Positions 1 to 64,000 of a stretch of DNA of 64,000 bases are shown piece by piece (the first letter of the stretch is position 1; each line of letters opens with the position of its first letter). The stretch is taken from assembly GCA_016186995.1 (NCBI GenBank), contig JACPKQ010000020.1, forward strand, positions 9,330 through 73,329. Direction: 5' to 3'. The notes below the pieces were generated by a model. That model had not been told where the DNA came from, searched no databases, and saw only the letters and a list, made by a program, of their open reading frames with translations. Source of the DNA: Deltaproteobacteria bacterium. Its GTDB lineage: Bacteria > Bdellovibrionota > JACOXK01. A program made the position numbers and the translations under genes.

Positions 1-121
1 CCACAGAGGCAAAACAAAAGTTGAAATTGGAGAATGGACAAAATATAAAGTTCATGGTGAGTGGAAAAAAGATCACCAAGGTTTTATAGCAAAAGATAAA
101 TGTTCTATTTGTCATTATTAA
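1..121 (+). CDS. actA: Alternative complex III multihaem cytochrome ActA, 3' end (partial; not in ORF track)
   Basis: Frame from nt 2 reads HRGKTK...KDKCSICHY*, with a terminal CxxCH 4 nt before actB. Confidence 0.8.
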   Translation, partial: HRGKTKVEIGEWTKYKVHGEWKKDHQGFIAKDKCSICHY

Positions 122-125
122 CGAT

Positions 126-3053
126 ATGAAAACAGAAAAAACATATTGGAAAAGTTTTGAAGAGATTGCCGCGTTGTCTTCGACTCCTCGCAATGACAAT
201 GGGGGCGACACATCGTTTGATATTTCAAGAAGAAAGTTTCTATCTCTTTTAGGGGCTTCAATGGCACTGGCCACTACAAGTTGTAGAAGGCCCATTCATA
301 AAATTATTCCTTTTGTCAAAGAATCTGAAGCTGCTAAGCCCGGAATTGCAGAATATTACGCTTCTTCTTACCCTATCAGTGATCACTCACTCGGCGTTCT
401 TGTAAAAACAAGAGAAGGTAGACCCATAAAAATAGAAGGAAACCCAGAGCACCCCTTAAGTTTAGGAGGAACAAACAGTTTTGTACAAGCTTCTGTCCTT
501 GAACTATATGATCCAGATCGTCTTCGAACACCTAAGATTAAAAATAAAAAAGTTTCCGTTGAGGAATGGGATTATTTAACCTCTTCCATCTTGCGACATG
601 CTCACAAAGAAAAAAAAGTAGTGAGAATCCTCACAGAATCAACGGGAAGCCCGACCTTAAGAAATACACTGAACAGTTTTGTTTCTCAATTTTCAAATGC
701 AAAGTGGTATGAATACGAGCCTTTCTCTCATGAAAACAGTCGGGCTGCTTACAAAGCTTCTTTTGGCAAGGCTCATAAACCAAAAATTCACCTTGAAAAA
801 GCAAACGTTATTTTAAGTTTAAATTCTGATTTTTTAGGGGCTGATCTTTCAGCACCCACCTACATTAAAAATTGGACTTCAAAAAGAAAAGTTCACGATG
901 TAAGCGCCACCATGAGCCGGCTTTATGCAGTTGAAAGCAGATTCTCTCTTACAGGTGCTAATGCTGATCATAGGCTTGCTTTAAAGCCCTCAGAACTTCT
1001 TATTTTTGCTCTCAATTTAGCTCAACTTTTGACTCATGATTTTGACGGAAAAAAAATACCTTCTTTCAAACACCGTTCTTCTTTTTCAGAAGAATTTATA
1101 AAAACAGTGGCAGAAGATCTTGCCTCTAACAAAAAGAAATCACTTGTTGTTGTAGGAGATCAAGAGAGCGAAGAACTGCACATAGTTGGAAACTTTTTAA
1201 ACTTTATCCTTGGAAATTATGGAGAAACAATCTCTCGTAAAATTCAATCACCTTCTTTTTTCAATGGAATAAAATCTATGACACCGCTTATTGAAGAACT
1301 TGAAAAAGAAAAAGTAGATGTTTTGATAACGCTAGGAGGTAATCCTGTTTATCATCTTGGTGAAAAATTTAGAGAAGCTCTTTCAAAAGTAAAAGAAAGC
1401 ATTCGTGTGAGCCTTTATGAAGATGAAACAGCACACTCTTCAACTTATATTGCGCCTCTTTCTCATTATTTAGAATCCTGGAGTGATCAAGAACCGGAAA
1501 CAGGGCTTTACAGCGTGGGACAACCTACCATTCAACCCCTCTACCCCTCAAAAAGCATGGGGGAAGTTTTAGTTCTTTGGGGTGCTGCGCTTGAAAAAAA
1601 AGAAATAGATGCACTTCAAGTGTGGAGAAACGCCATTAAATCTTACGCGCAAAAAAGTACAAATACGACATGGAAAAAACTTCTCCATGATGGTGTTGTT
1701 AAAACAGACAAAATCTCTCCACAAAATTATGAATTTAATATGGCTGCTTTAGAATCCACGCTCATGCTTGTGGCATCACGAGCAGAGCGTAATGACAGCG
1801 GTGATGATATTTTTGAACTTCAACTTGAACCTAGTTCTAAGGTATGGGACGGGCGTTTTGCTAACAGTGCTTGGCTCCAAGAACTGCCACACCCGGTTAC
1901 AAAAGTAACGTGGGATAACGTTGCCTCCATGAGCCCTGAGACAGCAAAAAACTTAAATGTCACACAAGAAAATAAAATTGAAATAACCGCCAATGGCGCA
2001 AGCCTCGTACTTCCTGTATTTATACAACCTGGACTTGCTCAAAACGTCATTACAACAGAAATAGGTTACGGAAGAACGCATGCAGGATCTGTAGGAAGTC
2101 ATGTTGGGGTTAATGTCTTTCCTCTTATTCAAGCAACTAACATTAAAGTTCAAAAAGTTTCTGGCAGTCACGAAGTAGCAACAACGCAAAAACACCATGA
2201 TCTGATGGGTCGACCTATTATTTTTGAATCGACCCTCGAAGAATACAAACAAGAACCCGATTTTCCAAAAAAACAACATCATGTACCTGAAATGCATTCT
2301 ATGTATAAAAATGACCATGAATACAAAGGGCATAAATGGGGTATGACCATTGATCTTAACAGTTGTGTTGGGTGTAACGGATGTGTCACAGCGTGCGATT
2401 CTGAAAATAATATTCCGGTTGTAGGCAAAGAACAAGTTCTTAAAGGTAGAGAAATGCAGTGGATGAGAATTGATCGCTATTACGATACAACAAATGAACA
2501 CTCACCTACCGTGCTTCACCAACCTATGCTGTGCCAGCATTGTGAAAATGCACCTTGTGAAAATGTATGCCCCGTTGTAGCAACCACACATTCTGACGAA
2601 GGTTTAAATCAAATGATTTATAACCGATGTGTAGGAACTCGTTATTGTGCTAATAACTGCCCTTATAAAGTAAGACGTTTTAACTTCTTCAATTTTAATT
2701 ATGATATGCAATCTCCAGAAGAACTTGGAAAAAATCCTGATGTCACAGTTCGCTTTCGAGGGGTTATGGAAAAATGTTCCTTCTGCGTTCAAAGAATTCA
2801 TGATGGAAAACATGCAGCAAAAATGGAAGGCGTTTCACTTCAAGACGGAAAAATTAAAACAGCGTGTCAACAAGCCTGTCCTGCAGAGGCCATTGTATTT
2901 GGAGACCTCAATGATCCGAACTCTTCAGTTTCAAAACTTTCAAACCTCTCACACGGCTATCATGTACTTGGGGATCTCAATGTAAAACCTTCTATTACCT
3001 ATTTAGCTAAAGTAAGAAATTACCATCCAAACCTTTTTAAATTTTATGAATAA
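126..3053 (+). CDS. actB: Alternative complex III subunit ActB (molybdopterin-oxidoreductase-like + Fe-S)
   Basis: YWKS start, SRRKFL Tat motif, [15 protein letters not shown]-terminal Fe-S motifs [29 protein letters not shown]. Confidence 0.95.
162..197 (-). repeat. GTCA-footed palindromic repeat, in frame in actB
   Basis: Minus strand GTCATTGCGAGGAGTCGAAGACAACGCGGCAATCTC; 2 mismatches to the copy at 37548-37581. Confidence 0.85.
1752..1796 (-). repeat. GTCA-footed hairpin, in frame in actB
   Basis: ACGCTC-A-TGCTTGTG-GCAT-CACGAGCA-GAGCGT stem followed by AATGAC. Confidence 0.65.
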
Positions 3054-4428
3054 TACACAAACCTTAGACATTTTAGGAAATGAACCTCTTGTTTTAGGGC
3101 ATCAAACTCGCTCTGAGATCACTGAAATGGTCGCAAGGCCCTTAGATACATTTCCAAATAAAAAATGGTTTATTGCTTTTTTGGTTGCAATAAGCATTCT
3201 TGCTATGGGGTTAAGTTGCATAGGCTGGACTTTTTACAATGGTATTGGAGTGTGGGGAAATAATAACCCTGTGGGTTGGGGTTTTGATATTGTAAACTTT
3301 GTTTTCTGGATTGGGATTGGCCATGCCGGCACTTTGATTTCAGCCATTCTTTATTTGTTTAGGCAAAAGTGGCGTTGCTCTATTAACCGTGCAGCTGAAG
3401 CCATGACTATTTTTGCAGTCATGTGTGCTGGACTTTTTCCTTTGATTCACCTTGGACGCCCTTGGCTTGCATTTTGGCTTTTTCCTCTTCCCAATCAAAT
3501 GGATTTATGGGTGAATTTTAGATCCCCACTTCTTTGGGACGTCTTTGCTGTTTCAACCTATGCAACTGTTTCGCTTCTTTTTTGGTACATGGGTCTTATT
3601 CCTGATTTAGCAACTCTAAGAGACAGAACAAAAAATAAATTTAAAAAAACAATTTACGCTATTCTTTCTTTGGGTTGGCGTGGCTCTATGCGACAGTGGA
3701 ATCACTATGAAACTGCCTACATGATTTTTGCAGGGCTTGGGACCCCTCTTGTTCTATCTGTTCACACCATTGTGAGTTTTGACTTTGCAACCTCTGTTAT
3801 CCCAGGTTGGCACGCAACTATCTTTCCACCCTATTTTGTTGCAGGTGCTATTTTTGGTGGTTTTGCCATGGTTTTACTTCTTATGGTACTCACTCGACAG
3901 TTCTTCAACCTGCAAGGGCTTATCACAATGGCACATTTTGATGCCATGAATAAAGTTATTTTAGTCACAAGTCTTATCATCGGCTATGCCTATACCACTG
4001 AATTTTTTACAGCGTGGTATTCTGGAAACACATTTGAATTTTATGCATTTTGGAATCGTGCTACAGGCCCCTACGCCTGGAGTTATTGGATTATGGTCAG
4101 CTGCAATGTTTTAGCTCCACAACTTTTATGGTTTAAGAAATTTAGAAAAAGTATTCCTGTGATGTTTGGTGTCTCTATTGCTGTCACTATCGGTATGTGG
4201 TTTGAAAGATTCGTTATTATCGTCACCTCTCTCTCCAGGGATTTTCTTCCAAGCTCATGGGGCATGTATATTCCAACACAGTACGATGTTGGTATACTTC
4301 TAGGATCTTTTGGGCTGTTCTTCACACTTTATCTTCTTTTTGTAAGAGTTCTTCCTGTAATCTCCATCAGTGAAATTAAAGGAATCATGAAACACAGTGC
4401 GCCAGTAGGAGAAAAAGACGATGTTTAA
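3046..4428 (+). CDS. actC: ACIII quinol-binding subunit ActC (NrfD/PsrC family)
   Basis: [46 protein letters not shown]. Confidence 0.95.
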
Positions 4429-5002
4429 AAAAATTCTTTCAAAAATTCCTTTTTTACAGAAAAAGAAAACTTATAAAGGTTTAGCTTGCCAGTTTGGAGA
4501 ACCTACCCATCTTTTGGAATCAGTGAAAGATTTAAAGGAACTGGGGCTTTCAAATATAGAGGTTTATACACCTTATCCTGTTCATGGCCTTGAAAAGGTC
4601 TTAGATCTACCACGCTCTCAAGTACCTTGGATAAGTCTGATTGCAGGCCTTATAGGTTTTGTTGTAGCTGTCGCCATGCAGTGGTGGATGAGCGCTGTGA
4701 GTTATAAAATAAATGTCGGGGGGAAACCTTTGTTCTCAGGCCCTGCTTTTGTTCCTATTATGTTTGAAGTAACAGTTCTTTTTGCAGCACTGGCTACCTT
4801 TGTAGGCCTTTGGGTCTTCTGTGGCCTTCCCAAATTTGCATCACCTTTTGAAAATGATGAAAGAGCTCTTCGCTCTACGAATGACGAATTTACACTTTAT
4901 GTGTGTACTTCAGATCCACAATTTGATGAATCTAAAATTCGCAATGTCTTAAGTTCCAAAAAATGCTTCAACATTCGATACTTGGGAGAAGAGGGAGAAT
5001 GA
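4421..5002 (+). CDS. actD: ACIII subunit ActD (DUF3341)
   Basis: [18 protein letters not shown] motifs; operon position. Confidence 0.9.
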
Positions 5003-5514
5003 AACTTAAGTTCTTGAAATGGCTGTATCCTCAAAAAATCTATGTTTCAAAAATTTTTTTGATACTCTTCTTTATAAGTATTAATATAGGATGTTCTAAG
5101 GGAAAACCTCCACTTATGATTATTCCTGATATGGATGATCAACAAAAAGTAAAACCACAAACTGCTCTACACATACCTCCAGAAGAAACTGTTGCTCGTG
5201 GAAGTTTAGAAGAAAACAAAACAAAATTAGAAATGACCCCTCGAAACATCAGTCGAGGTGATTTTCTCTTTCAAACTTATTGTATGCCCTGCCACGGAAA
5301 CGATGGTGAGGGCAATGGTCCTGTTGTTCAAAGAGGTTATATTCCTCCACCCCCCCTTATCACAGGGCGAGTCAAAGGGTGGAAAGATGAAGAAATCTAT
5401 AACGTCATTGCAGAAGGCCAAGGAACCATGCCTTCTTACAAACACCTTGTTTCATCCAAAGATAGACAAGCTATTATATCCTATTTAAGAAAAAAACAGA
5501 GCGAGGCACAATAA
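4999..5514 (+). CDS. actE: ACIII monohaem cytochrome c lipoprotein ActE
   Basis: IGC lipobox, PDMDDQ, single CMPCH, GTMPSY; ATG overlaps actD stop (ATGA). Confidence 0.85.
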   Translation: MKLKFLKWLYPQKIYVSKIFLILFFISINIGCSKGKPPLMIIPDMDDQQKVKPQTALHIPPEETVARGSLEENKTKLEMTPRNISRGDFLFQTYCMPCHGNDGEGNGPVVQRGYIPPPPLITGRVKGWKDEEIYNVIAEGQGTMPSYKHLVSSKDRQAIISYLRKKQSEAQ

Positions 5515-5518
5515 AACG

Positions 5519-6697
5519 ATGAATATAACTAACATTTCAGAAGCACATGTTTACATCAATCCAGAAGATCGCATTCATAAATTAAAAACAATAGCGCTGG
5601 TTTTATTTGTTTTAACCTCAGCTCATTTTGTTATTTCTTTCTTAGCCTCTCCGAAACATGCTTTATTTAATTATCTTCTTTCCTTTTCAAATACTATGAG
5701 CCTTGCGCTCGCAGGACTTTTTTGGACTTTGGTTCATCATGCAACAAAAGCACACTGGAGTGTTGTTATAAGACGCATTTCAGAATCTTTTACTTTTGTC
5801 ATTCCCTTTGGACTCCTTTTAACCATTCCGCTTTTTCTAGGACTCGATGTTCTTTACACATGGTCGCACGATCACCATTTGCAACATAAAGCTCTCTATC
5901 TTAATGATGTTTTTTTTATTTTAAGAACCATTTTTTATTTTTCGATATGGCTATTGATTTACTTTAAAGTTGTAAAACCTTCTTACAAGCAAGACCAAGT
6001 AGAAGATCTTTCAATTACACAAAACATGTGGAAGTGGAGTTGTATTGGCCTTGTTCTTTTTGGTTTCACAATCTCTTTTGCTGCCATTGATTGGCTGATG
6101 ACACTTGATCCACATTGGTTTAGCACTATTTTTGGCGTTTATTATTTTGCTGGCTCTATTGTTGCTGGATTAGCTGCAATGATTCTTATTATTTCTTTAC
6201 TTAAAAAACATGGCTACCTTCAGGTACTCAACGAAAACCATCTTCATGATTTAGGAAAACTTCTTTTTGGTATGAATGTATTTTGGGCTTATATTGCTTT
6301 TTCTCAGTATCTTCTTATTTGGTATGGAAATATTCCTGAAGAAACCATCTTTTTTCACAAAAGAACTGTGGGTAGTTGGAATGAAGCCTCTCTTTTTCTT
6401 CCTTTAGGACATTTTTTAATTCCTTTTATGGTTTTACTTTCTCGCAGTGCAAAAAGAAATATAACTATTTTATCTCTCGCTTCCATTTGGCTTCTTTTGA
6501 TGCATTATGTTGATCTTTACTGGCTTATCATGCCAAACTTTTCACCTGAAAAAGCACCCTTAGGACTTTTAGAAGTATGTGGATGGGTGTGGTCTTTAAG
6601 TCTTGTTTTTATCATTGTTATTAAAATACTTGGAAAACATCCGCTGATTCCCCTTAAAGACCCACAACTACAAGTATCACTTGAACACCATCAATAA
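5519..6697 (+). CDS. actF: ACIII membrane subunit ActF
   Basis: DWLMTLDPHWFSTIFG, HDLGKLLFG, QYLLIWYGNIPEE. Confidence 0.9.
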   Translation: MNITNISEAHVYINPEDRIHKLKTIALVLFVLTSAHFVISFLASPKHALFNYLLSFSNTMSLALAGLFWTLVHHATKAHWSVVIRRISESFTFVIPFGLLLTIPLFLGLDVLYTWSHDHHLQHKALYLNDVFFILRTIFYFSIWLLIYFKVVKPSYKQDQVEDLSITQNMWKWSCIGLVLFGFTISFAAIDWLMTLDPHWFSTIFGVYYFAGSIVAGLAAMILIISLLKKHGYLQVLNENHLHDLGKLLFGMNVFWAYIAFSQYLLIWYGNIPEETIFFHKRTVGSWNEASLFLPLGHFLIPFMVLLSRSAKRNITILSLASIWLLLMHYVDLYWLIMPNFSPEKAPLGLLEVCGWVWSLSLVFIIVIKILGKHPLIPLKDPQLQVSLEHHQ

Positions 6698-6745
6698 AAA
6701 ATAGTTTTTATTTCCAATAGCTTTCTTTGTTGTTATATTTATCTT

Positions 6746-7816
6746 ATGGCACGTTTTTTAAGAAAACGGGTTAAGAAAAGAGGTAAACCCCCTGGGACTC
6801 TCATTTATGTTGGTGATCATTCTGTAGAAAACATCAAAGTAAGACTTATCAGTTTTACTCAAGACAATTTTATAGAAAAAGAAATCCAAAAAATTGAAGA
6901 TTGCCTTCCTGAAAGCCACGATGAAAAAACCGTAACGTGGATCAAAATCGAAGGACTCTCTGATACAAAAACCATTAGAGAAATTGGAGAGATCTTTGAT
7001 ATTCACAATCTTTGGCTTGAAGATGTTTTGAATACTGACCACAGACCTAAAATGGAAGAACTAGAAGATCTTGTTTTTTTAATCTTAAAAACGGTCATCA
7101 TGAACGGTAAAAAAACAAAGGATTTTCGTTTGAGTCAAGTCAGTTTATTTTTGGGTAATAATTTTGTTATCTCTTTTGAAGATGAGCCTAGCGACCTTTT
7201 TGATACAGTTATTCAAAGAATTAAAATTGCTAAAGGAAGAATTAGATCTTCTCACATTGATTATCTTTTCTTTTCCCTCATAGATACTTGTGTAGATTCT
7301 TACTATCCTCTTGTCGAAAAAATAGGAAAAGCTGCAGACACACTTGAAATAAGAGTTTTAAAAAATAACTCAAATGACATTACTCATAAAATCGCTGAAC
7401 TTAAAAGTGATCTTATTTATCTTAAAAAATCAGCAGGGCCTTTAAAAGAAAGTTTACAAAAAATTTATAAAAGTGAAAACAGTAGTATTCATGAAAAAAC
7501 AAGATTTTATCTTTCTGATACCTATGATCACATCGTTCATATTTGTGATACCATAGATAGTTATAAAGAAATGCTAATTGGCTTGCTCGGCATTTATGCT
7601 TCTCAGATGAGCCACAAAATGAATGAAATCATGAAGTTTCTTACTATTTTCGCCTCTATTTTTATTCCTCTTACTTTCATTGTGGGTATTTATGGTATGA
7701 ATTTTAAAAACATGCCAGAAATTGATTGGAAATGGGGGTATTATTCGGTATGGATTATTATGATTACTATCACTTCAGGATTGCTTTATTGGTTTAAAAA
7801 GAAAGATTGGCTTTAA
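6746..7816 (+). CDS. corA: Magnesium/cobalt transporter CorA
   Basis: GIYGMNFKNMPE signature; two C-terminal TM helices. Confidence 0.95.
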   Translation: MARFLRKRVKKRGKPPGTLIYVGDHSVENIKVRLISFTQDNFIEKEIQKIEDCLPESHDEKTVTWIKIEGLSDTKTIREIGEIFDIHNLWLEDVLNTDHRPKMEELEDLVFLILKTVIMNGKKTKDFRLSQVSLFLGNNFVISFEDEPSDLFDTVIQRIKIAKGRIRSSHIDYLFFSLIDTCVDSYYPLVEKIGKAADTLEIRVLKNNSNDITHKIAELKSDLIYLKKSAGPLKESLQKIYKSENSSIHEKTRFYLSDTYDHIVHICDTIDSYKEMLIGLLGIYASQMSHKMNEIMKFLTIFASIFIPLTFIVGIYGMNFKNMPEIDWKWGYYSVWIIMITITSGLLYWFKKKDWL

Positions 7817-8140
7817 TTAAAGCACTTCATCTAAATCGACAAGTAGGGTATCTCCTAAATCTTCTATTTTAAAAACAGGAAGTGAATCTTTGGCTGGCGC
7901 ACAAAGTGCACGTCCATCTCGAAGATCAAACTTGGCGCCATGAAAGGGGCATTCAATGACTGTTCCTTTTAAACATCCTGAAGAAAGAGGTTCATCCCGA
8001 TGTGTACACAGATCTAAAAAAGCATAATACGTCCCTTCGACCTCTGTAAGAGCTATTTGTATACCATGACTTAAAAAAACTTTTGAACGTCCTTGTGGGA
8101 TATCAGATTTTCGAATTTTTAGAGTAAATTCTTGAGTCAT
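7817..8140 (-). CDS. Rieske-type ferredoxin of the SUF operon
   Basis: CTH...CPFHG Rieske motifs. Confidence 0.9.
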   Translation of the reverse strand: MTQEFTLKIRKSDIPQGRSKVFLSHGIQIALTEVEGTYYAFLDLCTHRDEPLSSGCLKGTVIECPFHGAKFDLRDGRALCAPAKDSLPVFKIEDLGDTLLVDLDEVL

Positions 8141-8673
8141 ATTAATCCTAATTTTAGTTTAGCTTCTTCGCTCATTCGACTTTGATCCCAAGGAGGATCC
8201 AAAACAATGGCAACATCTACCATTTCAACATTATCAATATTTAAAAGCTTAGACTCAATATCTGATTTTAAAATATCCCCCATCCCGCATCCAGGTGCTG
8301 TTAAAGTAAATCGAACATCAATTTTATATTTTCCATTTTCCAAAGTAACCACATTACAAGCGTACACAAGCCCAAGATTCACAATATCAACAGGAATTTC
8401 TGGATCGTAACAAGTTTTAAGCTCTTCCCAAACTTTTTCTTCAATAGTTTTTGACCCCTGGATCCCCGCCTTCTCCACTACTTTTCCCAAAGCATCAGCA
8501 TCTTTACCATCAATACGAACCATGTAACCCTGATCCGTTGTAACTGTAAAAGCACCCCCTAAAGATTGCGTAATAGTTACCTCTGATCCTTTTTCAAGGT
8601 CCACCTTATAGCCATCAGGAATAACAATGGCCTCAACCTTTCTTGTAAGTTGTACATGTTCTCTTTCTTGCAT
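8137..8673 (-). CDS. sufT: Fe-S assembly protein SufT (DUF59)
   Basis: ITQSLGG, YDPEIPVDIVNLGLVY, TLTAPGCGMG. Confidence 0.9.
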   Translation of the reverse strand: MQEREHVQLTRKVEAIVIPDGYKVDLEKGSEVTITQSLGGAFTVTTDQGYMVRIDGKDADALGKVVEKAGIQGSKTIEEKVWEELKTCYDPEIPVDIVNLGLVYACNVVTLENGKYKIDVRFTLTAPGCGMGDILKSDIESKLLNIDNVEMVDVAIVLDPPWDQSRMSEEAKLKLGLI

Positions 8674-8676
8674 GAT

Positions 8677-9117
8677 TTACTCCGTTGTAACTGCTTTTCT
8701 CTCTCCATGTAAGAGAGATCGTAAAGTGTGCCATGCTAAAACAGCACATTTAACACGTATCGGAAATTCTTGCACCCCTTCAAAAACCTGTAGCTTTCCT
8801 AAATCAACACCTTTAAGCTCTCCCCCCGTAACAAGTCTTTGAAATTCTGCAATGATAGATTCCGCTTCATCAAAGCTTTTATTTTTCATAAACTCTGTCA
8901 TAAGAGATGCTGAGGCTGTGGAAATAGCGCAGCCATTTCCTTCAAAACTGAGATCAGAAATTTTTTTACCTTTAAAAGATGCGTAAATAGTAAATTTATC
9001 TCCACACAAAGGATTATACCCTTCTAAATTTTGTGCCTTTTCTTGTAATTTATGAAAATTACGTGGACTTCTTGAATGATCCACAATCATTTCTTGGTAA
9101 AGTTCGTGTAATGACAT
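8677..9117 (-). CDS. sufU: SufU sulfur-transfer/scaffold protein
   Basis: NPLCGD, GCAISTAS, RVKCA. Confidence 0.92.
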   Translation of the reverse strand: MSLHELYQEMIVDHSRSPRNFHKLQEKAQNLEGYNPLCGDKFTIYASFKGKKISDLSFEGNGCAISTASASLMTEFMKNKSFDEAESIIAEFQRLVTGGELKGVDLGKLQVFEGVQEFPIRVKCAVLAWHTLRSLLHGERKAVTTE

Positions 9118-10322
9118 TATCCCAAAACCTCAAATACTTTTTTAAGTGCTAAAACAAGAAGTGAAATATCTTCTTTTGTATTATAAATACCTAAAGACGC
9201 CCGTACCGTTGCAGGTACTCCATAAAAATTCATAACAGGCTGTGCGCAGTGGTGTCCTGTTCGAACCGCAACCCCCTCTTGATCTAAAATCGTGCCTACA
9301 TCATGAGGGTGTATGTTTTCCACAATAAATGATTGGAGAGCTGCTTTCTTTTCCGCCCTCCCAATCAATTTAATCTTAGGTAGTGTAAGAAGTTGTTCTT
9401 CCATATACTTTAAAAGTTCTTCTTCATATTTTTGAACTTTCTCCATATTCAAAGCACTCAAATAATCAAGAGCGCTTCCTAAACCAATGGCTCCAGCAAT
9501 GTTTGGCGTTCCTGCTTCAAATTTAAAAGGCACATCATTATAAATAGTCTTTTCAAAAGTAACTGATTTAATCATATCTCCACCACCTTGATAGGGCGGC
9601 ATTTTTTCTAAATGTTTAAGTTTTCCATAAAGAACCCCAATCCCTGTAGGGCCATAAATTTTGTGGCCTGATAAAGTATAAAAATCACAATCAAGTGCTT
9701 CAACATCTACTTTTAAATGAGAAGCAGCTTGAGCTCCGTCTACTAAAACAGGAACACCATGGTCATGACAAAAAGAGACTATTTCTTTAATAGGATTAAT
9801 GGTTCCCAAAGCATTTGAAACATGAGCAATTCCTACTATTTTTGTTTTTGGGTTAACAAGTTTTTTAAACTCATCTATGAGAAGTTCTCCTTTTTGATTG
9901 ATAGGCGCTATTTTTAAATGTGCTTTTTTTTCGCTACACAGTATTTGCCATGGAACAATATTAGAATGGTGTTCCATATGGGTAATGAGCACTTCATCTC
10001 CTTCTTGAACTCGTTCTCTTCCAAAGGTTTGAGCGACCAAGTTAATACTTTCTGTTGTGCCACGAGTAAAAATAATCTCTCTTGAATCTTTAGCATGAAT
10101 AAATTTTTGAACTTTTTCTCGGGCGGCTTCATATTCTTTTGTAGCTAATTCACTTAAATAATGAACACCTCTGTGTACATTTGAGTTTTGAGAAGAATAA
10201 TACTTATTCAGTGTATCCATCACTACCTGTGGTTTTTGTGTTGTGGCAGCGCTATCAAGATACACAAGTGGCTTTCCACGAACTTTGATATTAAAAATTG
10301 GAAAATCTTTTCTAACCATCAT
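9117..10322 (-). CDS. sufS: Cysteine desulfurase SufS
   Basis: YLDSAATTQKP, SGHK PLP lysine, RTGHHCAQP. Confidence 0.95.
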   Translation of the reverse strand: MMVRKDFPIFNIKVRGKPLVYLDSAATTQKPQVVMDTLNKYYSSQNSNVHRGVHYLSELATKEYEAAREKVQKFIHAKDSREIIFTRGTTESINLVAQTFGRERVQEGDEVLITHMEHHSNIVPWQILCSEKKAHLKIAPINQKGELLIDEFKKLVNPKTKIVGIAHVSNALGTINPIKEIVSFCHDHGVPVLVDGAQAASHLKVDVEALDCDFYTLSGHKIYGPTGIGVLYGKLKHLEKMPPYQGGGDMIKSVTFEKTIYNDVPFKFEAGTPNIAGAIGLGSALDYLSALNMEKVQKYEEELLKYMEEQLLTLPKIKLIGRAEKKAALQSFIVENIHPHDVGTILDQEGVAVRTGHHCAQPVMNFYGVPATVRASLGIYNTKEDISLLVLALKKVFEVLG

Positions 10323-10331
10323 AAATACCTC

Positions 10332-11660
10332 TTATGAAGAAAAAACAATATGATCTATCTTCTTTCTGACTGCTTCCTGTGGAATGCTTTCTATAATTTC
10401 ACTTACAAAAGCATGAATGAGCATTTTTCGTGCTTCTTCCTCTGAAATACCTCGTGATTTTAAGTAAAAAAGCGCTTTTTGATCAAGCTGTCCTGTAGAA
10501 GATCCGTGAGTACACTCCACATCATCTGCATAAATTTCTAAATTAGGCTTTGCAAAAACTTGAGCGCCTTCTGATAAAAGTAAGTTTTTATTAATCTGAC
10601 GTGCTTGTGTCCCTTTTGTTCCTTTAGCAACTATAATTTTGCCATCAAAAACTCCTTGAGCTTTTTCTTCCACAACAGCTTTGAAAAACTGATCACTCAC
10701 ACAGTTGGAAACGTTATGTTCCACCAAAGTATGGAAATCAATCACCTGAGAACCTTTTGGTTTTAAAAGCCCCTTTAAAAAACACTGCGCATGTCCCTGC
10801 GTAAAAGGCACATTTACATCTTGTCTTGAAAATCTTCCACCAATGCCAAATAAAAAACTTCTCACTTCACTTTTTAACCCCTGCTCAAAATAAAGATCAG
10901 AAATATGAAAAGCATTTTTTCCCTCAAGCTGGAAACGATAATGTTCACATTGTGATTGTTCTTGTGTTACAATTTGAGAAACAACAGAATTAAAATAGTG
11001 GGCGTTCTCTTCCCCTCCAAAAGATTCTAAAATAGTCACTTTCGAAGCTTTTCCTATGATAAAAAGATTCCTTAAATAATGAGCACTGTTAGAATTTGTA
11101 GAAAAATAAATAAAATGCAATGGTTTCTTTATTTTTTGACCCTCTCTTACATAAAGACAAGCTCCATTTGAAAAAAGCGCTGTATTTAAAGATGTAAAAG
11201 CATTTTTCTTCGAATGAAGTTTTTTATTCACATAGTTTCGAGCTATGTGAGGGTGACATTTTATAAACTCTTGTAAATTACCTAAAAATACTTGAGAAGG
11301 AAGATCTTCTATTTTAGATAAATCTTTTGAGAAAAGACCATTTATAAAAACAACTCTATAGCAATCAAGCCCTTCAAATATAAAAGGCTCAATATTTTCT
11401 TTCCCATCACCAAAGATTGCGAGATCACCACGGATTCTTTCAGAATCCTCGTGATGACGAGGTTTAAAAGAACTCTCTAAAAAAGAAGAAATATCTGTAT
11501 ACTTCCATTCTTCTACTTTTTTGTTTGGAAATCCTTGTTTTTGAAATTGCTCTATGGCGCTGTCTTTAAGCTCTTTAAGCCAAGGAGACACACTTCCATT
11601 CAGAGATTGTTTTAAACTCTTGTATTGAGAAACATAATCTTGAACAGTGTGAAGTGTCAT
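10332..11660 (-). CDS. sufD: Fe-S assembly protein SufD
   Basis: EEWKYT, PNLEIYADDVECTHG, FYLKSRGI. Confidence 0.93.
   Translation of the reverse strand: MTLHTVQDYVSQYKSLKQSLNGSVSPWLKELKDSAIEQFQKQGFPNKKVEEWKYTDISSFLESSFKPRHHEDSERIRGDLAIFGDGKENIEPFIFEGLDCYRVVFINGLFSKDLSKIEDLPSQVFLGNLQEFIKCHPHIARNYVNKKLHSKKNAFTSLNTALFSNGACLYVREGQKIKKPLHFIYFSTNSNSAHYLRNLFIIGKASKVTILESFGGEENAHYFNSVVSQIVTQEQSQCEHYRFQLEGKNAFHISDLYFEQGLKSEVRSFLFGIGGRFSRQDVNVPFTQGHAQCFLKGLLKPKGSQVIDFHTLVEHNVSNCVSDQFFKAVVEEKAQGVFDGKIIVAKGTKGTQARQINKNLLLSEGAQVFAKPNLEIYADDVECTHGSSTGQLDQKALFYLKSRGISEEEARKMLIHAFVSEIIESIPQEAVRKKIDHIVFSS
11421..11458 (-). repeat. GTCA-footed palindromic repeat, in frame in sufD
   Basis: Minus strand GTCATCACGAGGATTCTGAAAGAATCCGTGGTGATCTC. 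Confidence 0.75.
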
Positions 11661-11665
11661 ATTTT

Positions 11666-12403
11666 TTACCCAACCCCGTCATACCCCTTTTCTTCAAGAA
11701 GAAGTGCCAGATCTTTTCCTCCAGAACGAATAATTTTTCCATCTGAAAGAACATGAACCTTATCTGGAACAATATAATTTAAAAGTCTTTGATAGTGGGT
11801 AATGACAAGAAAACTTGTATGAGGCCCTCTTAAAGAATTTACACCTTGAGATACAATTTTAATAGCATCGATATCAAGACCCGAATCTGTTTCATCAAGA
11901 ATAGAAAGTTTAGGCTCTAACATCGCCATCTGAAAAATTTCATTTCTTTTCTTCTCTCCACCAGAAAAACCTACATTTAAAGAACGACTCATGAAAACTT
12001 CATCCATTTGAAGAAGCTTCATCTTTTCTTTCATGAGTTTTAAAAAATCAAGAGCATCTATTTCACTTTCCCCTCGATATTTTTTAATAGAATTGACAGC
12101 TGTTTTAAGAAAGTTAGTGACAGAAACCCCTGGTATTTCAACTGGATATTGAAAGCTTTGGAAAACTCCTTTACAGGCTCTTTCTTCAGGTGCCATGTGA
12201 AGTAAGCTCTTTCCTTCATAAAGTACTTCACCTTGAGTCACTTCATAATCTTCTCTACCAGAAAGTACATTAGCCAAAGTACTCTTGCCTGAGCCATTAG
12301 GCCCCATAAGGGCATGTACTTCACCTTTTTTGAGCTCTAGATGAATACCCTTGAGTATTTCTTTACCCCCTACTTTGGCATGTAAGTTTTTTATTACTAA
12401 CAT
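11666..12403 (-). CDS. sufC: Fe-S assembly ATPase SufC
   Basis: GPNGSGKST, FSGGEKKRNE, LDETDSGLD. Confidence 0.96.
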   Translation of the reverse strand: MLVIKNLHAKVGGKEILKGIHLELKKGEVHALMGPNGSGKSTLANVLSGREDYEVTQGEVLYEGKSLLHMAPEERACKGVFQSFQYPVEIPGVSVTNFLKTAVNSIKKYRGESEIDALDFLKLMKEKMKLLQMDEVFMSRSLNVGFSGGEKKRNEIFQMAMLEPKLSILDETDSGLDIDAIKIVSQGVNSLRGPHTSFLVITHYQRLLNYIVPDKVHVLSDGKIIRSGGKDLALLLEEKGYDGVG

Positions 12404-12414
12404 AACTGACTCCT

Positions 12415-13875
12415 TTAGCCGACAGCGCCTTCAAGGCTTACGTCAAGAAGTTTTTGGGCCTCAACGGCAAATTCCATAGGAAGTTTTCTAAAAACTTCTT
12501 TACAAAATCCGTTCACAATAAGCGAAACCGCATCTTCTTCTGACATCCCTCTTTGTCTGCAATAAAAAAGTTGATCATCCCTTATTTTTGAAGTTGTTGC
12601 TTCATGCTCTACCCGAGCTGTTTTATTTTTAGACTCAATATAAGGGAAGGTATGGGCCCCGCACTGACTTCCTAATAATAGAGAGTCGCATTGTGAATAA
12701 TTTTGAGCCCTGTCTGCACCTTTTTGAATTTTGACAAGCCCTCGATAAGTATTTTGTCCATGCCCCGCTGCAATGCCCTTTGAGATAATAGTACTTCTTG
12801 TATTTTTACCAATGTGAATCATTTTAGTACCTGTATCTGCTTGTTGATAGTTATTGGTAAGGGCAACAGAGTAAAATTCACCTACTGAATTATCACCTTT
12901 TAAAATACAACTTGGATATTTCCATGTAATGGCAGAGCCTGTTTCAACCTGTGTCCAAGAAATTTTAGAATTTTTTCCAGCACATTTACCTCGTTTAGTT
13001 ACAAAATTATAAATACCACCCTTTCCTTCTTTATCCCCTGGATACCAGTTTTGGACTGTGGCATATTTAATCTCAGCATTGTCTTTAGCTAAAAGCTCAA
13101 CGACCGCTGCATGCAATTGATTTTCATCACGCATAGGAGCTGTGCAACCCTCTAAGTAACTTACATAACTTCCTTCTTCTGCAATAATAAGAGTTCTTTC
13201 AAACTGCCCTGTGTTGGCAGCATTAATTCTAAAATAAGTAGAAAGCTCCATAGGACATCGAACACCTTTTGGAATGTAGCAAAATGAACCGTCACTAAAA
13301 ACAGCTGAATTGAGTGTTGCAAAATAATTATCAGTGTAAGGAACGACACATCCTAAATATTCTTCTATCAAATGAGGATGCTCTCTCACTGCTTCAGAAA
13401 AAGAACAAAAAATAATTCCTAATTCTTTTAATTTCTTTTTAAAAGTGGTTGCAACAGACACACTATCGAGAACTGCATCGACTGCTACACCCGAGAAGCG
13501 CTTTTGCTCATCTAAAGAAATACCTAATTTTTGAAACATAGATCTTAATTCTGGATCTACTTCATCCAAGCTCTTAAGCTCTTTTTTAGGTTTAGGTGCT
13601 GAGTAATAAATAATTTTTTGGTAATCGATAGGGGCATATTTCACATGCTGCCATGTGGGTTCTTCCATTTTAAGCCAATGCCTATAAGCTTTAAGGCGCC
13701 ACTCGAGAAGAAAAAGAGGTTCTTTCTTTTTTTTGGAAATAAAACGTATAATATCCTCATTAAGCCCACAAGGTGCTTGTTCAGATTCAATGTGTGTTTC
13801 GAAGCCATATTTATACTCTTGCTCCGTTATTTTTTTAATGGCTACGTTTTTTTCTTGTGGCATCAGAGCCTCCAT
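12415..13875 (-). CDS. sufB: Fe-S assembly protein SufB
   Basis: [23 protein letters not shown]; start may be 13863. Confidence 0.96.
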
Positions 13876-13939
13876 TTTGTTTCCTAAACTTCACGTTTTC
13901 TTAAATCCATACCTTTTTGTCAACTTTCTATTAAAAAAC

Positions 13940-14416
13940 CTATCTCATTCCAATAACCTTTGCCTGCTCTTGAATAATTTCTTCCATCTGTTTTTTCATG
14001 CCCCTTTCATCCTGAAGAAGCTGATCTAAAGTTACTTCGTTCATAACTGAACTCATGTATTTATAAATAACACTCCACACAGATTTCACTGAACAATTAG
14101 CATTATGCACACAAACATTTGCTAAACCCGTGTGATCCAAACAAAACTCACTATTAAACATAGAACTCCCCAAAGCCTTTGACACCTCTGCCAAACTAAT
14201 GGAACTAGGGTCTTTCCTCAAAGAATATCCACCATGAACACCGCGTTTTGCTTCGATTAACTTTGACTTTTTCAAAAGGGAGGTAATTTTAGAAACATAT
14301 TCTTGAGACAAACCTTCTTTTTCAGATATCTCTCTAATAGAAATACCCTCATCCCACACACGAGCTATCTGCAAAAGACATCTTAAGCCATATTCTTCTA
14401 AAGCAGTAATTTTCAT
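13940..14416 (-). CDS. Rrf2-family (IscR-like) regulator
   Basis: EYGLRCL, RGVHGGY wing, three Cys (C-X9-C-X5-C); ATG at 14416 follows GGGGGT. Confidence 0.88.
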   Translation of the reverse strand: MKITALEEYGLRCLLQIARVWDEGISIREISEKEGLSQEYVSKITSLLKKSKLIEAKRGVHGGYSLRKDPSSISLAEVSKALGSSMFNSEFCLDHTGLANVCVHNANCSVKSVWSVIYKYMSSVMNEVTLDQLLQDERGMKKQMEEIIQEQAKVIGMR

Positions 14417-14435
14417 GAACACCCCCTACACTTTA

Positions 14436-14474
14436 ATTATAGCAAATCTATACTAAAAAGTACTCTTTTGTCAA
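14436..14474 (-). promoter_or_regulatory. Putative sigma70 promoter elements of the SUF operon
   Basis: Minus strand TTGACA (14474-14469) and extended -10 TGCTATAAT (14444-14436); too far apart for one canonical promoter. Confidence 0.5.
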
Positions 14475-14520
14475 TAGTCTAACATATTGAAATTAAAGAT
14501 ATTTTTAAAATGGTGGCCGC

Positions 14521-15216
14521 TTAATCTTCAGGAAATTTAAGATGTCTGAGATATTGTAAATAGACAAATCCAAGAACTTGTTCATCATGTGGAGTGGGTT
14601 TGCGATCACAGACAGGGATTCTTTTAAAATACATAATATCTTCTTTATGATTCGAATGTTGCATGCCTATCAGATGTCCCACTTCATGCGTGACGATACC
14701 TTCAAGACAAAAGCTAAAAAAAACTTCTCGCAAGCCTTCCATATGCCATTGATCTTGTGTGTGAAAACCATACCACTCATTGATAACAATATCTCCTCCA
14801 ACCGAGCTCCAGTTGCCATTTTCATCCAACAGATGATGGGCTTTAGCAAGTTTATGCTCATGAGGTTCATCAAACGCTTCTCTTCTCACAATATGAACCT
14901 GATCACCGGAATCAGTGGGAAAGTCTGCCAAACCTAAATATTTAAAATGAAAATTCGTTGCTGTTAATTTTCGAATGATGGGTTCCCAGTTTTTAAAGCC
15001 TTGCTGAATGGTTTCAATTTCTTCTTTCGTAAATGCGTTGTCTTGAATATAATACTCACTGGGGAAAATAGGCTTAATGTATTGATTGAAAATTTCTTTA
15101 CGTTCTTGCTCCGGGATGTGAGAAATGTTGCAGCCTGCAAAAAATTGAATAATAACAACGCACAGAAATAAAACAGAACGCTTTCTTTTTAAGAAACTTT
15201 TAAACCACACAATCAC
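14521..15216 (-). CDS. Matrixin-family zinc metalloprotease lipoprotein (paralog 1)
   Basis: FFAGC lipobox, HEVGHLIGMQH, Met-turn DIMY. Confidence 0.8.
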   Translation of the reverse strand: MIVWFKSFLKRKRSVLFLCVVIIQFFAGCNISHIPEQERKEIFNQYIKPIFPSEYYIQDNAFTKEEIETIQQGFKNWEPIIRKLTATNFHFKYLGLADFPTDSGDQVHIVRREAFDEPHEHKLAKAHHLLDENGNWSSVGGDIVINEWYGFHTQDQWHMEGLREVFFSFCLEGIVTHEVGHLIGMQHSNHKEDIMYFKRIPVCDRKPTPHDEQVLGFVYLQYLRHLKFPED

Positions 15217-15356
15217 GGTCTAAAACACGTAAATAAACAAAGTTACTTTGTCAACCATCTTCGATGGTTTATCCAAAAACTCACTTTTTCTCATCCCTGC
15301 GCAGATTGCAATTTTTTCATTGACCGGAAAATAAATTTCAAATATCACATAAGTGT

Positions 15357-16001
15357 ATGTATCGTATGTGTGTAACGTTGTTGTGTATGAGCCTATGCTT
15401 TCTTCCATTAGCCCATGGAAAAATTTCATTTGAGACAGAACAGATGATTCAGCAATTAGACTGGGATATGACCCGAATCGGTCGTCAAGGTCAAAAAGCG
15501 CGAAATCGGGCAGTTACCAAATTGACTTGTCTTGGCAAAAGAGAAGAAGAAACACGTCAACGCGTTTTAGAAACCGCGGGCAGACTTCTGGGACATTCAA
15601 ATATTATTGTAAATGAGGCGGCTATGAACGTTTTTCAAAATTTAGATGCCGTTCAAGAAATGAATGATTATAAACAGAAATTTCTGCTTCGGTATGGATC
15701 TCCCCAAAACAGGAATGAAGTAAAAGAGATCTTTCATGAAATATTCACACGTGAAGATGAAGGGCTTGAGGTGATCAAAGAATTTTATCCGGATAGAGAT
15801 GATGTCATCTATCTAAACGAACTCTCTGATTTATATAATGACCACACCGGTCAGAGACTCAAAATACGTTTGCGTACCTTTTCACTCAAATATCCTGATC
15901 GTCAAGAACGCGATAATATTTCACATATTCAGGCTGAAGTCATAGAAGATTTTCATGTGTCTGAAATGGTTCCAACGGATCCAGCTTGCAAGCCGCTTTG
16001 A
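15357..16001 (+). CDS. Secreted hypothetical protein
   Basis: 214 aa ORF with signal peptide (LPLAHG); family not recognised. Confidence 0.6.
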   Translation: MYRMCVTLLCMSLCFLPLAHGKISFETEQMIQQLDWDMTRIGRQGQKARNRAVTKLTCLGKREEETRQRVLETAGRLLGHSNIIVNEAAMNVFQNLDAVQEMNDYKQKFLLRYGSPQNRNEVKEIFHEIFTREDEGLEVIKEFYPDRDDVIYLNELSDLYNDHTGQRLKIRLRTFSLKYPDRQERDNISHIQAEVIEDFHVSEMVPTDPACKPL

Positions 16002-16079
16002 CCCTGGTAATTATCCTAGGCCCCTTGGTACTTACATACCATTAAAGACTCTTCACACTATCACCGATAAAGAGTTGTT

Positions 16080-17369
16080 ATGTCACAAAACAATATTCTT
16101 ACTTCTGCTATTAAACAAATGGAGAAAGCTCGGGAATTCACTGATATTTCACATGAAGTCATTGATAGATTAGAACATACAAAAAATATTCTTGAAGTCT
16201 CTATTCCTGTTCGCATGGATGACGGCTCTCTTAAAATTTTTACTGGCATGCGCGTTCGACATAATGATTTGAGAGGTCCAACCAAAGGGGGTATTCGCTA
16301 TCATCCCGAGGTTAATCTTAACGAAATAAAAACTCTTGCATTTTTAATGACTTTTAAATGTGCTGTATTGAACCTACCTTTTGGGGGAGCTAAGGGTGGT
16401 ATTATTGTAAACCCTAAAGAGCTATCTCGTTTTGAACTTGAAAGACTGAGCCGTGGCTACATAGAAATGATCTCTGATTTTATTGGACCAGATACAGACA
16501 TCCCAGCTCCTGATGTTTATACAAATGAAATGATCATGGGTTGGATGGCCAGTGAATACAATATTATTAAAAGGCAAAAATATCCAGCCGTCATTACTGG
16601 AAAACCTTTAAGTTTAGGCGGAAGTCTTGGAAGAGATACCGCAACAGCACGTGGAGCTTTTTATATTATCGAGGAACTCAAAAAATTAAAAAAAATTAAT
16701 CCTGAAAAAACAAAAGTTGCCGTTCAGGGATTCGGCAATGCCGGGTTTCATATAGCCGCTCTGCTCTTTGATGCAGGTTATAAAATAGTAGCTGTGAGTG
16801 ACTCACAAGGCGCTATTTATAGTGAAAAAGGACTTAACCCTTATCACGTAAAAAAATTTAAAGATGAACATAAAGCTCTCAAAGCAGTTTATTGTGAAGA
16901 ATCTGTGTGTGATATTCTTGAACATAAAAGTATTACAAATGCAGAACTTCTTGAGTTAGATGTCGATATACTCATCCCTGCTGCTCTTGAAAATCAGATT
17001 ACAAAAGAAAATGCTAGTACAATTAAGGCTCCTATCGTTGTTGAACTAGCTAATGGTCCTGTTACCGATGAGGCAGATGATATTTTAGAAAAAAAGAATA
17101 TTCTAGTTATCCCTGATATTCTTGCTAATGCAGGGGGTGTCACCGTCTCTTATTTTGAGGGGGTTCAAAATAAAAGTAGGTATTATTGGCCACTCAAAGA
17201 AATTCATGAAAAACTCTCTGAAAAAATGAAATCTTCATTCCATGATGTTTACAAGATTCATGAAAAAAATAAAATAACAATGCGCACAGCCGCCTATGTC
17301 CTAGCTTTGAAGCGAATTGGGGATGCCGTAAAATCTTTAGGGACAAAAGAATATTATATAGCTGCTTAA
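16080..17369 (+). CDS. gdhA: Glu/Leu/Phe/Val dehydrogenase (glutamate dehydrogenase)
   Basis: [42 protein letters not shown]. Confidence 0.92.
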
Positions 17370-17372
17370 ATC

Positions 17373-18401
17373 TCACCTCATTTCTAAAAAATTTATAAAG
17401 TATATATGTCTCTCACCTCTGAAAAAGGACTTATCTTTTTGATAGTGAATTTTTCCTTTGATCACAACTTCTTTACCCCGATAATGTTTGAGCTCTGAAT
17501 AGCGTTCTTTGGAAACCTTGACTGGGGTAATCGTATCTCCGTTAGCATCGACAAGCTTAAATTGCCCATACTCGCCACCCCCACTTTTTAAAGTGCCCCT
17601 TAAAAGAATTTCAGATGCCTCTTCATACACAATGAAGTTTTGATGATACTGAACTCTTAAATCCGGAAACCAATCATTGACCATAACTTTAAAGATTTCT
17701 GATGAAATAGCTGGTTCATCGCTTAACGCAGTGAGGAAGAAAAAAGCCATTTCTTGGGCATATTTATCTATTAATGTGGAAGGATTACCAGGAAGAGAAA
17801 AATCAGGAGGTAATATAGTCGTTGTTGCTAACAAGAGTGGCTTGATGTTGTGATACAAATCTATTAATTCATTTCTTGGAAATTTTCTAAAAACCAACAT
17901 GATAGATTTTAATGCTTCACCTCTTATGAGTGATAATCCTGCTGTTAAAAAGACCGTATTTTTAACTACGTCTGGAATCCTAGAAAAATAATTAAAAACA
18001 TCACCTATCACAGACGTGTTTCCTAATTTTCCCATATTTTCCACCAATGCGCGCAGTAACCATTCTTGGTTTTTAGTAAAAAGATCCATCTTTGCTGGTG
18101 GTGTTTCTCTAAACAGTAACTGTTGAAAATAAGGATAAGCCTCTGGATGAGCATGTTTCCCCAATGCTTTTATTGTGTATCTCACCACCATGGCATCTCT
18201 ATCAAACAGAGCATCAAGCAGTGCATCAAAAGCTCTTTTACTTTCTTTATAGTCGCCAAGTTCAATCGCTGCACCAGCCCTCTCAACCCCCAACTCTGCA
18301 TTTTTTAAGGTAAAAATGAGTTGATCTAATTTTTCCTCGGATCCAGCATAGGACCAGCTCGCAACGACCATCAATGCAAATATGACAAGAATTTTTCTCA
18401 T
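17373..18401 (-). CDS. Secreted HEAT-repeat protein
   Basis: Signal peptide (WSYA), RAGAAIELG/VRYTIKALG HEAT-like units, beta-rich C-terminus. Confidence 0.65.
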   Translation of the reverse strand: MRKILVIFALMVVASWSYAGSEEKLDQLIFTLKNAELGVERAGAAIELGDYKESKRAFDALLDALFDRDAMVVRYTIKALGKHAHPEAYPYFQQLLFRETPPAKMDLFTKNQEWLLRALVENMGKLGNTSVIGDVFNYFSRIPDVVKNTVFLTAGLSLIRGEALKSIMLVFRKFPRNELIDLYHNIKPLLLATTTILPPDFSLPGNPSTLIDKYAQEMAFFFLTALSDEPAISSEIFKVMVNDWFPDLRVQYHQNFIVYEEASEILLRGTLKSGGGEYGQFKLVDANGDTITPVKVSKERYSELKHYRGKEVVIKGKIHYQKDKSFFRGERHIYFINFLEMR

Positions 18402-18500
18402 TGGAAAAAGTCCTCCTATCTAAAATTTTAAATTGCTACACAACACTCAACGACTGCAACCATTATATTGCTATACAAAATATTGTAAAGGCCTTTCCCG

Positions 18501-19823
18501 TTACCTCTTAAGAACTTCTCTCAAAGCAGGGAAAATTTTAGGTGGGGCATCTTCAGACTGAAATGTGACATCAAAAAACTTAGCTACGTCGATCGCTGAA
18601 CTCACAGCGTCTTCATGGAGTCCATATCCAAAATAACTTCCGCAAAAAAAACTATTTTTTTCCCCATTTAAAGTAGGCAGTTGCTGAATTGTTGGATACG
18701 AAGAAAAATCATAAATGGGTGTTCTTAAAGTAAGATCTAATTCTATGAGTTCATCCCGAATAGGAAAATTAGGATGTTGTGTACCAATATATTCACAATC
18801 TTTAGAAACATAAGATTGATGCCAGGTAGATCCACTCACAGATGTATCAACCACCCCATTTCTATTCGTATAAAGGAATGTATAAGCTTGCATTAAATCG
18901 CGCGGTGGAAATGAGGAATAATCTCGATGAACGGCTAAACGACCATTATAGTATCTCCAAGCTCCTAAAATTTTTCTCTCAGCATCGGTAGGACTTTCTA
19001 TAAGAGGGAGAGCTTGATCTGCATTACAAGCAAAAACCACTTGATCAAAAGGACGTTTTTCTCCATCCTTCATGACTAATGTAACACCTTTTTCATCTCG
19101 CAAAACAGTTTTAATCTGTGCATTAAAAATCACTTTACTGCGAAATGATGCAGACAGAGCCTCTACATAACTCTTTGTACCTCCATCTACACAACGGATG
19201 GAATAAAGAGCCTTAGGAGAGAGAAAATCATTATGAACTTTAAGTTTATTCAGAAAAAAGCTTGCTGGAGAGTTTAAAATATCCGAACCCTTCATAGAAG
19301 AAAGCAAGCATAAAGTGCACATAAAAATTGTTCTTGCGTCTCCTTTAAACTGAGGAATTTTTTGTAGACATTCATCTAAAGTAAGCCCCTCTACCTCACC
19401 TGCCTTCAATAAAGCTTGGGCTTTCTTTAATCCTAAATAAACTTGCATGAGCATTTTCAAACTGCTCGCCCGAAGAAGCTGAAATTTTTGTTTCCGAATA
19501 CCTTTAAAAGTGGGTGTTAAATAAATTCCTTCATGGGTGTCCAAATCACGCAAACTCATAAAAGAAGTAGGACACAAACTTGTTCCAATATCTAGCTCAG
19601 AAAGAAGAGCAAAAAAGTTTTTGTAGCCTTTTCTACCAAAAGCAGCAACTGCAACATCCATTGAGTCACCTTGAGGAGATATATGAGTATAAGCATTTCC
19701 TCCAATTCGTGAGGACTTTTCAAATAAAGTAACATCATGCTTTTGATTGATTAGATATCCAGCGGTTAAACCCGCAATGCCGCCACCAATAATAGCTACA
19801 TTCCTTCTTTTCATTTTCTTCAT
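18501..19823 (-). CDS. FAD-dependent oxidoreductase (COG2907-like)
   Basis: IIGGGIAGL, RIGGNAYT, FCGSYFGYGLHEDAVSSA. Confidence 0.8.
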   Translation of the reverse strand: MKKMKRRNVAIIGGGIAGLTAGYLINQKHDVTLFEKSSRIGGNAYTHISPQGDSMDVAVAAFGRKGYKNFFALLSELDIGTSLCPTSFMSLRDLDTHEGIYLTPTFKGIRKQKFQLLRASSLKMLMQVYLGLKKAQALLKAGEVEGLTLDECLQKIPQFKGDARTIFMCTLCLLSSMKGSDILNSPASFFLNKLKVHNDFLSPKALYSIRCVDGGTKSYVEALSASFRSKVIFNAQIKTVLRDEKGVTLVMKDGEKRPFDQVVFACNADQALPLIESPTDAERKILGAWRYYNGRLAVHRDYSSFPPRDLMQAYTFLYTNRNGVVDTSVSGSTWHQSYVSKDCEYIGTQHPNFPIRDELIELDLTLRTPIYDFSSYPTIQQLPTLNGEKNSFFCGSYFGYGLHEDAVSSAIDVAKFFDVTFQSEDAPPKIFPALREVLKR

Positions 19824-20590
19824 TCAATCAGTGTTGGTTCAAATAATATTCCCTCACAACTCGGAGAATATAAAAACTGGATTTGCTTTCCAAGATTGAG
19901 CTCGTGGAAGGGTTGACTTTTAGGATGATCTCCCAATCGAAGACTCACTCGAGGCACCAAAAATGAAACCCCGAATTCTTTTTGATGAATGAAGACCTTT
20001 CCATGAAGTGGTCTTCCATCTTTGATTGGATAAGAGTTTAAAGTCATGATGTTAGACTTACTTCTTATCTTTATTTTTCGAGCCTCAAACTCTAAAATCA
20101 ATTCTGACGACTCTTTGTCTCTTAATGTGCAAACACGATGAGTTGCAGTTTCTCTAAAGGTAATGTCAGCAAGATATTTTGGATAATTGAAATAATCAAT
20201 CCCACCATAGAGAGCAACATCGGTAGTGACAGGAAGTTCTTTAATAAACCCGTAATAATCTGACTTTAAAGTAGACTTAAGTAAATGAATGAAGGTGTGA
20301 TGAGTTTTTTTTCCATATTGAACCGCGAAGGAAAGAGAAACTTCATTATAAGGACCAATATCAGATTGCTTATATTCCATACAATGAATAGCAGCTAAAC
20401 CTCGTCCGGGTAAAATACTTAACGGATAATAATCCTCTGAAGGTAAATACTTTTGAATTGTTTTCAAGTCCGCCGTAAAAACGCAGCCCATTAAATTTAT
20501 ATCTTGATAAAATAAGGGAGATTTTCCTTTAAAATCACGAATGGGTAATTCTTTTTGTCTATACCCTTCAAAAAAATAATTTTGGTTCAT
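19820..20590 (-). CDS. Acetoacetate decarboxylase-like family protein
   Basis: EYKQSDIGPYNE, LPVTT, YPK at the Schiff-base lysine position. Confidence 0.8.
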   Translation of the reverse strand: MNQNYFFEGYRQKELPIRDFKGKSPLFYQDINLMGCVFTADLKTIQKYLPSEDYYPLSILPGRGLAAIHCMEYKQSDIGPYNEVSLSFAVQYGKKTHHTFIHLLKSTLKSDYYGFIKELPVTTDVALYGGIDYFNYPKYLADITFRETATHRVCTLRDKESSELILEFEARKIKIRSKSNIMTLNSYPIKDGRPLHGKVFIHQKEFGVSFLVPRVSLRLGDHPKSQPFHELNLGKQIQFLYSPSCEGILFEPTLIE

Positions 20591-21465
20591 GGATGGAATA
20601 CCCCCTGATTCATTAACTTTTTATACACTCTATAAATTAAAGAATCATTAAAAGAAGGAACAAACTTTTTTAATAAATAAAAGGCATGAGCATCTGGATT
20701 AATCAAAGTAAGTTTTTTCTTGTGTACAATGGCTTGAATAATCGTGTGAGATGCTTTTTCTGGATTTGAGCCAAACTTTTTCACAATCCTATTCATTTTG
20801 TGAACCCGGTCATCCTCTCCTTCTCCGTGAGAAAGAGGCCCTAATATTGAATGACTCGCAATTTGTGTTTTGACAAAAGCGGGGCAAATCGTACAGACAG
20901 CGACTCTATCCTTAAGCTCTAGACTCAACGCCTCAGAAAACCCAACCACTCCAAACTTTGAAGTGCTATAAGCAACCATACCTGGCATGCCAATGAGTCC
21001 CCCCAAAGAAGAAATATTGACGATAGCCCCATTCTTACTTTCTAATAATTTTGGAAGTAGAGCTTTTGTGAGCCGAACAGTTCCCATTAAATTGGTTTCA
21101 ATCACCGTCTCAAAATCTTCAATTTTTGATTTTTCAAAAAGCCCACTATAAGTAACACCCGCATTATTAATGAGAATATCAAGGGGATGATCAGCAATTT
21201 CTTCTATAGCTTTTTCGAAATTTTTTTTTGATGACAAATCACAATGTAAAATTTTAATTTTTTGAGAACGATGAGATGGATTGCCCACATCTTCTAAGTC
21301 TTTCTTTAATATCTCAAGTCCTTTTAGATTTTTATCTAATATGGTTAAATGACAATGCTCCTTAAAATAAAAATCCTTACTTAACTGACGCCCTATTCCT
21401 GACGCGGCACCTGTAATAAAAACGTGGTTATTTTTAAAATGAAACTTTTTTCGAAACAAACTCAT
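20587..21465 (-). CDS. Short-chain dehydrogenase/reductase
   Basis: TGAASGIG, NNAG, YSTSK; likely start ATG 21465 rather than 21642. Confidence 0.9.
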   Translation of the reverse strand: MSLFRKKFHFKNNHVFITGAASGIGRQLSKDFYFKEHCHLTILDKNLKGLEILKKDLEDVGNPSHRSQKIKILHCDLSSKKNFEKAIEEIADHPLDILINNAGVTYSGLFEKSKIEDFETVIETNLMGTVRLTKALLPKLLESKNGAIVNISSLGGLIGMPGMVAYSTSKFGVVGFSEALSLELKDRVAVCTICPAFVKTQIASHSILGPLSHGEGEDDRVHKMNRIVKKFGSNPEKASHTIIQAIVHKKKLTLINPDAHAFYLLKKFVPSFNDSLIYRVYKKLMNQGVFHP

Positions 21466-21714
21466 AACCCTATATAGTATGCAAACATGTGTTGGCAAGG
21501 GACTTTCTTCAAGGGGCCCCTCTTCGCTGTCTAATTCTCCCAATCCCTCACCAGGTTTCACGACTTGAGTCAATACGGTAGAAAGCATACCCCTTACGGG
21601 ATGCTGAGATGTGCTAAAATCGACAAATTGCGTCACATCCATGTAAACCAGATTAACAGAGATTCTTTATAAATAACTGAATTTACTCATATTTTATTTA
21701 TTAAATTATGGCAT

Positions 21715-22413
21715 GTGTTTTGCTATTTGTACTATGATATGAAGAAACGCTCTCTTTTCTACATTTTTGGTCTGGCTGCGCTTGGTTTTGTGGCGCTCAA
21801 CGTAACACCTTCACATCAGATTTTTGCAGCAGCTACCCAGGAACGGTCTAAAATCCTAAAACCACATCAGAAGGTCAAAGAGTCTTCTAAAATTGAAGAT
21901 ATAAACCACTTTATTTTGGCAGATAAAACCGTGTACATGAGTGTGAGCAATCAGGTATGGATATCTCAAGATATTAATGCAAAGGAATACTTAAAAAAAG
22001 TTTATCACATTCACGGAACATTAAATGCTGAGAGTAATAAAGATATCGATCCGAACCCCTGGTGGGGCAGTGGGTATGCAGGACAGGTCAACCATCACAC
22101 CATAAAAACAGAAGTGGATGCTGAATATATGATATTTTTAGTCACATCTAGTTTCAAAGCTCATATATCCATTAGAAAAAAGAATCATAATCTCGACTCG
22201 ATTCTAGATTCAGCTTTTGAGACGACAGAAGATTTCGGTGGAAAAAATGTGAGTGCGAGCTTGCGTTTTAAAACAGATACAGGTGCTGTGAGGTTTGATG
22301 CTGGAACATTAGGTGAAACCCATATCAGTGTGAGCAATGGTATGGGTAATACTTCTCTTTATGGTGACTATGACCTCATTGTTTTCAAAGTGCTTCCCTA
22401 TAAATCTAAATAG
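21715..22413 (+). CDS. Secreted hypothetical protein
   Basis: Open frame with signal-like N-terminus (likely start MKKRSL); family not recognised. Confidence 0.6.
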   Translation: MFCYLYYDMKKRSLFYIFGLAALGFVALNVTPSHQIFAAATQERSKILKPHQKVKESSKIEDINHFILADKTVYMSVSNQVWISQDINAKEYLKKVYHIHGTLNAESNKDIDPNPWWGSGYAGQVNHHTIKTEVDAEYMIFLVTSSFKAHISIRKKNHNLDSILDSAFETTEDFGGKNVSASLRFKTDTGAVRFDAGTLGETHISVSNGMGNTSLYGDYDLIVFKVLPYKSK

Positions 22414-22487
22414 ACGATCTTTAAAAGAAAAGCCGATCCCTTAGAATATTTCTAAATTAGCTTCATTCTATCTTTTTCTAACTTCAT

Positions 22488-23135
22488 TTATTTAAATTGA
22501 TATTGAATGAGTACTTTTAAATAAAGTTCTTCGAGGGCTCGTTCATCATTTTCAGTGGGTACACGAATACAAGTTGCATTTCCGCCTTTATACATCAAAT
22601 CATTTGGATTTGTAGAATGCTGTAAACCTAAAAGATGTCCTACTTCATGTGCAACAGTATTCTCTAAGCATTGTGAAAAGTACTCACGCCATCCACCCAT
22701 ATGCCACTGATCCATGGTATGAAATGAAACATCAGAGTTAATAAAGATATCTGCTCCCAAAAGTGGTTTAGAAGATTGATCATAACATGTTATTAGTTTT
22801 GTACATGCCGCTGTATTTGGAGATAAGTCCAACCTTACAACAACATGAAGATTATCACTATGATCAATAGGAACTTCTTTAATCCCCATATACTTAAAAT
22901 GAATTTCTTTCCCTGCTAATTTTGAAAGAATTGGTTCCCAATTTTTAAATCCCTGTTTGATTGTGGCAATTTCTTCAGTTGTAAATTGATCGGGATAAAT
23001 AGTGTATTCTGTTTGAAACACAGGTTGAATATAACGATTAAAAATGGAGGTTCTTTCACGACTAGAAAAGTCTGTTACCCGACATGCCGACAAAGAAAAC
23101 ATAACGGAAATAATAACGAAGAGCTTCAATTTCAT
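22488..23135 (-). CDS. Matrixin-family zinc metalloprotease lipoprotein (paralog 2)
   Basis: LSAC lipobox, HEVGHLLGLQH, DLMY Met-turn; colinear with 14521-15216. Confidence 0.8.
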   Translation of the reverse strand: MKLKLFVIISVMFSLSACRVTDFSSRERTSIFNRYIQPVFQTEYTIYPDQFTTEEIATIKQGFKNWEPILSKLAGKEIHFKYMGIKEVPIDHSDNLHVVVRLDLSPNTAACTKLITCYDQSSKPLLGADIFINSDVSFHTMDQWHMGGWREYFSQCLENTVAHEVGHLLGLQHSTNPNDLMYKGGNATCIRVPTENDERALEELYLKVLIQYQFK

Positions 23136-23280
23136 GCCATGCATATAGTCATAAAACAAACATTATGCAATATGTATCTGGCCTTATTCAATAAATTATT
23201 GCGTCTTAAAAAAATTGAACGCATAGGCTTAGGTCGAAGTACGAGATATAGAAAACTGTAATTAAGCTTTTATTAGAAAG

Positions 23281-23460
23281 CCGGATCTTCAATCTGGAAA
23301 TATTAGTTACAAACTTATGAAATCTATTGGACAGGCAGAGGTTGTGGTCCCCATTTTACTTGGAATGAAAAAACCAGTTCACGTATTACAACACAACTGC
23401 TCTGTTACAGACATTGTTAACATGGCCGCCATAACAGTTGTTGAGGCTAAAGATAAATAA
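23281..23460 (+). pseudogene. 3' remnant of MaeB-type malic enzyme/phosphotransacetylase domain
   Basis: PDLQSGNISYKLMKSIGQAEVVVPILLGMKKPVHVLQHNCSVTDIVNMAAITVVEAKDK*; in-frame TAA at 23263. Confidence 0.8.
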
Positions 23461-23481
23461 AGAATACCAAAAAGCCACCCA

Positions 23482-24255
23482 TCAAATGATTCCGCTTCCC
23501 AACAAAATAGCAATGATCCCTAACAAAACTGCGACGGATAGTTGAACACCTTTAAACGTTATTTTCTTCAACAGCTTGTTTCCAATATAAGCACCGGTGA
23601 ACGCAGATAGCGTTGCGGCAACCAACACAATAATATTGTCATTGAAGTTCAGTGCCAACATGTGTGTCCCATAAACAGAAATTCGTATAAAATCAACCAA
23701 ACACGCAGTCACGATCCCTGTTCCAATAAATTTTTCTTTGGATATGCCTGTACGAATCAGAAAAGCACTCCGCAAAGCACCTTGATGTCCTGACAGCCCA
23801 CCGAAAAATCCACTAAGAACTCCGCCAAGCGGAAGGAGTTTCTTGTCCACAGTCCATTGATTTAGTTTTGGAACAATTTCAAACATACAAAAAATAACCA
23901 TCAAAACAGCAATGGCAACCTTGACCGGTTCAACACTGTATTCAGTTCCATTGAGCATGTATGTGAACAGCGGATCAAAATCAGTTAGGGTAACAAGAAG
24001 ATATGACCCCACAAACGCGGCAGGAATCGTCGGAAGTGAAAAGCGCAGGAAAACAGACTTGTCCACGTGCCTTCCAACAAGGCCAAGTTTAAACAGGTTG
24101 TTCAAAAAATGAACCACCGCTGTCAAACCAACAGCAACCTGAATCGGAAAAAAAAGCGAAAAAACAGGAAGTAAAATTGTTCCGAGGCCAAAACCTGAAA
24201 AAAAAGTCAGGCCCGAACCCATAAGTGCAACAATTGAAATCAGCAATATATCCAT
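23482..24255 (-). CDS. TauE/SafE family sulfite exporter-like membrane protein
   Basis: FFSGFGLGT and GGLSGHQGALRS repeats, highly hydrophobic. Confidence 0.85.
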   Translation of the reverse strand: MDILLISIVALMGSGLTFFSGFGLGTILLPVFSLFFPIQVAVGLTAVVHFLNNLFKLGLVGRHVDKSVFLRFSLPTIPAAFVGSYLLVTLTDFDPLFTYMLNGTEYSVEPVKVAIAVLMVIFCMFEIVPKLNQWTVDKKLLPLGGVLSGFFGGLSGHQGALRSAFLIRTGISKEKFIGTGIVTACLVDFIRISVYGTHMLALNFNDNIIVLVAATLSAFTGAYIGNKLLKKITFKGVQLSVAVLLGIIAILLGSGII

Positions 24256-24262
24256 ACAAGTT

Positions 24263-24335
24263 TGGACCCGACTGGTTTCGAACCAGCGACCTCGTCAATG
24301 CCATTGACGCGCTCTCCCAGCTGAGCTACGGGCCC
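24263..24335 (-). tRNA. tRNA-Ala(GGC), CCA not encoded
   Basis: GGGCCCG/CGGGTCC acceptor stem with G3:U70, anticodon stem CGTCA/TGACG with loop ATGGCAT, GGTTCGAA T-arm; 73 nt. Confidence 0.96.
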
Positions 24336-24389
24336 ATATTGTATTCCAACTTCACTACCCATAACCCATTGTAGAAACACTCCCTTTTT

Positions 24390-24989
24390 TTATCCTCGAA
24401 TAATACTTACTTTAGTAATCACCACATCTTTCAACGGTTTATCTCGCCCATCTCTTTCCACATGAGCTATTTGAGTCACAACTTCAAAGCCTTCAACAAC
24501 TTGACCAAAAATAGAATGGCGATCATCTAACCAAGGTGTAGGCACCTCTGTAATAAAAAATTGAGAACCATTCGTATTAGGGCCAGCATTGGCCATAGAA
24601 AGCATGCCGGGTTTATCGTGTCGAAGCTCTGAGTTAAATTCATCAGAGAACTCATAACCAGGGCCTCCCATTCCTGTTCCTGTCGGATCTCCACCCTGAA
24701 TCATAAAGTTAGGAATAACACGGTGAAAAACAATACCGTCATAATAAGGCCGTTTAACTTCTTCCCCTGTTTCGGGATCAGTAAATTCCTTTGTACCTTC
24801 AGCTAAACCCACAAAATTAGCCACTGTTTTTGGAGCTTGCTTATGAAAAAGCTCAATCTTTATGGTTCCCATATTGGTTTCCATGATAGCATACATTTTT
24901 TTTCCCTCTCCTTTAACAAAAATTAAATAGAAAACACCTAAAACAACAAAACAAGTGAACACGACAGCTAATATTTTTTTATATTTCAT
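24390..24989 (-). CDS. Cyclophilin-type peptidyl-prolyl isomerase with N-terminal anchor
   Basis: [32 protein letters not shown]. Confidence 0.95.
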
Positions 24990-25080
24990 AACGGCTCCGG
25001 GAGAGTTCTTAGCCAGACTCTCGTGGGCTCATTTAACAATTCAGAATAATTTTTGACAAGATTTTTTTTAAAATGAGTTA

Positions 25081-25608
25081 TCACACAAACTTTTTTAAGT
25101 AACGATACATAATATAAATTAAAGAAATAAAAACCAAAACCCACTTTATCAAGGCACAAAAGGTGGCTAAGAATACAAGGTAAGAAAAGAGATCCTTCGC
25201 TGCGCTCAGGATGACGGGAGAGTCGCTCAGAACAACATTATTTAGTAAAATAAGATGAAAAGAATTTTCCACCCAATCTAAAATGGCAGCAAGAAATGGT
25301 AGTAATAAAAAAGGTAGCTGTGCTTTCTGGATTCCGATAAGACTTGAAAGAAAAAAAGAATAAGCAATGGGAAAAAAATAATCAACATAAAGTATGTTTT
25401 TAAAAGCCTGTACGCCTTGATCTCCCCAAAGCATCAAGATGTTTTGAAAGGCTTCCAGAGAATAAACAAATTGTATCTCTAAAGGTGTTGGAGAGTGTGA
25501 AGGGCGTGCTTGATCAAAATATCCAAAAATAAAAATACAAAGAAGACCTGCAAAAAAAGAACCCCATAAAATGTAAGGAGATTTAAGTTTTTTATAAAAA
25601 GATTCCAT
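25081..25608 (-). CDS. Hypothetical membrane protein
   Basis: Four hydrophobic segments; DYFFPIAY and DWVEN motifs. Confidence 0.7.
   Translation of the reverse strand: MESFYKKLKSPYILWGSFFAGLLCIFIFGYFDQARPSHSPTPLEIQFVYSLEAFQNILMLWGDQGVQAFKNILYVDYFFPIAYSFFLSSLIGIQKAQLPFLLLPFLAAILDWVENSFHLILLNNVVLSDSPVILSAAKDLFSYLVFLATFCALIKWVLVFISLIYIMYRYLKKFV
25189..25215 (-). repeat. GTCA-footed palindromic repeat, in frame
   Basis: Minus strand GTCATCCTGAGCGCAGCGAAGGATCTC encodes VILSAAKDL; degenerate partial copy just upstream. Confidence 0.8.
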
Positions 25609-25618
25609 TTATTTTAAT

Positions 25619-26038
25619 TTAAGACAAAGATTTTTCAAAGTTTTCAATTTTTTTTCTTAATTTATCCATCATAGGAACAACTTTATTTTCATGATAATTA
25701 TAAGTAACTTGAACAGTTTTTCCACTGGCTAAAAGGGTTCCTGTTTTGTGATCTTTCACTTCATAATCCATATCAAAACTGGAGTTTCCAATACGTGTTA
25801 TGCCACAGAAAATATCTAATGAATCTCCTCCAAAACTGGGTGCTTTAAAATCACAACTGACATGGGCTAAAATAAATGAAAAATCTTTTAAAGAACGAGC
25901 ACGATCGTAACCCAAAGCCTTTACATAAGCTAAACGAGCCTCTTCAAAATAAGTAATATAAGCTGCATTATTAGTATGGGCTAGGCCATCCACATCTGAA
26001 AAACGAACATGAAGACTGTGTTTAAATTTAAGTTTCAT
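25619..26038 (-). CDS. 4HBT-like acyl-CoA thioesterase
   Basis: VRFSDVDGLAHTNNAAYITYFEEAR hotdog motif. Confidence 0.9.
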   Translation of the reverse strand: MKLKFKHSLHVRFSDVDGLAHTNNAAYITYFEEARLAYVKALGYDRARSLKDFSFILAHVSCDFKAPSFGGDSLDIFCGITRIGNSSFDMDYEVKDHKTGTLLASGKTVQVTYNYHENKVVPMMDKLRKKIENFEKSLS

Positions 26039-26049
26039 TTCTATAAGCA

Positions 26050-26089
26050 CCCTCCCCTTTGTCCCCTCCCATCAAGGGAGGGGACAAAG
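26050..26089 (+). repeat. CCCTC-family palindromic repeat (may act as terminator)
   Basis: Perfect 14-bp stem CTTTGTCCCCTCCC-ATCAA-GGGAGGGGACAAAG preceded by CCCTCCC. Confidence 0.75.
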
Positions 26090-26094
26090 AAAAA

Positions 26095-27201
26095 CTAAAA
26101 TAAATATTCTGGTGTTGGAAATTTATTAACTAATAAATGCTTTGCTTCAGTAAAAACTGTTTTATATCCCTCATCTTCATAAGTTACATCAAATTTCAAA
26201 AGCCCTTTAAGAACAACCTCGACTGAAGCTCTTTCAAATAAAATTTTATAAAGCCCTTCTGTAATAGGCATTGGAATTTGAAATTTTTGAGAAATTTCGT
26301 AAGCAATTTCCGTTGTATAAACCCCTTCTACAACCATTCCAATTTCCTTTAAAATAGCTTCTTTGCTTTTTCCTTGAGAGAGTAGCCTTCCAAAAGTATT
26401 GTTCCGACTTAAAGTTGAAAAACAGGTTGTTACTAAATCTCCCATTCCAGAAAGCCCCAAAAAAGTCTCCTTTTGTGCCCCTAAAAAAACTCCTAAACGA
26501 GTCATCTCTCCTAACCCCCGTGTTACTAAAAATGATTTTGAATTTGTTTGAAGTCCTAAGCCCGTTGCAATTCCAGATCCAATAGCAATAATGTTTTTGA
26601 GCGCACCCCCTAACTCAACACCTTTTAAATCATAACTACCATAAACTTTAAAAGGAAAATAGGAACTGGATCCCGGATCTTTGTGCGGGATGACAGAGGT
26701 AGAAAACAAATCGATAACATCATGAATGACTTCTTCATAATGAGAACCCACCACAGCCCCTGAGGGCTGACCTGATAAAATTTCATTTGCAATATTAGGC
26801 CCTGAAAGAGAGCCTACTTTTTTACAACAGGTTTCCTCCTTAAGAATATCTGACATTGTTTTGCATGTTCCTTTTTCAATTCCTTTCGTACCACTTACAA
26901 GAATCTGATCGCCCCTCACTGTATGACCTAATTCAAAGGAAACTTCACGAAAAACTTGTGAAGGTACAATCACAAATATAATAGAACAGTGATCTGTCAC
27001 TTCTTTTAAATTTTGAGTTGCTTTTATTTTTTTGGAAAGTGGAGAAGAACCTGTATATTTCTTATTGGTGTGATACTCATTCATCTCATGTAACACTTCT
27101 CTATTTCGAGTGCACAAAACAACATCGCGCCCATTTGTAGCTAACAGATGTGCAACCGTTGTTCCCCAATTACCCGAACCTATAACACCCACTTTATTCA
27201 T
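26095..27201 (-). CDS. gpsA: NAD(P)H-dependent glycerol-3-phosphate dehydrogenase
   Basis: GSGNWGT, LSGPNIA, GGALKNIIA, GDLVTTC..SRN. Confidence 0.95.
   Translation of the reverse strand: MNKVGVIGSGNWGTTVAHLLATNGRDVVLCTRNREVLHEMNEYHTNKKYTGSSPLSKKIKATQNLKEVTDHCSIIFVIVPSQVFREVSFELGHTVRGDQILVSGTKGIEKGTCKTMSDILKEETCCKKVGSLSGPNIANEILSGQPSGAVVGSHYEEVIHDVIDLFSTSVIPHKDPGSSSYFPFKVYGSYDLKGVELGGALKNIIAIGSGIATGLGLQTNSKSFLVTRGLGEMTRLGVFLGAQKETFLGLSGMGDLVTTCFSTLSRNNTFGRLLSQGKSKEAILKEIGMVVEGVYTTEIAYEISQKFQIPMPITEGLYKILFERASVEVVLKGLLKFDVTYEDEGYKTVFTEAKHLLVNKFPTPEYLF
26666..26694 (-). repeat. GTCA-footed palindromic repeat, in frame in gpsA
   Basis: Minus strand GTCATCCCGCACAAAGATCCGGGATCCAG encodes VIPHKDPGSS. 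Confidence 0.8.
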
Positions 27202-28832
27202 AAACTCCCTCTTAAAGCACCTTCAATGTTATATCCCACAAGTCTATTATGATAATAATAAAGAAGAAAAATATCTCCTATGTAAATTTCATTTCCCTTT
27301 CTATAAATAGTTTTTCTTTTATGATAAGTAGCGAAAATTCGAAGAGCGTTGTGAAGAATTTCTGAAGATGTTTTTTTTCTTAAACTGTCACTATAACTAA
27401 TTTTATTCTTCGCACTTAAATCACTCAAGATTTTTCTAACCACATCAATCTGTTCACACACAACACCCACAGGAATAGGTTTAAAATAGGCGTGTTTCCG
27501 AGAAAACTGATAAATATCCCCTTTATTTTGAGAGGCTATGTATTCATAAAGAGTAAAAGCCACAAGATGAGTGCTTAAAACTCTATTATTTTTGTGAAAA
27601 ACTTCTAAAAGTGATTGTCCTAATTCACGAGTATAGTTTTGATCTCTGTCTTCGTTTAGAAGTATTTTTCTATTTTTCTCGACATATTTTTGAATATCAA
27701 TAGTTCTTCCGTGTCGATCCATGGAAACCCCATTTTGATCCACTTGATTTCCAAAAAGATCAAGTGGATCACCAAAATGAATGAATGTTTTAGAATGAAG
27801 TTTTGTATACGTTTTCAGAAAAGAAAAAATTCTTTGGGGTTTTGAAAATTCATCATTTTCAATAATGTACCTGGATTTTCCAACTGCTCTTAAAAAATCA
27901 TCTATCAATGTTTCTGCTTCTAAAGTTAAATGCGAGCTTAAATTCATAGGAATGACAAAAATATTTTTATTTTTCTTCTTGTGTTGAAGATTGCGAATAT
28001 AAGCCTTGATCCCCCCACCCATAAGACCTAGCTTAAGCTTTTTCTCAACAGCTCCTGAACGGCTTCTTGTACCCCCTGGAAAAAACAAATTATGAAAACC
28101 CATCTCTAAAGAACTTGTTGTATATTCTTTAAGAACATTTTTATAAAGTTCATGAACTTTAAGCCGGTCTACTTTATAAGCCCCTAAGTTTTTCATGAAA
28201 TAACCAATCAATTTACTTCTAAAAAGATTAAGCCCTGCCCCGTACATCACAGGATCAAGCCCTGCTTGATGAAGTGCTGTTCCAATCAAAATAGAATCTA
28301 AGTTACTTACATGGGTAGGTGTGTAAATGAGAGTTGCTTCATGTGAGAGCTTTCCAATTCGTTCAAGATCTCCTGTAAGAACAAGATTTTCATTAATGAA
28401 AGATTTTGTATAAGAATAAAACCTCTTCAAAGAAGATGCATTCATAAGGAAATCTAAAAAACGAGGAATAATCTGAACTGAAAAACGATAGGTTTTAGGG
28501 TTGAAGTTTCCAACAATTTCGTCGGTATAATTAAAAATAGCTTCCTTAAAAATATAGGCTTTATCTTCTTCATCTAAAGTTTTTACGTATCTCTGCCTAA
28601 AACGATTCCAGTAAGAAAGCTCTCTTTTTTTCTTAAAACCCCATGAAACTCTCTTAACCCTTTGAGTTTCCCAATAAATCATGTCCTCAATAAGCTCATC
28701 TTTCTTGCTTTGAGGATAGGAAAGTACCTCTAGCAAAGAGTTATCAATAACTCTTTGCTTAAGCTCCTTTTTTCTATCTTCGGTAAAGTGGAATAAACTC
28801 ATGGGAGGCACAACATAGGCTAAAATACCCAT
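27198..28832 (-). CDS. PlsB-like glycerol-3-phosphate/DHAP acyltransferase
   Basis: HVSNLD (HX4D), FFPGGTRSRSG; overlaps gpsA start. Confidence 0.85.
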   Translation of the reverse strand: MGILAYVVPPMSLFHFTEDRKKELKQRVIDNSLLEVLSYPQSKKDELIEDMIYWETQRVKRVSWGFKKKRELSYWNRFRQRYVKTLDEEDKAYIFKEAIFNYTDEIVGNFNPKTYRFSVQIIPRFLDFLMNASSLKRFYSYTKSFINENLVLTGDLERIGKLSHEATLIYTPTHVSNLDSILIGTALHQAGLDPVMYGAGLNLFRSKLIGYFMKNLGAYKVDRLKVHELYKNVLKEYTTSSLEMGFHNLFFPGGTRSRSGAVEKKLKLGLMGGGIKAYIRNLQHKKKNKNIFVIPMNLSSHLTLEAETLIDDFLRAVGKSRYIIENDEFSKPQRIFSFLKTYTKLHSKTFIHFGDPLDLFGNQVDQNGVSMDRHGRTIDIQKYVEKNRKILLNEDRDQNYTRELGQSLLEVFHKNNRVLSTHLVAFTLYEYIASQNKGDIYQFSRKHAYFKPIPVGVVCEQIDVVRKILSDLSAKNKISYSDSLRKKTSSEILHNALRIFATYHKRKTIYRKGNEIYIGDIFLLYYYHNRLVGYNIEGALRGSL

Positions 28833-28986
28833 AAAATCAAACCCCTAAAAATCTACTAGCTTTTCTTTTTAATTCTGCTATATTCGCCACCATTAAAGTT
28901 AACCAGTCGCAAGTGGGCTCGAGTTTTTTTGAAAAAATATTCTCCTTGCTCTTTTTAGCGACACCAAAACTCATAGGAGGGTATTT

Positions 28987-29301
28987 ATGGCAAAAAAACT
29001 TTATGTAGGGAATCTAAGTTACACAACCACAGAACAAGATCTTTCTGATCTGTTCTCACAATGCGGAACTGTTGAATCTGCAAAAATCATCACTGACAGA
29101 GACACAGGTCGCAGCAAAGGCTTTGGCTTTGTTGAAATGTCAAATGACGATGAAGCACAAGCAGCCATCAGCAAGTTTAATAATGCAGAACAAGATGGAC
29201 GCGCACTTAAAGTCAACGAAGCAAGACCTATGGCACCACGAAGTGGTGGCCGTGGTGGCGGTGGCGGAAGATTCGGTGGCGGCTTCAGCAGAAGAAGATA
29301 A
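28987..29301 (+). CDS. RRM RNA-binding protein with Gly/Arg-rich tail
   Basis: LYVGNL RNP2, KGFGFVEM RNP1; GGAGG RBS. Confidence 0.95.
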   Translation: MAKKLYVGNLSYTTTEQDLSDLFSQCGTVESAKIITDRDTGRSKGFGFVEMSNDDEAQAAISKFNNAEQDGRALKVNEARPMAPRSGGRGGGGGRFGGGFSRRR

Positions 29302-29320
29302 TTATTTTTCCAAACAAATA

Positions 29321-29356
29321 GAAAGAGGGTGGTAAACAAAACCACCCTCTTTTTTT
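29321..29356 (+). terminator. Intrinsic terminator after the RRM gene
   Basis: AAAGAGGGTGGT-loop-ACCACCCTCTTT followed by a T run. Confidence 0.9.
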
Positions 29357-29408
29357 ATTTCCTCAAAAGTATGGGTTCAAAGAATTAAAAAGCTAAAATA
29401 ATTTAGTT

Positions 29409-30512
29409 TCAAAAAGGTAATGCATCTTTCAAATCTTGTAAAAGATCACCCCCCTCTTTTGTTGGTTTTTTCAAGATATCTGTAATTTTTTGAAGTCGGC
29501 TTAACTGCTTTTGAAAAGCTTCTGCCACAGCTTGGCTAATACCACTTACCCAACTAAAGTTAGGATCTTTAATATCTCCATCAATTCTAAATCTAAGTTC
29601 AAGTTTGTCTCCTTGTGGACCTTGTATGAAAGCGAGAAAAGCGCCACCTAAAGCACTCGCAACATTTCGCCCTTGTTCAAGTTTTAACTTATGAAGTTGA
29701 AGCTCATGTTCAGATCGAAGGATGCTTCCCTGTAAATGCGCCTTTGAAGTTAAATGAGCTGTTCCACCTGTTGGATAAATATTAAAATAATTTCCTATAA
29801 GATCTCTTGTCACCGCAACAGTAACATCCTTTATTTTAAGTGTACTCTCTAGACTCAATTCCTTATTCTTTTTTGAAATGAAAGTACCTTGATAATCAAA
29901 TTGAGCCTTTTCGGGAACTCTCATTTTTAAAGTAAGAGGTACTTTCATGGGTTCTGGATACTTTACATTGTGTGCTGTTAAATATCCTTTATCAATGACG
30001 TATTCAAACTGAGTATCTGGAAATTTTTCCTGAAAACTAAATTTAAAATTATTAACCCACACATTTTCAACTGAAACAGTGTAATCAAATGGTTTTGCTT
30101 TTTTGGGGGAAGATTTTTCTTCTTTTACAGAAGCTGTTTTTCTTTGAGAGGCACTTAACTTAGAAAGATTAATATTATTTTTTTCTTTTTTAACATAAAT
30201 CCAAGGATCTTCAATTTTAACACCGTGAATAATAATTTTTTTCTTTAATAAAGGAAATAAATCAAAATTAACATGGGCCATTCCTAGTTTAAAAATAGAA
30301 TTTCCACGATCATGAATGTGAACATGGTTAACAGTTACAGTACCTTTTAAGAGTGAGACATTAAGACTTCCAATATTAAGCTCTGCTTGAGTTGCCTTTG
30401 CAAATTCTTTTTCAATAAATTTTTTAGCAACAAAAAGCCCACTATTTTTAACTAAAAAATACCCCCCAAAAACAAAAATAATAAAAATAACAAGAAACTT
30501 AATTTTTCTCAT
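29409..30512 (-). CDS. AsmA/DUF748-like envelope protein
   Basis: N-terminal TM, beta-rich body, IDGDIKDPNF motif. Confidence 0.7.
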   Translation of the reverse strand: MRKIKFLVIFIIFVFGGYFLVKNSGLFVAKKFIEKEFAKATQAELNIGSLNVSLLKGTVTVNHVHIHDRGNSIFKLGMAHVNFDLFPLLKKKIIIHGVKIEDPWIYVKKEKNNINLSKLSASQRKTASVKEEKSSPKKAKPFDYTVSVENVWVNNFKFSFQEKFPDTQFEYVIDKGYLTAHNVKYPEPMKVPLTLKMRVPEKAQFDYQGTFISKKNKELSLESTLKIKDVTVAVTRDLIGNYFNIYPTGGTAHLTSKAHLQGSILRSEHELQLHKLKLEQGRNVASALGGAFLAFIQGPQGDKLELRFRIDGDIKDPNFSWVSGISQAVAEAFQKQLSRLQKITDILKKPTKEGGDLLQDLKDALPF

Positions 30513-30598
30513 AACATCTCCTTCTTTATTGAATATCTCGGTTAGTTATTAGAAAATCTTAAACTCGGTTGTGTTCAAAAAGTCTGGGATCTTCATTC

Positions 30599-30673
30599 AC
30601 CCTCACCTCAGATCCTCTCCCCTCGAGGGAGAGGAAGGAAAGGAGAGGGGGACAGAATTCGAGTCCATGAGAG
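30599..30673 (+). repeat. Intergenic composite repeat (CCCTC hairpin + GACAGAATTCGA motif)
   Basis: ACCCTCACC...CCTCTCCC-CTCGA-GGGAGAGG then GACAGAATTCGAGTCCATGAGAG. Confidence 0.7.
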
Positions 30674-30715
30674 AATATCCCAATTCAGAAACAAGGTGGT
30701 AGAAAAAGATGGAAG

Positions 30716-32776
30716 CTACGCTTTTATGCCAAAGACTTTGAAGATGAAAGTATATTCTAAGGCAAAATCTTTGAGATATTCATAACGTCCAGAGGCACCA
30801 AAGTGGCCAGATCCCATTTTAATATAAAGAAGCTGATAGTTTTTATCTTTTTTAAGATCTCTTATTTTAGCAATCCATTTAGCAGGCTCCCAATAACACA
30901 CACGAGGATCATTAAGTCCTCCGGTAGCTAAAATATGGGGATACTCACCCTCTTTTAAATTATCATAAGGTGAATAAGACTTAATATACTCAAAATATTC
31001 CTTGTCTTTTGGGTTGCCCCACTCATCATACTCTATTTGTGTAAGTGGTAAGGTATCATCAAGCATTGTATTTAAGGCATCCACAAAGGGGACGTGTGCT
31101 ACGACTGCTTTAAAAAGCTCTGGCTTCATATTAAGTACAGCTCCTACTAAAAGCCCACCAGCACTTCCTCCTACAATGACAATTTTCCCCTTGGATGTAT
31201 AATTGTGAGAGATGAGCTCTTCTGCTGAAGAAACTAAATCTTTAAAAGTATTTTTCTTTTTCAAAAACTTTGCATCTTCGTACCAATACCGCCCCTTTTC
31301 AGTACCACCTCGAATATGGGCTAAAGCAAAAATAAAACCCCTTTCTAAAATAGAAATCCGATTGCTCGAAAACTGAGGATCAATACTAATACCATAAGCA
31401 CCATATCCATAAAGATAAACAGGGTTATTTCCATTTTTTTTAAGCCCTTTTTTATAAACAAGATCCATAGGTATCTTTTCCCCATCCCATGAAGTTGTAT
31501 AAATACGTTCTGTTTCATACAAAGAAGTGTCTACATTGGGTACAACTTTATCTTTCTTAAGTTCTTGTGTTTTTGTTTTCATATTATAATCAAAAACTTT
31601 AAGTGGTATGGTAGGAGACGTAAGCGTGTATCTTAAAATTGTTGTATCAAATTCAGGATTGGTAGAAAGAGAAAGCTTATAAACAGGTTCATCAACATGG
31701 ATGTAATGTTCTTTGGCTTCAACTAAATTGATTACTTTTATAAAAGTAAGGGCGTCTTTTCTTTCAAAAACTATCAGGTGTTCTTTAAAAGCCTCAATAT
31801 CAGCGATAAAAACGTCCTTTTGCGGTGCAATAATTTCTTTCCAGTTTTCTTGTTCTGGGTGGTCCACATGCACCTTACAAACACGAAAATTGGGGTGAAG
31901 ATCGTTTGTGAGAATAAAAAAATCTTCTCCATGATGCGCTAAATAATATTCATGTCCGCGTTTTCTTTTTTGAATGAGTCTTAGTTTTGAGTTAGAGTCG
32001 TCAGCATCTAAAATATGATTCTCTTGTGTCATAGCACCATGGATAGAGAGCACAAGATACTTTTCACTTCGTGTCTTATGACACCCTACAAACATTTCTG
32101 CTGTTTTTTCTTCATACACTTTTATATCTTTTTTAGGGTCTTCCCCTAGGCAATGTTTATAAACAGCATAAGGCCTGTGGTTTTTATCTAAAATACTATA
32201 CAAAAAGGTTTTATGGTCATTAAACCAAGCAATGCTTCCAGCGGTGTTTTCAATTTTTTCTGGAGCAAGCGTTCTACCCTCTAAATCTTTAATAAAAAGA
32301 GTGTATTTTTCACTTCCATCGAAATCACAACTATAAGCTAAAAGTTTGTGGTTAGAAGAAAGCGCAAAACCACCTAAAGAAAAAAATTTCTGCCCACAGG
32401 CCAACTCATTTAAATCTAAAATGATTTCTTCTTGTGGATTCCCGCTCTTGCCGGAATGACGTGGCGTACGGCAATAAATTTCATATTCTTTTCCCGCTTC
32501 GTAACGATAATAATAGTAATATTCACCATCTTTTTGAGGAACTGAAGATTCATTTTCAAGAATTCTTGACTTAAGCTCTGTAAATAAATTTTCACGAAGT
32601 TCTTTTTCTGGTTCTAAAATAGATTCTGTATATTTATTTTCGGCTTCTAAATAGTGAGTCACCTGAGGGTTTTCTTTTTCTCGAAGCCAAAAGTAAGGAT
32701 CTTCGAGTATTTCTCCATGTATTTTTGTAGTATGATTTTTTTTCTCTGGTTGGGGTGCTTTTAACGCTTCTTTCAT
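30716..32776 (-). CDS. ptrB: Oligopeptidase B (S9A)
   Basis: DPYFWLRE, GGSAGG nucleophile, DPRV, GH. Confidence 0.93.
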   Translation of the reverse strand: MKEALKAPQPEKKNHTTKIHGEILEDPYFWLREKENPQVTHYLEAENKYTESILEPEKELRENLFTELKSRILENESSVPQKDGEYYYYYRYEAGKEYEIYCRTPRHSGKSGNPQEEIILDLNELACGQKFFSLGGFALSSNHKLLAYSCDFDGSEKYTLFIKDLEGRTLAPEKIENTAGSIAWFNDHKTFLYSILDKNHRPYAVYKHCLGEDPKKDIKVYEEKTAEMFVGCHKTRSEKYLVLSIHGAMTQENHILDADDSNSKLRLIQKRKRGHEYYLAHHGEDFFILTNDLHPNFRVCKVHVDHPEQENWKEIIAPQKDVFIADIEAFKEHLIVFERKDALTFIKVINLVEAKEHYIHVDEPVYKLSLSTNPEFDTTILRYTLTSPTIPLKVFDYNMKTKTQELKKDKVVPNVDTSLYETERIYTTSWDGEKIPMDLVYKKGLKKNGNNPVYLYGYGAYGISIDPQFSSNRISILERGFIFALAHIRGGTEKGRYWYEDAKFLKKKNTFKDLVSSAEELISHNYTSKGKIVIVGGSAGGLLVGAVLNMKPELFKAVVAHVPFVDALNTMLDDTLPLTQIEYDEWGNPKDKEYFEYIKSYSPYDNLKEGEYPHILATGGLNDPRVCYWEPAKWIAKIRDLKKDKNYQLLYIKMGSGHFGASGRYEYLKDFALEYTFIFKVFGIKA
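32435..32460 (-). repeat. GTCA-footed palindromic repeat, in frame in ptrB
   Basis: Minus strand GTCATTCCGGCAAGAGCGGGAATCCA encodes RHSGKSGNP. Confidence 0.75.
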
Positions 32777-32861
32777 AGAAAAGAATATTCTTTCATAAGA
32801 GCCTGTAAGTCAAAATAAATTTGGTTTTAAAGATTCAATAGGTTTTCAGATCATTTTAGAT

Positions 32862-33155
32862 TCATTTTGCTTCTTTTATTTTCTGAACCTGGTTACCTAG
32901 CTTGGAAAGAGCTAGATCAATAGAGGAATACATATCTGGGGATACCCCCTCAGCATAAAACTTCATATTGCGACCATAAAGTGTAATACATGCACTGTGT
33001 TCTTTCTTTTCAACATTAAAGACACAATTAACTGCTTCAACTTGGTTGCAATTTTTTTGAAGAGCCTTTAACTTCTCCCGAAGGTATTTCTCTATTGCAA
33101 GGGATTTTCTTAAATGATGCCTAAATGTAAGTTGTATTTTAAAGTTCTCTTTCAT
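32862..33155 (-). CDS. hpf: Ribosome hibernation factor (short HPF/RaiA)
   Basis: IQLTFRH, DMYSSIDLA..KL..Q; likely start 33155. Confidence 0.8.
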   Translation of the reverse strand: MKENFKIQLTFRHHLRKSLAIEKYLREKLKALQKNCNQVEAVNCVFNVEKKEHSACITLYGRNMKFYAEGVSPDMYSSIDLALSKLGNQVQKIKEAK

Positions 33156-33189
33156 ACTCACACTCAACAATAAAAATAAACAAAAAAAT

Positions 33190-33203
33190 ATGACGAAGAT
33201 CAT
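33190..33203. promoter_or_regulatory. Candidate Crp/Fnr box upstream of hpf
   Basis: ATGACGAAGATCAT matches the other three boxes, but lacks the matching -10 spacing. Confidence 0.45.
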
Positions 33204-33215
33204 ATATTTAACTTT

Positions 33216-33875
33216 TTACTGTTCAAGGAACTGCTGCTTGAGAACCGTAATGGATTTAGCCTTTGTTTTAATAAAACCCTTCTTTTTCCAGTCAGAAAAA
33301 ACCCTAATAACTGTTTCTGGACGGGCTCCAATAAGAGAGGCGATTTCTTCTCTTGAAAGCAACAATTGTTGCTCACAATTTATATTTCTAAAAATCATTT
33401 TCAAAAAATGGGCTAAACGCTGCTCAACCGTTTTATCAGCTAGGTCAGTAAATTTCTCCTCAGCCTGTCTTAATTCAACGCACACCATTTTTAGAAACTC
33501 AAACCCTAGGTTTGGGTATTCTTTAAAAACCTTTTCAATTCCCTCTTTTTTAACAAAACAAAGTGTTGTTTCACTCACAGCCTGAGCCGAAGCTTGATAT
33601 TTTTCACCGGAAAAAAAAGATCTATACCCAAGCATTTCACTCCCTTGCGAAAGAAGAAGAATTTGTTCTTTTCCACTTTCGGTTGTTTTAATAACTTTGA
33701 CAACACCAGAAAACGTACAGTAAAAACCTTGAGGTGTTTCTCCTTGTCGAAAAATATAATCCCCCTTTTTATAGGTTTGGGTTGATTTGTATTGATTAAG
33801 GGTTTTCAGTTCAAGTTCTTTTAAAGAACAAAAAAGCCCGTACAGCCTAGGAAGACAATCATTACAATCGATCAT
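33216..33875 (-). CDS. Crp/Fnr-family regulator
   Basis: N-terminal CNDC...C, cNMP-like domain, HTH SREEIASLIGARPETVIR; likely start 33875. Confidence 0.9.
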   Translation of the reverse strand: MIDCNDCLPRLYGLFCSLKELELKTLNQYKSTQTYKKGDYIFRQGETPQGFYCTFSGVVKVIKTTESGKEQILLLSQGSEMLGYRSFFSGEKYQASAQAVSETTLCFVKKEGIEKVFKEYPNLGFEFLKMVCVELRQAEEKFTDLADKTVEQRLAHFLKMIFRNINCEQQLLLSREEIASLIGARPETVIRVFSDWKKKGFIKTKAKSITVLKQQFLEQ

Positions 33876-33943
33876 ATTTTTTGTTTCCACTAGAGCGGAT
33901 ATATCATGAGCACAAAGATTCTGTTCAAAAAAACACTCCAAAC

Positions 33944-33986
33944 ATGATCTATATCATTTTTTTATTTCACTTTTTGAGATTATACT
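33944..33986 (+). promoter_or_regulatory. Class II Crp/Fnr-dependent promoter for the nrf operon
   Basis: ATGATCTATATCAT, 23 nt, then TATACT. Confidence 0.7.
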
Positions 33987-33999
33987 TGTTCTCATTAGT

Positions 34000-34410
34000 A
34001 TGAGTAAGTATTCAAGACTTTTTACCATTACAAGCTTGCTTTATCTTTTACTTGCCTCTCTCATGGGCTTAACCATGGCAACCAATCCTTCTATGGCAGG
34101 ACTTCTTCGATTTCCTCACATTCACACAATGATGATTGGCTGGGTTTCCATGATGATTTTTGGTTTGGCATATCATGTTGTACCCCGCTTTGCAGGAAGC
34201 CCCCTTATTAAAGACAGATGGCAAGGAATTCACTTTTGGTGCGCTAACATTGCCCTTTTAGGAATGATCTTAACCCCACAATCTTCATTTGTCTTTTTTG
34301 CTGTTTTTGGATCACTTCAAGGCGTAGGAATTCTTATCTTTGTTTTTACAATGCTTCGAGCTCTTAAATTTAAAATGCCTTCAAAACCTTGTTGCAACTC
34401 TTGTCAGTAA
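34000..34410 (+). CDS. Small membrane protein resembling a haem-copper oxidase subunit I fragment
   Basis: HIHTMMIGWVSMMIFGLAYHVVPRF, four TMs, CCNSC tail. Confidence 0.65.
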   Translation: MSKYSRLFTITSLLYLLLASLMGLTMATNPSMAGLLRFPHIHTMMIGWVSMMIFGLAYHVVPRFAGSPLIKDRWQGIHFWCANIALLGMILTPQSSFVFFAVFGSLQGVGILIFVFTMLRALKFKMPSKPCCNSCQ

Positions 34411-34459
34411 TGACCCTCTCTTAAGAAATTTTGAATTTGAAAGTTTTTGAGGAATTGCT

Positions 34460-34912
34460 ATGCTAAGACTATTGATGAAAAACGGGGCCATTTTATTATT
34501 TTTTTCGATACCATTAGGAATAGGCCTTTATCTCTTCGTTTATGCCAAAGGGTATTCGTACCTAACCAATAATCCAGAAACCTGCATGAACTGCCATGTG
34601 ATGAGGGATCAATTTTCTACCTGGAATAAATCTTCGCATCATACCATTGCCTCTTGTCAAGATTGCCACATGTCAGGATCCATTCTCAATAAAATAAAGA
34701 TAAAAATTTCTAATGGATTTTGGCACTCATGGGCCTTTACAACAGGCCGCTTCAAAGAACCCATCCGAATTAAAGAGCATAATATGAAGATTGTTGAAAA
34801 TTCATGTTTTCATTGTCATAGTGAATTATTGCAGTCATCCAATATCGGGGCTCATAAAGCAAAAGCACTCTCTTGCATGCAGTGCCATCAGGGTGTGGGA
34901 CATATAAAATGA
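34460..34912 (+). CDS. nrfH: Cytochrome c nitrite reductase small subunit
   Basis: TM anchor, CMNCHVM, CQDCH, CFHCH, CMQCH..VGH. Confidence 0.92.
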   Translation: MLRLLMKNGAILLFFSIPLGIGLYLFVYAKGYSYLTNNPETCMNCHVMRDQFSTWNKSSHHTIASCQDCHMSGSILNKIKIKISNGFWHSWAFTTGRFKEPIRIKEHNMKIVENSCFHCHSELLQSSNIGAHKAKALSCMQCHQGVGHIK

Positions 34913-36285
34913 TTCTGAAGAAAAAAATAGTTTTATGGAGTTTTGTTTTTATTATTTTAATGGGTGCTACCATACTTTCTGTAGTGCTTCTTGTAGATAT
35001 TTTTGAAAAAAAACAAGAATCCAAAAATCCATTTTATCGTGTTGTTGATCTCACACATGAAACGGAAGACCCTGTTATTTGGGGAAAGAATTTTCCCCAT
35101 CAATACGATGGTTATAAAAGAACAGTAGATCAAATCAGAACTCGCTATGGAGGAAGTGAAGCTATTCCCAAAACACCTTCGGATGTGGATCCTCGCTCTG
35201 TTGTAGCCCAATCTAAAATTGAAGAAGATCCCAGGTTGAAAAGAATGTGGGCGGGATACGCTTTTTCAATTGATTTTAGAGAGGAACGCGGGCATGCCTT
35301 CATGCTCGACGATCAAACTTATACAGAACGCCAGAAAGTTGGGCAACCAGGAACATGTATCAATTGCCATGCATCAACCTATGTCCCCATGATGAAATTG
35401 GGCAAAGGAAATATTATGCATGGCTTTGAACAATTGAATCAAATGCCCTATTCAGAAGCAAGAAAATGGGTCAAACATCCTGTCACTTGTATTGATTGTC
35501 ATGATCCAAAAACGATGGAGCTACGAGTCACTCGCCCTGCATTCATGGAGGGAATTGCATCATATAAATCCAAAGATGGTATAAAAAATTATGAGGTCAA
35601 TAAGACTGCAACTCGACAAGAAATGAGAACGTTTGTATGTGCTCAATGCCATGTCGAATATTATTTTAAGGGAAAGGAAAAAAGACTTACCTATCCATGG
35701 TCAAAGGGGCTCAAGGGAGATGAAATACTCGCCTATTATGATGATCTTCAATTTAAAGACTGGGTTCATAAAGAAACCGGGGCAGACGTTTTAAAAGCAC
35801 AACATCCAGAATTTGAAATGTGGAGCCAGGGCATTCATGCAAAATCTAATGTCTCTTGCTCTGACTGTCACATGCCCTACCAACGCGTAGGTGCAATGAA
35901 AATAACCGATCACCACGTCAAAAGTCCGTTGCTTACAATCACAAGGTCGTGTCAAACCTGTCACCGATTGCCAGAGGCAGAACTTCGTGCACGGGTTGAA
36001 ACCATTCAGAATCGCACCTTTGAAATGCGTAACCGCACCATGGATGCATTGATGGAACTTATTTCTGATATTAAGGCCACCAAAGAATTATCAACAATTC
36101 ATCCAAACTTAACAAAAGCACGAAACTATCAAAGAAAAGCACAGTTTCTGCTAGATTTCGTTGAAGCCGAAAATTCAACAGGCTTTCATGCCCCTCAAGA
36201 GGCTGCAAGGTTACTCAACCAATCACTCGATTATATTCGAAAAGGGCAAGTAAGTTTAAGAAAAAACTCTTCTACTCAAAAATAG
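34909..36285 (+). CDS. nrfA: Ammonia-forming cytochrome c nitrite reductase (CxxCH variant)
   Basis: WAGYAF...RGH, five CxxCH, CHVEYYF, KAQHPEFE, ENSTGFHAP. Confidence 0.93.
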   Translation: MILKKKIVLWSFVFIILMGATILSVVLLVDIFEKKQESKNPFYRVVDLTHETEDPVIWGKNFPHQYDGYKRTVDQIRTRYGGSEAIPKTPSDVDPRSVVAQSKIEEDPRLKRMWAGYAFSIDFREERGHAFMLDDQTYTERQKVGQPGTCINCHASTYVPMMKLGKGNIMHGFEQLNQMPYSEARKWVKHPVTCIDCHDPKTMELRVTRPAFMEGIASYKSKDGIKNYEVNKTATRQEMRTFVCAQCHVEYYFKGKEKRLTYPWSKGLKGDEILAYYDDLQFKDWVHKETGADVLKAQHPEFEMWSQGIHAKSNVSCSDCHMPYQRVGAMKITDHHVKSPLLTITRSCQTCHRLPEAELRARVETIQNRTFEMRNRTMDALMELISDIKATKELSTIHPNLTKARNYQRKAQFLLDFVEAENSTGFHAPQEAARLLNQSLDYIRKGQVSLRKNSSTQK

Positions 36286-36287
36286 CT

Positions 36288-36875
36288 CTACTCATTCACA
36301 TAAGCCCTTGGCCTATTAAAATTTTCGAAGTAACTCATATTGACTTTCTTATCACCCATATCAAAAAGGCTTACAAAAAGCTTTTTCGAAACAGGAAGGC
36401 TATATAAAAATGCCTTTAATGAAGCTCTTTTTTCAAAGGAAAATATTTTCAATGTGTCATAAAAACTTTTTGGATAGATCCCAATGAGCGGCTCTAAACG
36501 AGTTGTATAAGGAACAACAATTTTGTTTGGATCTTTCAAAAGAGCCAAAGATTTAAGATATTCGACTGGTAGATTCGGTACATCACAAGGCAAAACAAAA
36601 ACAAAGGGTGTTTTTGAATATTTTAATGCGGAAAGCACGCCAGCTAGAGGCCCTTCGACTTCTAAATCATCAAAAATATGAGGATATGGAGTCAAAGGTG
36701 ATGGGGGAGAATCTCTAAAAACACACACTGTTTCAAAGCAAATCTGATTTAAATTTTGAAAACTAATCTCTAAAAGAGTTTTTCCTTTGTGTTGAAATAA
36801 CCTTTTGTCAGATCCAAAGCGCTTGGACTTTCCTCCACAGATGAGAGCTCCAGTCATATCCTGAAACTTATTCAT
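36288..36875 (-). CDS. mobA: Molybdenum cofactor guanylyltransferase
   Basis: GGKSKRFGSDK, GPLAGV, PCDVP. Confidence 0.9.
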   Translation of the reverse strand: MNKFQDMTGALICGGKSKRFGSDKRLFQHKGKTLLEISFQNLNQICFETVCVFRDSPPSPLTPYPHIFDDLEVEGPLAGVLSALKYSKTPFVFVLPCDVPNLPVEYLKSLALLKDPNKIVVPYTTRLEPLIGIYPKSFYDTLKIFSFEKRASLKAFLYSLPVSKKLFVSLFDMGDKKVNMSYFENFNRPRAYVNE

Positions 36876-37296
36876 GTTGGCATTGTACCCCTAACCATAA
36901 ACTTCCATCTTCATAAAATTCTTTTTTCCAAAGTGGCACAGTTTTTTTCAAAGATCTCATTATGAATTGAGAAGCCTCGTAGGCTTCTTTTCGATGAAAG
37001 GATGAAATAAGCAGTGCTACTGCCGTTTCTCCTACACAAAGTCTGCCCACACGATGCACAAAAATACATTTTTCAAAAGGCCATTTGTGAAAAGCTTCTT
37101 CCACAATCTTGTGCATTTCTTTTTCTGCCATTTCTTTATAAGCGCTATACTCAAGAGAAAGAACTTTTTTACTTTCGTTATGGTTTCTAACCTTTCCTAG
37201 AAAACAAAGCGTAGCACCACAAGTAGGACTCCACACCCAGTCTTCCAACCTTGAAACGTCAATTTTTTCTTCGGTTATAAAAACTTTGCTTTCCAT
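36868..37296 (-). CDS. moaE: Molybdopterin synthase large subunit
   Basis: GKVRNHN, HRVG, HRKEA, PLWKKE. Confidence 0.93.
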   Translation of the reverse strand: MESKVFITEEKIDVSRLEDWVWSPTCGATLCFLGKVRNHNESKKVLSLEYSAYKEMAEKEMHKIVEEAFHKWPFEKCIFVHRVGRLCVGETAVALLISSFHRKEAYEASQFIMRSLKKTVPLWKKEFYEDGSLWLGVQCQHE

Positions 37297-37299
37297 AGA

Positions 37300-37545
37300 C
37301 TATCCTCCTGATACCGGAGGAACAAAAATGAGTTCGTCTCCTTCTTGTAGTACATGAGTTTTATCAACATACTCTTGATTCACAGCAAAAAGGGTTGAAG
37401 ATAAAAGCTTTTCTTTGAGAGGTGAGCTTTTTAAAAGCATTTTAAAAACATCTTCTACGTTCAAAGGTTTTTCTAAAACTATTTCTTCACACTCTTTTTT
37501 GAAATAATCTCTGTAAAATGCAAAATATTTTATTTTAATTTTCAT
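37300..37545 (-). CDS. moaD: Molybdopterin synthase sulfur carrier
   Basis: C-terminal PPVSGG; start 37545 overlaps moeB stop. Confidence 0.92.
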   Translation of the reverse strand: MKIKIKYFAFYRDYFKKECEEIVLEKPLNVEDVFKMLLKSSPLKEKLLSSTLFAVNQEYVDKTHVLQEGDELIFVPPVSGG

Positions 37546-38639
37546 AAGATTGCCACGTCGTCTTCGACTCCTCGCAATGACAGAGGGGCTTTGATTGCCA
37601 CGTTGCTGCACTCCTCGCAATGACGAAGTGTGTCATAGCCCTGATCCAAAATAAAAACATTTTTAAAACCATTTTCTTCTAAAACTCCTTTTGCAAAGGG
37701 GGTTTTAAGATGTTTTTCACAATAAAGCACATAGGTTTTATCCTTATCATAATTCTTGAGCGCGTCAGGCGATTGCAATAACGACCGATATGAAAGATGC
37801 TCGGCCCCTTCTAGGGCATCTTTTTCATATTGTTCACGTTCACGAATATCTAAAAGAATAATATTTTTGTCCTTTTTTTTCCAATTTAAATAGGTGTTAT
37901 AAGATATTTCGGGAAGAGAAGTACGACCATTCAAGCAATTTTTATTTTTCTTGATTTTTATTTTACTCACTTCAAAGTTTTTTGTATCAATCAAATAAAG
38001 AAAAGACTGGTTCCCCTCCGGAAAAAGGATTTCTTGCAAAACAAGCTGGGCTTGGAACATCGCAACCATACCCACACTTGGCCCCAAAACGCCACTTTCA
38101 TTGCAATTTTGAAAAAGTCCTTCTTCAATGTTAGGGAAAATACAATTCAAACAAGGGCCTCGACTTCGAAACACAGCACATTCTCCGTGCCACTGATCAA
38201 TACTCCCATACACCCATGTTTTGTTATTCTGTTTACAAAAATTATTAATCAAAAAGCGCGTTTTGAAATTATCTGTTCCATCTACTACAATATCAACATT
38301 AGATAAAATTTTATCAATATTATTTTTCTGGAGATGAATCGGAAAAGATTCAACACTTATTGTTGAGTTGAGTTCTTTTATTTTTTTATGCATCGCATGA
38401 GCTTTGTTTTCTTTAATATCTTTTTCAGAAAATAAAATTTGGCGATGAAGATTGGACAACTCAACACTATCACCATCAATAAGTTTTATTCGCCCAACTC
38501 CAGCGGGAGCAAGATAAGAGGCTATTACGTTTCCAAGCCCTCCTACACCTACAACAGCAACACTTGCAGCGTTCAGTTTTTTTTGACCTGCTTCGCCTAT
38601 TTCCGAAAGCTTGATTTGCTTTTCGTATCTATTTTGCAT
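37542..38639 (-). CDS. moeB: MoeB/ThiF adenylyltransferase fused to rhodanese domain
   Basis: GVGGLG, SNLHRQ, DGTDNF, CLNC, C-terminal LDIRE...YC. Confidence 0.9.
   Translation of the reverse strand: MQNRYEKQIKLSEIGEAGQKKLNAASVAVVGVGGLGNVIASYLAPAGVGRIKLIDGDSVELSNLHRQILFSEKDIKENKAHAMHKKIKELNSTISVESFPIHLQKNNIDKILSNVDIVVDGTDNFKTRFLINNFCKQNNKTWVYGSIDQWHGECAVFRSRGPCLNCIFPNIEEGLFQNCNESGVLGPSVGMVAMFQAQLVLQEILFPEGNQSFLYLIDTKNFEVSKIKIKKNKNCLNGRTSLPEISYNTYLNWKKKDKNIILLDIREREQYEKDALEGAEHLSYRSLLQSPDALKNYDKDKTYVLYCEKHLKTPFAKGVLEENGFKNVFILDQGYDTLRHCEECSNVAIKAPLSLRGVEDDVAIL
37547..37624 (-). repeat. Tandem pair of GTCATTGCGAG repeats encoding the MoeB C-terminus
   Basis: Copies at 37547-37581 and 37593-37624. 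Confidence 0.85.
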
Positions 38640-38640
38640 A

Positions 38641-39162
38641 TTAATTAGATTTAGATCCCCGCCTCCGCGGGGATGACGGGGACGGATGCTCTGCTGTTCC
38701 TCTTAAAATTCCCAAACCATGTTCCAAAACTGGCATCAGAATTTCTAAAGATTCTTCTACCCCACGAGAAGAGCCTGGAAGATTAATAATAAGTGAGTTT
38801 TTACGAAGCCCCGCTATGGCGCGTGATAAAAGAGCCAAGGGTGTTTTTTTAAAACCCTCGAGTCGCATCACCTCTCCAAAACCAGGAACCTCCCGTTCAA
38901 TCACTTTCTTTGTGGCCTCAGGAGTAATATCTCTTTTTGAAAAACCTGTTCCTCCTGTAGTTAAGATAAGCCCCACACTCATTTCATCTACAAGTTTCTT
39001 TAAGTGGTTTTCAATAATATCCATTTCATCTGGAATGACTTCATAAGAAACAAGCTTGCAACTTGTATTCTTAAACATTTCTTGAATAATCTTGCCACTT
39101 TTATCAATACGCTTTCCTTCAGAACAACGATCACTGACTGTAACAATAGCTAAAGTCATCAT
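38641..39162 (-). CDS. mog: MogA/MoaB molybdopterin adenylyltransferase
   Basis: VSDR, DKSG, TTGGTG..RDITPEAT, NLPGS. Confidence 0.9.
   Translation of the reverse strand: MMTLAIVTVSDRCSEGKRIDKSGKIIQEMFKNTSCKLVSYEVIPDEMDIIENHLKKLVDEMSVGLILTTGGTGFSKRDITPEATKKVIEREVPGFGEVMRLEGFKKTPLALLSRAIAGLRKNSLIINLPGSSRGVEESLEILMPVLEHGLGILRGTAEHPSPSSPRRRGSKSN
38653..38677 (-). repeat. GTCA-footed repeat encoding the MogA C-terminus
   Basis: Minus strand GTCATCCCCGCGGAGGCGGGGATCT encodes SSPRRRGS. Confidence 0.82.
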
Positions 39163-39674
39163 AAAATATCCTGGATCCCAGCCTTCGCTGGGATGACACT
39201 CCTTGTCATTCCCGCGGAGACGGGAATCTTATTTGATTTAGTTTTTTCTAAAAGGCGAATGTTTTCAAAAAACATGTTTTTATCTACCGCCTTACACATG
39301 TCATAAATCGTTAACAAAGCCACGTTCACTGCCGTTAAGGCTTCCATTTCAACCCCTGTTTTGGCACTTGTTATGACTTGAGCTTGCACTTCAATCCCCC
39401 CTTCTTGAAATTCAAAATCTATACTCACATGATCTAAGTTAAGAGAATGACAAAGAGGAATAAGATCTGCTGTTTTTTTAGCCGCTTGAATACCTGCAAT
39501 GCGAGCACAAGCAAATACACTTCCTTTAGGTATTTTTTCATTTCGAATTTTTTCTAAAACAGATGGCGACATTTTAATAAAACCTCGAGCCCGAGCATAT
39601 CTCTCAACAATAGGTTTAGCCTGCACCGGAACCTGTCTGATTTCTCCTTTTTTATCTAAATGTGTCAATTTCAT
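39159..39674 (-). CDS. moaC: cPMP synthase MoaC
   Basis: LTHLD, LIPLCH, TGVEMEAL, YDMCKAVD. Confidence 0.95.
   Translation of the reverse strand: MKLTHLDKKGEIRQVPVQAKPIVERYARARGFIKMSPSVLEKIRNEKIPKGSVFACARIAGIQAAKKTADLIPLCHSLNLDHVSIDFEFQEGGIEVQAQVITSAKTGVEMEALTAVNVALLTIYDMCKAVDKNMFFENIRLLEKTKSNKIPVSAGMTRSVIPAKAGIQDIL
39171..39229. repeat. Inverted pair of GTCA-footed repeats encoding the MoaC C-terminus
   Basis: CTGGATCCCAGCCTTCGCTGGGATGAC-ACTCCTT-GTCATTCCCGCGGAGACGGGAATCT. Confidence 0.88.
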
Positions 39675-39686
39675 ACTTCTCCTTTG

Positions 39687-40913
39687 TTAAGCCTCCAAGG
39701 GATAGACACTCACAAGTGTATCTTGAAGTACTGTGTCAGAACCTTCTGGTATTGAAATAAAACAATTTGCAAGGGATAAAGAAAGCACATTACCCGAAGA
39801 GAGTTTTAAAGGTGTGACACTTTCAACCCCTAAGTTACTTTTAAGAACTCCTGGAATAAAAACATGTCTTTTTTGTTGGTGAATTTCTTCTGTTACATAA
39901 GCATTTTTTTCCTCTAAAAAATAACAACAACGATTTTGCATTTTACAAATGAGGGGATAAATAAAATGGTAGAATCCCACTTGAGCAGATAAAGGATTAC
40001 CAGGTAGTCCAAAAATAAATGTGTCCGCTTTTCTTGAAAATAAAATAGGTTTTCCTGGTTTTATGGATACTTTATGAAAAATAATACGAGCTCCCAACTC
40101 CTCTAAAATTTCTTTAACAAAATCGTGTTTTCCTACAGAAACACCACCTGTTAAAATAAGAAACTGAGGTTCTTTTAAAAAAATTTGTTTTATTTTTTCA
40201 GAAAGTTTGAAAGGTTCATCTGGAGATATACCTTCGTCTTCAAATTCACATCCCTCTTTTTGAAAAAGTCCTAGAAGAGAAAAGGCATTGCTATTATAAA
40301 TGTGATGTTCTTGTCTTTGCTCTTCGAGAGAAATAATCTCATTCCCCGTTGCAAGATAAGAAACTTTAACCTTCTTATAAACAGACAGCCTTTTCTCACC
40401 AAAGCTTGCAAGCACTCCTAAATCATTCGGTTCTATTTTTTTTCCTTTTCTAAAAATAAGACTCCCTTTTTGAATGTATTCACCTTGAAGTCGAATATGT
40501 GATCCTTTGTGGCAAGGCTTTGAAAAATAAGCCTGATCTCCTTTTACTTGAACTTCTTCTTTCATCACAACAGAATCAGCGCCTTGAGGTAACGGAGCTC
40601 CCGTTGCAATTTCTTGGACAAAACCTTCTTGAAGAACAGAAAAGGAAGAGCCTGCACTTTGATAAGATTGAATCGGCAAACTTTGAGGGTTTTCTCGAGA
40701 GGCACTTTCCACATCTTCTGCCCTCACAGCAAAACCATCCATTGCAGAGTTTGTAAAAACAGGCTGATCAAAACGAGCAAAAAGTGAGTGCTCTAAAATA
40801 CGACCTACTGATTCTTGCAAGTTTATTACTTCAACCCCCAACTCTTTATTTGATTCACGGGTGATCCTTTGCTGTGCTTCTTTAAGACTTATCATGGCAG
40901 TATTATCCTCCAA
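39687..40913 (-). CDS. moeA: Molybdopterin molybdotransferase
   Basis: SAMDGFA, TGAPLP, TGGVSVG, KPGKP, LPGNP. Confidence 0.94.
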   Translation of the reverse strand: MEDNTAMISLKEAQQRITRESNKELGVEVINLQESVGRILEHSLFARFDQPVFTNSAMDGFAVRAEDVESASRENPQSLPIQSYQSAGSSFSVLQEGFVQEIATGAPLPQGADSVVMKEEVQVKGDQAYFSKPCHKGSHIRLQGEYIQKGSLIFRKGKKIEPNDLGVLASFGEKRLSVYKKVKVSYLATGNEIISLEEQRQEHHIYNSNAFSLLGLFQKEGCEFEDEGISPDEPFKLSEKIKQIFLKEPQFLILTGGVSVGKHDFVKEILEELGARIIFHKVSIKPGKPILFSRKADTFIFGLPGNPLSAQVGFYHFIYPLICKMQNRCCYFLEEKNAYVTEEIHQQKRHVFIPGVLKSNLGVESVTPLKLSSGNVLSLSLANCFISIPEGSDTVLQDTLVSVYPLEA

Positions 40914-41892
40914 TATTTACAAAACTTTGTACATTTCCAATTTGTCCCTTTCCTAAATCATGGTGTTTGGGTTTCAATCGTAAGTTTTCTATTAATGTCT
41001 CTTCTAGTTTTTTCTCCCAATGCGAAGAACGTAAAATAGAAAGAAGATTTCTATCTTCCTGGCTAAAGAGGCACAGTTTGAGATCTCCTTTGGCTGTTAT
41101 CCTGATTCTATTACATTTATCACAAAAATTATGTGATAAAGGAGAAATAAAACCAATTTCTCCTTTTCCCCCATCCACTTTAAAATAAGAAGAAGGCCCG
41201 GTTTGTTCTTTTTGAATTTTGGGGGTTAAAGAAAACTTTTCTTTTATTCTTAAAAGCGCCTCATGATTTGAAAAATAATAAACTTGATGCTCAGCTTGAG
41301 TAAAACCTGTCGGCATAAACTCAATAAACCGTACAATAAAAGGATAGTGAATAGAAAATCTTACAAAATCAAAAAGCTCTTCATCATTCATACCCTTGAC
41401 AAGAACGGCGTTTATTTTAATAGGCTCCAAACCTACGTCATAGGCTTTCACAATACCTTTTTTGACTCTTTCTAAACTTAAAGTTTGCGTTATTTTTTGA
41501 AAAGATTTTTCATTTAGAGAATCAAGACTTACATTGACTCTGTGAAGGCCTGCTTCTTTTAAATCAAAGGCTTTCTTTTCAAGAAAAAAACCATTTGTAA
41601 TCAAAGAAATATCTTGAATATAAGAATTGTCGCGCAAAACCCTCACAATATCTACAATATCTTTTCTCAAGAGAGGTTCTCCCCCAGTAAGTTTAACTTT
41701 TCTAATCCCTAGTCTTCCTAAAACAATAAAAAGTTTTTCGATATCAGCAACTGTTAAATAAGAATGATCAGGTACAAATTCTTGTTTAAAAAGTGAAGGT
41801 CTGCAATAAAAACATTGAAAATTACACTTATCAGTCACAGAAAGTCTTACGTAATCAATTTTTCTATTGTATGGATCAATGAGTTGCTTCAT
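40903..41892 (-). CDS. moaA: GTP 3',8-cyclase
   Basis: CNFQCFYC radical SAM motif, FCDKCNR...C, terminal IGG. Confidence 0.96.
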   Translation of the reverse strand: MKQLIDPYNRKIDYVRLSVTDKCNFQCFYCRPSLFKQEFVPDHSYLTVADIEKLFIVLGRLGIRKVKLTGGEPLLRKDIVDIVRVLRDNSYIQDISLITNGFFLEKKAFDLKEAGLHRVNVSLDSLNEKSFQKITQTLSLERVKKGIVKAYDVGLEPIKINAVLVKGMNDEELFDFVRFSIHYPFIVRFIEFMPTGFTQAEHQVYYFSNHEALLRIKEKFSLTPKIQKEQTGPSSYFKVDGGKGEIGFISPLSHNFCDKCNRIRITAKGDLKLCLFSQEDRNLLSILRSSHWEKKLEETLIENLRLKPKHHDLGKGQIGNVQSFVNIGG

Positions 41893-43095
41893 AAATACCT
41901 TTTCTTAAATATTGAACTCCATAATAAACACCACTACCCACTAAAAGAGCTCCTCCTGCATGCCAAAATACAAAAGCACAACTTGTAGCCACTAAAGACA
42001 CAACTTCTTTAAAACCACGAATTAAAAAAGCGCGCTTACAAAGATCAAAAGCTGGAAATATAAATAAAATCCCCAAAAGAGGTTTTGGGAAGTGTGTTGC
42101 AAGGGTCAAGAAAAAAGAACCTAATAAAAGTGCAACGGTTATTTTTAAAAAGCCCAAAAATACAATACTAAAACCAGTACGCGCTCCAAATATCATTTGT
42201 GCTGCTAAGCCCCCTGCACCATGACACGAAGGCATACCTCCAAAGGGGCACGTCAGTAAGTTGACCAAACCTACAGATTTTGAGATCTCTGAAACACCCA
42301 CATGAGATTGTGGAAACTCATCTTGAATGAGAAGTGCTGGAGAAAAAATAGAGTTAGCCATTGTGAGGGGAAGCTGAATAAGGATCAGCAACAATATTGT
42401 TTGAGTACTGGATGACATGAAAGAATCGGGGGATGACAATAATGGTAGTTGGAGAAACTCTAATGAAAACCCTATATGAGGAAAAGCAAGCACCCCACTG
42501 TCAGATAAAACAAAAATACCAAAACCAAAAATTAAAAAAGTGAGAAGAAATTGTAATTTATGAAAGAAAAAGAACAAAAAGAAAATGACAAAAAAGAATA
42601 AGATCCCTATTAAGACACCCTCGCCCCACTCCTCTCCCATCAAGGGAGAGGGCGTTGAGAAGATTAATTCGAAGGCTTTTTTTAAAAAAACAATTCCCAA
42701 GCCCAGTTGGATCCCTCGAATGACAGCTTGTGGAAAAAAACGATAGAGTTTTTCGAAAAGATGGAGGTCATTCAAAATAAGGATCACAACTCCCAAACAA
42801 AAACCTGCCAAGAGTAACTCTCCTTGAGAAACTCCGTAAGTAATAGCGTAAAGCCCCATTGCCTTCATAGGCTGCAAAGGAAGTGGAATTTTAAAGATAA
42901 ACCCAATCACAATGTGACAAAGACCACTCCAAAAAAGAATACTTAAAGGGTTAAAACCTGCATGTTGTGACAAACCCACTATGAGTATAAAAAAAAGTGG
43001 AAGATCTCCAAGTGCACCTGAAATTTCATGAATATAAAAAGAAAGCTTGTTCAAAAAATCTCCTTTCCAAACTTGGGGAGGAAGAAGCGTTTCCA
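41876..43095 (-). CDS. MOT1-family molybdate transporter
   Basis: GALGD, PLQPMK, FGGMPSCHGAGGLAAQ..FG; heads the Moco operon; likely start 43095. Confidence 0.82.
42617..42654 (+). repeat. CCCTC-family palindrome, in frame in the MOT1 gene
   Basis: ACCCTCGCCCCACTCCTCTCCC-ATCAA-GGGAGAGGG encodes PSPLMGEEWGEG; same loop as the 26050 copy. Confidence 0.8.
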
Positions 43096-43129
43096 TTTCT
43101 TCCCTATCGGTCTTAAACCTTAACAACAA

Positions 43130-43155
43130 TGGATCCCCGTTTTCACGGGGATGAC
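43130..43155 (-). repeat. GTCA-footed repeat in the likely leader of the Moco operon
   Basis: Minus strand GTCATCCCCGTGAAAACGGGGATCCA. Confidence 0.8.
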
Positions 43156-43203
43156 ATTCTGCCGTAGGTTTTAAGACTCGGAGAATCAAACTCTATCGTA
43201 CCG

Positions 43204-43246
43204 AAGTTATCACGCTTTGGAAGGAAAAAAATATGACCTAGATCAA
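43204..43246 (-). promoter_or_regulatory. Class II Crp/Fnr-dependent promoter for the Moco operon
   Basis: ATGACCTAGATCAA (43233-43246), 23 nt from -10 TAACTT with TGn extension. Confidence 0.62.
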
Positions 43247-43280
43247 TTTTACTAATATAAATTATATACTTCGTGAGTAT

Positions 43281-43329
43281 ACCCTTCACTCTCGTTCAGG
43301 GTGACAGGGGGTTTCCAGGGATGACAAAG
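43281..43329 (-). repeat. Composite GTCA-footed repeat upstream of porin-like gene
   Basis: Minus strand GTCACCCTGAACGAGAGTGAAGGGT plus partial GTCATCCCTGG; segments shared with 56851 and 61623. Confidence 0.7.
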
Positions 43330-43384
43330 AGGGAAAGGGAGATGATAATAAGAGAAGTGAGTACAGTTAAAAAAAGGAGACAAG

Positions 43385-44527
43385 ATGAGAATAAAAATCA
43401 CACGTTTTTTTGTAGGTGGATTCTTTTTATTAAGCTTATGGACGATGCCACAAGTAAGAGCTGAAAATAATGTAACTTTAGCTAACGTTTTGACAAAGTT
43501 AAAAATTAAAGGACGTGCAGCCATGGGGTATCTGAGAGGTGGGCGTATGTCTTCTTTTCCATCGGGTTCTTTTGACATCCCTGATGCAAAAATTATTTTT
43601 AATTTTTTTCCTGATAATAATATTGATTTAACAGCTCGTTTCAACCTGAATAATGCTGGTGGATCCGCTGCCTCAGGTGCTACGAATGCTCCTTTAGTCG
43701 ATTATCTTTATATACAAGGCAAAGATTTCATACCTTCTTTAAAAGGTACCCCTTGGAGTTTGAATGGTAGGCTTGGAAGGGCAAAAATAGGGGTTGGAGA
43801 AGAAACCTGGTCAGATAACCCTATTGAAGGACCTTTGCCCTCTAACTCTGCTGCAGCCTTAGGTGGAAGTGATGAACTGGTAGAACTTTCTGGAAAATTT
43901 TGGGCTGTGAGTATTGGAAATGGAAGCCGAGGGGTTGTAACAGATACAAGTGTTGCTAAAGCTGTTTATGCAAGGCTTTTTTATACACCCTTAGATTCTT
44001 TGTATATCAGTGGATATTATTACAACTCAGGACAACTTGGAATAACTTCATCAGAAGCCTCTATTGCAGGGCTTGTAGCAGTACCTGCCGGTGCAACAAA
44101 TTGGAAACGGCAGGTGTGGGGTGGAGATATACGGTATGATTTTAAAAAAGGGAAAAAATTTGTAAAACCCCTCTTTTTTTCTGATAGTAAAGCTGCTTTT
44201 CGCGTTTCGTTAGCTCAATTTAAAGATAGTGTAAGGGGTGCGGCTAATAGAAATGGAACATTTGGGCACATCGATGGCATTTATAATTTTACATCATCAT
44301 TTTTTGTGGCAGCGCGACTCAGTGGCATTCAATTAGCGGGCTCACAAACACAATCTATAAATACCGTAACAACCCATTATTATGGGCGTGCCTCTTTAGG
44401 TGGTGGTTATCGTTGGTCAGACAATGTTTGTGTAAAGCTCAGTTACGATTACAACAAAAATGGAGGGGCTGGCACTAACGATGCCAATGATGATTTAGTT
44501 TCAGTGCTTCTCACGATGGCATTGTAA
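43385..44527 (+). CDS. Putative outer-membrane beta-barrel/porin
   Basis: Signal peptide (VRA-E), alternating beta-strand pattern, Gly/Ser/aromatic-rich; AAGGAG RBS. Confidence 0.6.
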   Translation: MRIKITRFFVGGFFLLSLWTMPQVRAENNVTLANVLTKLKIKGRAAMGYLRGGRMSSFPSGSFDIPDAKIIFNFFPDNNIDLTARFNLNNAGGSAASGATNAPLVDYLYIQGKDFIPSLKGTPWSLNGRLGRAKIGVGEETWSDNPIEGPLPSNSAAALGGSDELVELSGKFWAVSIGNGSRGVVTDTSVAKAVYARLFYTPLDSLYISGYYYNSGQLGITSSEASIAGLVAVPAGATNWKRQVWGGDIRYDFKKGKKFVKPLFFSDSKAAFRVSLAQFKDSVRGAANRNGTFGHIDGIYNFTSSFFVAARLSGIQLAGSQTQSINTVTTHYYGRASLGGGYRWSDNVCVKLSYDYNKNGGAGTNDANDDLVSVLLTMAL

Positions 44528-44551
44528 CGAATTATCGTCGAAAAATATGGC

Positions 44552-45220
44552 CTAGATCGAGAACTTTTTATAGAGTTTCAGGCTTGCTTCAATATCATTC
44601 GAACTCACATGTTTATGAGATAAAGGAAGGATGATATTATCCTCTCTGAAAATATGAAGTCTCACCGTTTCTATGAGTGACTTTCCCTGCTCGAGCGCAG
44701 TATCTAAAACAACAATAGAAGATTTTTCTTGGGGTAAGCGAGGTGCCATCCCTAAAAGATTAAAACACACGGAGGCCGTTTGAAGAATTTTTATATGATC
44801 TTCCTCCATCATATCTACCGGGGTCATAGGGGCCTCATTATGACTGTGCTCGCCATTCTCTAACAATTTTTTATGAAGAAGAGGAAAAAGAATTTTCTCT
44901 TCTTTTTGATGATGTTTCAAAAACTCAGAATCAAAAAACTGAAAAAATTCTTTAAATTGATGAAAACTTTCCTTTCGCGGCCCCTTTTCTTGAACACTTA
45001 AGAGAGCTTCTTCAAATTGATCAAGTTCTTTTTTGAATTTAATATGTTCATCGTTAAGTTTTTGTAAAAAAGGGTGCATATCTTGATAAGCAACCAGTTC
45101 TTCCTTTTTAAGTGGTTCGTAGCTGTCGGGTGGGTCCATTGGGGAAAACTCCAGAGTTTCTAGATTTTTTGCAACACTTCTTTGTAAGGGATCATTTTTT
45201 TGTGTTTCACGTAAGTCCAT
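44552..45220 (-). CDS. Hemerythrin-domain protein
   Basis: DEH, HHQKEE..LFP, EEDH, HIFREDN; start 45220 after AAGGAG. Confidence 0.85.
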   Translation of the reverse strand: MDLRETQKNDPLQRSVAKNLETLEFSPMDPPDSYEPLKKEELVAYQDMHPFLQKLNDEHIKFKKELDQFEEALLSVQEKGPRKESFHQFKEFFQFFDSEFLKHHQKEEKILFPLLHKKLLENGEHSHNEAPMTPVDMMEEDHIKILQTASVCFNLLGMAPRLPQEKSSIVVLDTALEQGKSLIETVRLHIFREDNIILPLSHKHVSSNDIEASLKLYKKFSI

Positions 45221-45292
45221 TTTTTTCTCCTTTGAGTAGGGCGACGGAAAACTCGAATTCATGAGAGAGAGGGGGTATGTTTTCAATGACGG

Positions 45293-46846
45293 TTAGCACT
45301 TTACCTCCGAGTTTGTGCGATCGTAATACCACCAATTCAAAACAAGACAAATAAAATAATAAAGTGCAAAACCATACAGTGCATACTCGGGATGCCCTAT
45401 TTTAATTTGCTTTCCAAATACTTGCGGAATAATAAAAGCCCCATAAGCTGCGATTGCTGAAGTCCACCCTAATACCGGACCTGCTTGATTTTTTTCAAAA
45501 ATATAGGGAATACTTCTAAAAGTAGAACCATTTCCAATTCCTGTAGTAATAAATAAAATAAGAAATAAAATGAGAAACGGAAAAAAATAAGTCTCAGGGG
45601 TTGTAGCTGTACGAGCACTCACCGTGCAATAAGCAACACCCAAAGCGGCGCCAATCATGGCGACCGTTGTCCAATGAGTCACTTTAGAACCACTCTGGAT
45701 TTTATCAGAAAGCCACCCACCTATAGGGCGAACAAGAGAACCGACTAAGGGGCCTAACCAGGCATAAGCAAAAGGATTCGGTGCATGTGGATTTAAAGAA
45801 CCATTGGGCAATACCCCAAAAATATCTTGAATCAATTTTGGAAAAGCTGCCGAGTAACCAATAAAGGAACCGAATGTCATGGTATAAATAACCGTCATCA
45901 CCCAATTATGCTTATTATTAAAAATAGCAAATTGTTTATGAAGATTGCTTTTAAGCTCTCCAGGTGAAAGATACTTCATGAAAAGAACAGTCAGAAAAAT
46001 GGTAATAGGTAAAACAATCCACATATTCCATTGAAGTTGTAGTAAAAGAATAAGCCCTATTGCGGCAGCCACCCCCCCCAAAGCGATGAGAAACAAAATT
46101 TTCCCGAAACTTACAAGTGTCGAACCTAACTCAGGTGAAGCTCCCAATAAATTATTCATCCCGAAAAAGGAGGCAACTGCAATCACGATCAGAATAGGCA
46201 CCCATGTAAACCCACAGTTTTGAATATAAATAAAAGTTTCTTTTAAAATTTGCCCTTCACCACCTAAAACACCAAACAAAGCAAAACCCATGGTCAAGGG
46301 AAGCAGAACTTGCATCACACTGACACCCAGATTTCCAAGACCTGCATTTAAGCCCAATGCAGTTCCTTGCATGCTTTTAGGAAAGAAAAAACTAATATTT
46401 GACATGGACGAAGCAAAGTTACCCCCACCAAAACCAGAAAGTGCAGCTAAGACAGCAAAAATCATATAGGAAGTATTCTTATCTTGAAGTGCTACTCCAA
46501 CACCTACTGTTGGAATAAGAAGTAAGGCTGTTGTGAGGAAAATGACATTCCTTCCACCGCCAATGGCTATTAAAAAAGAATTAGGAATTCTAAACGTAGC
46601 CCCAGCAAGACCTGCGATAGCAGGAAGTGTGTAGAAAAGAGCCCGATTCGCAGCTGGATCTGGATCAAATACAAAACCCAAATTTTGCATCTGAACAATA
46701 ATAATGCTCCAGATCATCCACACAGCAAAGGCAAGCAAAAGACAAGGAATGGATATAAGAAGATTACGCATCGCACTTTTTTTACCTTGAGAATTCCAAA
46801 ACTTTAGATCTTCCACATTCCATTCTTTAATATTTACTGATTTCAT
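45293..46846 (-). CDS. narK: Nitrate/nitrite transporter (NarK2 type)
   Basis: GFGGGNFASSM, GLGNLG, GIGNGSTF; start after GAGGAG. Confidence 0.92.
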   Translation of the reverse strand: MKSVNIKEWNVEDLKFWNSQGKKSAMRNLLISIPCLLLAFAVWMIWSIIIVQMQNLGFVFDPDPAANRALFYTLPAIAGLAGATFRIPNSFLIAIGGGRNVIFLTTALLLIPTVGVGVALQDKNTSYMIFAVLAALSGFGGGNFASSMSNISFFFPKSMQGTALGLNAGLGNLGVSVMQVLLPLTMGFALFGVLGGEGQILKETFIYIQNCGFTWVPILIVIAVASFFGMNNLLGASPELGSTLVSFGKILFLIALGGVAAAIGLILLLQLQWNMWIVLPITIFLTVLFMKYLSPGELKSNLHKQFAIFNNKHNWVMTVIYTMTFGSFIGYSAAFPKLIQDIFGVLPNGSLNPHAPNPFAYAWLGPLVGSLVRPIGGWLSDKIQSGSKVTHWTTVAMIGAALGVAYCTVSARTATTPETYFFPFLILFLILFITTGIGNGSTFRSIPYIFEKNQAGPVLGWTSAIAAYGAFIIPQVFGKQIKIGHPEYALYGFALYYFICLVLNWWYYDRTNSEVKC

Positions 46847-46848
46847 GA

Positions 46849-48345
46849 TCACTCCTCTGCAAATGCATCTTCGTGTTCTTTGAGAAAAAAAGCACAATAT
46901 ATAAAACTAAAAAAAGCCCCTACTGCTACACAATAAAAAAAGGTTTTATCATCAACCAACGAATACAAAACAAGATAGAAGACAGCGCCCACATTACCAT
47001 AGGCCCCTGCCATACCTGCAACCTGTCCTGTCATTCTTCGATTCACTGTGGGAATAATAGCATAGGTTGCCCCTTCAGCTCCTTGAACAAACACGGAACA
47101 AAGAATGGTAATGACAATAGCAACAATAAGCCACACATTTCCTGAAAACTGGGGAATCACTGTTTGAACACCATCAACAATAGGCCCCCATTTTCCGATA
47201 AAGCCCATTGCCAGAAAACCACACGTAATTCCAACCATGTAAATCAACATTGTACGTTTCCGGTGCCCCATGCGATCAGAGAGCCACCCCCCCAAAGGAC
47301 GTGCAAACAGATTCACAAAGGCAAAGGAAGAAGCAATTAAACCAGCTGCTGTCGCGCTCACAGTAAAGACTTTTTCAAAAAACATTGGCAACATGGAAAC
47401 AACAGCAAGTTCTGCACCAAAGTTTGCAAAATAGGTAGTATTGAGAGCCGCTACATTACTCCACGCATATTTATCTTTTTCTGCGACCCCCTTCTGCAAA
47501 ATAGGAAGATTAACATGTAATACCTTTAAGCAATGCACAATGTAAACAAGCCCTAAACCCCAGTAAACAACATAGATGTATTGGGTTCCTACGATTCCCC
47601 CTATGCGCCATGTTAGAAGACCGAGAGCTCCCATTAACGGAGCTGACCATATGAGGTATTGGAATAAATCCACATAAGAAGACACAGTCATTGGCTGAAC
47701 TTTTTCTACTTTTCTAAAGTGAAATAATTTGCTGACACCTGATTGAGGCACATCACGCACAAGAAAATAATACATAACACCGTAAACCAAACATACAAAA
47801 CCATTAAGTGCCATAGCATAACGCCAACCATCCGTATAAGAACCAAAAAGTGTAAGAGCAACCCACGGTAAAGTCATCGCGGCAAAGGCTGAACCAAAGT
47901 TTCCCCAACCCGCATAAAATCCCTGAGCAAAACCAACATGCTTAGGAGGAACCCACTGTGCAACCATTTTAATTCCAATTACAAAACTGGTGCCAATAAC
48001 ACTGAGAACCAAACGCGAAATAAGTAGTTGAGCAAATGTATTACCAAATGCAAATACAAACGTTGGAATAGACATCGCAACCAGAAGTAGCGAGAAAATG
48101 AGCCTCGGTCCAAAGCGATCAATGAGTGCTCCGATAATAACCCGTCCTGGAATTGTAAGTGCAACATTGCAAATCGCAAAAATCTTCAGATGTTCAGCAG
48201 TCAGCCACCCCACATTTTTCAACATAGTTGTCGCAAGAGGAGCCATGTTAAACCATACATAGAATGAAATAAAAAAAGCAATCCAGGTAAAGTGAATAAC
48301 TCTAATTTCTTCTCTATCAATTTTAAAAAGATCTCTTACTTTCAT
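46849..48345 (-). CDS. narK: Nitrate transporter (NarK1/NRT2-like MFS)
   Basis: WFNMAP, AGWGNFG, NFGAELA, AGAYGNVG. Confidence 0.9.
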   Translation of the reverse strand: MKVRDLFKIDREEIRVIHFTWIAFFISFYVWFNMAPLATTMLKNVGWLTAEHLKIFAICNVALTIPGRVIIGALIDRFGPRLIFSLLLVAMSIPTFVFAFGNTFAQLLISRLVLSVIGTSFVIGIKMVAQWVPPKHVGFAQGFYAGWGNFGSAFAAMTLPWVALTLFGSYTDGWRYAMALNGFVCLVYGVMYYFLVRDVPQSGVSKLFHFRKVEKVQPMTVSSYVDLFQYLIWSAPLMGALGLLTWRIGGIVGTQYIYVVYWGLGLVYIVHCLKVLHVNLPILQKGVAEKDKYAWSNVAALNTTYFANFGAELAVVSMLPMFFEKVFTVSATAAGLIASSFAFVNLFARPLGGWLSDRMGHRKRTMLIYMVGITCGFLAMGFIGKWGPIVDGVQTVIPQFSGNVWLIVAIVITILCSVFVQGAEGATYAIIPTVNRRMTGQVAGMAGAYGNVGAVFYLVLYSLVDDKTFFYCVAVGAFFSFIYCAFFLKEHEDAFAEE

Positions 48346-48360
48346 CAAAGTTTCTTCAAA

Positions 48361-49089
48361 TTAATTGTTCCGTGGACGAGTCACCGTCCACACCGTTTCA
48401 GCTCGACGCACCTTTTTTCGATCCCAATACCAAATGACAACTTGATAAGGCCTCCACACATAATGCAAAGGCACCATAAGAAAATGAATCAATCTTGTAA
48501 AAGGAACCAAAAGAATGATGAGAAATGCTCCTACAATATGAAGCTTAATCACCCAAGGCATCGCTTGCACAGCTCCTATTTCCGGGTTGAATTTAAAAAT
48601 CGACCACAGATAAGGGGAGAGATCAGCCGCAAACCACGATGATCCCCAACGATAACCTAAGGCACTCCAACAACCTAAAATCACTTGTGCTAATAATAAA
48701 AACTCAATAAAAATATCTGCGGGGCTTGTGACAACACGAATGCGCGCCTGGGAAAGACGTCTTACAATAAGTCCTACAAGACCTACGAGAACTAAAACCC
48801 CGAAAGTAAAAGCAGTGACTTCAAGAATAATGAGACGAATAGGCTGACTATTCCACAAAAGTTGTGTTTTTGGAAACATAAAAGCAAGAAGATGACCGAA
48901 AAAAACAACCACAATACCCCAGTGAAAAGGCACAGACCCCCAAAAAAGTTTTCTTCCCTCTAAAAACTGGCTTGAAAAAGAAGAAACTGTAAAGCCCGAT
49001 TGGCGATAACGATAAATACAGCCAATCGCAAAAATAACGAGAGCTAAATAAGGTAATGCCACAAACAAAAAACTATCTAACATATTCAT
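48361..49089 (-). CDS. narI: Respiratory nitrate reductase gamma subunit
   Basis: SSQFLE, FHWG, GH, LH, PFTRLIH, RPYQ. Confidence 0.93.
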   Translation of the reverse strand: MNMLDSFLFVALPYLALVIFAIGCIYRYRQSGFTVSSFSSQFLEGRKLFWGSVPFHWGIVVVFFGHLLAFMFPKTQLLWNSQPIRLIILEVTAFTFGVLVLVGLVGLIVRRLSQARIRVVTSPADIFIEFLLLAQVILGCWSALGYRWGSSWFAADLSPYLWSIFKFNPEIGAVQAMPWVIKLHIVGAFLIILLVPFTRLIHFLMVPLHYVWRPYQVVIWYWDRKKVRRAETVWTVTRPRNN

Positions 49090-49742
49090 GTGTGAACCCC
49101 TTCTATTTCTATTTCTTCAGTTACAGATTTTAGAAAATCCTTACTTTTGGAAAAATCTTTTTTAGGTGTGATTTTAAAATCACTTTTTAAAATCTCATAC
49201 AAAATTTTTAAGGGAAGAGAAAAAACAGTTGCCTTTTCTTCATCAAGCTCAATCAGTGTTTTATAATGTTTTTGATAGCGCTCTGATTTTTCTTTCATTT
49301 TTTGAACTTCAAACTCAGAAATCATTTTTCTTAAGGCAGGCTCTAAAATTTCTTCTACCAATTCTTGTAAAAGTGCATTGTCCTGAAGGAGGGGTAACAA
49401 TCTTAAAATATTAGGAAGATGATCGGCCAGTTCATTTCGGCAGTCATTCTTATATTTACAATGTTCACGATTTAAATGAGAAAGAAGCTCCCCTCTTTTA
49501 TAATCATCTCCAAAAAGAATATAACCAACATCTAAAGTAGTAGCTGACTGAACAAGAAAGGTTCTTGTAAAAAGCTCTTCCACTTCATAAAAACTCATAC
49601 TTGCAAGAGTGTCGGAGAAAAATTTGAAACTATTCACTCGCAATGACTGTAAATACTTTTCCACATTTTGAATTTTTGTTTGATAATCTATTTGAGGGTA
49701 ATCAAATACCTCGGCTAATAATACATAATGATTTAAATTCAT
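49086..49742 (-). CDS. narJ: Nitrate reductase chaperone
   Basis: DYP, LFGDDYKRG, ELADHLP; between narH and narI. Confidence 0.85.
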   Translation of the reverse strand: MNLNHYVLLAEVFDYPQIDYQTKIQNVEKYLQSLRVNSFKFFSDTLASMSFYEVEELFTRTFLVQSATTLDVGYILFGDDYKRGELLSHLNREHCKYKNDCRNELADHLPNILRLLPLLQDNALLQELVEEILEPALRKMISEFEVQKMKEKSERYQKHYKTLIELDEEKATVFSLPLKILYEILKSDFKITPKKDFSKSKDFLKSVTEEIEIEGVHT

Positions 49743-49745
49743 TTT

Positions 49746-51302
49746 TTATAATCCTCTTTCTGCTGTAGCATCTTTAAAACCAAAACCCGTACTTCCTTTG
49801 GCATCTCCTGCAAAATCAAGCATTTCGATGGCTTGCTCACGGTGAGAAGCTGGAATCACAAAACGATCATCAAACTTAGCAAGTGAGGTAAGATAATAAA
49901 TTTGGTTCGCAAGTTTTCCTGTATACCCCACCTCAGCCAAAGCTTTGTTGGCTTTTTCTTGACTCACATCACCCACTGTTTTCCACCGACGATAAAGCCT
50001 TACAGCCATAAGTTTTTTAAGCTTATCCTTTACTAACTCCTCATCACCAGCACTAAAAAGATTGGCCATATACTTGAGTGGAAAGCGCGCCTGCTCGATT
50101 GTCCCCCACAGCTCTTCTGTACTTGTATCGTAAAGCCAATTATCACTCCACACTTTAGAAATAGGATCTAAGTTCTTTTGTTGCTCTACTTTTTGTGTTG
50201 ATTCTTTAAGGTTTGCCATCACAGGCAAAAGAGGTGGCACATAAAAAAGCATGGGTAATGTTCTAAACTCTGGATGCAAAGGTAATGCTAAACCCCATTT
50301 TTTCACAAACTTATAGGTTGGGGAGTCCTGGGCTGCTTTAATCGTTGAATCTGGAATTCCATTTTTTTGTGCATGTTTAATCACAACAGGATCATCTGGA
50401 TCCAAAAGCAGTGAAAGTTGTGCTTGCACTAAATGATGTTCCTCAGAAGAAGCGACTGTGTGAATCTGATCTGCGTCGTAAAGAATAACACCTAGATAGC
50501 GAATTCGCCCAACACAGGAGTGCATACAAGCTGGAGCAAAACCAGCCTCAATACGTGGATAACAAAGAATACACTTTTCAGATTTTCCTGTATTCCAATT
50601 GTAATAAGTTTTTTTATAGGGGCAGGCTGTAACACACATTCTCCAGGCACGACATACACTTTGATTAATAAGAACAATGCCATCTTCACCTCTTTTATAA
50701 AGAGCTCCTGACGGGCATGAAGCAACACAGGCAGGATTCAAACAATGATTACAAATACGTGGCAGATAAAAGAAGGCCATTCTTTCCAGTTGAAACATAG
50801 CCTCTTGTTCTGCAGCAGATAAATTTCCAAGATTAGGATCATGACGTGCATAATCAGGAGTTCCACTTAAATCATCATCCCAATTAGGCCCCATTTTAAT
50901 ATCAATGGGACGTCCTGTAATGAGAGAAACAGGCCTGGCCGTGGGTTGATCATCCATATCTCCCGATTCAATCAAATCTAAATACTTGTATGTAAAAGGC
51001 TCATAATAATCGTCAATGAGAGGTAAATGAGGATTATGGAAAATGTTAAGTAACCCTTTCCCCTTACCAGCACCTTTGAGCTTAATGCCATCCCCGCTTT
51101 TTTCCCAACCACCTTTGTAAATATCTTGTTCTTCCCACTTGCTGGGGTAACCCGTACCTGGTTTCGTTTCAACGTTATTCCACCACATGTATTCAGCACC
51201 TTTTCGATCAGTCCAAATATTTTTACAAGCGATGGAACAGGTGTGGCAGCCAATGCATTTATCCAGATGAAATACCATTGAAATTTGAGCTCGAACATCC
51301 AT
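49746..51302 (-). CDS. narH: Respiratory nitrate reductase beta subunit
   Basis: LDKCIGCHTC, NNVETKPG, CNHCLNPACV, FRTLPM. Confidence 0.97.
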   Translation of the reverse strand: MDVRAQISMVFHLDKCIGCHTCSIACKNIWTDRKGAEYMWWNNVETKPGTGYPSKWEEQDIYKGGWEKSGDGIKLKGAGKGKGLLNIFHNPHLPLIDDYYEPFTYKYLDLIESGDMDDQPTARPVSLITGRPIDIKMGPNWDDDLSGTPDYARHDPNLGNLSAAEQEAMFQLERMAFFYLPRICNHCLNPACVASCPSGALYKRGEDGIVLINQSVCRAWRMCVTACPYKKTYYNWNTGKSEKCILCYPRIEAGFAPACMHSCVGRIRYLGVILYDADQIHTVASSEEHHLVQAQLSLLLDPDDPVVIKHAQKNGIPDSTIKAAQDSPTYKFVKKWGLALPLHPEFRTLPMLFYVPPLLPVMANLKESTQKVEQQKNLDPISKVWSDNWLYDTSTEELWGTIEQARFPLKYMANLFSAGDEELVKDKLKKLMAVRLYRRWKTVGDVSQEKANKALAEVGYTGKLANQIYYLTSLAKFDDRFVIPASHREQAIEMLDFAGDAKGSTGFGFKDATAERGL

Positions 51303-51313
51303 AATCAATCTCC

Positions 51314-54300
51314 TTAAAAAATAACTTTATCCATTTTTTTCACAACCACGTGTGTATCTCTCTGTGGAGCAATGGGCCCCCAATAATTAAAGTGATAGGA
51401 AAACTGTCCGTAACCACCTGCTAAAAAATTGGGTTTTAAATGAATTCGAGTAAAACTATTATGCCCACCCGCTCGTTTATTCCCCCGAACTTGTGATTTT
51501 GGAATACCCACCGTTCGTTCAGGCACGTGATAAACAATACACACTCCTTGTGGAATACGAGAACTCACAACAGCGCGCGTACAATAAACACCATGATCAT
51601 TATAAACCTCAACCCAATCGTTATCTTTGATTCCTAACTCTTCTGCATCTTTTTCATTAATCCAGCAAGGTTCACAACCCCGAGATAAGGTCAACATTCT
51701 TAAATTTTCCATATAGGTAGAGTGAATATGCCACTTACCATGAGGTGTAAGACAATTAAGAACTTTGGCTTTTTGATTTTTGAGTGTTTCTTTTAAATCT
51801 CCATAGACCTGAGGCCTTGGTGAAGGCTTATAGGTTGGAAGATGCTCTCCATAAGCTAAATACATTTCATGATCGAGATAAAAATGCTGACGTCCTGTGA
51901 GCGTTCGCCATGGAACAAGTTTTTCAACATTATAAGTATAAGGTGCATAAGCCCGTCCCTTATTCATAAGACCTGACCATAAAGGAGAAGTATTATACCT
52001 TCGAGGTTGCGCCTGAAGATCAGCGTAAGTCAAACGTAAATCTCGTTGTCCTTCTGATAAATCAACTAATTTTAATCCCGTTTTCTTTTCAACATTTTTA
52101 TAAGCACGATAGGTAAGCTCCCCATTGGTGAGGGTTGAAAGATGTAAAACAACATTTGCCGCTGAAACATCTTCTTTTAAAGAAGGATAGATTTCTTCGT
52201 CCCACTCTTCTTTAGGGAAATGGTTTGAAGAAAGCATCTCATCATACTCCTCTTCGCACTTGTAAGAGTTTCCATGAGCACCTAACCCATTTTCTCTCAC
52301 ACCCTTACCCAAAGAAATGTATTTTTTGTAAAGTTTCGTATAATCTCGATCAACCACAGCTAACTTGTGCATTGTTTTTCCAGGAATGGCTTCGCACTCC
52401 CCTAAATACCAATCTTTAACTTTAGGTTGAGTGATTTCTCCAGGTGAATCATGAGAAATAGGCTCTGCAATAATATCTTTTTGAGACTCACTTAAATATT
52501 TTTCTGCTAATTCACTTGTTTTTTGAGCTAGATTCTTAAAAATATCCCAATCTGTTTTTGACTCCCACACAGGCGCTATAGCTTGAGAAAGCGGGTGAAT
52601 AAATGAGTGAAGGTCAGTACTATTAAGGTCAGCTTTTTCATACCAAGAAGCCGCTGGAAGAACAATATCAGAGTAAAGGGCTGAAGAATCCATTCTGAAA
52701 TTAAGATCCACAACAAGATCCATTTTTCCCTGAGGGGCCACTTCGTGCCATTTTATTTCATCAGTATGGCGAGAATCATCAGTGGAAATAGCATTTGAAT
52801 GTGTTCCTAGATAATGTTTAAGGCAATATTCATGCCCCTTCATACTTCCCATAATGGCATTACCTCGCCAGATGTACCACACACGTGGAAAGTTTTCGGG
52901 GGAATCTGGATCTTGAACTGCATAACCCAATTCTTTTGATTTTAATTTTTCAAGAACATATTTTTGAATTTCTTCGTTTGTGTGAGCACCCTTAGATTGA
53001 GCCTCTTTCGTTAATTCGAGAGAATTTTTATTAAACTGCGGATAGAATGGCATCCACCCCATTCGAACAGATTTGAAAATTTGATCAGCTGTATGTTTTT
53101 TTGTCCATTCATTATCTGGCACTGTGTTGTATTTTGAAAACTGTCCATCATAACGATATTGGCACGTATTAATATAATGCCAAATGGGGGCTTGTTGTAA
53201 TCTCGAAGCCCTATGCCAATCTTTTCCAAAAGCAATGGAGCCCCACGAATCTACAGGTGCTAATTTTTCTTGACCCACGTAGTGGTTCATTCCTCCACCA
53301 TTTCTTCCCACACAACCACACAGCATGAGGGCCATAATGGCAGAACGATACATAAGATTGGCATGATACCAATGGTTAATACCAGCACCGATAATCACCA
53401 TACATTTACCCTTCGTAACGTGGGCCGTATGTGCCCATTCTCTTGCAAATTGAATGACGGTTTTTTGATCCACACCTGTAAAAACTTCTTGCCAGGCTGG
53501 GGTATAGCCAGCGTCTTTATCTTGATAATCTTGTGGATAATCACCTTCTAAACCACGACTCACACCATATTGAGCAAAAGTGAGATCATAAACTGTTGTG
53601 ACAGGAATTTTTCCATCTACTGTTTCAATATATTTGACAGGAACACCTCTTAAGGTATCACGGCCCAAGCCAAATTCTTTTAAATGAATTTTCACAACTT
53701 CATCATGATCACTTAAGAAAGTAAGTTGTGGATCATAAGGTTTATGATCAGTGGAATTCTCAAGTTTCATGTTCCAATGACCACCCTCTTTTTCCCATCG
53801 ATGCCCTGAACTTCCTTGAGGAACAACAAACTCTTTTGTTTTTTCATCGATGTTTAAAAACTTCCACTCCCCATTTTCGATATTTTTAAATTGGGAAAGG
53901 CGATTGGCACGAACAAGCTGCCCTGGCTCATAATGATCACCCACTTTTTTAAGTTCAACCAAGTAAGGGCTATCTGTATATTGCTTGGTATACTCAATAA
54001 AATAAGGTGTTTTCTTCTCATGATGAAATTCTTTTAAAATGACATGTGTAGCAGCCATCCAAAAAGCGCCATCACTCCCGGCATGAAGTGGCACCCACTG
54101 ATCTGCATATTTACACACCTGGCTAAAATCAGGTGAAAAAACAACAGTTTTAGTACCGTTATGGCGTGATTCAGCAAAATAATGACAATCGGGTGTGCGA
54201 GTCATATTAAGACAAGCACCCATGTCTGCTATCATCTTGGCATTGTACCAATCAGCACTTTCACAAACGTCGGTTTGCTCACCCCAAATTTCTGGAAAAG

Positions 54301-54931
54301 CTGTGGGTAAATCACAATACCAATCATAGAAACTTAAATTCACCCCTCCAAAAAGTTGTAAAAACCGTGAGCCTGCTGCATAAGAAAGCATAGACATCGC
54401 AGGAATGGGTGAAAAACCGATAACCCGATCTGGACCGTATTTTTTAGCCGTGTAAAGATTGGCAACTGCCATAAGCTCCAAAACTTCATCCCAACTAGCT
54501 CTTCGAAATCCACCACAACCTCGAGCTTTCTGATATTTTTTTCTTTTTTCTGAATTATTCTGAAGATTTTCCCACGCTTGATAGGGATCACCGCCTGCCT
54601 TTTCTTTTTCTTCTCGAAAAGCATCAATCAAAGCGCCACGTACCAGTGGGTATTTAATTCTTAAAGGACTGTAGAGATACCAAGAAAATGAAATCCCTCT
54701 TTGACATCCGCGAGGTTCATAGGGAGGAAGAGAATCTTCAAGCAAAGGATAATCGAGTTGTTGTGTTTCCCACACAACAATGCCGTCTTTCACATGAATT
54801 TGCCAAGAACACCCCCCTGTACAATTAACACCGTGCGTACTCCGTACCACTCGATCATGTTGAAAACGATTTCTATAAAATTCTTCCCACTTTCTTGTTT
54901 GGGGTGAAATAATATCTTTAATCCAGCTCAT
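51314..54931 (-). CDS. narG: Respiratory nitrate reductase alpha subunit (cytoplasm-facing)
   Basis: [38 protein letters not shown]; no Tat signal; GGAGG RBS. Confidence 0.97.
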
Positions 54932-54951
54932 TCTAACCTCCACAAAGATCG

Positions 54952-55761
54952 TTACTCAGATTTTATCTGACGATCATATATTTCTTGATTCACTGAAACT
55001 TTCTTTCTTCGATACCCATAAAGAGCAATGAAGATAAAAAATAATGTTGCTCCAAAAACACCACTTAAAAGCAAACCCAAACCGTAATCTTTTGGCTTTT
55101 GATACATGTGCTGTTGATCCGCTGATTGCAAAAAGGCCACAAGTGTTCGAACCTCATCATCTTCTAAAGGTTTATCTTTATAAGCTTGTTGCATGACAGG
55201 GAAAGGAGGCCCTCCTAAAATAATCCGAACACCCTCTCCGCCTAATCTTGAAAAAACAGTTGTCAGATCTTTGGCTAAAATCCCCCCACCGATAATGGCA
55301 TCATTTTTGACATGGTGACAGGCAATGCAAGATGGCCCTCCATGAGCAAACCTTATTTTTCCTTGGAAAAAATCCGCACCTGTCTGTATGTCTTCATCAC
55401 TAAGATTCCCGCCTTCACGGGGATCTATTTCTTCACCCTCTGATGCAGCTCGCAAACTTAAAATTCCCTCAATTATTTTTTTTACCTCTGTTTCAGAAAG
55501 TGTTGGGTGTGGGGGCATCGGCATATCTCCCCACTTACCGCTTGAACCTTCTCTTACAGATTGAATGAGAGATTTTATATTATTGGAATTCAATTCATAT
55601 TTATCCGCCATTTCCTTAAAAGACGGACCTATTAATTTTTGATTTTCCTTGTGACAGGCTAAACAATCTGACTTTTGCATAAGCACTTCGGCTTGATCAA
55701 AACCGCCTGCATTAAGAACACTCAAAAAGAAAAAAAACAAACTAAAATAAAGAGGCTTCAT
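54952..55761 (-). CDS. Dihaem cytochrome c with C-terminal anchor (NarC-like)
   Basis: Signal peptide, CLACH/PMPP domain, CIACH domain, C-terminal TM; first gene of nar operon. Confidence 0.8.
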
Positions 55762-55803
55762 ATACTTTTCTCCTGCTTTCTCTCATTAAATGCAACGCGT
55801 CTC

Positions 55804-55846
55804 AGAATATATAGAAATCTAAAGCGAAAAAAATGACCTAAATCAT
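55804..55846 (-). promoter_or_regulatory. Class II Crp/Fnr-dependent promoter for the nar operon
   Basis: ATGACCTAAATCAT (55833-55846), 23 nt from -10 TATTCT. Confidence 0.7.
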
Positions 55847-55874
55847 ATTTTCTCATTTTGATATATTTGAGTGA

Positions 55875-56813
55875 ATGTGTTTGAATGGGAAAGCCGTGTT
55901 TCAAAAAAAAATCTTTCTTGTTTTTGCCACACTTTTCTGGGGAGGCACTTTTATTGCGGGAAAATTTGCTGTTCAAGACATGCATGCATTTCAAATTGCT
56001 TTTTATAGATTTGCTCTTGCAAGCCTTTGCTTTTTACCTTTTCTCATACGAGAAATACGAAAAACTCCTTTTAATTTAAAATTACACTTAGGTTATTTCG
56101 TTTTGGGCTTTCTAGCTATTTTTAGTTATCATTATCTTTTTTTCTATTCTCTTACCCTCACCTCCGCTATCTCTGCTGCCTTTATCGTAGCTTTAAATCC
56201 TATTATAACAACTCTACTTTCCTCTCTTTTTTTTCGAGATGAAAGTTTGAATTATTTTAAGCTGAGTGGTGCCACTATCGCTTTTTTAGGAGTTCTTTTT
56301 GTCATCACATCTGGGAACCTAAATCTTATGACTCATCACTCCCTAAATTATGGAGATATTCTCATGTTTCTTGCAGTTTTTTGTTGGTCGGCCTCCATTC
56401 TTTTAAGCAGGCGTCTCATGAGAAATTCAAAGGCACTTCCTCTTACCTGTTTTTCAACTTTCTATGGCGCCCTCATTCACCTTCCATTTCTTTATTGGAA
56501 GGGTTTTTTAGGTACTTTTCCGCAAGCCTCCCTTCTTACCTGGGGCTCTGTCATCTACATGGCCATTTTTTCAACGGCTATTGCTTACATTTTTTATTAC
56601 GAAAGCATCCAAAAATTAGGGGCTTCTTTCACAGCTCTCATGCTTAACCTTATTCCTATATGGGCTCTTTTTTTCGCTGTACTTATTTTAGGAGAATCTC
56701 TTACAGTGGAAAAAGTTGTAGGAGTCGTTTTGGTATTGAGTGGTATTAGTTTTATTAATTTGAAATCAAGGTCATCACTGAGGAATGACATTCCTTGTCA
56801 TTCTGAGGAGTGA
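55875..56813 (+). CDS. DMT/EamA family transporter
   Basis: FWGGTF..GK, two EamA repeats; start probably GTG near 55896; C-terminal residues repeat-derived. Confidence 0.9.
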   Translation: MCLNGKAVFQKKIFLVFATLFWGGTFIAGKFAVQDMHAFQIAFYRFALASLCFLPFLIREIRKTPFNLKLHLGYFVLGFLAIFSYHYLFFYSLTLTSAISAAFIVALNPIITTLLSSLFFRDESLNYFKLSGATIAFLGVLFVITSGNLNLMTHHSLNYGDILMFLAVFCWSASILLSRRLMRNSKALPLTCFSTFYGALIHLPFLYWKGFLGTFPQASLLTWGSVIYMAIFSTAIAYIFYYESIQKLGASFTALMLNLIPIWALFFAVLILGESLTVEKVVGVVLVLSGISFINLKSRSSLRNDIPCHSEE

Positions 56814-56906
56814 CAAAATCACGACGAAGAATATACTTCTGATAGGAGTGCGTTCAGGGTGACAGAATTCGAATCCATGAGCGAGTTTAAATTCGTGTTC
56901 ATGTGA
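56771..56906. repeat. Composite repeat block over the eamA stop
   Basis: GGAATGAC-ATTCCTT-GTCATTCTGAGGAG...GACGAAGAAT, CGTTCAGGGTGAC, GACAGAATTCGAATCCATGAG and a degenerate second copy. Confidence 0.75.
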
Positions 56907-56947
56907 AGATGGGCTGGAGGTTTTGAAGGGGAGCCAAGGTTGTTTTT

Positions 56948-58582
56948 ATGAAATACTTAGAAAAATGGTGGGGTTGGGGGGAGCTTGATAAAGTTTATCC
57001 CAAAGACTTAACCTCTCACATCCACAATATTCTTAAAGAAAGATTTCATTTAAGCTCTCATCATTCAGCCATCCCTCAAGAAGAAAAAATTGAACTACCC
57101 ACATCTCGTTTATCCACCACAGATTTTGAAGATTTAAAAAATATATCTTCTTCTGCAACTGAAGATCATAAAACACGTCTTTGCCACAGCCTGGGTAAAA
57201 GTTACATCGATCTTATTGAGGCTCGAAAATTAAAAAGATTTTATGCTCCTGATGCGGTGGTCTTTCCAACATCCGTTGAAGAAATTGTGCACGTTCTTCA
57301 ATTTTGCAAAACAAGAAAAATCAGTCTTGTTCCTTTCGGTGGGGGATCCAGTGTGCTTGGCGGTGTTTCTCCAGAAAAAAAAGAAGATCATCAAGCTGTC
57401 ATCACCTTAAACCTTCAAAAAATGAAACAAATATTCGAAATCAACCCCCTATCAAATACTGTTCACACACAAACAGGTATTTTAGGTCCAGCTTTAGAAA
57501 AAGAGCTTAACCAAAAAGGATTTACACTGGGACACTTTCCACAATCATTTGAGTTTTCAAGTGTGGGTGGTTGGATTGCAACACGAAGTGCAGGACAAAA
57601 CTCCACATTTTATGGAAAAATTGAAGATATGGTTGTGGCTCTTAAGATACTCACTCCTCAAGGCCTCATTCAAACAAAAACTGTTCCTGCTTCAAGTTGT
57701 GGACCTAGTTTTAAAGATTTTTTTATCGGAAGTGAGGGGTGTTTTGGTATTATTGTCGAAGCTACTTTAAAAATACATCCTTTGCCTCAACACAAGACTT
57801 ATCAAAGTTTTTTATTTCCAGATTTTTTGCAAGGCATTCGAGCACTCAGCCACATAAAAAAGCTAAACCTTTCTCCTTCTTTAGTCCGCCTCTCGGATGC
57901 AAAAGAAACTGAGTTTCTTTTTAAAATGGAATCTTTAAAAAAAGATTTTTTTCATCTTTTCCAAAAAAAGTTTTTTTCATTCCTTCTGAAAAAAAAGAAA
58001 ATAAACTTGGGCCGAGCCTCACTTCTTCTTATTGGTTTAGAAGGTTCTCATAAAGAAATTCGATATCTTAAAAAACAACTTAAAATGTTAGCGAAAAACA
58101 CTCTTTCTTTAGGAAGTCGCCCTGGGTGGAAGTGGCACAAGTCACGCTTTGAACTTCCTTACTTAAGGGATGCCCTTATAGATCAAGGCGTTATGATTGA
58201 GACCTTTGAAACAGCCACTGAGTGGCACAATATCGAAAATCTCTACCGCAAAGTTTATGATACAACTCACACTATTTTAGGCCCAAAAGCACTTGTTTTT
58301 TGCCATATTTCTCATATTTATCTGACAGGAGCTTCTCTTTATTTTACTTTCCTTACACAAGCGAAAAACGACCCCATTCTCCAATGGCATCAAGTTAAAG
58401 AAAGGGTCACAAAAACTCTTCTTCAAGAAGGAGGTACTCTTTCTCATCATCATGGCATAGGCCGTGATCATAAAAAGTTTCTCATTGAAGAACACGGCCC
58501 TTTATTTGTTGAAACGTTGAAAGAGGTGAAACATTTTTTAGATCCACAGCATATTCTAAACCCAGGAAAGCTTATTGAATGA
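56948..58582 (+). CDS. Alkyl-dihydroxyacetonephosphate synthase-like FAD oxidoreductase
   Basis: WWGWG, PFGGGSSV, GHFPQSFEFSSVGGW, GSEG, SLYFTF, SHHHGIG, NPGK. Confidence 0.85.
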   Translation: MKYLEKWWGWGELDKVYPKDLTSHIHNILKERFHLSSHHSAIPQEEKIELPTSRLSTTDFEDLKNISSSATEDHKTRLCHSLGKSYIDLIEARKLKRFYAPDAVVFPTSVEEIVHVLQFCKTRKISLVPFGGGSSVLGGVSPEKKEDHQAVITLNLQKMKQIFEINPLSNTVHTQTGILGPALEKELNQKGFTLGHFPQSFEFSSVGGWIATRSAGQNSTFYGKIEDMVVALKILTPQGLIQTKTVPASSCGPSFKDFFIGSEGCFGIIVEATLKIHPLPQHKTYQSFLFPDFLQGIRALSHIKKLNLSPSLVRLSDAKETEFLFKMESLKKDFFHLFQKKFFSFLLKKKKINLGRASLLLIGLEGSHKEIRYLKKQLKMLAKNTLSLGSRPGWKWHKSRFELPYLRDALIDQGVMIETFETATEWHNIENLYRKVYDTTHTILGPKALVFCHISHIYLTGASLYFTFLTQAKNDPILQWHQVKERVTKTLLQEGGTLSHHHGIGRDHKKFLIEEHGPLFVETLKEVKHFLDPQHILNPGKLIE

Positions 58583-60147
58583 ACTTGAGTAAACTTACAT
58601 CAACCGAATTTGATCTACTCATCATTGGGGGAGGTATTACAGGCTGTGGTATTGCTAGAGATGCTGCTCTACGAGGCCTCAAGGTAGCACTCATTGAAAA
58701 AGGAGATTTCGCAAGTGGAACGAGCTCTCATTCTTCTAAACTTCTCCATGGAGGGTTTCGCTATTTAGAAAGGGGGCAATTAAACCTTGTTTTCGAAGCA
58801 CTTCATGAAAGAAATCTGATTCACAAGCAACTTTCTTATTTAGCTACCCCACTTCCTTTTTTGATTCCTATCTACAAAACAAGCCGAATCAGTCTCACAA
58901 AACTCATACTAGGCGCATGGCTTTATGATGGACTTTCTTTTTTGAGACAACCCCATATGCACAAAACCCTTTTCCCAAAAAGAATTTTCAAAGAAGAACC
59001 CCTCCTTAAAAAAGAAAACCTCAAAGGAGGAGTTCTTTTTTATGATTATTTTACAAACGATGCTCGCCTCACCCTTGAAATTGCAAAATCGGCACTTCAA
59101 GAAGGAGCTCTTCTTTTCAACTACGTTACATTCGATTCTTTTAAAAAAGAGAATCAGAAGATCGTCGCTGCTTATGCTCATGATAATTTTACACATGAAA
59201 AAAAGGTCATCAAAGCAAAACACTTTATTAACAGCACCGGTCCTTGGGCTGATATCACTCAAAAGTACGCCAATCCACACAGCTCTCCACTTTTAAGACC
59301 TACGAAAGGAGTGCATCTCATTTTTTCGAGAGAAAAACTAAAAACCAAACATACAATAACCATGGAAACAGAAAACGGACGTTTTATTTATCTCATTCCT
59401 TGGGGAGAGTATAATATTTTAGGTACGACAGACACAGATTATCAAGATTCAGCCGACGATGTTTATGCTACGCGAAAAGATGTTGAGTCCCTTCTTAAAA
59501 CCCTTAAAACTTATTTTCCAACATGCCTTATCAAAGATAGTGACATCATCAGTACCTATGCCGGTGTCAGGCCTTTGTTATATGAAAACTCTTTAACAGA
59601 AAGCGAAACTTCAAGAGAACATCGCATTATCAAAGATCCTTCTGGACTCATCAGTATTGTCGGTGGAAAACTCACCACCTATCGAAAAATGGCAGAAGAA
59701 CTTGTGGATCTTCTGACAGACAAACCTTGCCTTACTCATCAAAGACCTTTTGAAAATCAAGTTATCACTCAAACAACTTTACCCCCTTCTTATACATTCC
59801 TTGTTGAAAGATATGGCCCTCACAATGCACATTCTATTATGAAACTTATCCATAAAAATCCCTCACTTAAGGAAACTCTTTATGAAAACCCTCTCATTTT
59901 AAAAGCAGAAATGGACTACACTATTCGATATGAAATGGTAAAAACTCTTTGCGATTTTCTTTTAAGAAGAACCTCGATTTTTTTAACAACCCAAGATCAA
60001 GGTTTGAAAGTAGCACAAAAAATAGCCCCTTATATGGGCGCACTTCTAGAATGGGATGAGGCAAGAATACAAAAAGAAATAGAAACACTCCAACATAAAA
60101 TTTCCCTTTCTAAAAGATTTCTTTCTGGTAAAGGTGAAAATCAATGA
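58579..60147 (+). CDS. glpD: FAD-dependent glycerol-3-phosphate dehydrogenase
   Basis: GGGITG, SGTSSHSSKLLHGGFRYL, GTTD, GVRPL, GGKLTTYR. Confidence 0.93.
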   Translation: MNLSKLTSTEFDLLIIGGGITGCGIARDAALRGLKVALIEKGDFASGTSSHSSKLLHGGFRYLERGQLNLVFEALHERNLIHKQLSYLATPLPFLIPIYKTSRISLTKLILGAWLYDGLSFLRQPHMHKTLFPKRIFKEEPLLKKENLKGGVLFYDYFTNDARLTLEIAKSALQEGALLFNYVTFDSFKKENQKIVAAYAHDNFTHEKKVIKAKHFINSTGPWADITQKYANPHSSPLLRPTKGVHLIFSREKLKTKHTITMETENGRFIYLIPWGEYNILGTTDTDYQDSADDVYATRKDVESLLKTLKTYFPTCLIKDSDIISTYAGVRPLLYENSLTESETSREHRIIKDPSGLISIVGGKLTTYRKMAEELVDLLTDKPCLTHQRPFENQVITQTTLPPSYTFLVERYGPHNAHSIMKLIHKNPSLKETLYENPLILKAEMDYTIRYEMVKTLCDFLLRRTSIFLTTQDQGLKVAQKIAPYMGALLEWDEARIQKEIETLQHKISLSKRFLSGKGENQ

Positions 60148-61214
60148 CTCTCAATGAACACTCAAATGTTTTAATCACAGGGTTTCCAGGATTTATTGGG
60201 AAGTTCTTAACAAGAGAGCTTGTTAAAACTCACCCCCATTTAAAACTGTGGCTTCTCACTCATCCTACAATGCACGAACAAGCACAAAAAACATTTCAAG
60301 AATTAAAACTGAACCCTCAAACACACCACATCGTTTTCGGAGACATTACAAAACCTCAGCTTGGTTTAGAAGGAGACACGTTAGAAAATATTCAAAAAAA
60401 CACCCATATCGTTTTTCATCTTGCTGCCATCTATGACCTCACTGTTCCAGAAAAAAAAGCTCACCATGTTAATGTGTTTGGCACACAAAACATGCTTGAT
60501 TTTTTTTCACACTCTCCTTCACTCATAAGATTTAATTATATTTCTACGTGCTACGTATCGGGCTCGGTGAAAGGCATCATAACACCCGATAAACTTCAGC
60601 AAAATCAATCATTTCATAATTTTTATGAATCCACAAAACACGCTGCCGAAGTCTTGGTAAAAAATAAAATAAATGATTTACCGATCACTATTTTCAGGCC
60701 TGCCATTGTTGTAGGGCACTCTCAAACAGGCGAAACCGAAAAGTTTGATGGCCCTTATGTAGTCATGAAGTTTCTCCACAGAATAAAATTCCTCTTAAGA
60801 TTAGTTCCTAATTTGGGCTATGATTATTGCGAAGTGAATACCGTGCCCGTTGATTATTTAGTGAAGGTTCTTGTTTATTTAGGTTTTAATGAAAAAGCTA
60901 AAGCGAAAACTTATCAAATCTGTGATGAAACGCCCCCTACAACGGAAGAATTCTTTGAAGAAATTGTCACAATAATAGGGCATGTTAAACCTTATCATTG
61001 CAGATTTCTCAAATACATTATTCTTAAACTTCTTCGCCTCTCGCTTGTTTCAAAAATAACAGGTATAACTCGGGAACATCTAGATTATTTTTTACATGAA
61101 GGAAGGTATCGTTCTCCAAACTTAAAAAAAGATCTTGAGGGTTCACATATGGAACTCGGCTCTTATAAAAAATTCTATCCAACCCTTTATCAATATATGA
61201 AGGATCACATATGA
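60144..61214 (+). CDS. Extended SDR (thioester/fatty-acyl reductase-like)
   Basis: TGFPGFIG, GDIT...LG, HLAAIYD, YESTK, RPAIVVG. Confidence 0.8.
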   Translation: MTLNEHSNVLITGFPGFIGKFLTRELVKTHPHLKLWLLTHPTMHEQAQKTFQELKLNPQTHHIVFGDITKPQLGLEGDTLENIQKNTHIVFHLAAIYDLTVPEKKAHHVNVFGTQNMLDFFSHSPSLIRFNYISTCYVSGSVKGIITPDKLQQNQSFHNFYESTKHAAEVLVKNKINDLPITIFRPAIVVGHSQTGETEKFDGPYVVMKFLHRIKFLLRLVPNLGYDYCEVNTVPVDYLVKVLVYLGFNEKAKAKTYQICDETPPTTEEFFEEIVTIIGHVKPYHCRFLKYIILKLLRLSLVSKITGITREHLDYFLHEGRYRSPNLKKDLEGSHMELGSYKKFYPTLYQYMKDHI

Positions 61215-61624
61215 ACCTCAATCTCTTTAGAAAAATGATGCTCTTGTGGAGTGTTTGTTTTTTAATAGCAGGTCTCTTCTTTATCATAACCCCACACACA
61301 GTCATTGCCCTTCTCAACCACAGTGCCCAACTCTTTCATTTTTCAAAGAGTATTCCTTTTCACGAGGATTACTTATGGCTTTCACTGGCTGGATCGATGA
61401 TGATCACTATTTCTTATTTAAGCTATGAGGCTTATAAAAATCCAAAAAACCATCCTGTTATACAGGGGCTTTTAATTTGCAAATTAGCAAGCTCTTTGCT
61501 TTTTATTATTTCTGCATGGAGAACCCAGAATAACACTTATTTGTTGGGAACAGCCGTCGATTTTCCTATTTTTTTAATTATTTTTATTTTTTATCTTCAA
61601 ACCAGGAGGTTGTCCCGGGAATGA
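61211..61624 (+). CDS. Hypothetical membrane protein
   Basis: Four TMs; translationally coupled to upstream SDR. Confidence 0.7.
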   Translation: MNLNLFRKMMLLWSVCFLIAGLFFIITPHTVIALLNHSAQLFHFSKSIPFHEDYLWLSLAGSMMITISYLSYEAYKNPKNHPVIQGLLICKLASSLLFIISAWRTQNNTYLLGTAVDFPIFLIIFIFYLQTRRLSRE

Positions 61625-61651
61625 CAGAGGGGGTTACAGGGATGACAAAGG
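61611..61651 (-). repeat. Partial GTCA-footed repeats supplying the stop codon of 61211-61624
   Basis: CCCGGGAATGACAGAGGGGGTTACAGGGATGACAAAG; similar to 43302-43329. Confidence 0.65.
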
Positions 61652-61654
61652 CTA

Positions 61655-62584
61655 ATGGATATTAAATTTAAATCTCAATTTCCGTTTTATGAAGTGTGGT
61701 ATGGAAAACTCAACATAGACACACAAAGAGCTTTCTGGTTTCGCTACACCCTTCTCCACGGACAACACCAAGAATCAGCACTCTGGGCTCTTTTTTTTGA
61801 TCAGGATAAAATTACTTATCAGAAAAAAAGTTTCATATTAGAAAACATCCGTTTATCGTCTGATGAAATTCATCTTCCACAAGGAAAGCTCACACATTCT
61901 TTATGTAAAGGAGAACTTCCTCACATCAAATGGACTCTCAGTTACAAAAATAGAGGTGGTAGTTTTGATCCAATCCCCCCTCTTTTAAAACTATTACATC
62001 TCACACAATCACATACCCATACACCCATGATTGACCTCGAATTTTCAGGAACTATTGAAGTAGAAAATAACATCCACACTTTTCAAAAGGCTCGTGGCAT
62101 GATTGGCCACGTATGGGGAAAAAAACAGGCCCATGCCTGGGCATGGGCGCACTGTAATCATTTTAAAGAATCGCAAGATATTATTTTTGAAGGTTTATCA
62201 GGAGAAATTCAGATTTTTAAAAAAACACTCAAACCCCTTACCTCTTTATATTTAAAATGGAATGGAAAAGAATATTATTTCAATACACTGATGCATTTAT
62301 TTAAAACATCTTCCTCCTATGGATACGGCTTTTGGAATTTTACTGCAACACACCCTGAAATCATCTTAGAGGGGAAAATAAAGAGCCTTCCACAAAATAT
62401 TGCTCAAGTACAATATACAGACACAGATGGCTCAACTCTCTATTGTTATAATTCAAAAAAAGCTAATCTAGAATTGACTCTTTGCAATCGGAAAAACCAT
62501 CAAAAAATGACACTTCATGCAGAACACACGGCAGCCTTGGAATGGGTCACAAGAACCCCTATGATGGAGCGCTCTCGTTTATGA
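61655..62584 (+). CDS. Tocopherol-cyclase-like beta-fold hypothetical protein
   Basis: FYEVWY, FWFRYT, GHVWG..QAHAWAWAHCN, YTDTDG...CYNS. Confidence 0.55.
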   Translation: MDIKFKSQFPFYEVWYGKLNIDTQRAFWFRYTLLHGQHQESALWALFFDQDKITYQKKSFILENIRLSSDEIHLPQGKLTHSLCKGELPHIKWTLSYKNRGGSFDPIPPLLKLLHLTQSHTHTPMIDLEFSGTIEVENNIHTFQKARGMIGHVWGKKQAHAWAWAHCNHFKESQDIIFEGLSGEIQIFKKTLKPLTSLYLKWNGKEYYFNTLMHLFKTSSSYGYGFWNFTATHPEIILEGKIKSLPQNIAQVQYTDTDGSTLYCYNSKKANLELTLCNRKNHQKMTLHAEHTAALEWVTRTPMMERSRL

Positions 62585-64000
62585 AAAGACCTCTTTTTTC
62601 TTGGACTCATGCCGTTTTAAAAAGTTATGCTGAGCTTCATGCTGAGCCTCATGACTTAAAAGAAACTCTCCACAAAGCACAAGAACACATTCAAAACTTA
62701 CCTTTTAAATACTATTTCTTATCTCAATTTTTCTTTTTTTTTATAGAATTTTTGATTCCTCTTTTTTATGGCGAGTTCGGGCGTTTTTCAAAATTACCTC
62801 GAGGAAAAACGCTTAAAATCATTCAAGCACTGCAACGAACAAAATTTCTTTTTTTGAGACTTTTTTTCTTCCTGTGTAAATCTCCTGTTTTGTTATCTCT
62901 TAAAACACTTAATTCTGAATACCCCTCTGTCATTCCAGCCCCCGATCGCAGTCGAGGGCAGGCTCCGGCTGGAATCCAGAAAAATAAAAATTCTGGATCC
63001 CAGACAATGCTTCGCATTTCTGGGATGACAAAAAAAGACGAAAGAAAAATATATGATTTTTGCGTTATAGGGTCAGGCGCCGGTGGCGCTGTCGCTGCTA
63101 GAGCTCTTCAAGAAAATGGCTTTCACGTTGCTCTTTTAGAAAAGGGTGGTTTTGCAAAAAAAGGGCACGATGAACTTTCCTCTTTTACAAAGTATTACCG
63201 AGATCAGGGGCTGATGGGTGCGCTCGGAAATACTTTCATTGGTGTTCCTACAGGAGAAGTGGTCGGGGGCACAACCAAAATTAACTCAGGCACTTGCTTT
63301 GAAACTCCACAATCTGTTGTAGAAGAGTGGCGCCATAGACTTCATTTAAATATTTCCTATGAAGAACTATTACCCCATTTTGAAAAGTTGAGAGATATTT
63401 TATCTATTCAAGAAGTTCCTTATGATAAGGTTTCCAACGCAAATAAACTTTTTGCTCACGGTTTGGAAGCTTTAGGTTTTAACAATCATTTTCCTCTCAA
63501 TCGTAATGCAAAAAATTGCGAAGGCTCTGGACGATGTTGCTTCATTTGCCCACAAGATGCCAAACAATCGACAGATATCGCCATGATACCTAAGTTTTTA
63601 AAACAAGGAGGCTCTCTTTTTACTCAAACAGAGGTGATAAGCATAAAAGAAAAAAAAGACCATGTTCTTTTAGTTTGCAAAAATCATTTGGGGGAAAAAA
63701 TTCTTTTCTCCTGTCAAAAACTTATTATTTCTGGGGGTGCACTCTCCTCACCTACCCTTATAAGAAAAAATAAATTAGGTTCTGAATGGAAAAAGGCAGG
63801 AAACAAATTAACCGTTCATCCCGCTGCAAAAGTTTTGGCAAAGTTTTCCTCAAATGTTCAAGGATGGCATGGGGTTCCTCAAGCTCTTGGATTTAAACAC
63901 CCTCATTTCCCGAGTCTTTCTTTTGAAGGTGTCTTCACCCCCCCTCAATTAGCAGCTATGGTTCTACCCCTTGAAGGAGAAGAGCTTAATGAATGGCTTA
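62581..64000 (+). CDS. GMC-family oxidoreductase (partial, runs off window; not in ORF track)
   Basis: Open from ATG 62581; YDFCVIGSGAGG, VVGGTTKINSG, CEGSGRCCFICP..AKQS, GGALSSP. Confidence 0.85.
   Translation, partial: MKRPLFSWTHAVLKSYAELHAEPHDLKETLHKAQEHIQNLPFKYYFLSQFFFFFIEFLIPLFYGEFGRFSKLPRGKTLKIIQALQRTKFLFLRLFFFLCKSPVLLSLKTLNSEYPSVIPAPDRSRGQAPAGIQKNKNSGSQTMLRISGMTKKDERKIYDFCVIGSGAGGAVAARALQENGFHVALLEKGGFAKKGHDELSSFTKYYRDQGLMGALGNTFIGVPTGEVVGGTTKINSGTCFETPQSVVEEWRHRLHLNISYEELLPHFEKLRDILSIQEVPYDKVSNANKLFAHGLEALGFNNHFPLNRNAKNCEGSGRCCFICPQDAKQSTDIAMIPKFLKQGGSLFTQTEVISIKEKKDHVLLVCKNHLGEKILFSCQKLIISGGALSSPTLIRKNKLGSEWKKAGNKLTVHPAAKVLAKFSSNVQGWHGVPQALGFKHPHFPSLSFEGVFTPPQLAAMVLPLEGEELNEWL
62929..63029. 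repeat. Inverted pair of GTCA-footed repeats in frame in the GMC gene
   Basis: GTCATTCCAGCC...GGCTGGAATCCAG and CTGGATCCCAGA...TCTGGGATGAC. Confidence 0.88.

Follow-up and report, generated by a model that had tools for sequence, protein, structure and literature searches.

The palindromic repeats in this 64,000-nucleotide stretch of bacterial DNA (the window) form a real family that occurs far above chance, and they are very probably Ssn-related motifs (SRMs, like the Neisseria NTS) that partner an Ssn-type GIY-YIG protein and would spread via nicks and repair. Judged by their sequence, they represent the published Ssn/SRM pair and not a new type of element. What goes beyond the account of Chenal et al. 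is the heavy coding load of copies in this genome: dozens of them lie in frame in conserved genes, where they are predicted to add loops and tails to proteins.

Copies were defined by a strict rule, namely GTCAY, a 5-bp foot stem counted from the A, its reverse complement within 4–60 nt, and then a C. With at least two G/C in the foot stem, 13 such copies are present in the window, whereas 200 dinucleotide shuffles hold 0.62 on average and never more than 3; for GTCAY by itself, the enrichment is slight (181 vs. 159.6 ± 13 in shuffles). In the whole genome (G000; 1.68 Mb, 93% complete), a loose rule returned 407 copies, compared with 47–72 in five shuffles. When the 5′ contexts of 6138 perfect hairpins were counted genome-wide, GTC/AT ranked second (170), with only TTTTT (178) being more common, and a C directly followed the palindrome in 165 of the 186 GTCA-footed perfect hairpins. 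The base preceding GTC is T in 84% of the F1 and 69% of the F2 copies. Furthermore, the published SRM motif, HGTCWYN(0-2)YYVSBRHN(0-5)WNVSBRGN(0-2)RNCYNB, which misses long-loop copies and most of F2, matched 76 sites in the genome (3 in the window) vs. 0–4 in 10 dinucleotide shuffles. The Neisseria NTS core minus its first C has 10 exact matches in the genome, and the dRS3 pattern ATTCCC-N8-GGGAAT has 35.

The first-pass annotation had described a structure-conserved, stem-variable repeat system, and the genome scan bears this out: there is one such system, with at least 328 non-redundant copies (176 F1 and 152 F2). The F1 consensus is GTC-ATYCCNGN-loop-NCNGGRAT-C(C/T)AG, with an 8-bp stem and compensatory variants, and the predicted folding energies of F1 DNA are −5.3 to −12.7 kcal/mol (z −2.1 to −4.8). 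The F2 consensus, GTCATYRCGAG...CG(A/T)RGYRATC(T/C)C, has merely a 5-bp foot stem with mismatches. "Hairpin" is a weak term for most F2 copies because four of the five F2 copies in the window are predicted to fold no better than shuffles (z +0.45 to −0.98); the fifth, in sufD (11423–11458), reaches z −2.43. Singlets measure 24–48 nt and doublets 51–109 nt.

The described sequence is present at all 20 sites named in that annotation. Among its 16 "complete" elements, 13 obey the strict rule (164, 11423, 25191, 26669, 32437, 37548, 37593, 38654, 39174, 39205, 43132, 62929 and 62996), and three (sites 1752, 43281 and 56797) are degenerate variants; the four fragments (8457, 42410, 55403 and 61611) are half copies or foot-less copies. 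The sites are as follows.

164..197, minus strand: F2, antisense, in the N-terminal region of actB ahead of the twin-arginine motif; flanks conserved in G003, region 7 aa shorter than in G003
1752..1796, minus strand: degenerate element ending GGATTC, in a variable loop of actB; +3–6 aa; a separate, larger insert of G001 occupies that loop too
8457..8476, minus strand: the 3′ half of an element, in frame and N-terminal to the FeS_assembly_P domain
11423..11458, minus strand: F2-type (ATCAC foot), sense, in a variable region of sufD; +6 aa vs. G002
25191..25215, minus strand: F2 (ATCCT foot) in the open frame of an unverified 175-aa membrane ORF without a known family
26669..26694, minus strand: F1, sense, in frame in gpsA between the N- and C-terminal domains; contributes to 13 inserted aa that have no counterpart in 10 of 10 relatives
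32437..32460, minus strand: F1 (one mismatch in the stem), sense, in frame in ptrB (oligopeptidase B beta-propeller); net +4 aa vs. G001 and G002, edges not sharp
37548..37624 (37548–37581 and 37593–37624), minus strand: two tandem F2 that make up the moeB C-terminal tail; the rhodanese domain stops at residue 336 (protein length 365)
38654..38677, minus strand: F1, C-terminal tail of mog; Pfam domain ends at residue 148 of 173
39174..39197, minus strand: F1, sense, C-terminal tail of moaC; MoaC stops at residue 146 of 171, followed by a tail that consists of two elements
39205..39228, plus strand: F1, antisense, moaC tail, head to head with 39174–39197
42410..42437, minus strand: a pair of GTCATCC half sites at a distance of 21 nt, in the linker joining the two MOT1 halves
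43132..43155, minus strand: F1 in the opening codons of the longest ORF for the MOT1 transporter; Pfam match from about residue 55, ATG at residue 32
43281..43305, minus strand: variant with a GTCAC foot, ending GGGTA; host ORF without a family, overlapped by a longer opposite-strand ORF
55403..55428, minus strand: F1 hairpin lacking the GTC foot, in frame after a cytochrome c domain
56797..56834, plus strand: degenerate F2 ending GAATA, holding the last codons and the stop of eamA
61611..61646, minus strand: two half copies, one with an ATGAC foot whose TGA serves as the stop of ORF 61211–61624
62929..63029 (62929–62976 plus, 62996–63029 minus): inverted doublet of two F1 upstream of a GMC oxidoreductase, whose FAD-binding fold starts at ORF residue 191

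Most of the complete sites had been placed within open frames of proteins. This holds for five that are internal to conserved proteins (actB 162 and 1752, sufD, gpsA and ptrB) and six that form C-terminal tails (moeB two, mog, moaC two and eamA), but the sites at the GMC gene, at the MOT1 membrane protein and at 43281 (43130, 43281, 62929 and 62993; 4 of 16) are probably outside coding sequence. The F1 copy at 43132..43155 probably lies upstream of the true MOT1 start, the variant at 43281..43305 is most likely intergenic, and the ATG within the ATGAC foot of the GMC doublet is its nearest in-frame start.

Could copies inside coding sequence be common across the genome? Pfam homology on both sides of the element in the same frame was found for 32 of the 52 in-ORF copies scanned, which is a lower bound for coding copies, and the hosts include UvrC, MutS, MutL, CarB, ValRS, MetH and GpsA. 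At least 18% of the F1 calls (32/179) are certainly within coding sequence, up to 32% (58/179) are within ORFs, and 91 of 179 are intergenic. Alignments reveal lineage-specific insertions in GpsA (+13 aa), MutS (+48 aa) and UvrC (+17–19 and +24–26 aa), all of which are missing even from genomes of the same family; in GpsA, residues 169–181 are the only internal segment of the AlphaFold model with pLDDT below 50, the rest of the model being confident. The peptides are insertions relative to homologues in these three proteins, but not clearly so at four window sites (ActB sites 1 and 2, ptrB and sufD), where homologue loops are of similar length and the edges are not sharp; to that extent, the equal-length loops that the first-pass annotation had named as contrary evidence do occur. 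The element at actB 164..197 is a replacement and not a clean insert, given that G003 has 7 aa more in this region. At several sites, where relatives have loops of similar length or elements of their own, an ancient shared insert followed by divergence is indistinguishable from repeated insertion. From the open frames, we infer that the element-encoded residues are translated.

It is extremely improbable that the DNA likeness follows from selection on a recurring peptide motif or reflects chance in GC-poor DNA. Two frames do dominate, VIP...GIQ (17 copies) and D(S/P)R(L/F)RG(N/D)D (about 14 of 16 copies), as such selection might produce. However, all six reading frames are used by the in-gene elements, in agreement with the earlier remark that different frames are read, and half of the copies are intergenic. 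Moreover, 44 host ORFs hold 71 elements, compared with a mean of 0.11 after codon-order permutation and 1.6 after protein-preserving synonymous shuffling, and this control, which the annotation had called for, favors its reading. Peptide-motif or chance origin is refuted by the synonymous shuffles, the six-frame use and the genome shuffles (0–4 vs. 76).

The partner gene lies outside the window. A single ssn gene (G000:C3:97329-97610) encodes a 94-aa protein (98-aa open frame) with one GIY-YIG domain (PF01541, 57.5 bits), and inverted F2 (GTCAT) elements flank it at C3:97251 (+) and C3:97683 (−). At 80 homologous loci from many phyla, the upstream (+) element was found at 59, the downstream (−) element at 62 and both at 48, compared with any flanking element at 0 of 63 control loci. 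Y7, Y18, R28, H32, E65 and N84 are invariant in 79 aligned GIY-YIG sequences; assuming a one-residue offset, Y7, Y18 and E65 would correspond to Y6, Y17 and E64 of N. meningitidis SsnA, mutation of which abolishes cutting (PMC11893778). All NCBIfam matches of the 94-aa protein fell under the cut-offs, and its only PDB relative was 1zg2, a distant UPF0213 protein (E 2e-4). Since the sole ssn has F2 flanks, F1 is the larger family (176 vs. 152) and the genome is 93% complete, F1 may depend on a gene that was lost or remained unassembled; F1-flanked ssn genes were found only in the relatives G006 and G008.

This arrangement closely resembles the Ssn/SRM pair, in which oriented TGTC-AT...AT-C inverted repeats of 20–50 nt, likely hairpins (in Neisseria, NTS), accompany a small GIY-YIG ssDNA nuclease (Chenal et al. 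2025, PMC11893778). According to that paper, Ssn homologues bind the ssDNA hairpin and cut the strand a few bases 5′ of GTC, and the positions before GTC and after the palindrome are critical for cutting and binding. The likeness lies in the oriented motif with GTC before and C after the palindrome, the 94-aa single-domain GIY-YIG gene between inverted copies, and the hundreds of copies in a small genome. The differences are that two co-resident families share one gene here, that 60 inverted doublets are present, and that the coding share of F1 (at least 18%, up to 32%) contrasts with 2% of NTS inside genes in N. meningitidis 8013, as given in PMC11893778, where in-frame insertions and Rickettsia palindromic elements (RPEs) go unmentioned.

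Two other systems invite comparison. RPEs, which Ogata and co-workers are said to have described in 2000 and 2002, reportedly lie in frame in conserved genes, at surface loops and in several frames, with a length of ~100–150 bp. The repeats studied here likewise are palindromes in frame at tolerated loops of conserved proteins and use several frames, but they are shorter than the length reported for RPEs. In REP/REPIN systems, a tag beside a hairpin, inverted doublets and a single-copy RAYT (Y1) gene between inverted repeats act together on ssDNA. The shared features are the short tag and hairpin, the inverted doublets, the single-copy flanked partner gene and ssDNA as the substrate (here predicted); in contrast, the partner here is GIY-YIG and not HUH/Y1, and the tag is GTCAT. 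RPEs and SRMs may overlap because Rickettsia is among the genomes with more than 300 SRMs in PMC11893778, whose Discussion also cites REP/REPIN repeats with RAYT.

That layout would also fit REP/REPIN-type repeats moved by a Y1 (RAYT or IS200/IS605-type) transposase recognizing a tag beside the hairpin, an explanation that we consider highly improbable. Y1_Tnp had no match in the 93%-complete genome, whereas the same search was positive in 6 of 14 control genomes, and the gene between inverted copies across phyla is GIY-YIG, the tag being GTCAT. Of the two repeat-flanked genes that the first-pass annotation had suggested looking for, RAYT and GIY-YIG, the latter was found and the former was not. 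Just as improbable, in our view, is that the repeats do not spread by themselves and are dRS3-like target sites, used by a recombinase of the IS110 family or by a filamentous phage that integrates there. dRS3 is the integration site of the Neisseria filamentous phages, and 35 copies fit its pattern. In addition, Kawai et al. 2005, cited in PMC11893778, proposes in its title that filamentous phage integrates in Neisseria by its own transposase. However, Transposase_20 (IS110 transposase) had no match in the genome, and target-site use would leave the origin of the 328 copies and their in-frame position unexplained. The Neisseria dRS3 repeats and the mosaic elements they flank have a parallel here in mosaic repeats built from modules between copies. 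dRS3 is defined without orientation, whereas oriented flanks define the repeats here, as argued for NTS in PMC11893778.

The arrangement of the copies bears on how they spread. They occur as singlets, inverted doublets and mosaic arrays, the mosaic repeats (190–230 bp) being modules between copies. A neighbor lies within 100 nt of 147 of the 328 copies (45% vs. 3.8% expected), and 60 of 77 close pairs are tail to tail, that is, inverted doublets with the GTCAT ends outward, most of them with unlike arms. These doublets resemble the ssn unit minus its gene. Among kin, 12 genomes (G000 included) carry 15 or more F1 copies, and ssn was detected in 10 of them, vs. 1 of the 19 genomes with at most nine; with the query used, it went undetected in G005 (98% complete, 94 F1 copies) and G014 (38 copies).

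It is plausible that ssn and its inverted GTCAT elements form a unit like a miniature insertion sequence (IS), of which the 328 or more copies would be gene-less forms moved, as we infer, by the nuclease. Nicks beside resident copies could be repaired against other copies, or give rise to template switching with them, which would both spread and cluster the elements. In coding DNA, copies would survive only where the frame is kept, in tolerant loops or at gene ends, and would then be read through as 8–48 extra residues. No joining of DNA is known for GIY-YIG nucleases, which leaves insertion without an established chemistry. A bolder version, which we put forward tentatively and think rather doubtful as a whole, is that ssn and the GTCAT hairpins are an active IS-like system driven by a GIY-YIG ssDNA nuclease, a second invention of the RAYT/REPIN arrangement, whose gene-less copies home beside resident copies and into permissive loops, generally give rise to protein-coding palindromes (with the Rickettsia elements perhaps among them), and repeatedly remodel the same core-enzyme loops in sister lineages.

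Alternatively, the copies might be immobile functional sites selected by the host, for control of incoming ssDNA (a role suggested in Neisseria) or for transcript ends, with the genic copies old and inherited. This is unlikely, although modulation of natural transformation in Neisseria is the only role demonstrated for the system (PMC11893778), the genome has a ComEC gene, about half of the F1 copies are intergenic, and F1 occurs in all 11 class-level relatives. On the other hand, copy number varies among kin (6–176 in the class, as many as 536 in the phylum), the GpsA, MutS and UvrC inserts are absent even in the same family, sister genera carry different element types in the same loops, and the doublets mimic a gene-less ssn unit. 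Perfect stems are also equally frequent in genes (45/58) and between genes (67/91).

The Ssn/SRM pair was described in 2025, and the present genome offers a compact natural case of it, with repeats in dozens of core genes that serve DNA repair, the charging of tRNAs, and the synthesis of nucleotides and cofactors. If the repeats are mobile, it provides many occupied sites whose orthologous positions in kin are empty, hot-spot loops colonized more than once, and doublets like the gene unit minus the gene; it could then reveal how a nuclease without a known joining activity multiplies its sites and could test a common origin of protein-inserted palindromes in other small genomes. If they are not, this is just another genome rich in a known repeat.

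In each of four loops (UvrC residues 560–572 and 619–628, one loop of ActB and one of CarB), the elements differ between G000, G001 and G002. This recurrence in the UvrC, ActB and CarB loops is compatible with the bolder version of an active IS-like system.

Is the repeat family more than a product of chance? The first-pass annotation had described GTCA-footed hairpins, 16 of them as complete and 4 as fragments, and we observed the described sequence at all 20 of the named sites. Thirteen of the 16 complete elements also pass a strict rule, whereas those at 1752, 43281, and 56797 are degenerate variants. In the AT-rich window (33-41% G+C), the word GTCAY alone is hardly enriched (181 vs 159.6 ± 13), whereas GTCAY plus a hairpin shows strong enrichment, with 13 copies compared with 0.62 expected and a maximum of 3 across 200 shuffles. 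Similarly, scanning the source assembly (1.68 Mb, 30 contigs, 93% completeness), in which the window is C14:9330-73329, for elements with an 8-bp stem and no more than one mismatch returned 206 copies compared with 13-20 in five shuffled genomes, and a more permissive rule that recovers F2, the second of the two families, as well returned 407 compared with 47-72; the non-nested total is 328 copies in seven GC-rich foot classes. Among all 6138 perfect hairpins genome-wide (stem of at least 7, loop of 3-30), GTC|AT is the second commonest context (170), behind only TTTTT (178), and its mirror, TGGAT, ranks fifth (122). A C directly follows 165 of the 186 GTCA-footed perfect hairpins. Furthermore, the codon-shuffle control favored the earlier reading: 71 elements lie in 44 host ORFs, compared with a mean of 0.11 (maximum 2) after permutation of codon order and a mean of 1.6 (maximum 6) after synonymous shuffling that kept the protein.

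The first family, F1 (n = 176), has the consensus (T)GTC-ATYCCNGN-loop-NCNGGRAT-C(C/T)AG, with an 8-bp stem carrying compensatory variants and a loop of four bases, of cttga, of cgaaga, or of a nested second hairpin (14-20 nt). Folded as single-stranded DNA, F1 elements reach -5.3 to -12.7 kcal/mol (z -2.1 to -4.8). The consensus of F2 (n = 152) is GTCATYRCGAG...CG(A/T)RGYRATC(T/C)C, and GTCATTGCG is the top GTCA-initial nine-letter word of the genome, with 105 occurrences. The F2 stem is just a 5-bp foot stem with mismatches, and for four of the five F2 copies in the window folding was no better than in shuffles; the sufD copy (11423-11458) folded better (z -2.43). Both families show a modest strand bias with respect to GC skew (103 vs 65 for F1, 81 vs 66 for F2), which is confounded with gene direction, so we draw no inference from it.

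The earlier annotation had named a RAYT/Y1 or GIY-YIG protein as the possible partner of the repeats. Neither the Y1 transposase domain (Y1_Tnp, PF01797) nor the IS110 transposase domain (PF02371) had a match in the 93%-complete source genome; instead, a GIY-YIG gene lies between inverted repeats. GIY-YIG domains matched four times, in UvrC, in two longer ORFs (weakly), and in one stand-alone gene outside the window, whose brackets of inverted F2 elements bear out the GIY-YIG guess:

C3:97329-97610, ssn, stand-alone GIY-YIG gene, 94 aa
Directly upstream of ssn, F2 element in + orientation, plus a half copy
Directly downstream of ssn, F2 element in - orientation

NCBIfam gave only sub-cut-off matches to this protein, and the PDB one distant UPF0213 chain. 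The family is real and striking, and it is a member of the system published in 2025 (PMC11893778): by their sequences, the repeats and the putative ssn gene are exactly the pair in the main text of Chenal et al. There, the Neisseria repeat NTS is CGTCATTCCCGCGMAVGCGGGAATCYRG, the wider class is termed Ssn-related motifs (SRM), and SsnA is a cd10448 GIY-YIG protein of 94 aa that binds the hairpin solely when the DNA is single-stranded and makes its cut a few bases upstream. Cutting depends most on the three bases before the palindrome and binding most on the C after it, and the four homologues in the paper bind the single-stranded hairpin and cut just 5' of GTC. The NTS-ssnA-NTS arrangement is called IS-like, a remark on layout without demonstrated movement (PMC11893778). 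In the source genome, the published degenerate SRM motif has 76 matches compared with 0-4 in shuffles, the NTS core minus its first C has 10 exact matches, and 35 copies fit the dRS3 pattern; presumed counterparts of the residues changed in the published catalytic mutants are invariant across 79 aligned sequences. Our searches found no follow-up literature on SsnA as a GIY-YIG nuclease and nothing relevant that tied GIY-YIG to REP, REPIN, RAYT, YhbQ, or bacterial miniature inverted repeats, and the repeat word GTCATTGCGAG appeared in literature text in primers alone.

A scan of public genomes gave at least 549 ssn relatives among at least 599 pattern-matching stretches listed, and we analyzed the best 80 of these relatives. 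Patescibacteria, Cyanobacteria, Planctomycetota, Gammaproteobacteria, Chloroflexota, and Bacteroidota share the small GIY-YIG protein (L097-L176). In these best 80 of at least 549 loci, a + element ends at most 150 nt upstream of ssn in 59, a - element starts at most 150 nt downstream in 62, and elements stand on both sides in 48, whereas none of 63 control loci around gpsA genes had an upstream or downstream element. The stems vary among genomes, yet within a locus the upstream and downstream stems match: over their first 11 bases, 22 of the 48 two-sided loci agree at 11 of 11 positions and 14 at 10 of 11. Identity is 54-66% for the best 80, which represent many phyla, and such identity across very distant phyla suggests that the putative ssn gene unit spread horizontally.

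Within a sample of 31 genomes from one phylum, the source genome included, ssn was found in 10 of the 12 genomes that have 15 or more F1 copies, compared with 1 of the 19 that have at most 9, a co-occurrence that is no statistical test because kin are not independent. The query used did not find ssn in G005 (94 copies, 98% complete) or G014 (38 copies). Another relative, G016 (1.7 Mb), has 4 ssn matches alongside 536 copies of the F1 pattern. F1-type flanks around ssn were seen only in the relatives G006 and G008; the ssn of the source genome has F2 flanks, yet F1 is the larger family.

How far do the repeats enter genes? The 179 F1 calls divide into 91 between genes, 24 close to ORF ends, 6 across an ORF end, and 58 deep in ORFs, a class that required an ORF of 90 aa or longer and a distance of 30 codons or more to both of its ends; this last class corresponds to 55 non-nested copies in 44 ORFs. 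We scanned 40 of these ORFs against Pfam and added GpsA and PtrB from an earlier domain scan; the set excludes the GMC oxidoreductase ORF, which has two copies, and a single C28 ORF. The 52 scanned copies comprise 23 within a domain match, 9 between two matches of one protein, 9 N-terminal and 5 C-terminal of all matches, and 6 in family-less ORFs. Consequently, at least 32 F1 copies lie in real coding sequence, a minimum figure because it was counted on the best-scoring stretches only. The hosts include UvrC (4 copies), MutS (2), MutL, CarB (2), ValRS (2), MetH, dihydrolipoamide dehydrogenase, Asd, PurN, PurF, ComEC, CcsA, CtaA, and an M16 peptidase, among others. All six reading frames are used by the F1 in-ORF calls (sense 17, 8, 10; antisense 16, 4, 3), the 3' variant CTAG, which brings a stop into one frame, shows no depletion within genes (20/58 vs 24/91 intergenic), and perfect stems are equally frequent in genes (45/58) and between them (67/91). 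The lineage is notable for this heavy in-frame colonization of its core genes, a pattern that resembles the Rickettsia palindromic elements. In N. meningitidis 8013, on the other hand, 2% of NTS are in genes (PMC11893778), and the main text of that paper makes no mention of in-frame SRM insertions.

Alignment of host proteins with relatives gave the following differences:

GpsA, +13 aa, absent in 10/10 relatives, both same-family genomes included
MutS, +48 aa, three elements, absent in 4/4 relatives aligned
UvrC, three of four sites, +6; +24-26 (F2 + F1); +17-19
UvrC, remaining site, different element at the same place in G002
CarB, site 1, +7
CarB, other site, loop with own inserts in G001, G002, and G004
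PtrB, +4 only
SufD, +6 compared with G002, in a variable region
ActB, site 1, -7 aa compared with G003
ActB, site 2, +3-6; independent larger insert in the same loop in G001

The proposal that the repeats add peptides absent from relatives holds for GpsA, MutS, and the +24-26 and +17-19 sites of UvrC, but is weaker for PtrB, SufD, and both ActB sites; at ActB site 1, the shorter region indicates that the element replaced sequence. The nearest named GpsA relatives are 41-42% identical. In the AlphaFold model of GpsA (mean pLDDT 86.8), the insert, residues 169-181, is the sole internal stretch with pLDDT below 50, and it lacks secondary structure, with a confidently modeled helix on one side and a confidently modeled strand on the other. 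Sister genera carry element-like inserts of their own in the same loops as the source genome, in UvrC (L243 in G001, L242 in G002), ActB (L180 in G001), and CarB (L255 and L256). The shared loops could be either insertion hot spots or sites where old inserts turn over.

Several window cases placed inside proteins by the first-pass annotation probably do not lie there. Both GMC elements (62929-63029) precede the FAD-binding fold, which starts at ORF residue 191; the element at 43132 precedes an ATG that is the likelier start codon for the MOT1 transporter; and the host ORF at 43281 is doubtful. The site at 25191 is within an open frame that is a candidate gene. The genes moaC, mog, moeB, and eamA do carry copies, but as C-terminal tails past the last Pfam position. 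The nearest in-frame ATG for the GMC oxidoreductase is inside an ATGAC foot (63021-63029), which may supply its start codon, and the stop codon of ORF 61211-61624, TGA at 61622-61624, comes from another ATGAC foot; in this way the repeats would reshape gene ends besides loops.

The copies are clustered: 147 of the 328 have a neighbor within 100 nt, compared with 3.8% expected. Of 77 close pairs, 60 are inverted with their GTCAT ends outward, resembling ssn units without the gene; the arms are usually unlike in type, and the spacer, mostly 10-20 nt, is often a small palindrome itself. Could a nuclease account for such multiplication? Observed directly are the motif with its orientation marks, the bracketed gene, its co-occurrence with the repeats in kin, the clustering and doublets, and the lineage-specific in-frame inserts. 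It is plausible that cutting next to existing copies, with subsequent repair against other copies, would multiply and cluster the repeats, and that selection would leave solely frame-keeping copies, in tolerant loops and tails where they would be translated. We know of no chemistry by which GIY-YIG enzymes would carry out the joining step. The earlier reading was correct in its main lines, the GIY-YIG partner included.

Half copies that comprise GTCAT and the left arm are found repeatedly, 21 nt ahead of full copies, for example:

C16:40053-40097, 5' half copy and full copy
C17:15919-15963, 5' half copy and full copy
C10:113729-113772, 5' half copy and full copy
Window 42410-42437, two half sites 21 nt apart
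Window 61611-61646, two half copies

Three contigs end in one SRM-bearing repeat (C2:105-126, C7:16-37, and C10:142430-142451) that resembles the sequence just upstream of ssn on C3; since contigs break off at these repeats, the unassembled sequence may include additional copies or a second ssn gene. Mosaic repeats of 190-230 bp with 84-96% identity occur at C1:57440-57650 and about 8 other places, each a fusion of a 107-bp F2 doublet with an AT-rich module of ~80 nt that is also found alone at many places in the source genome.
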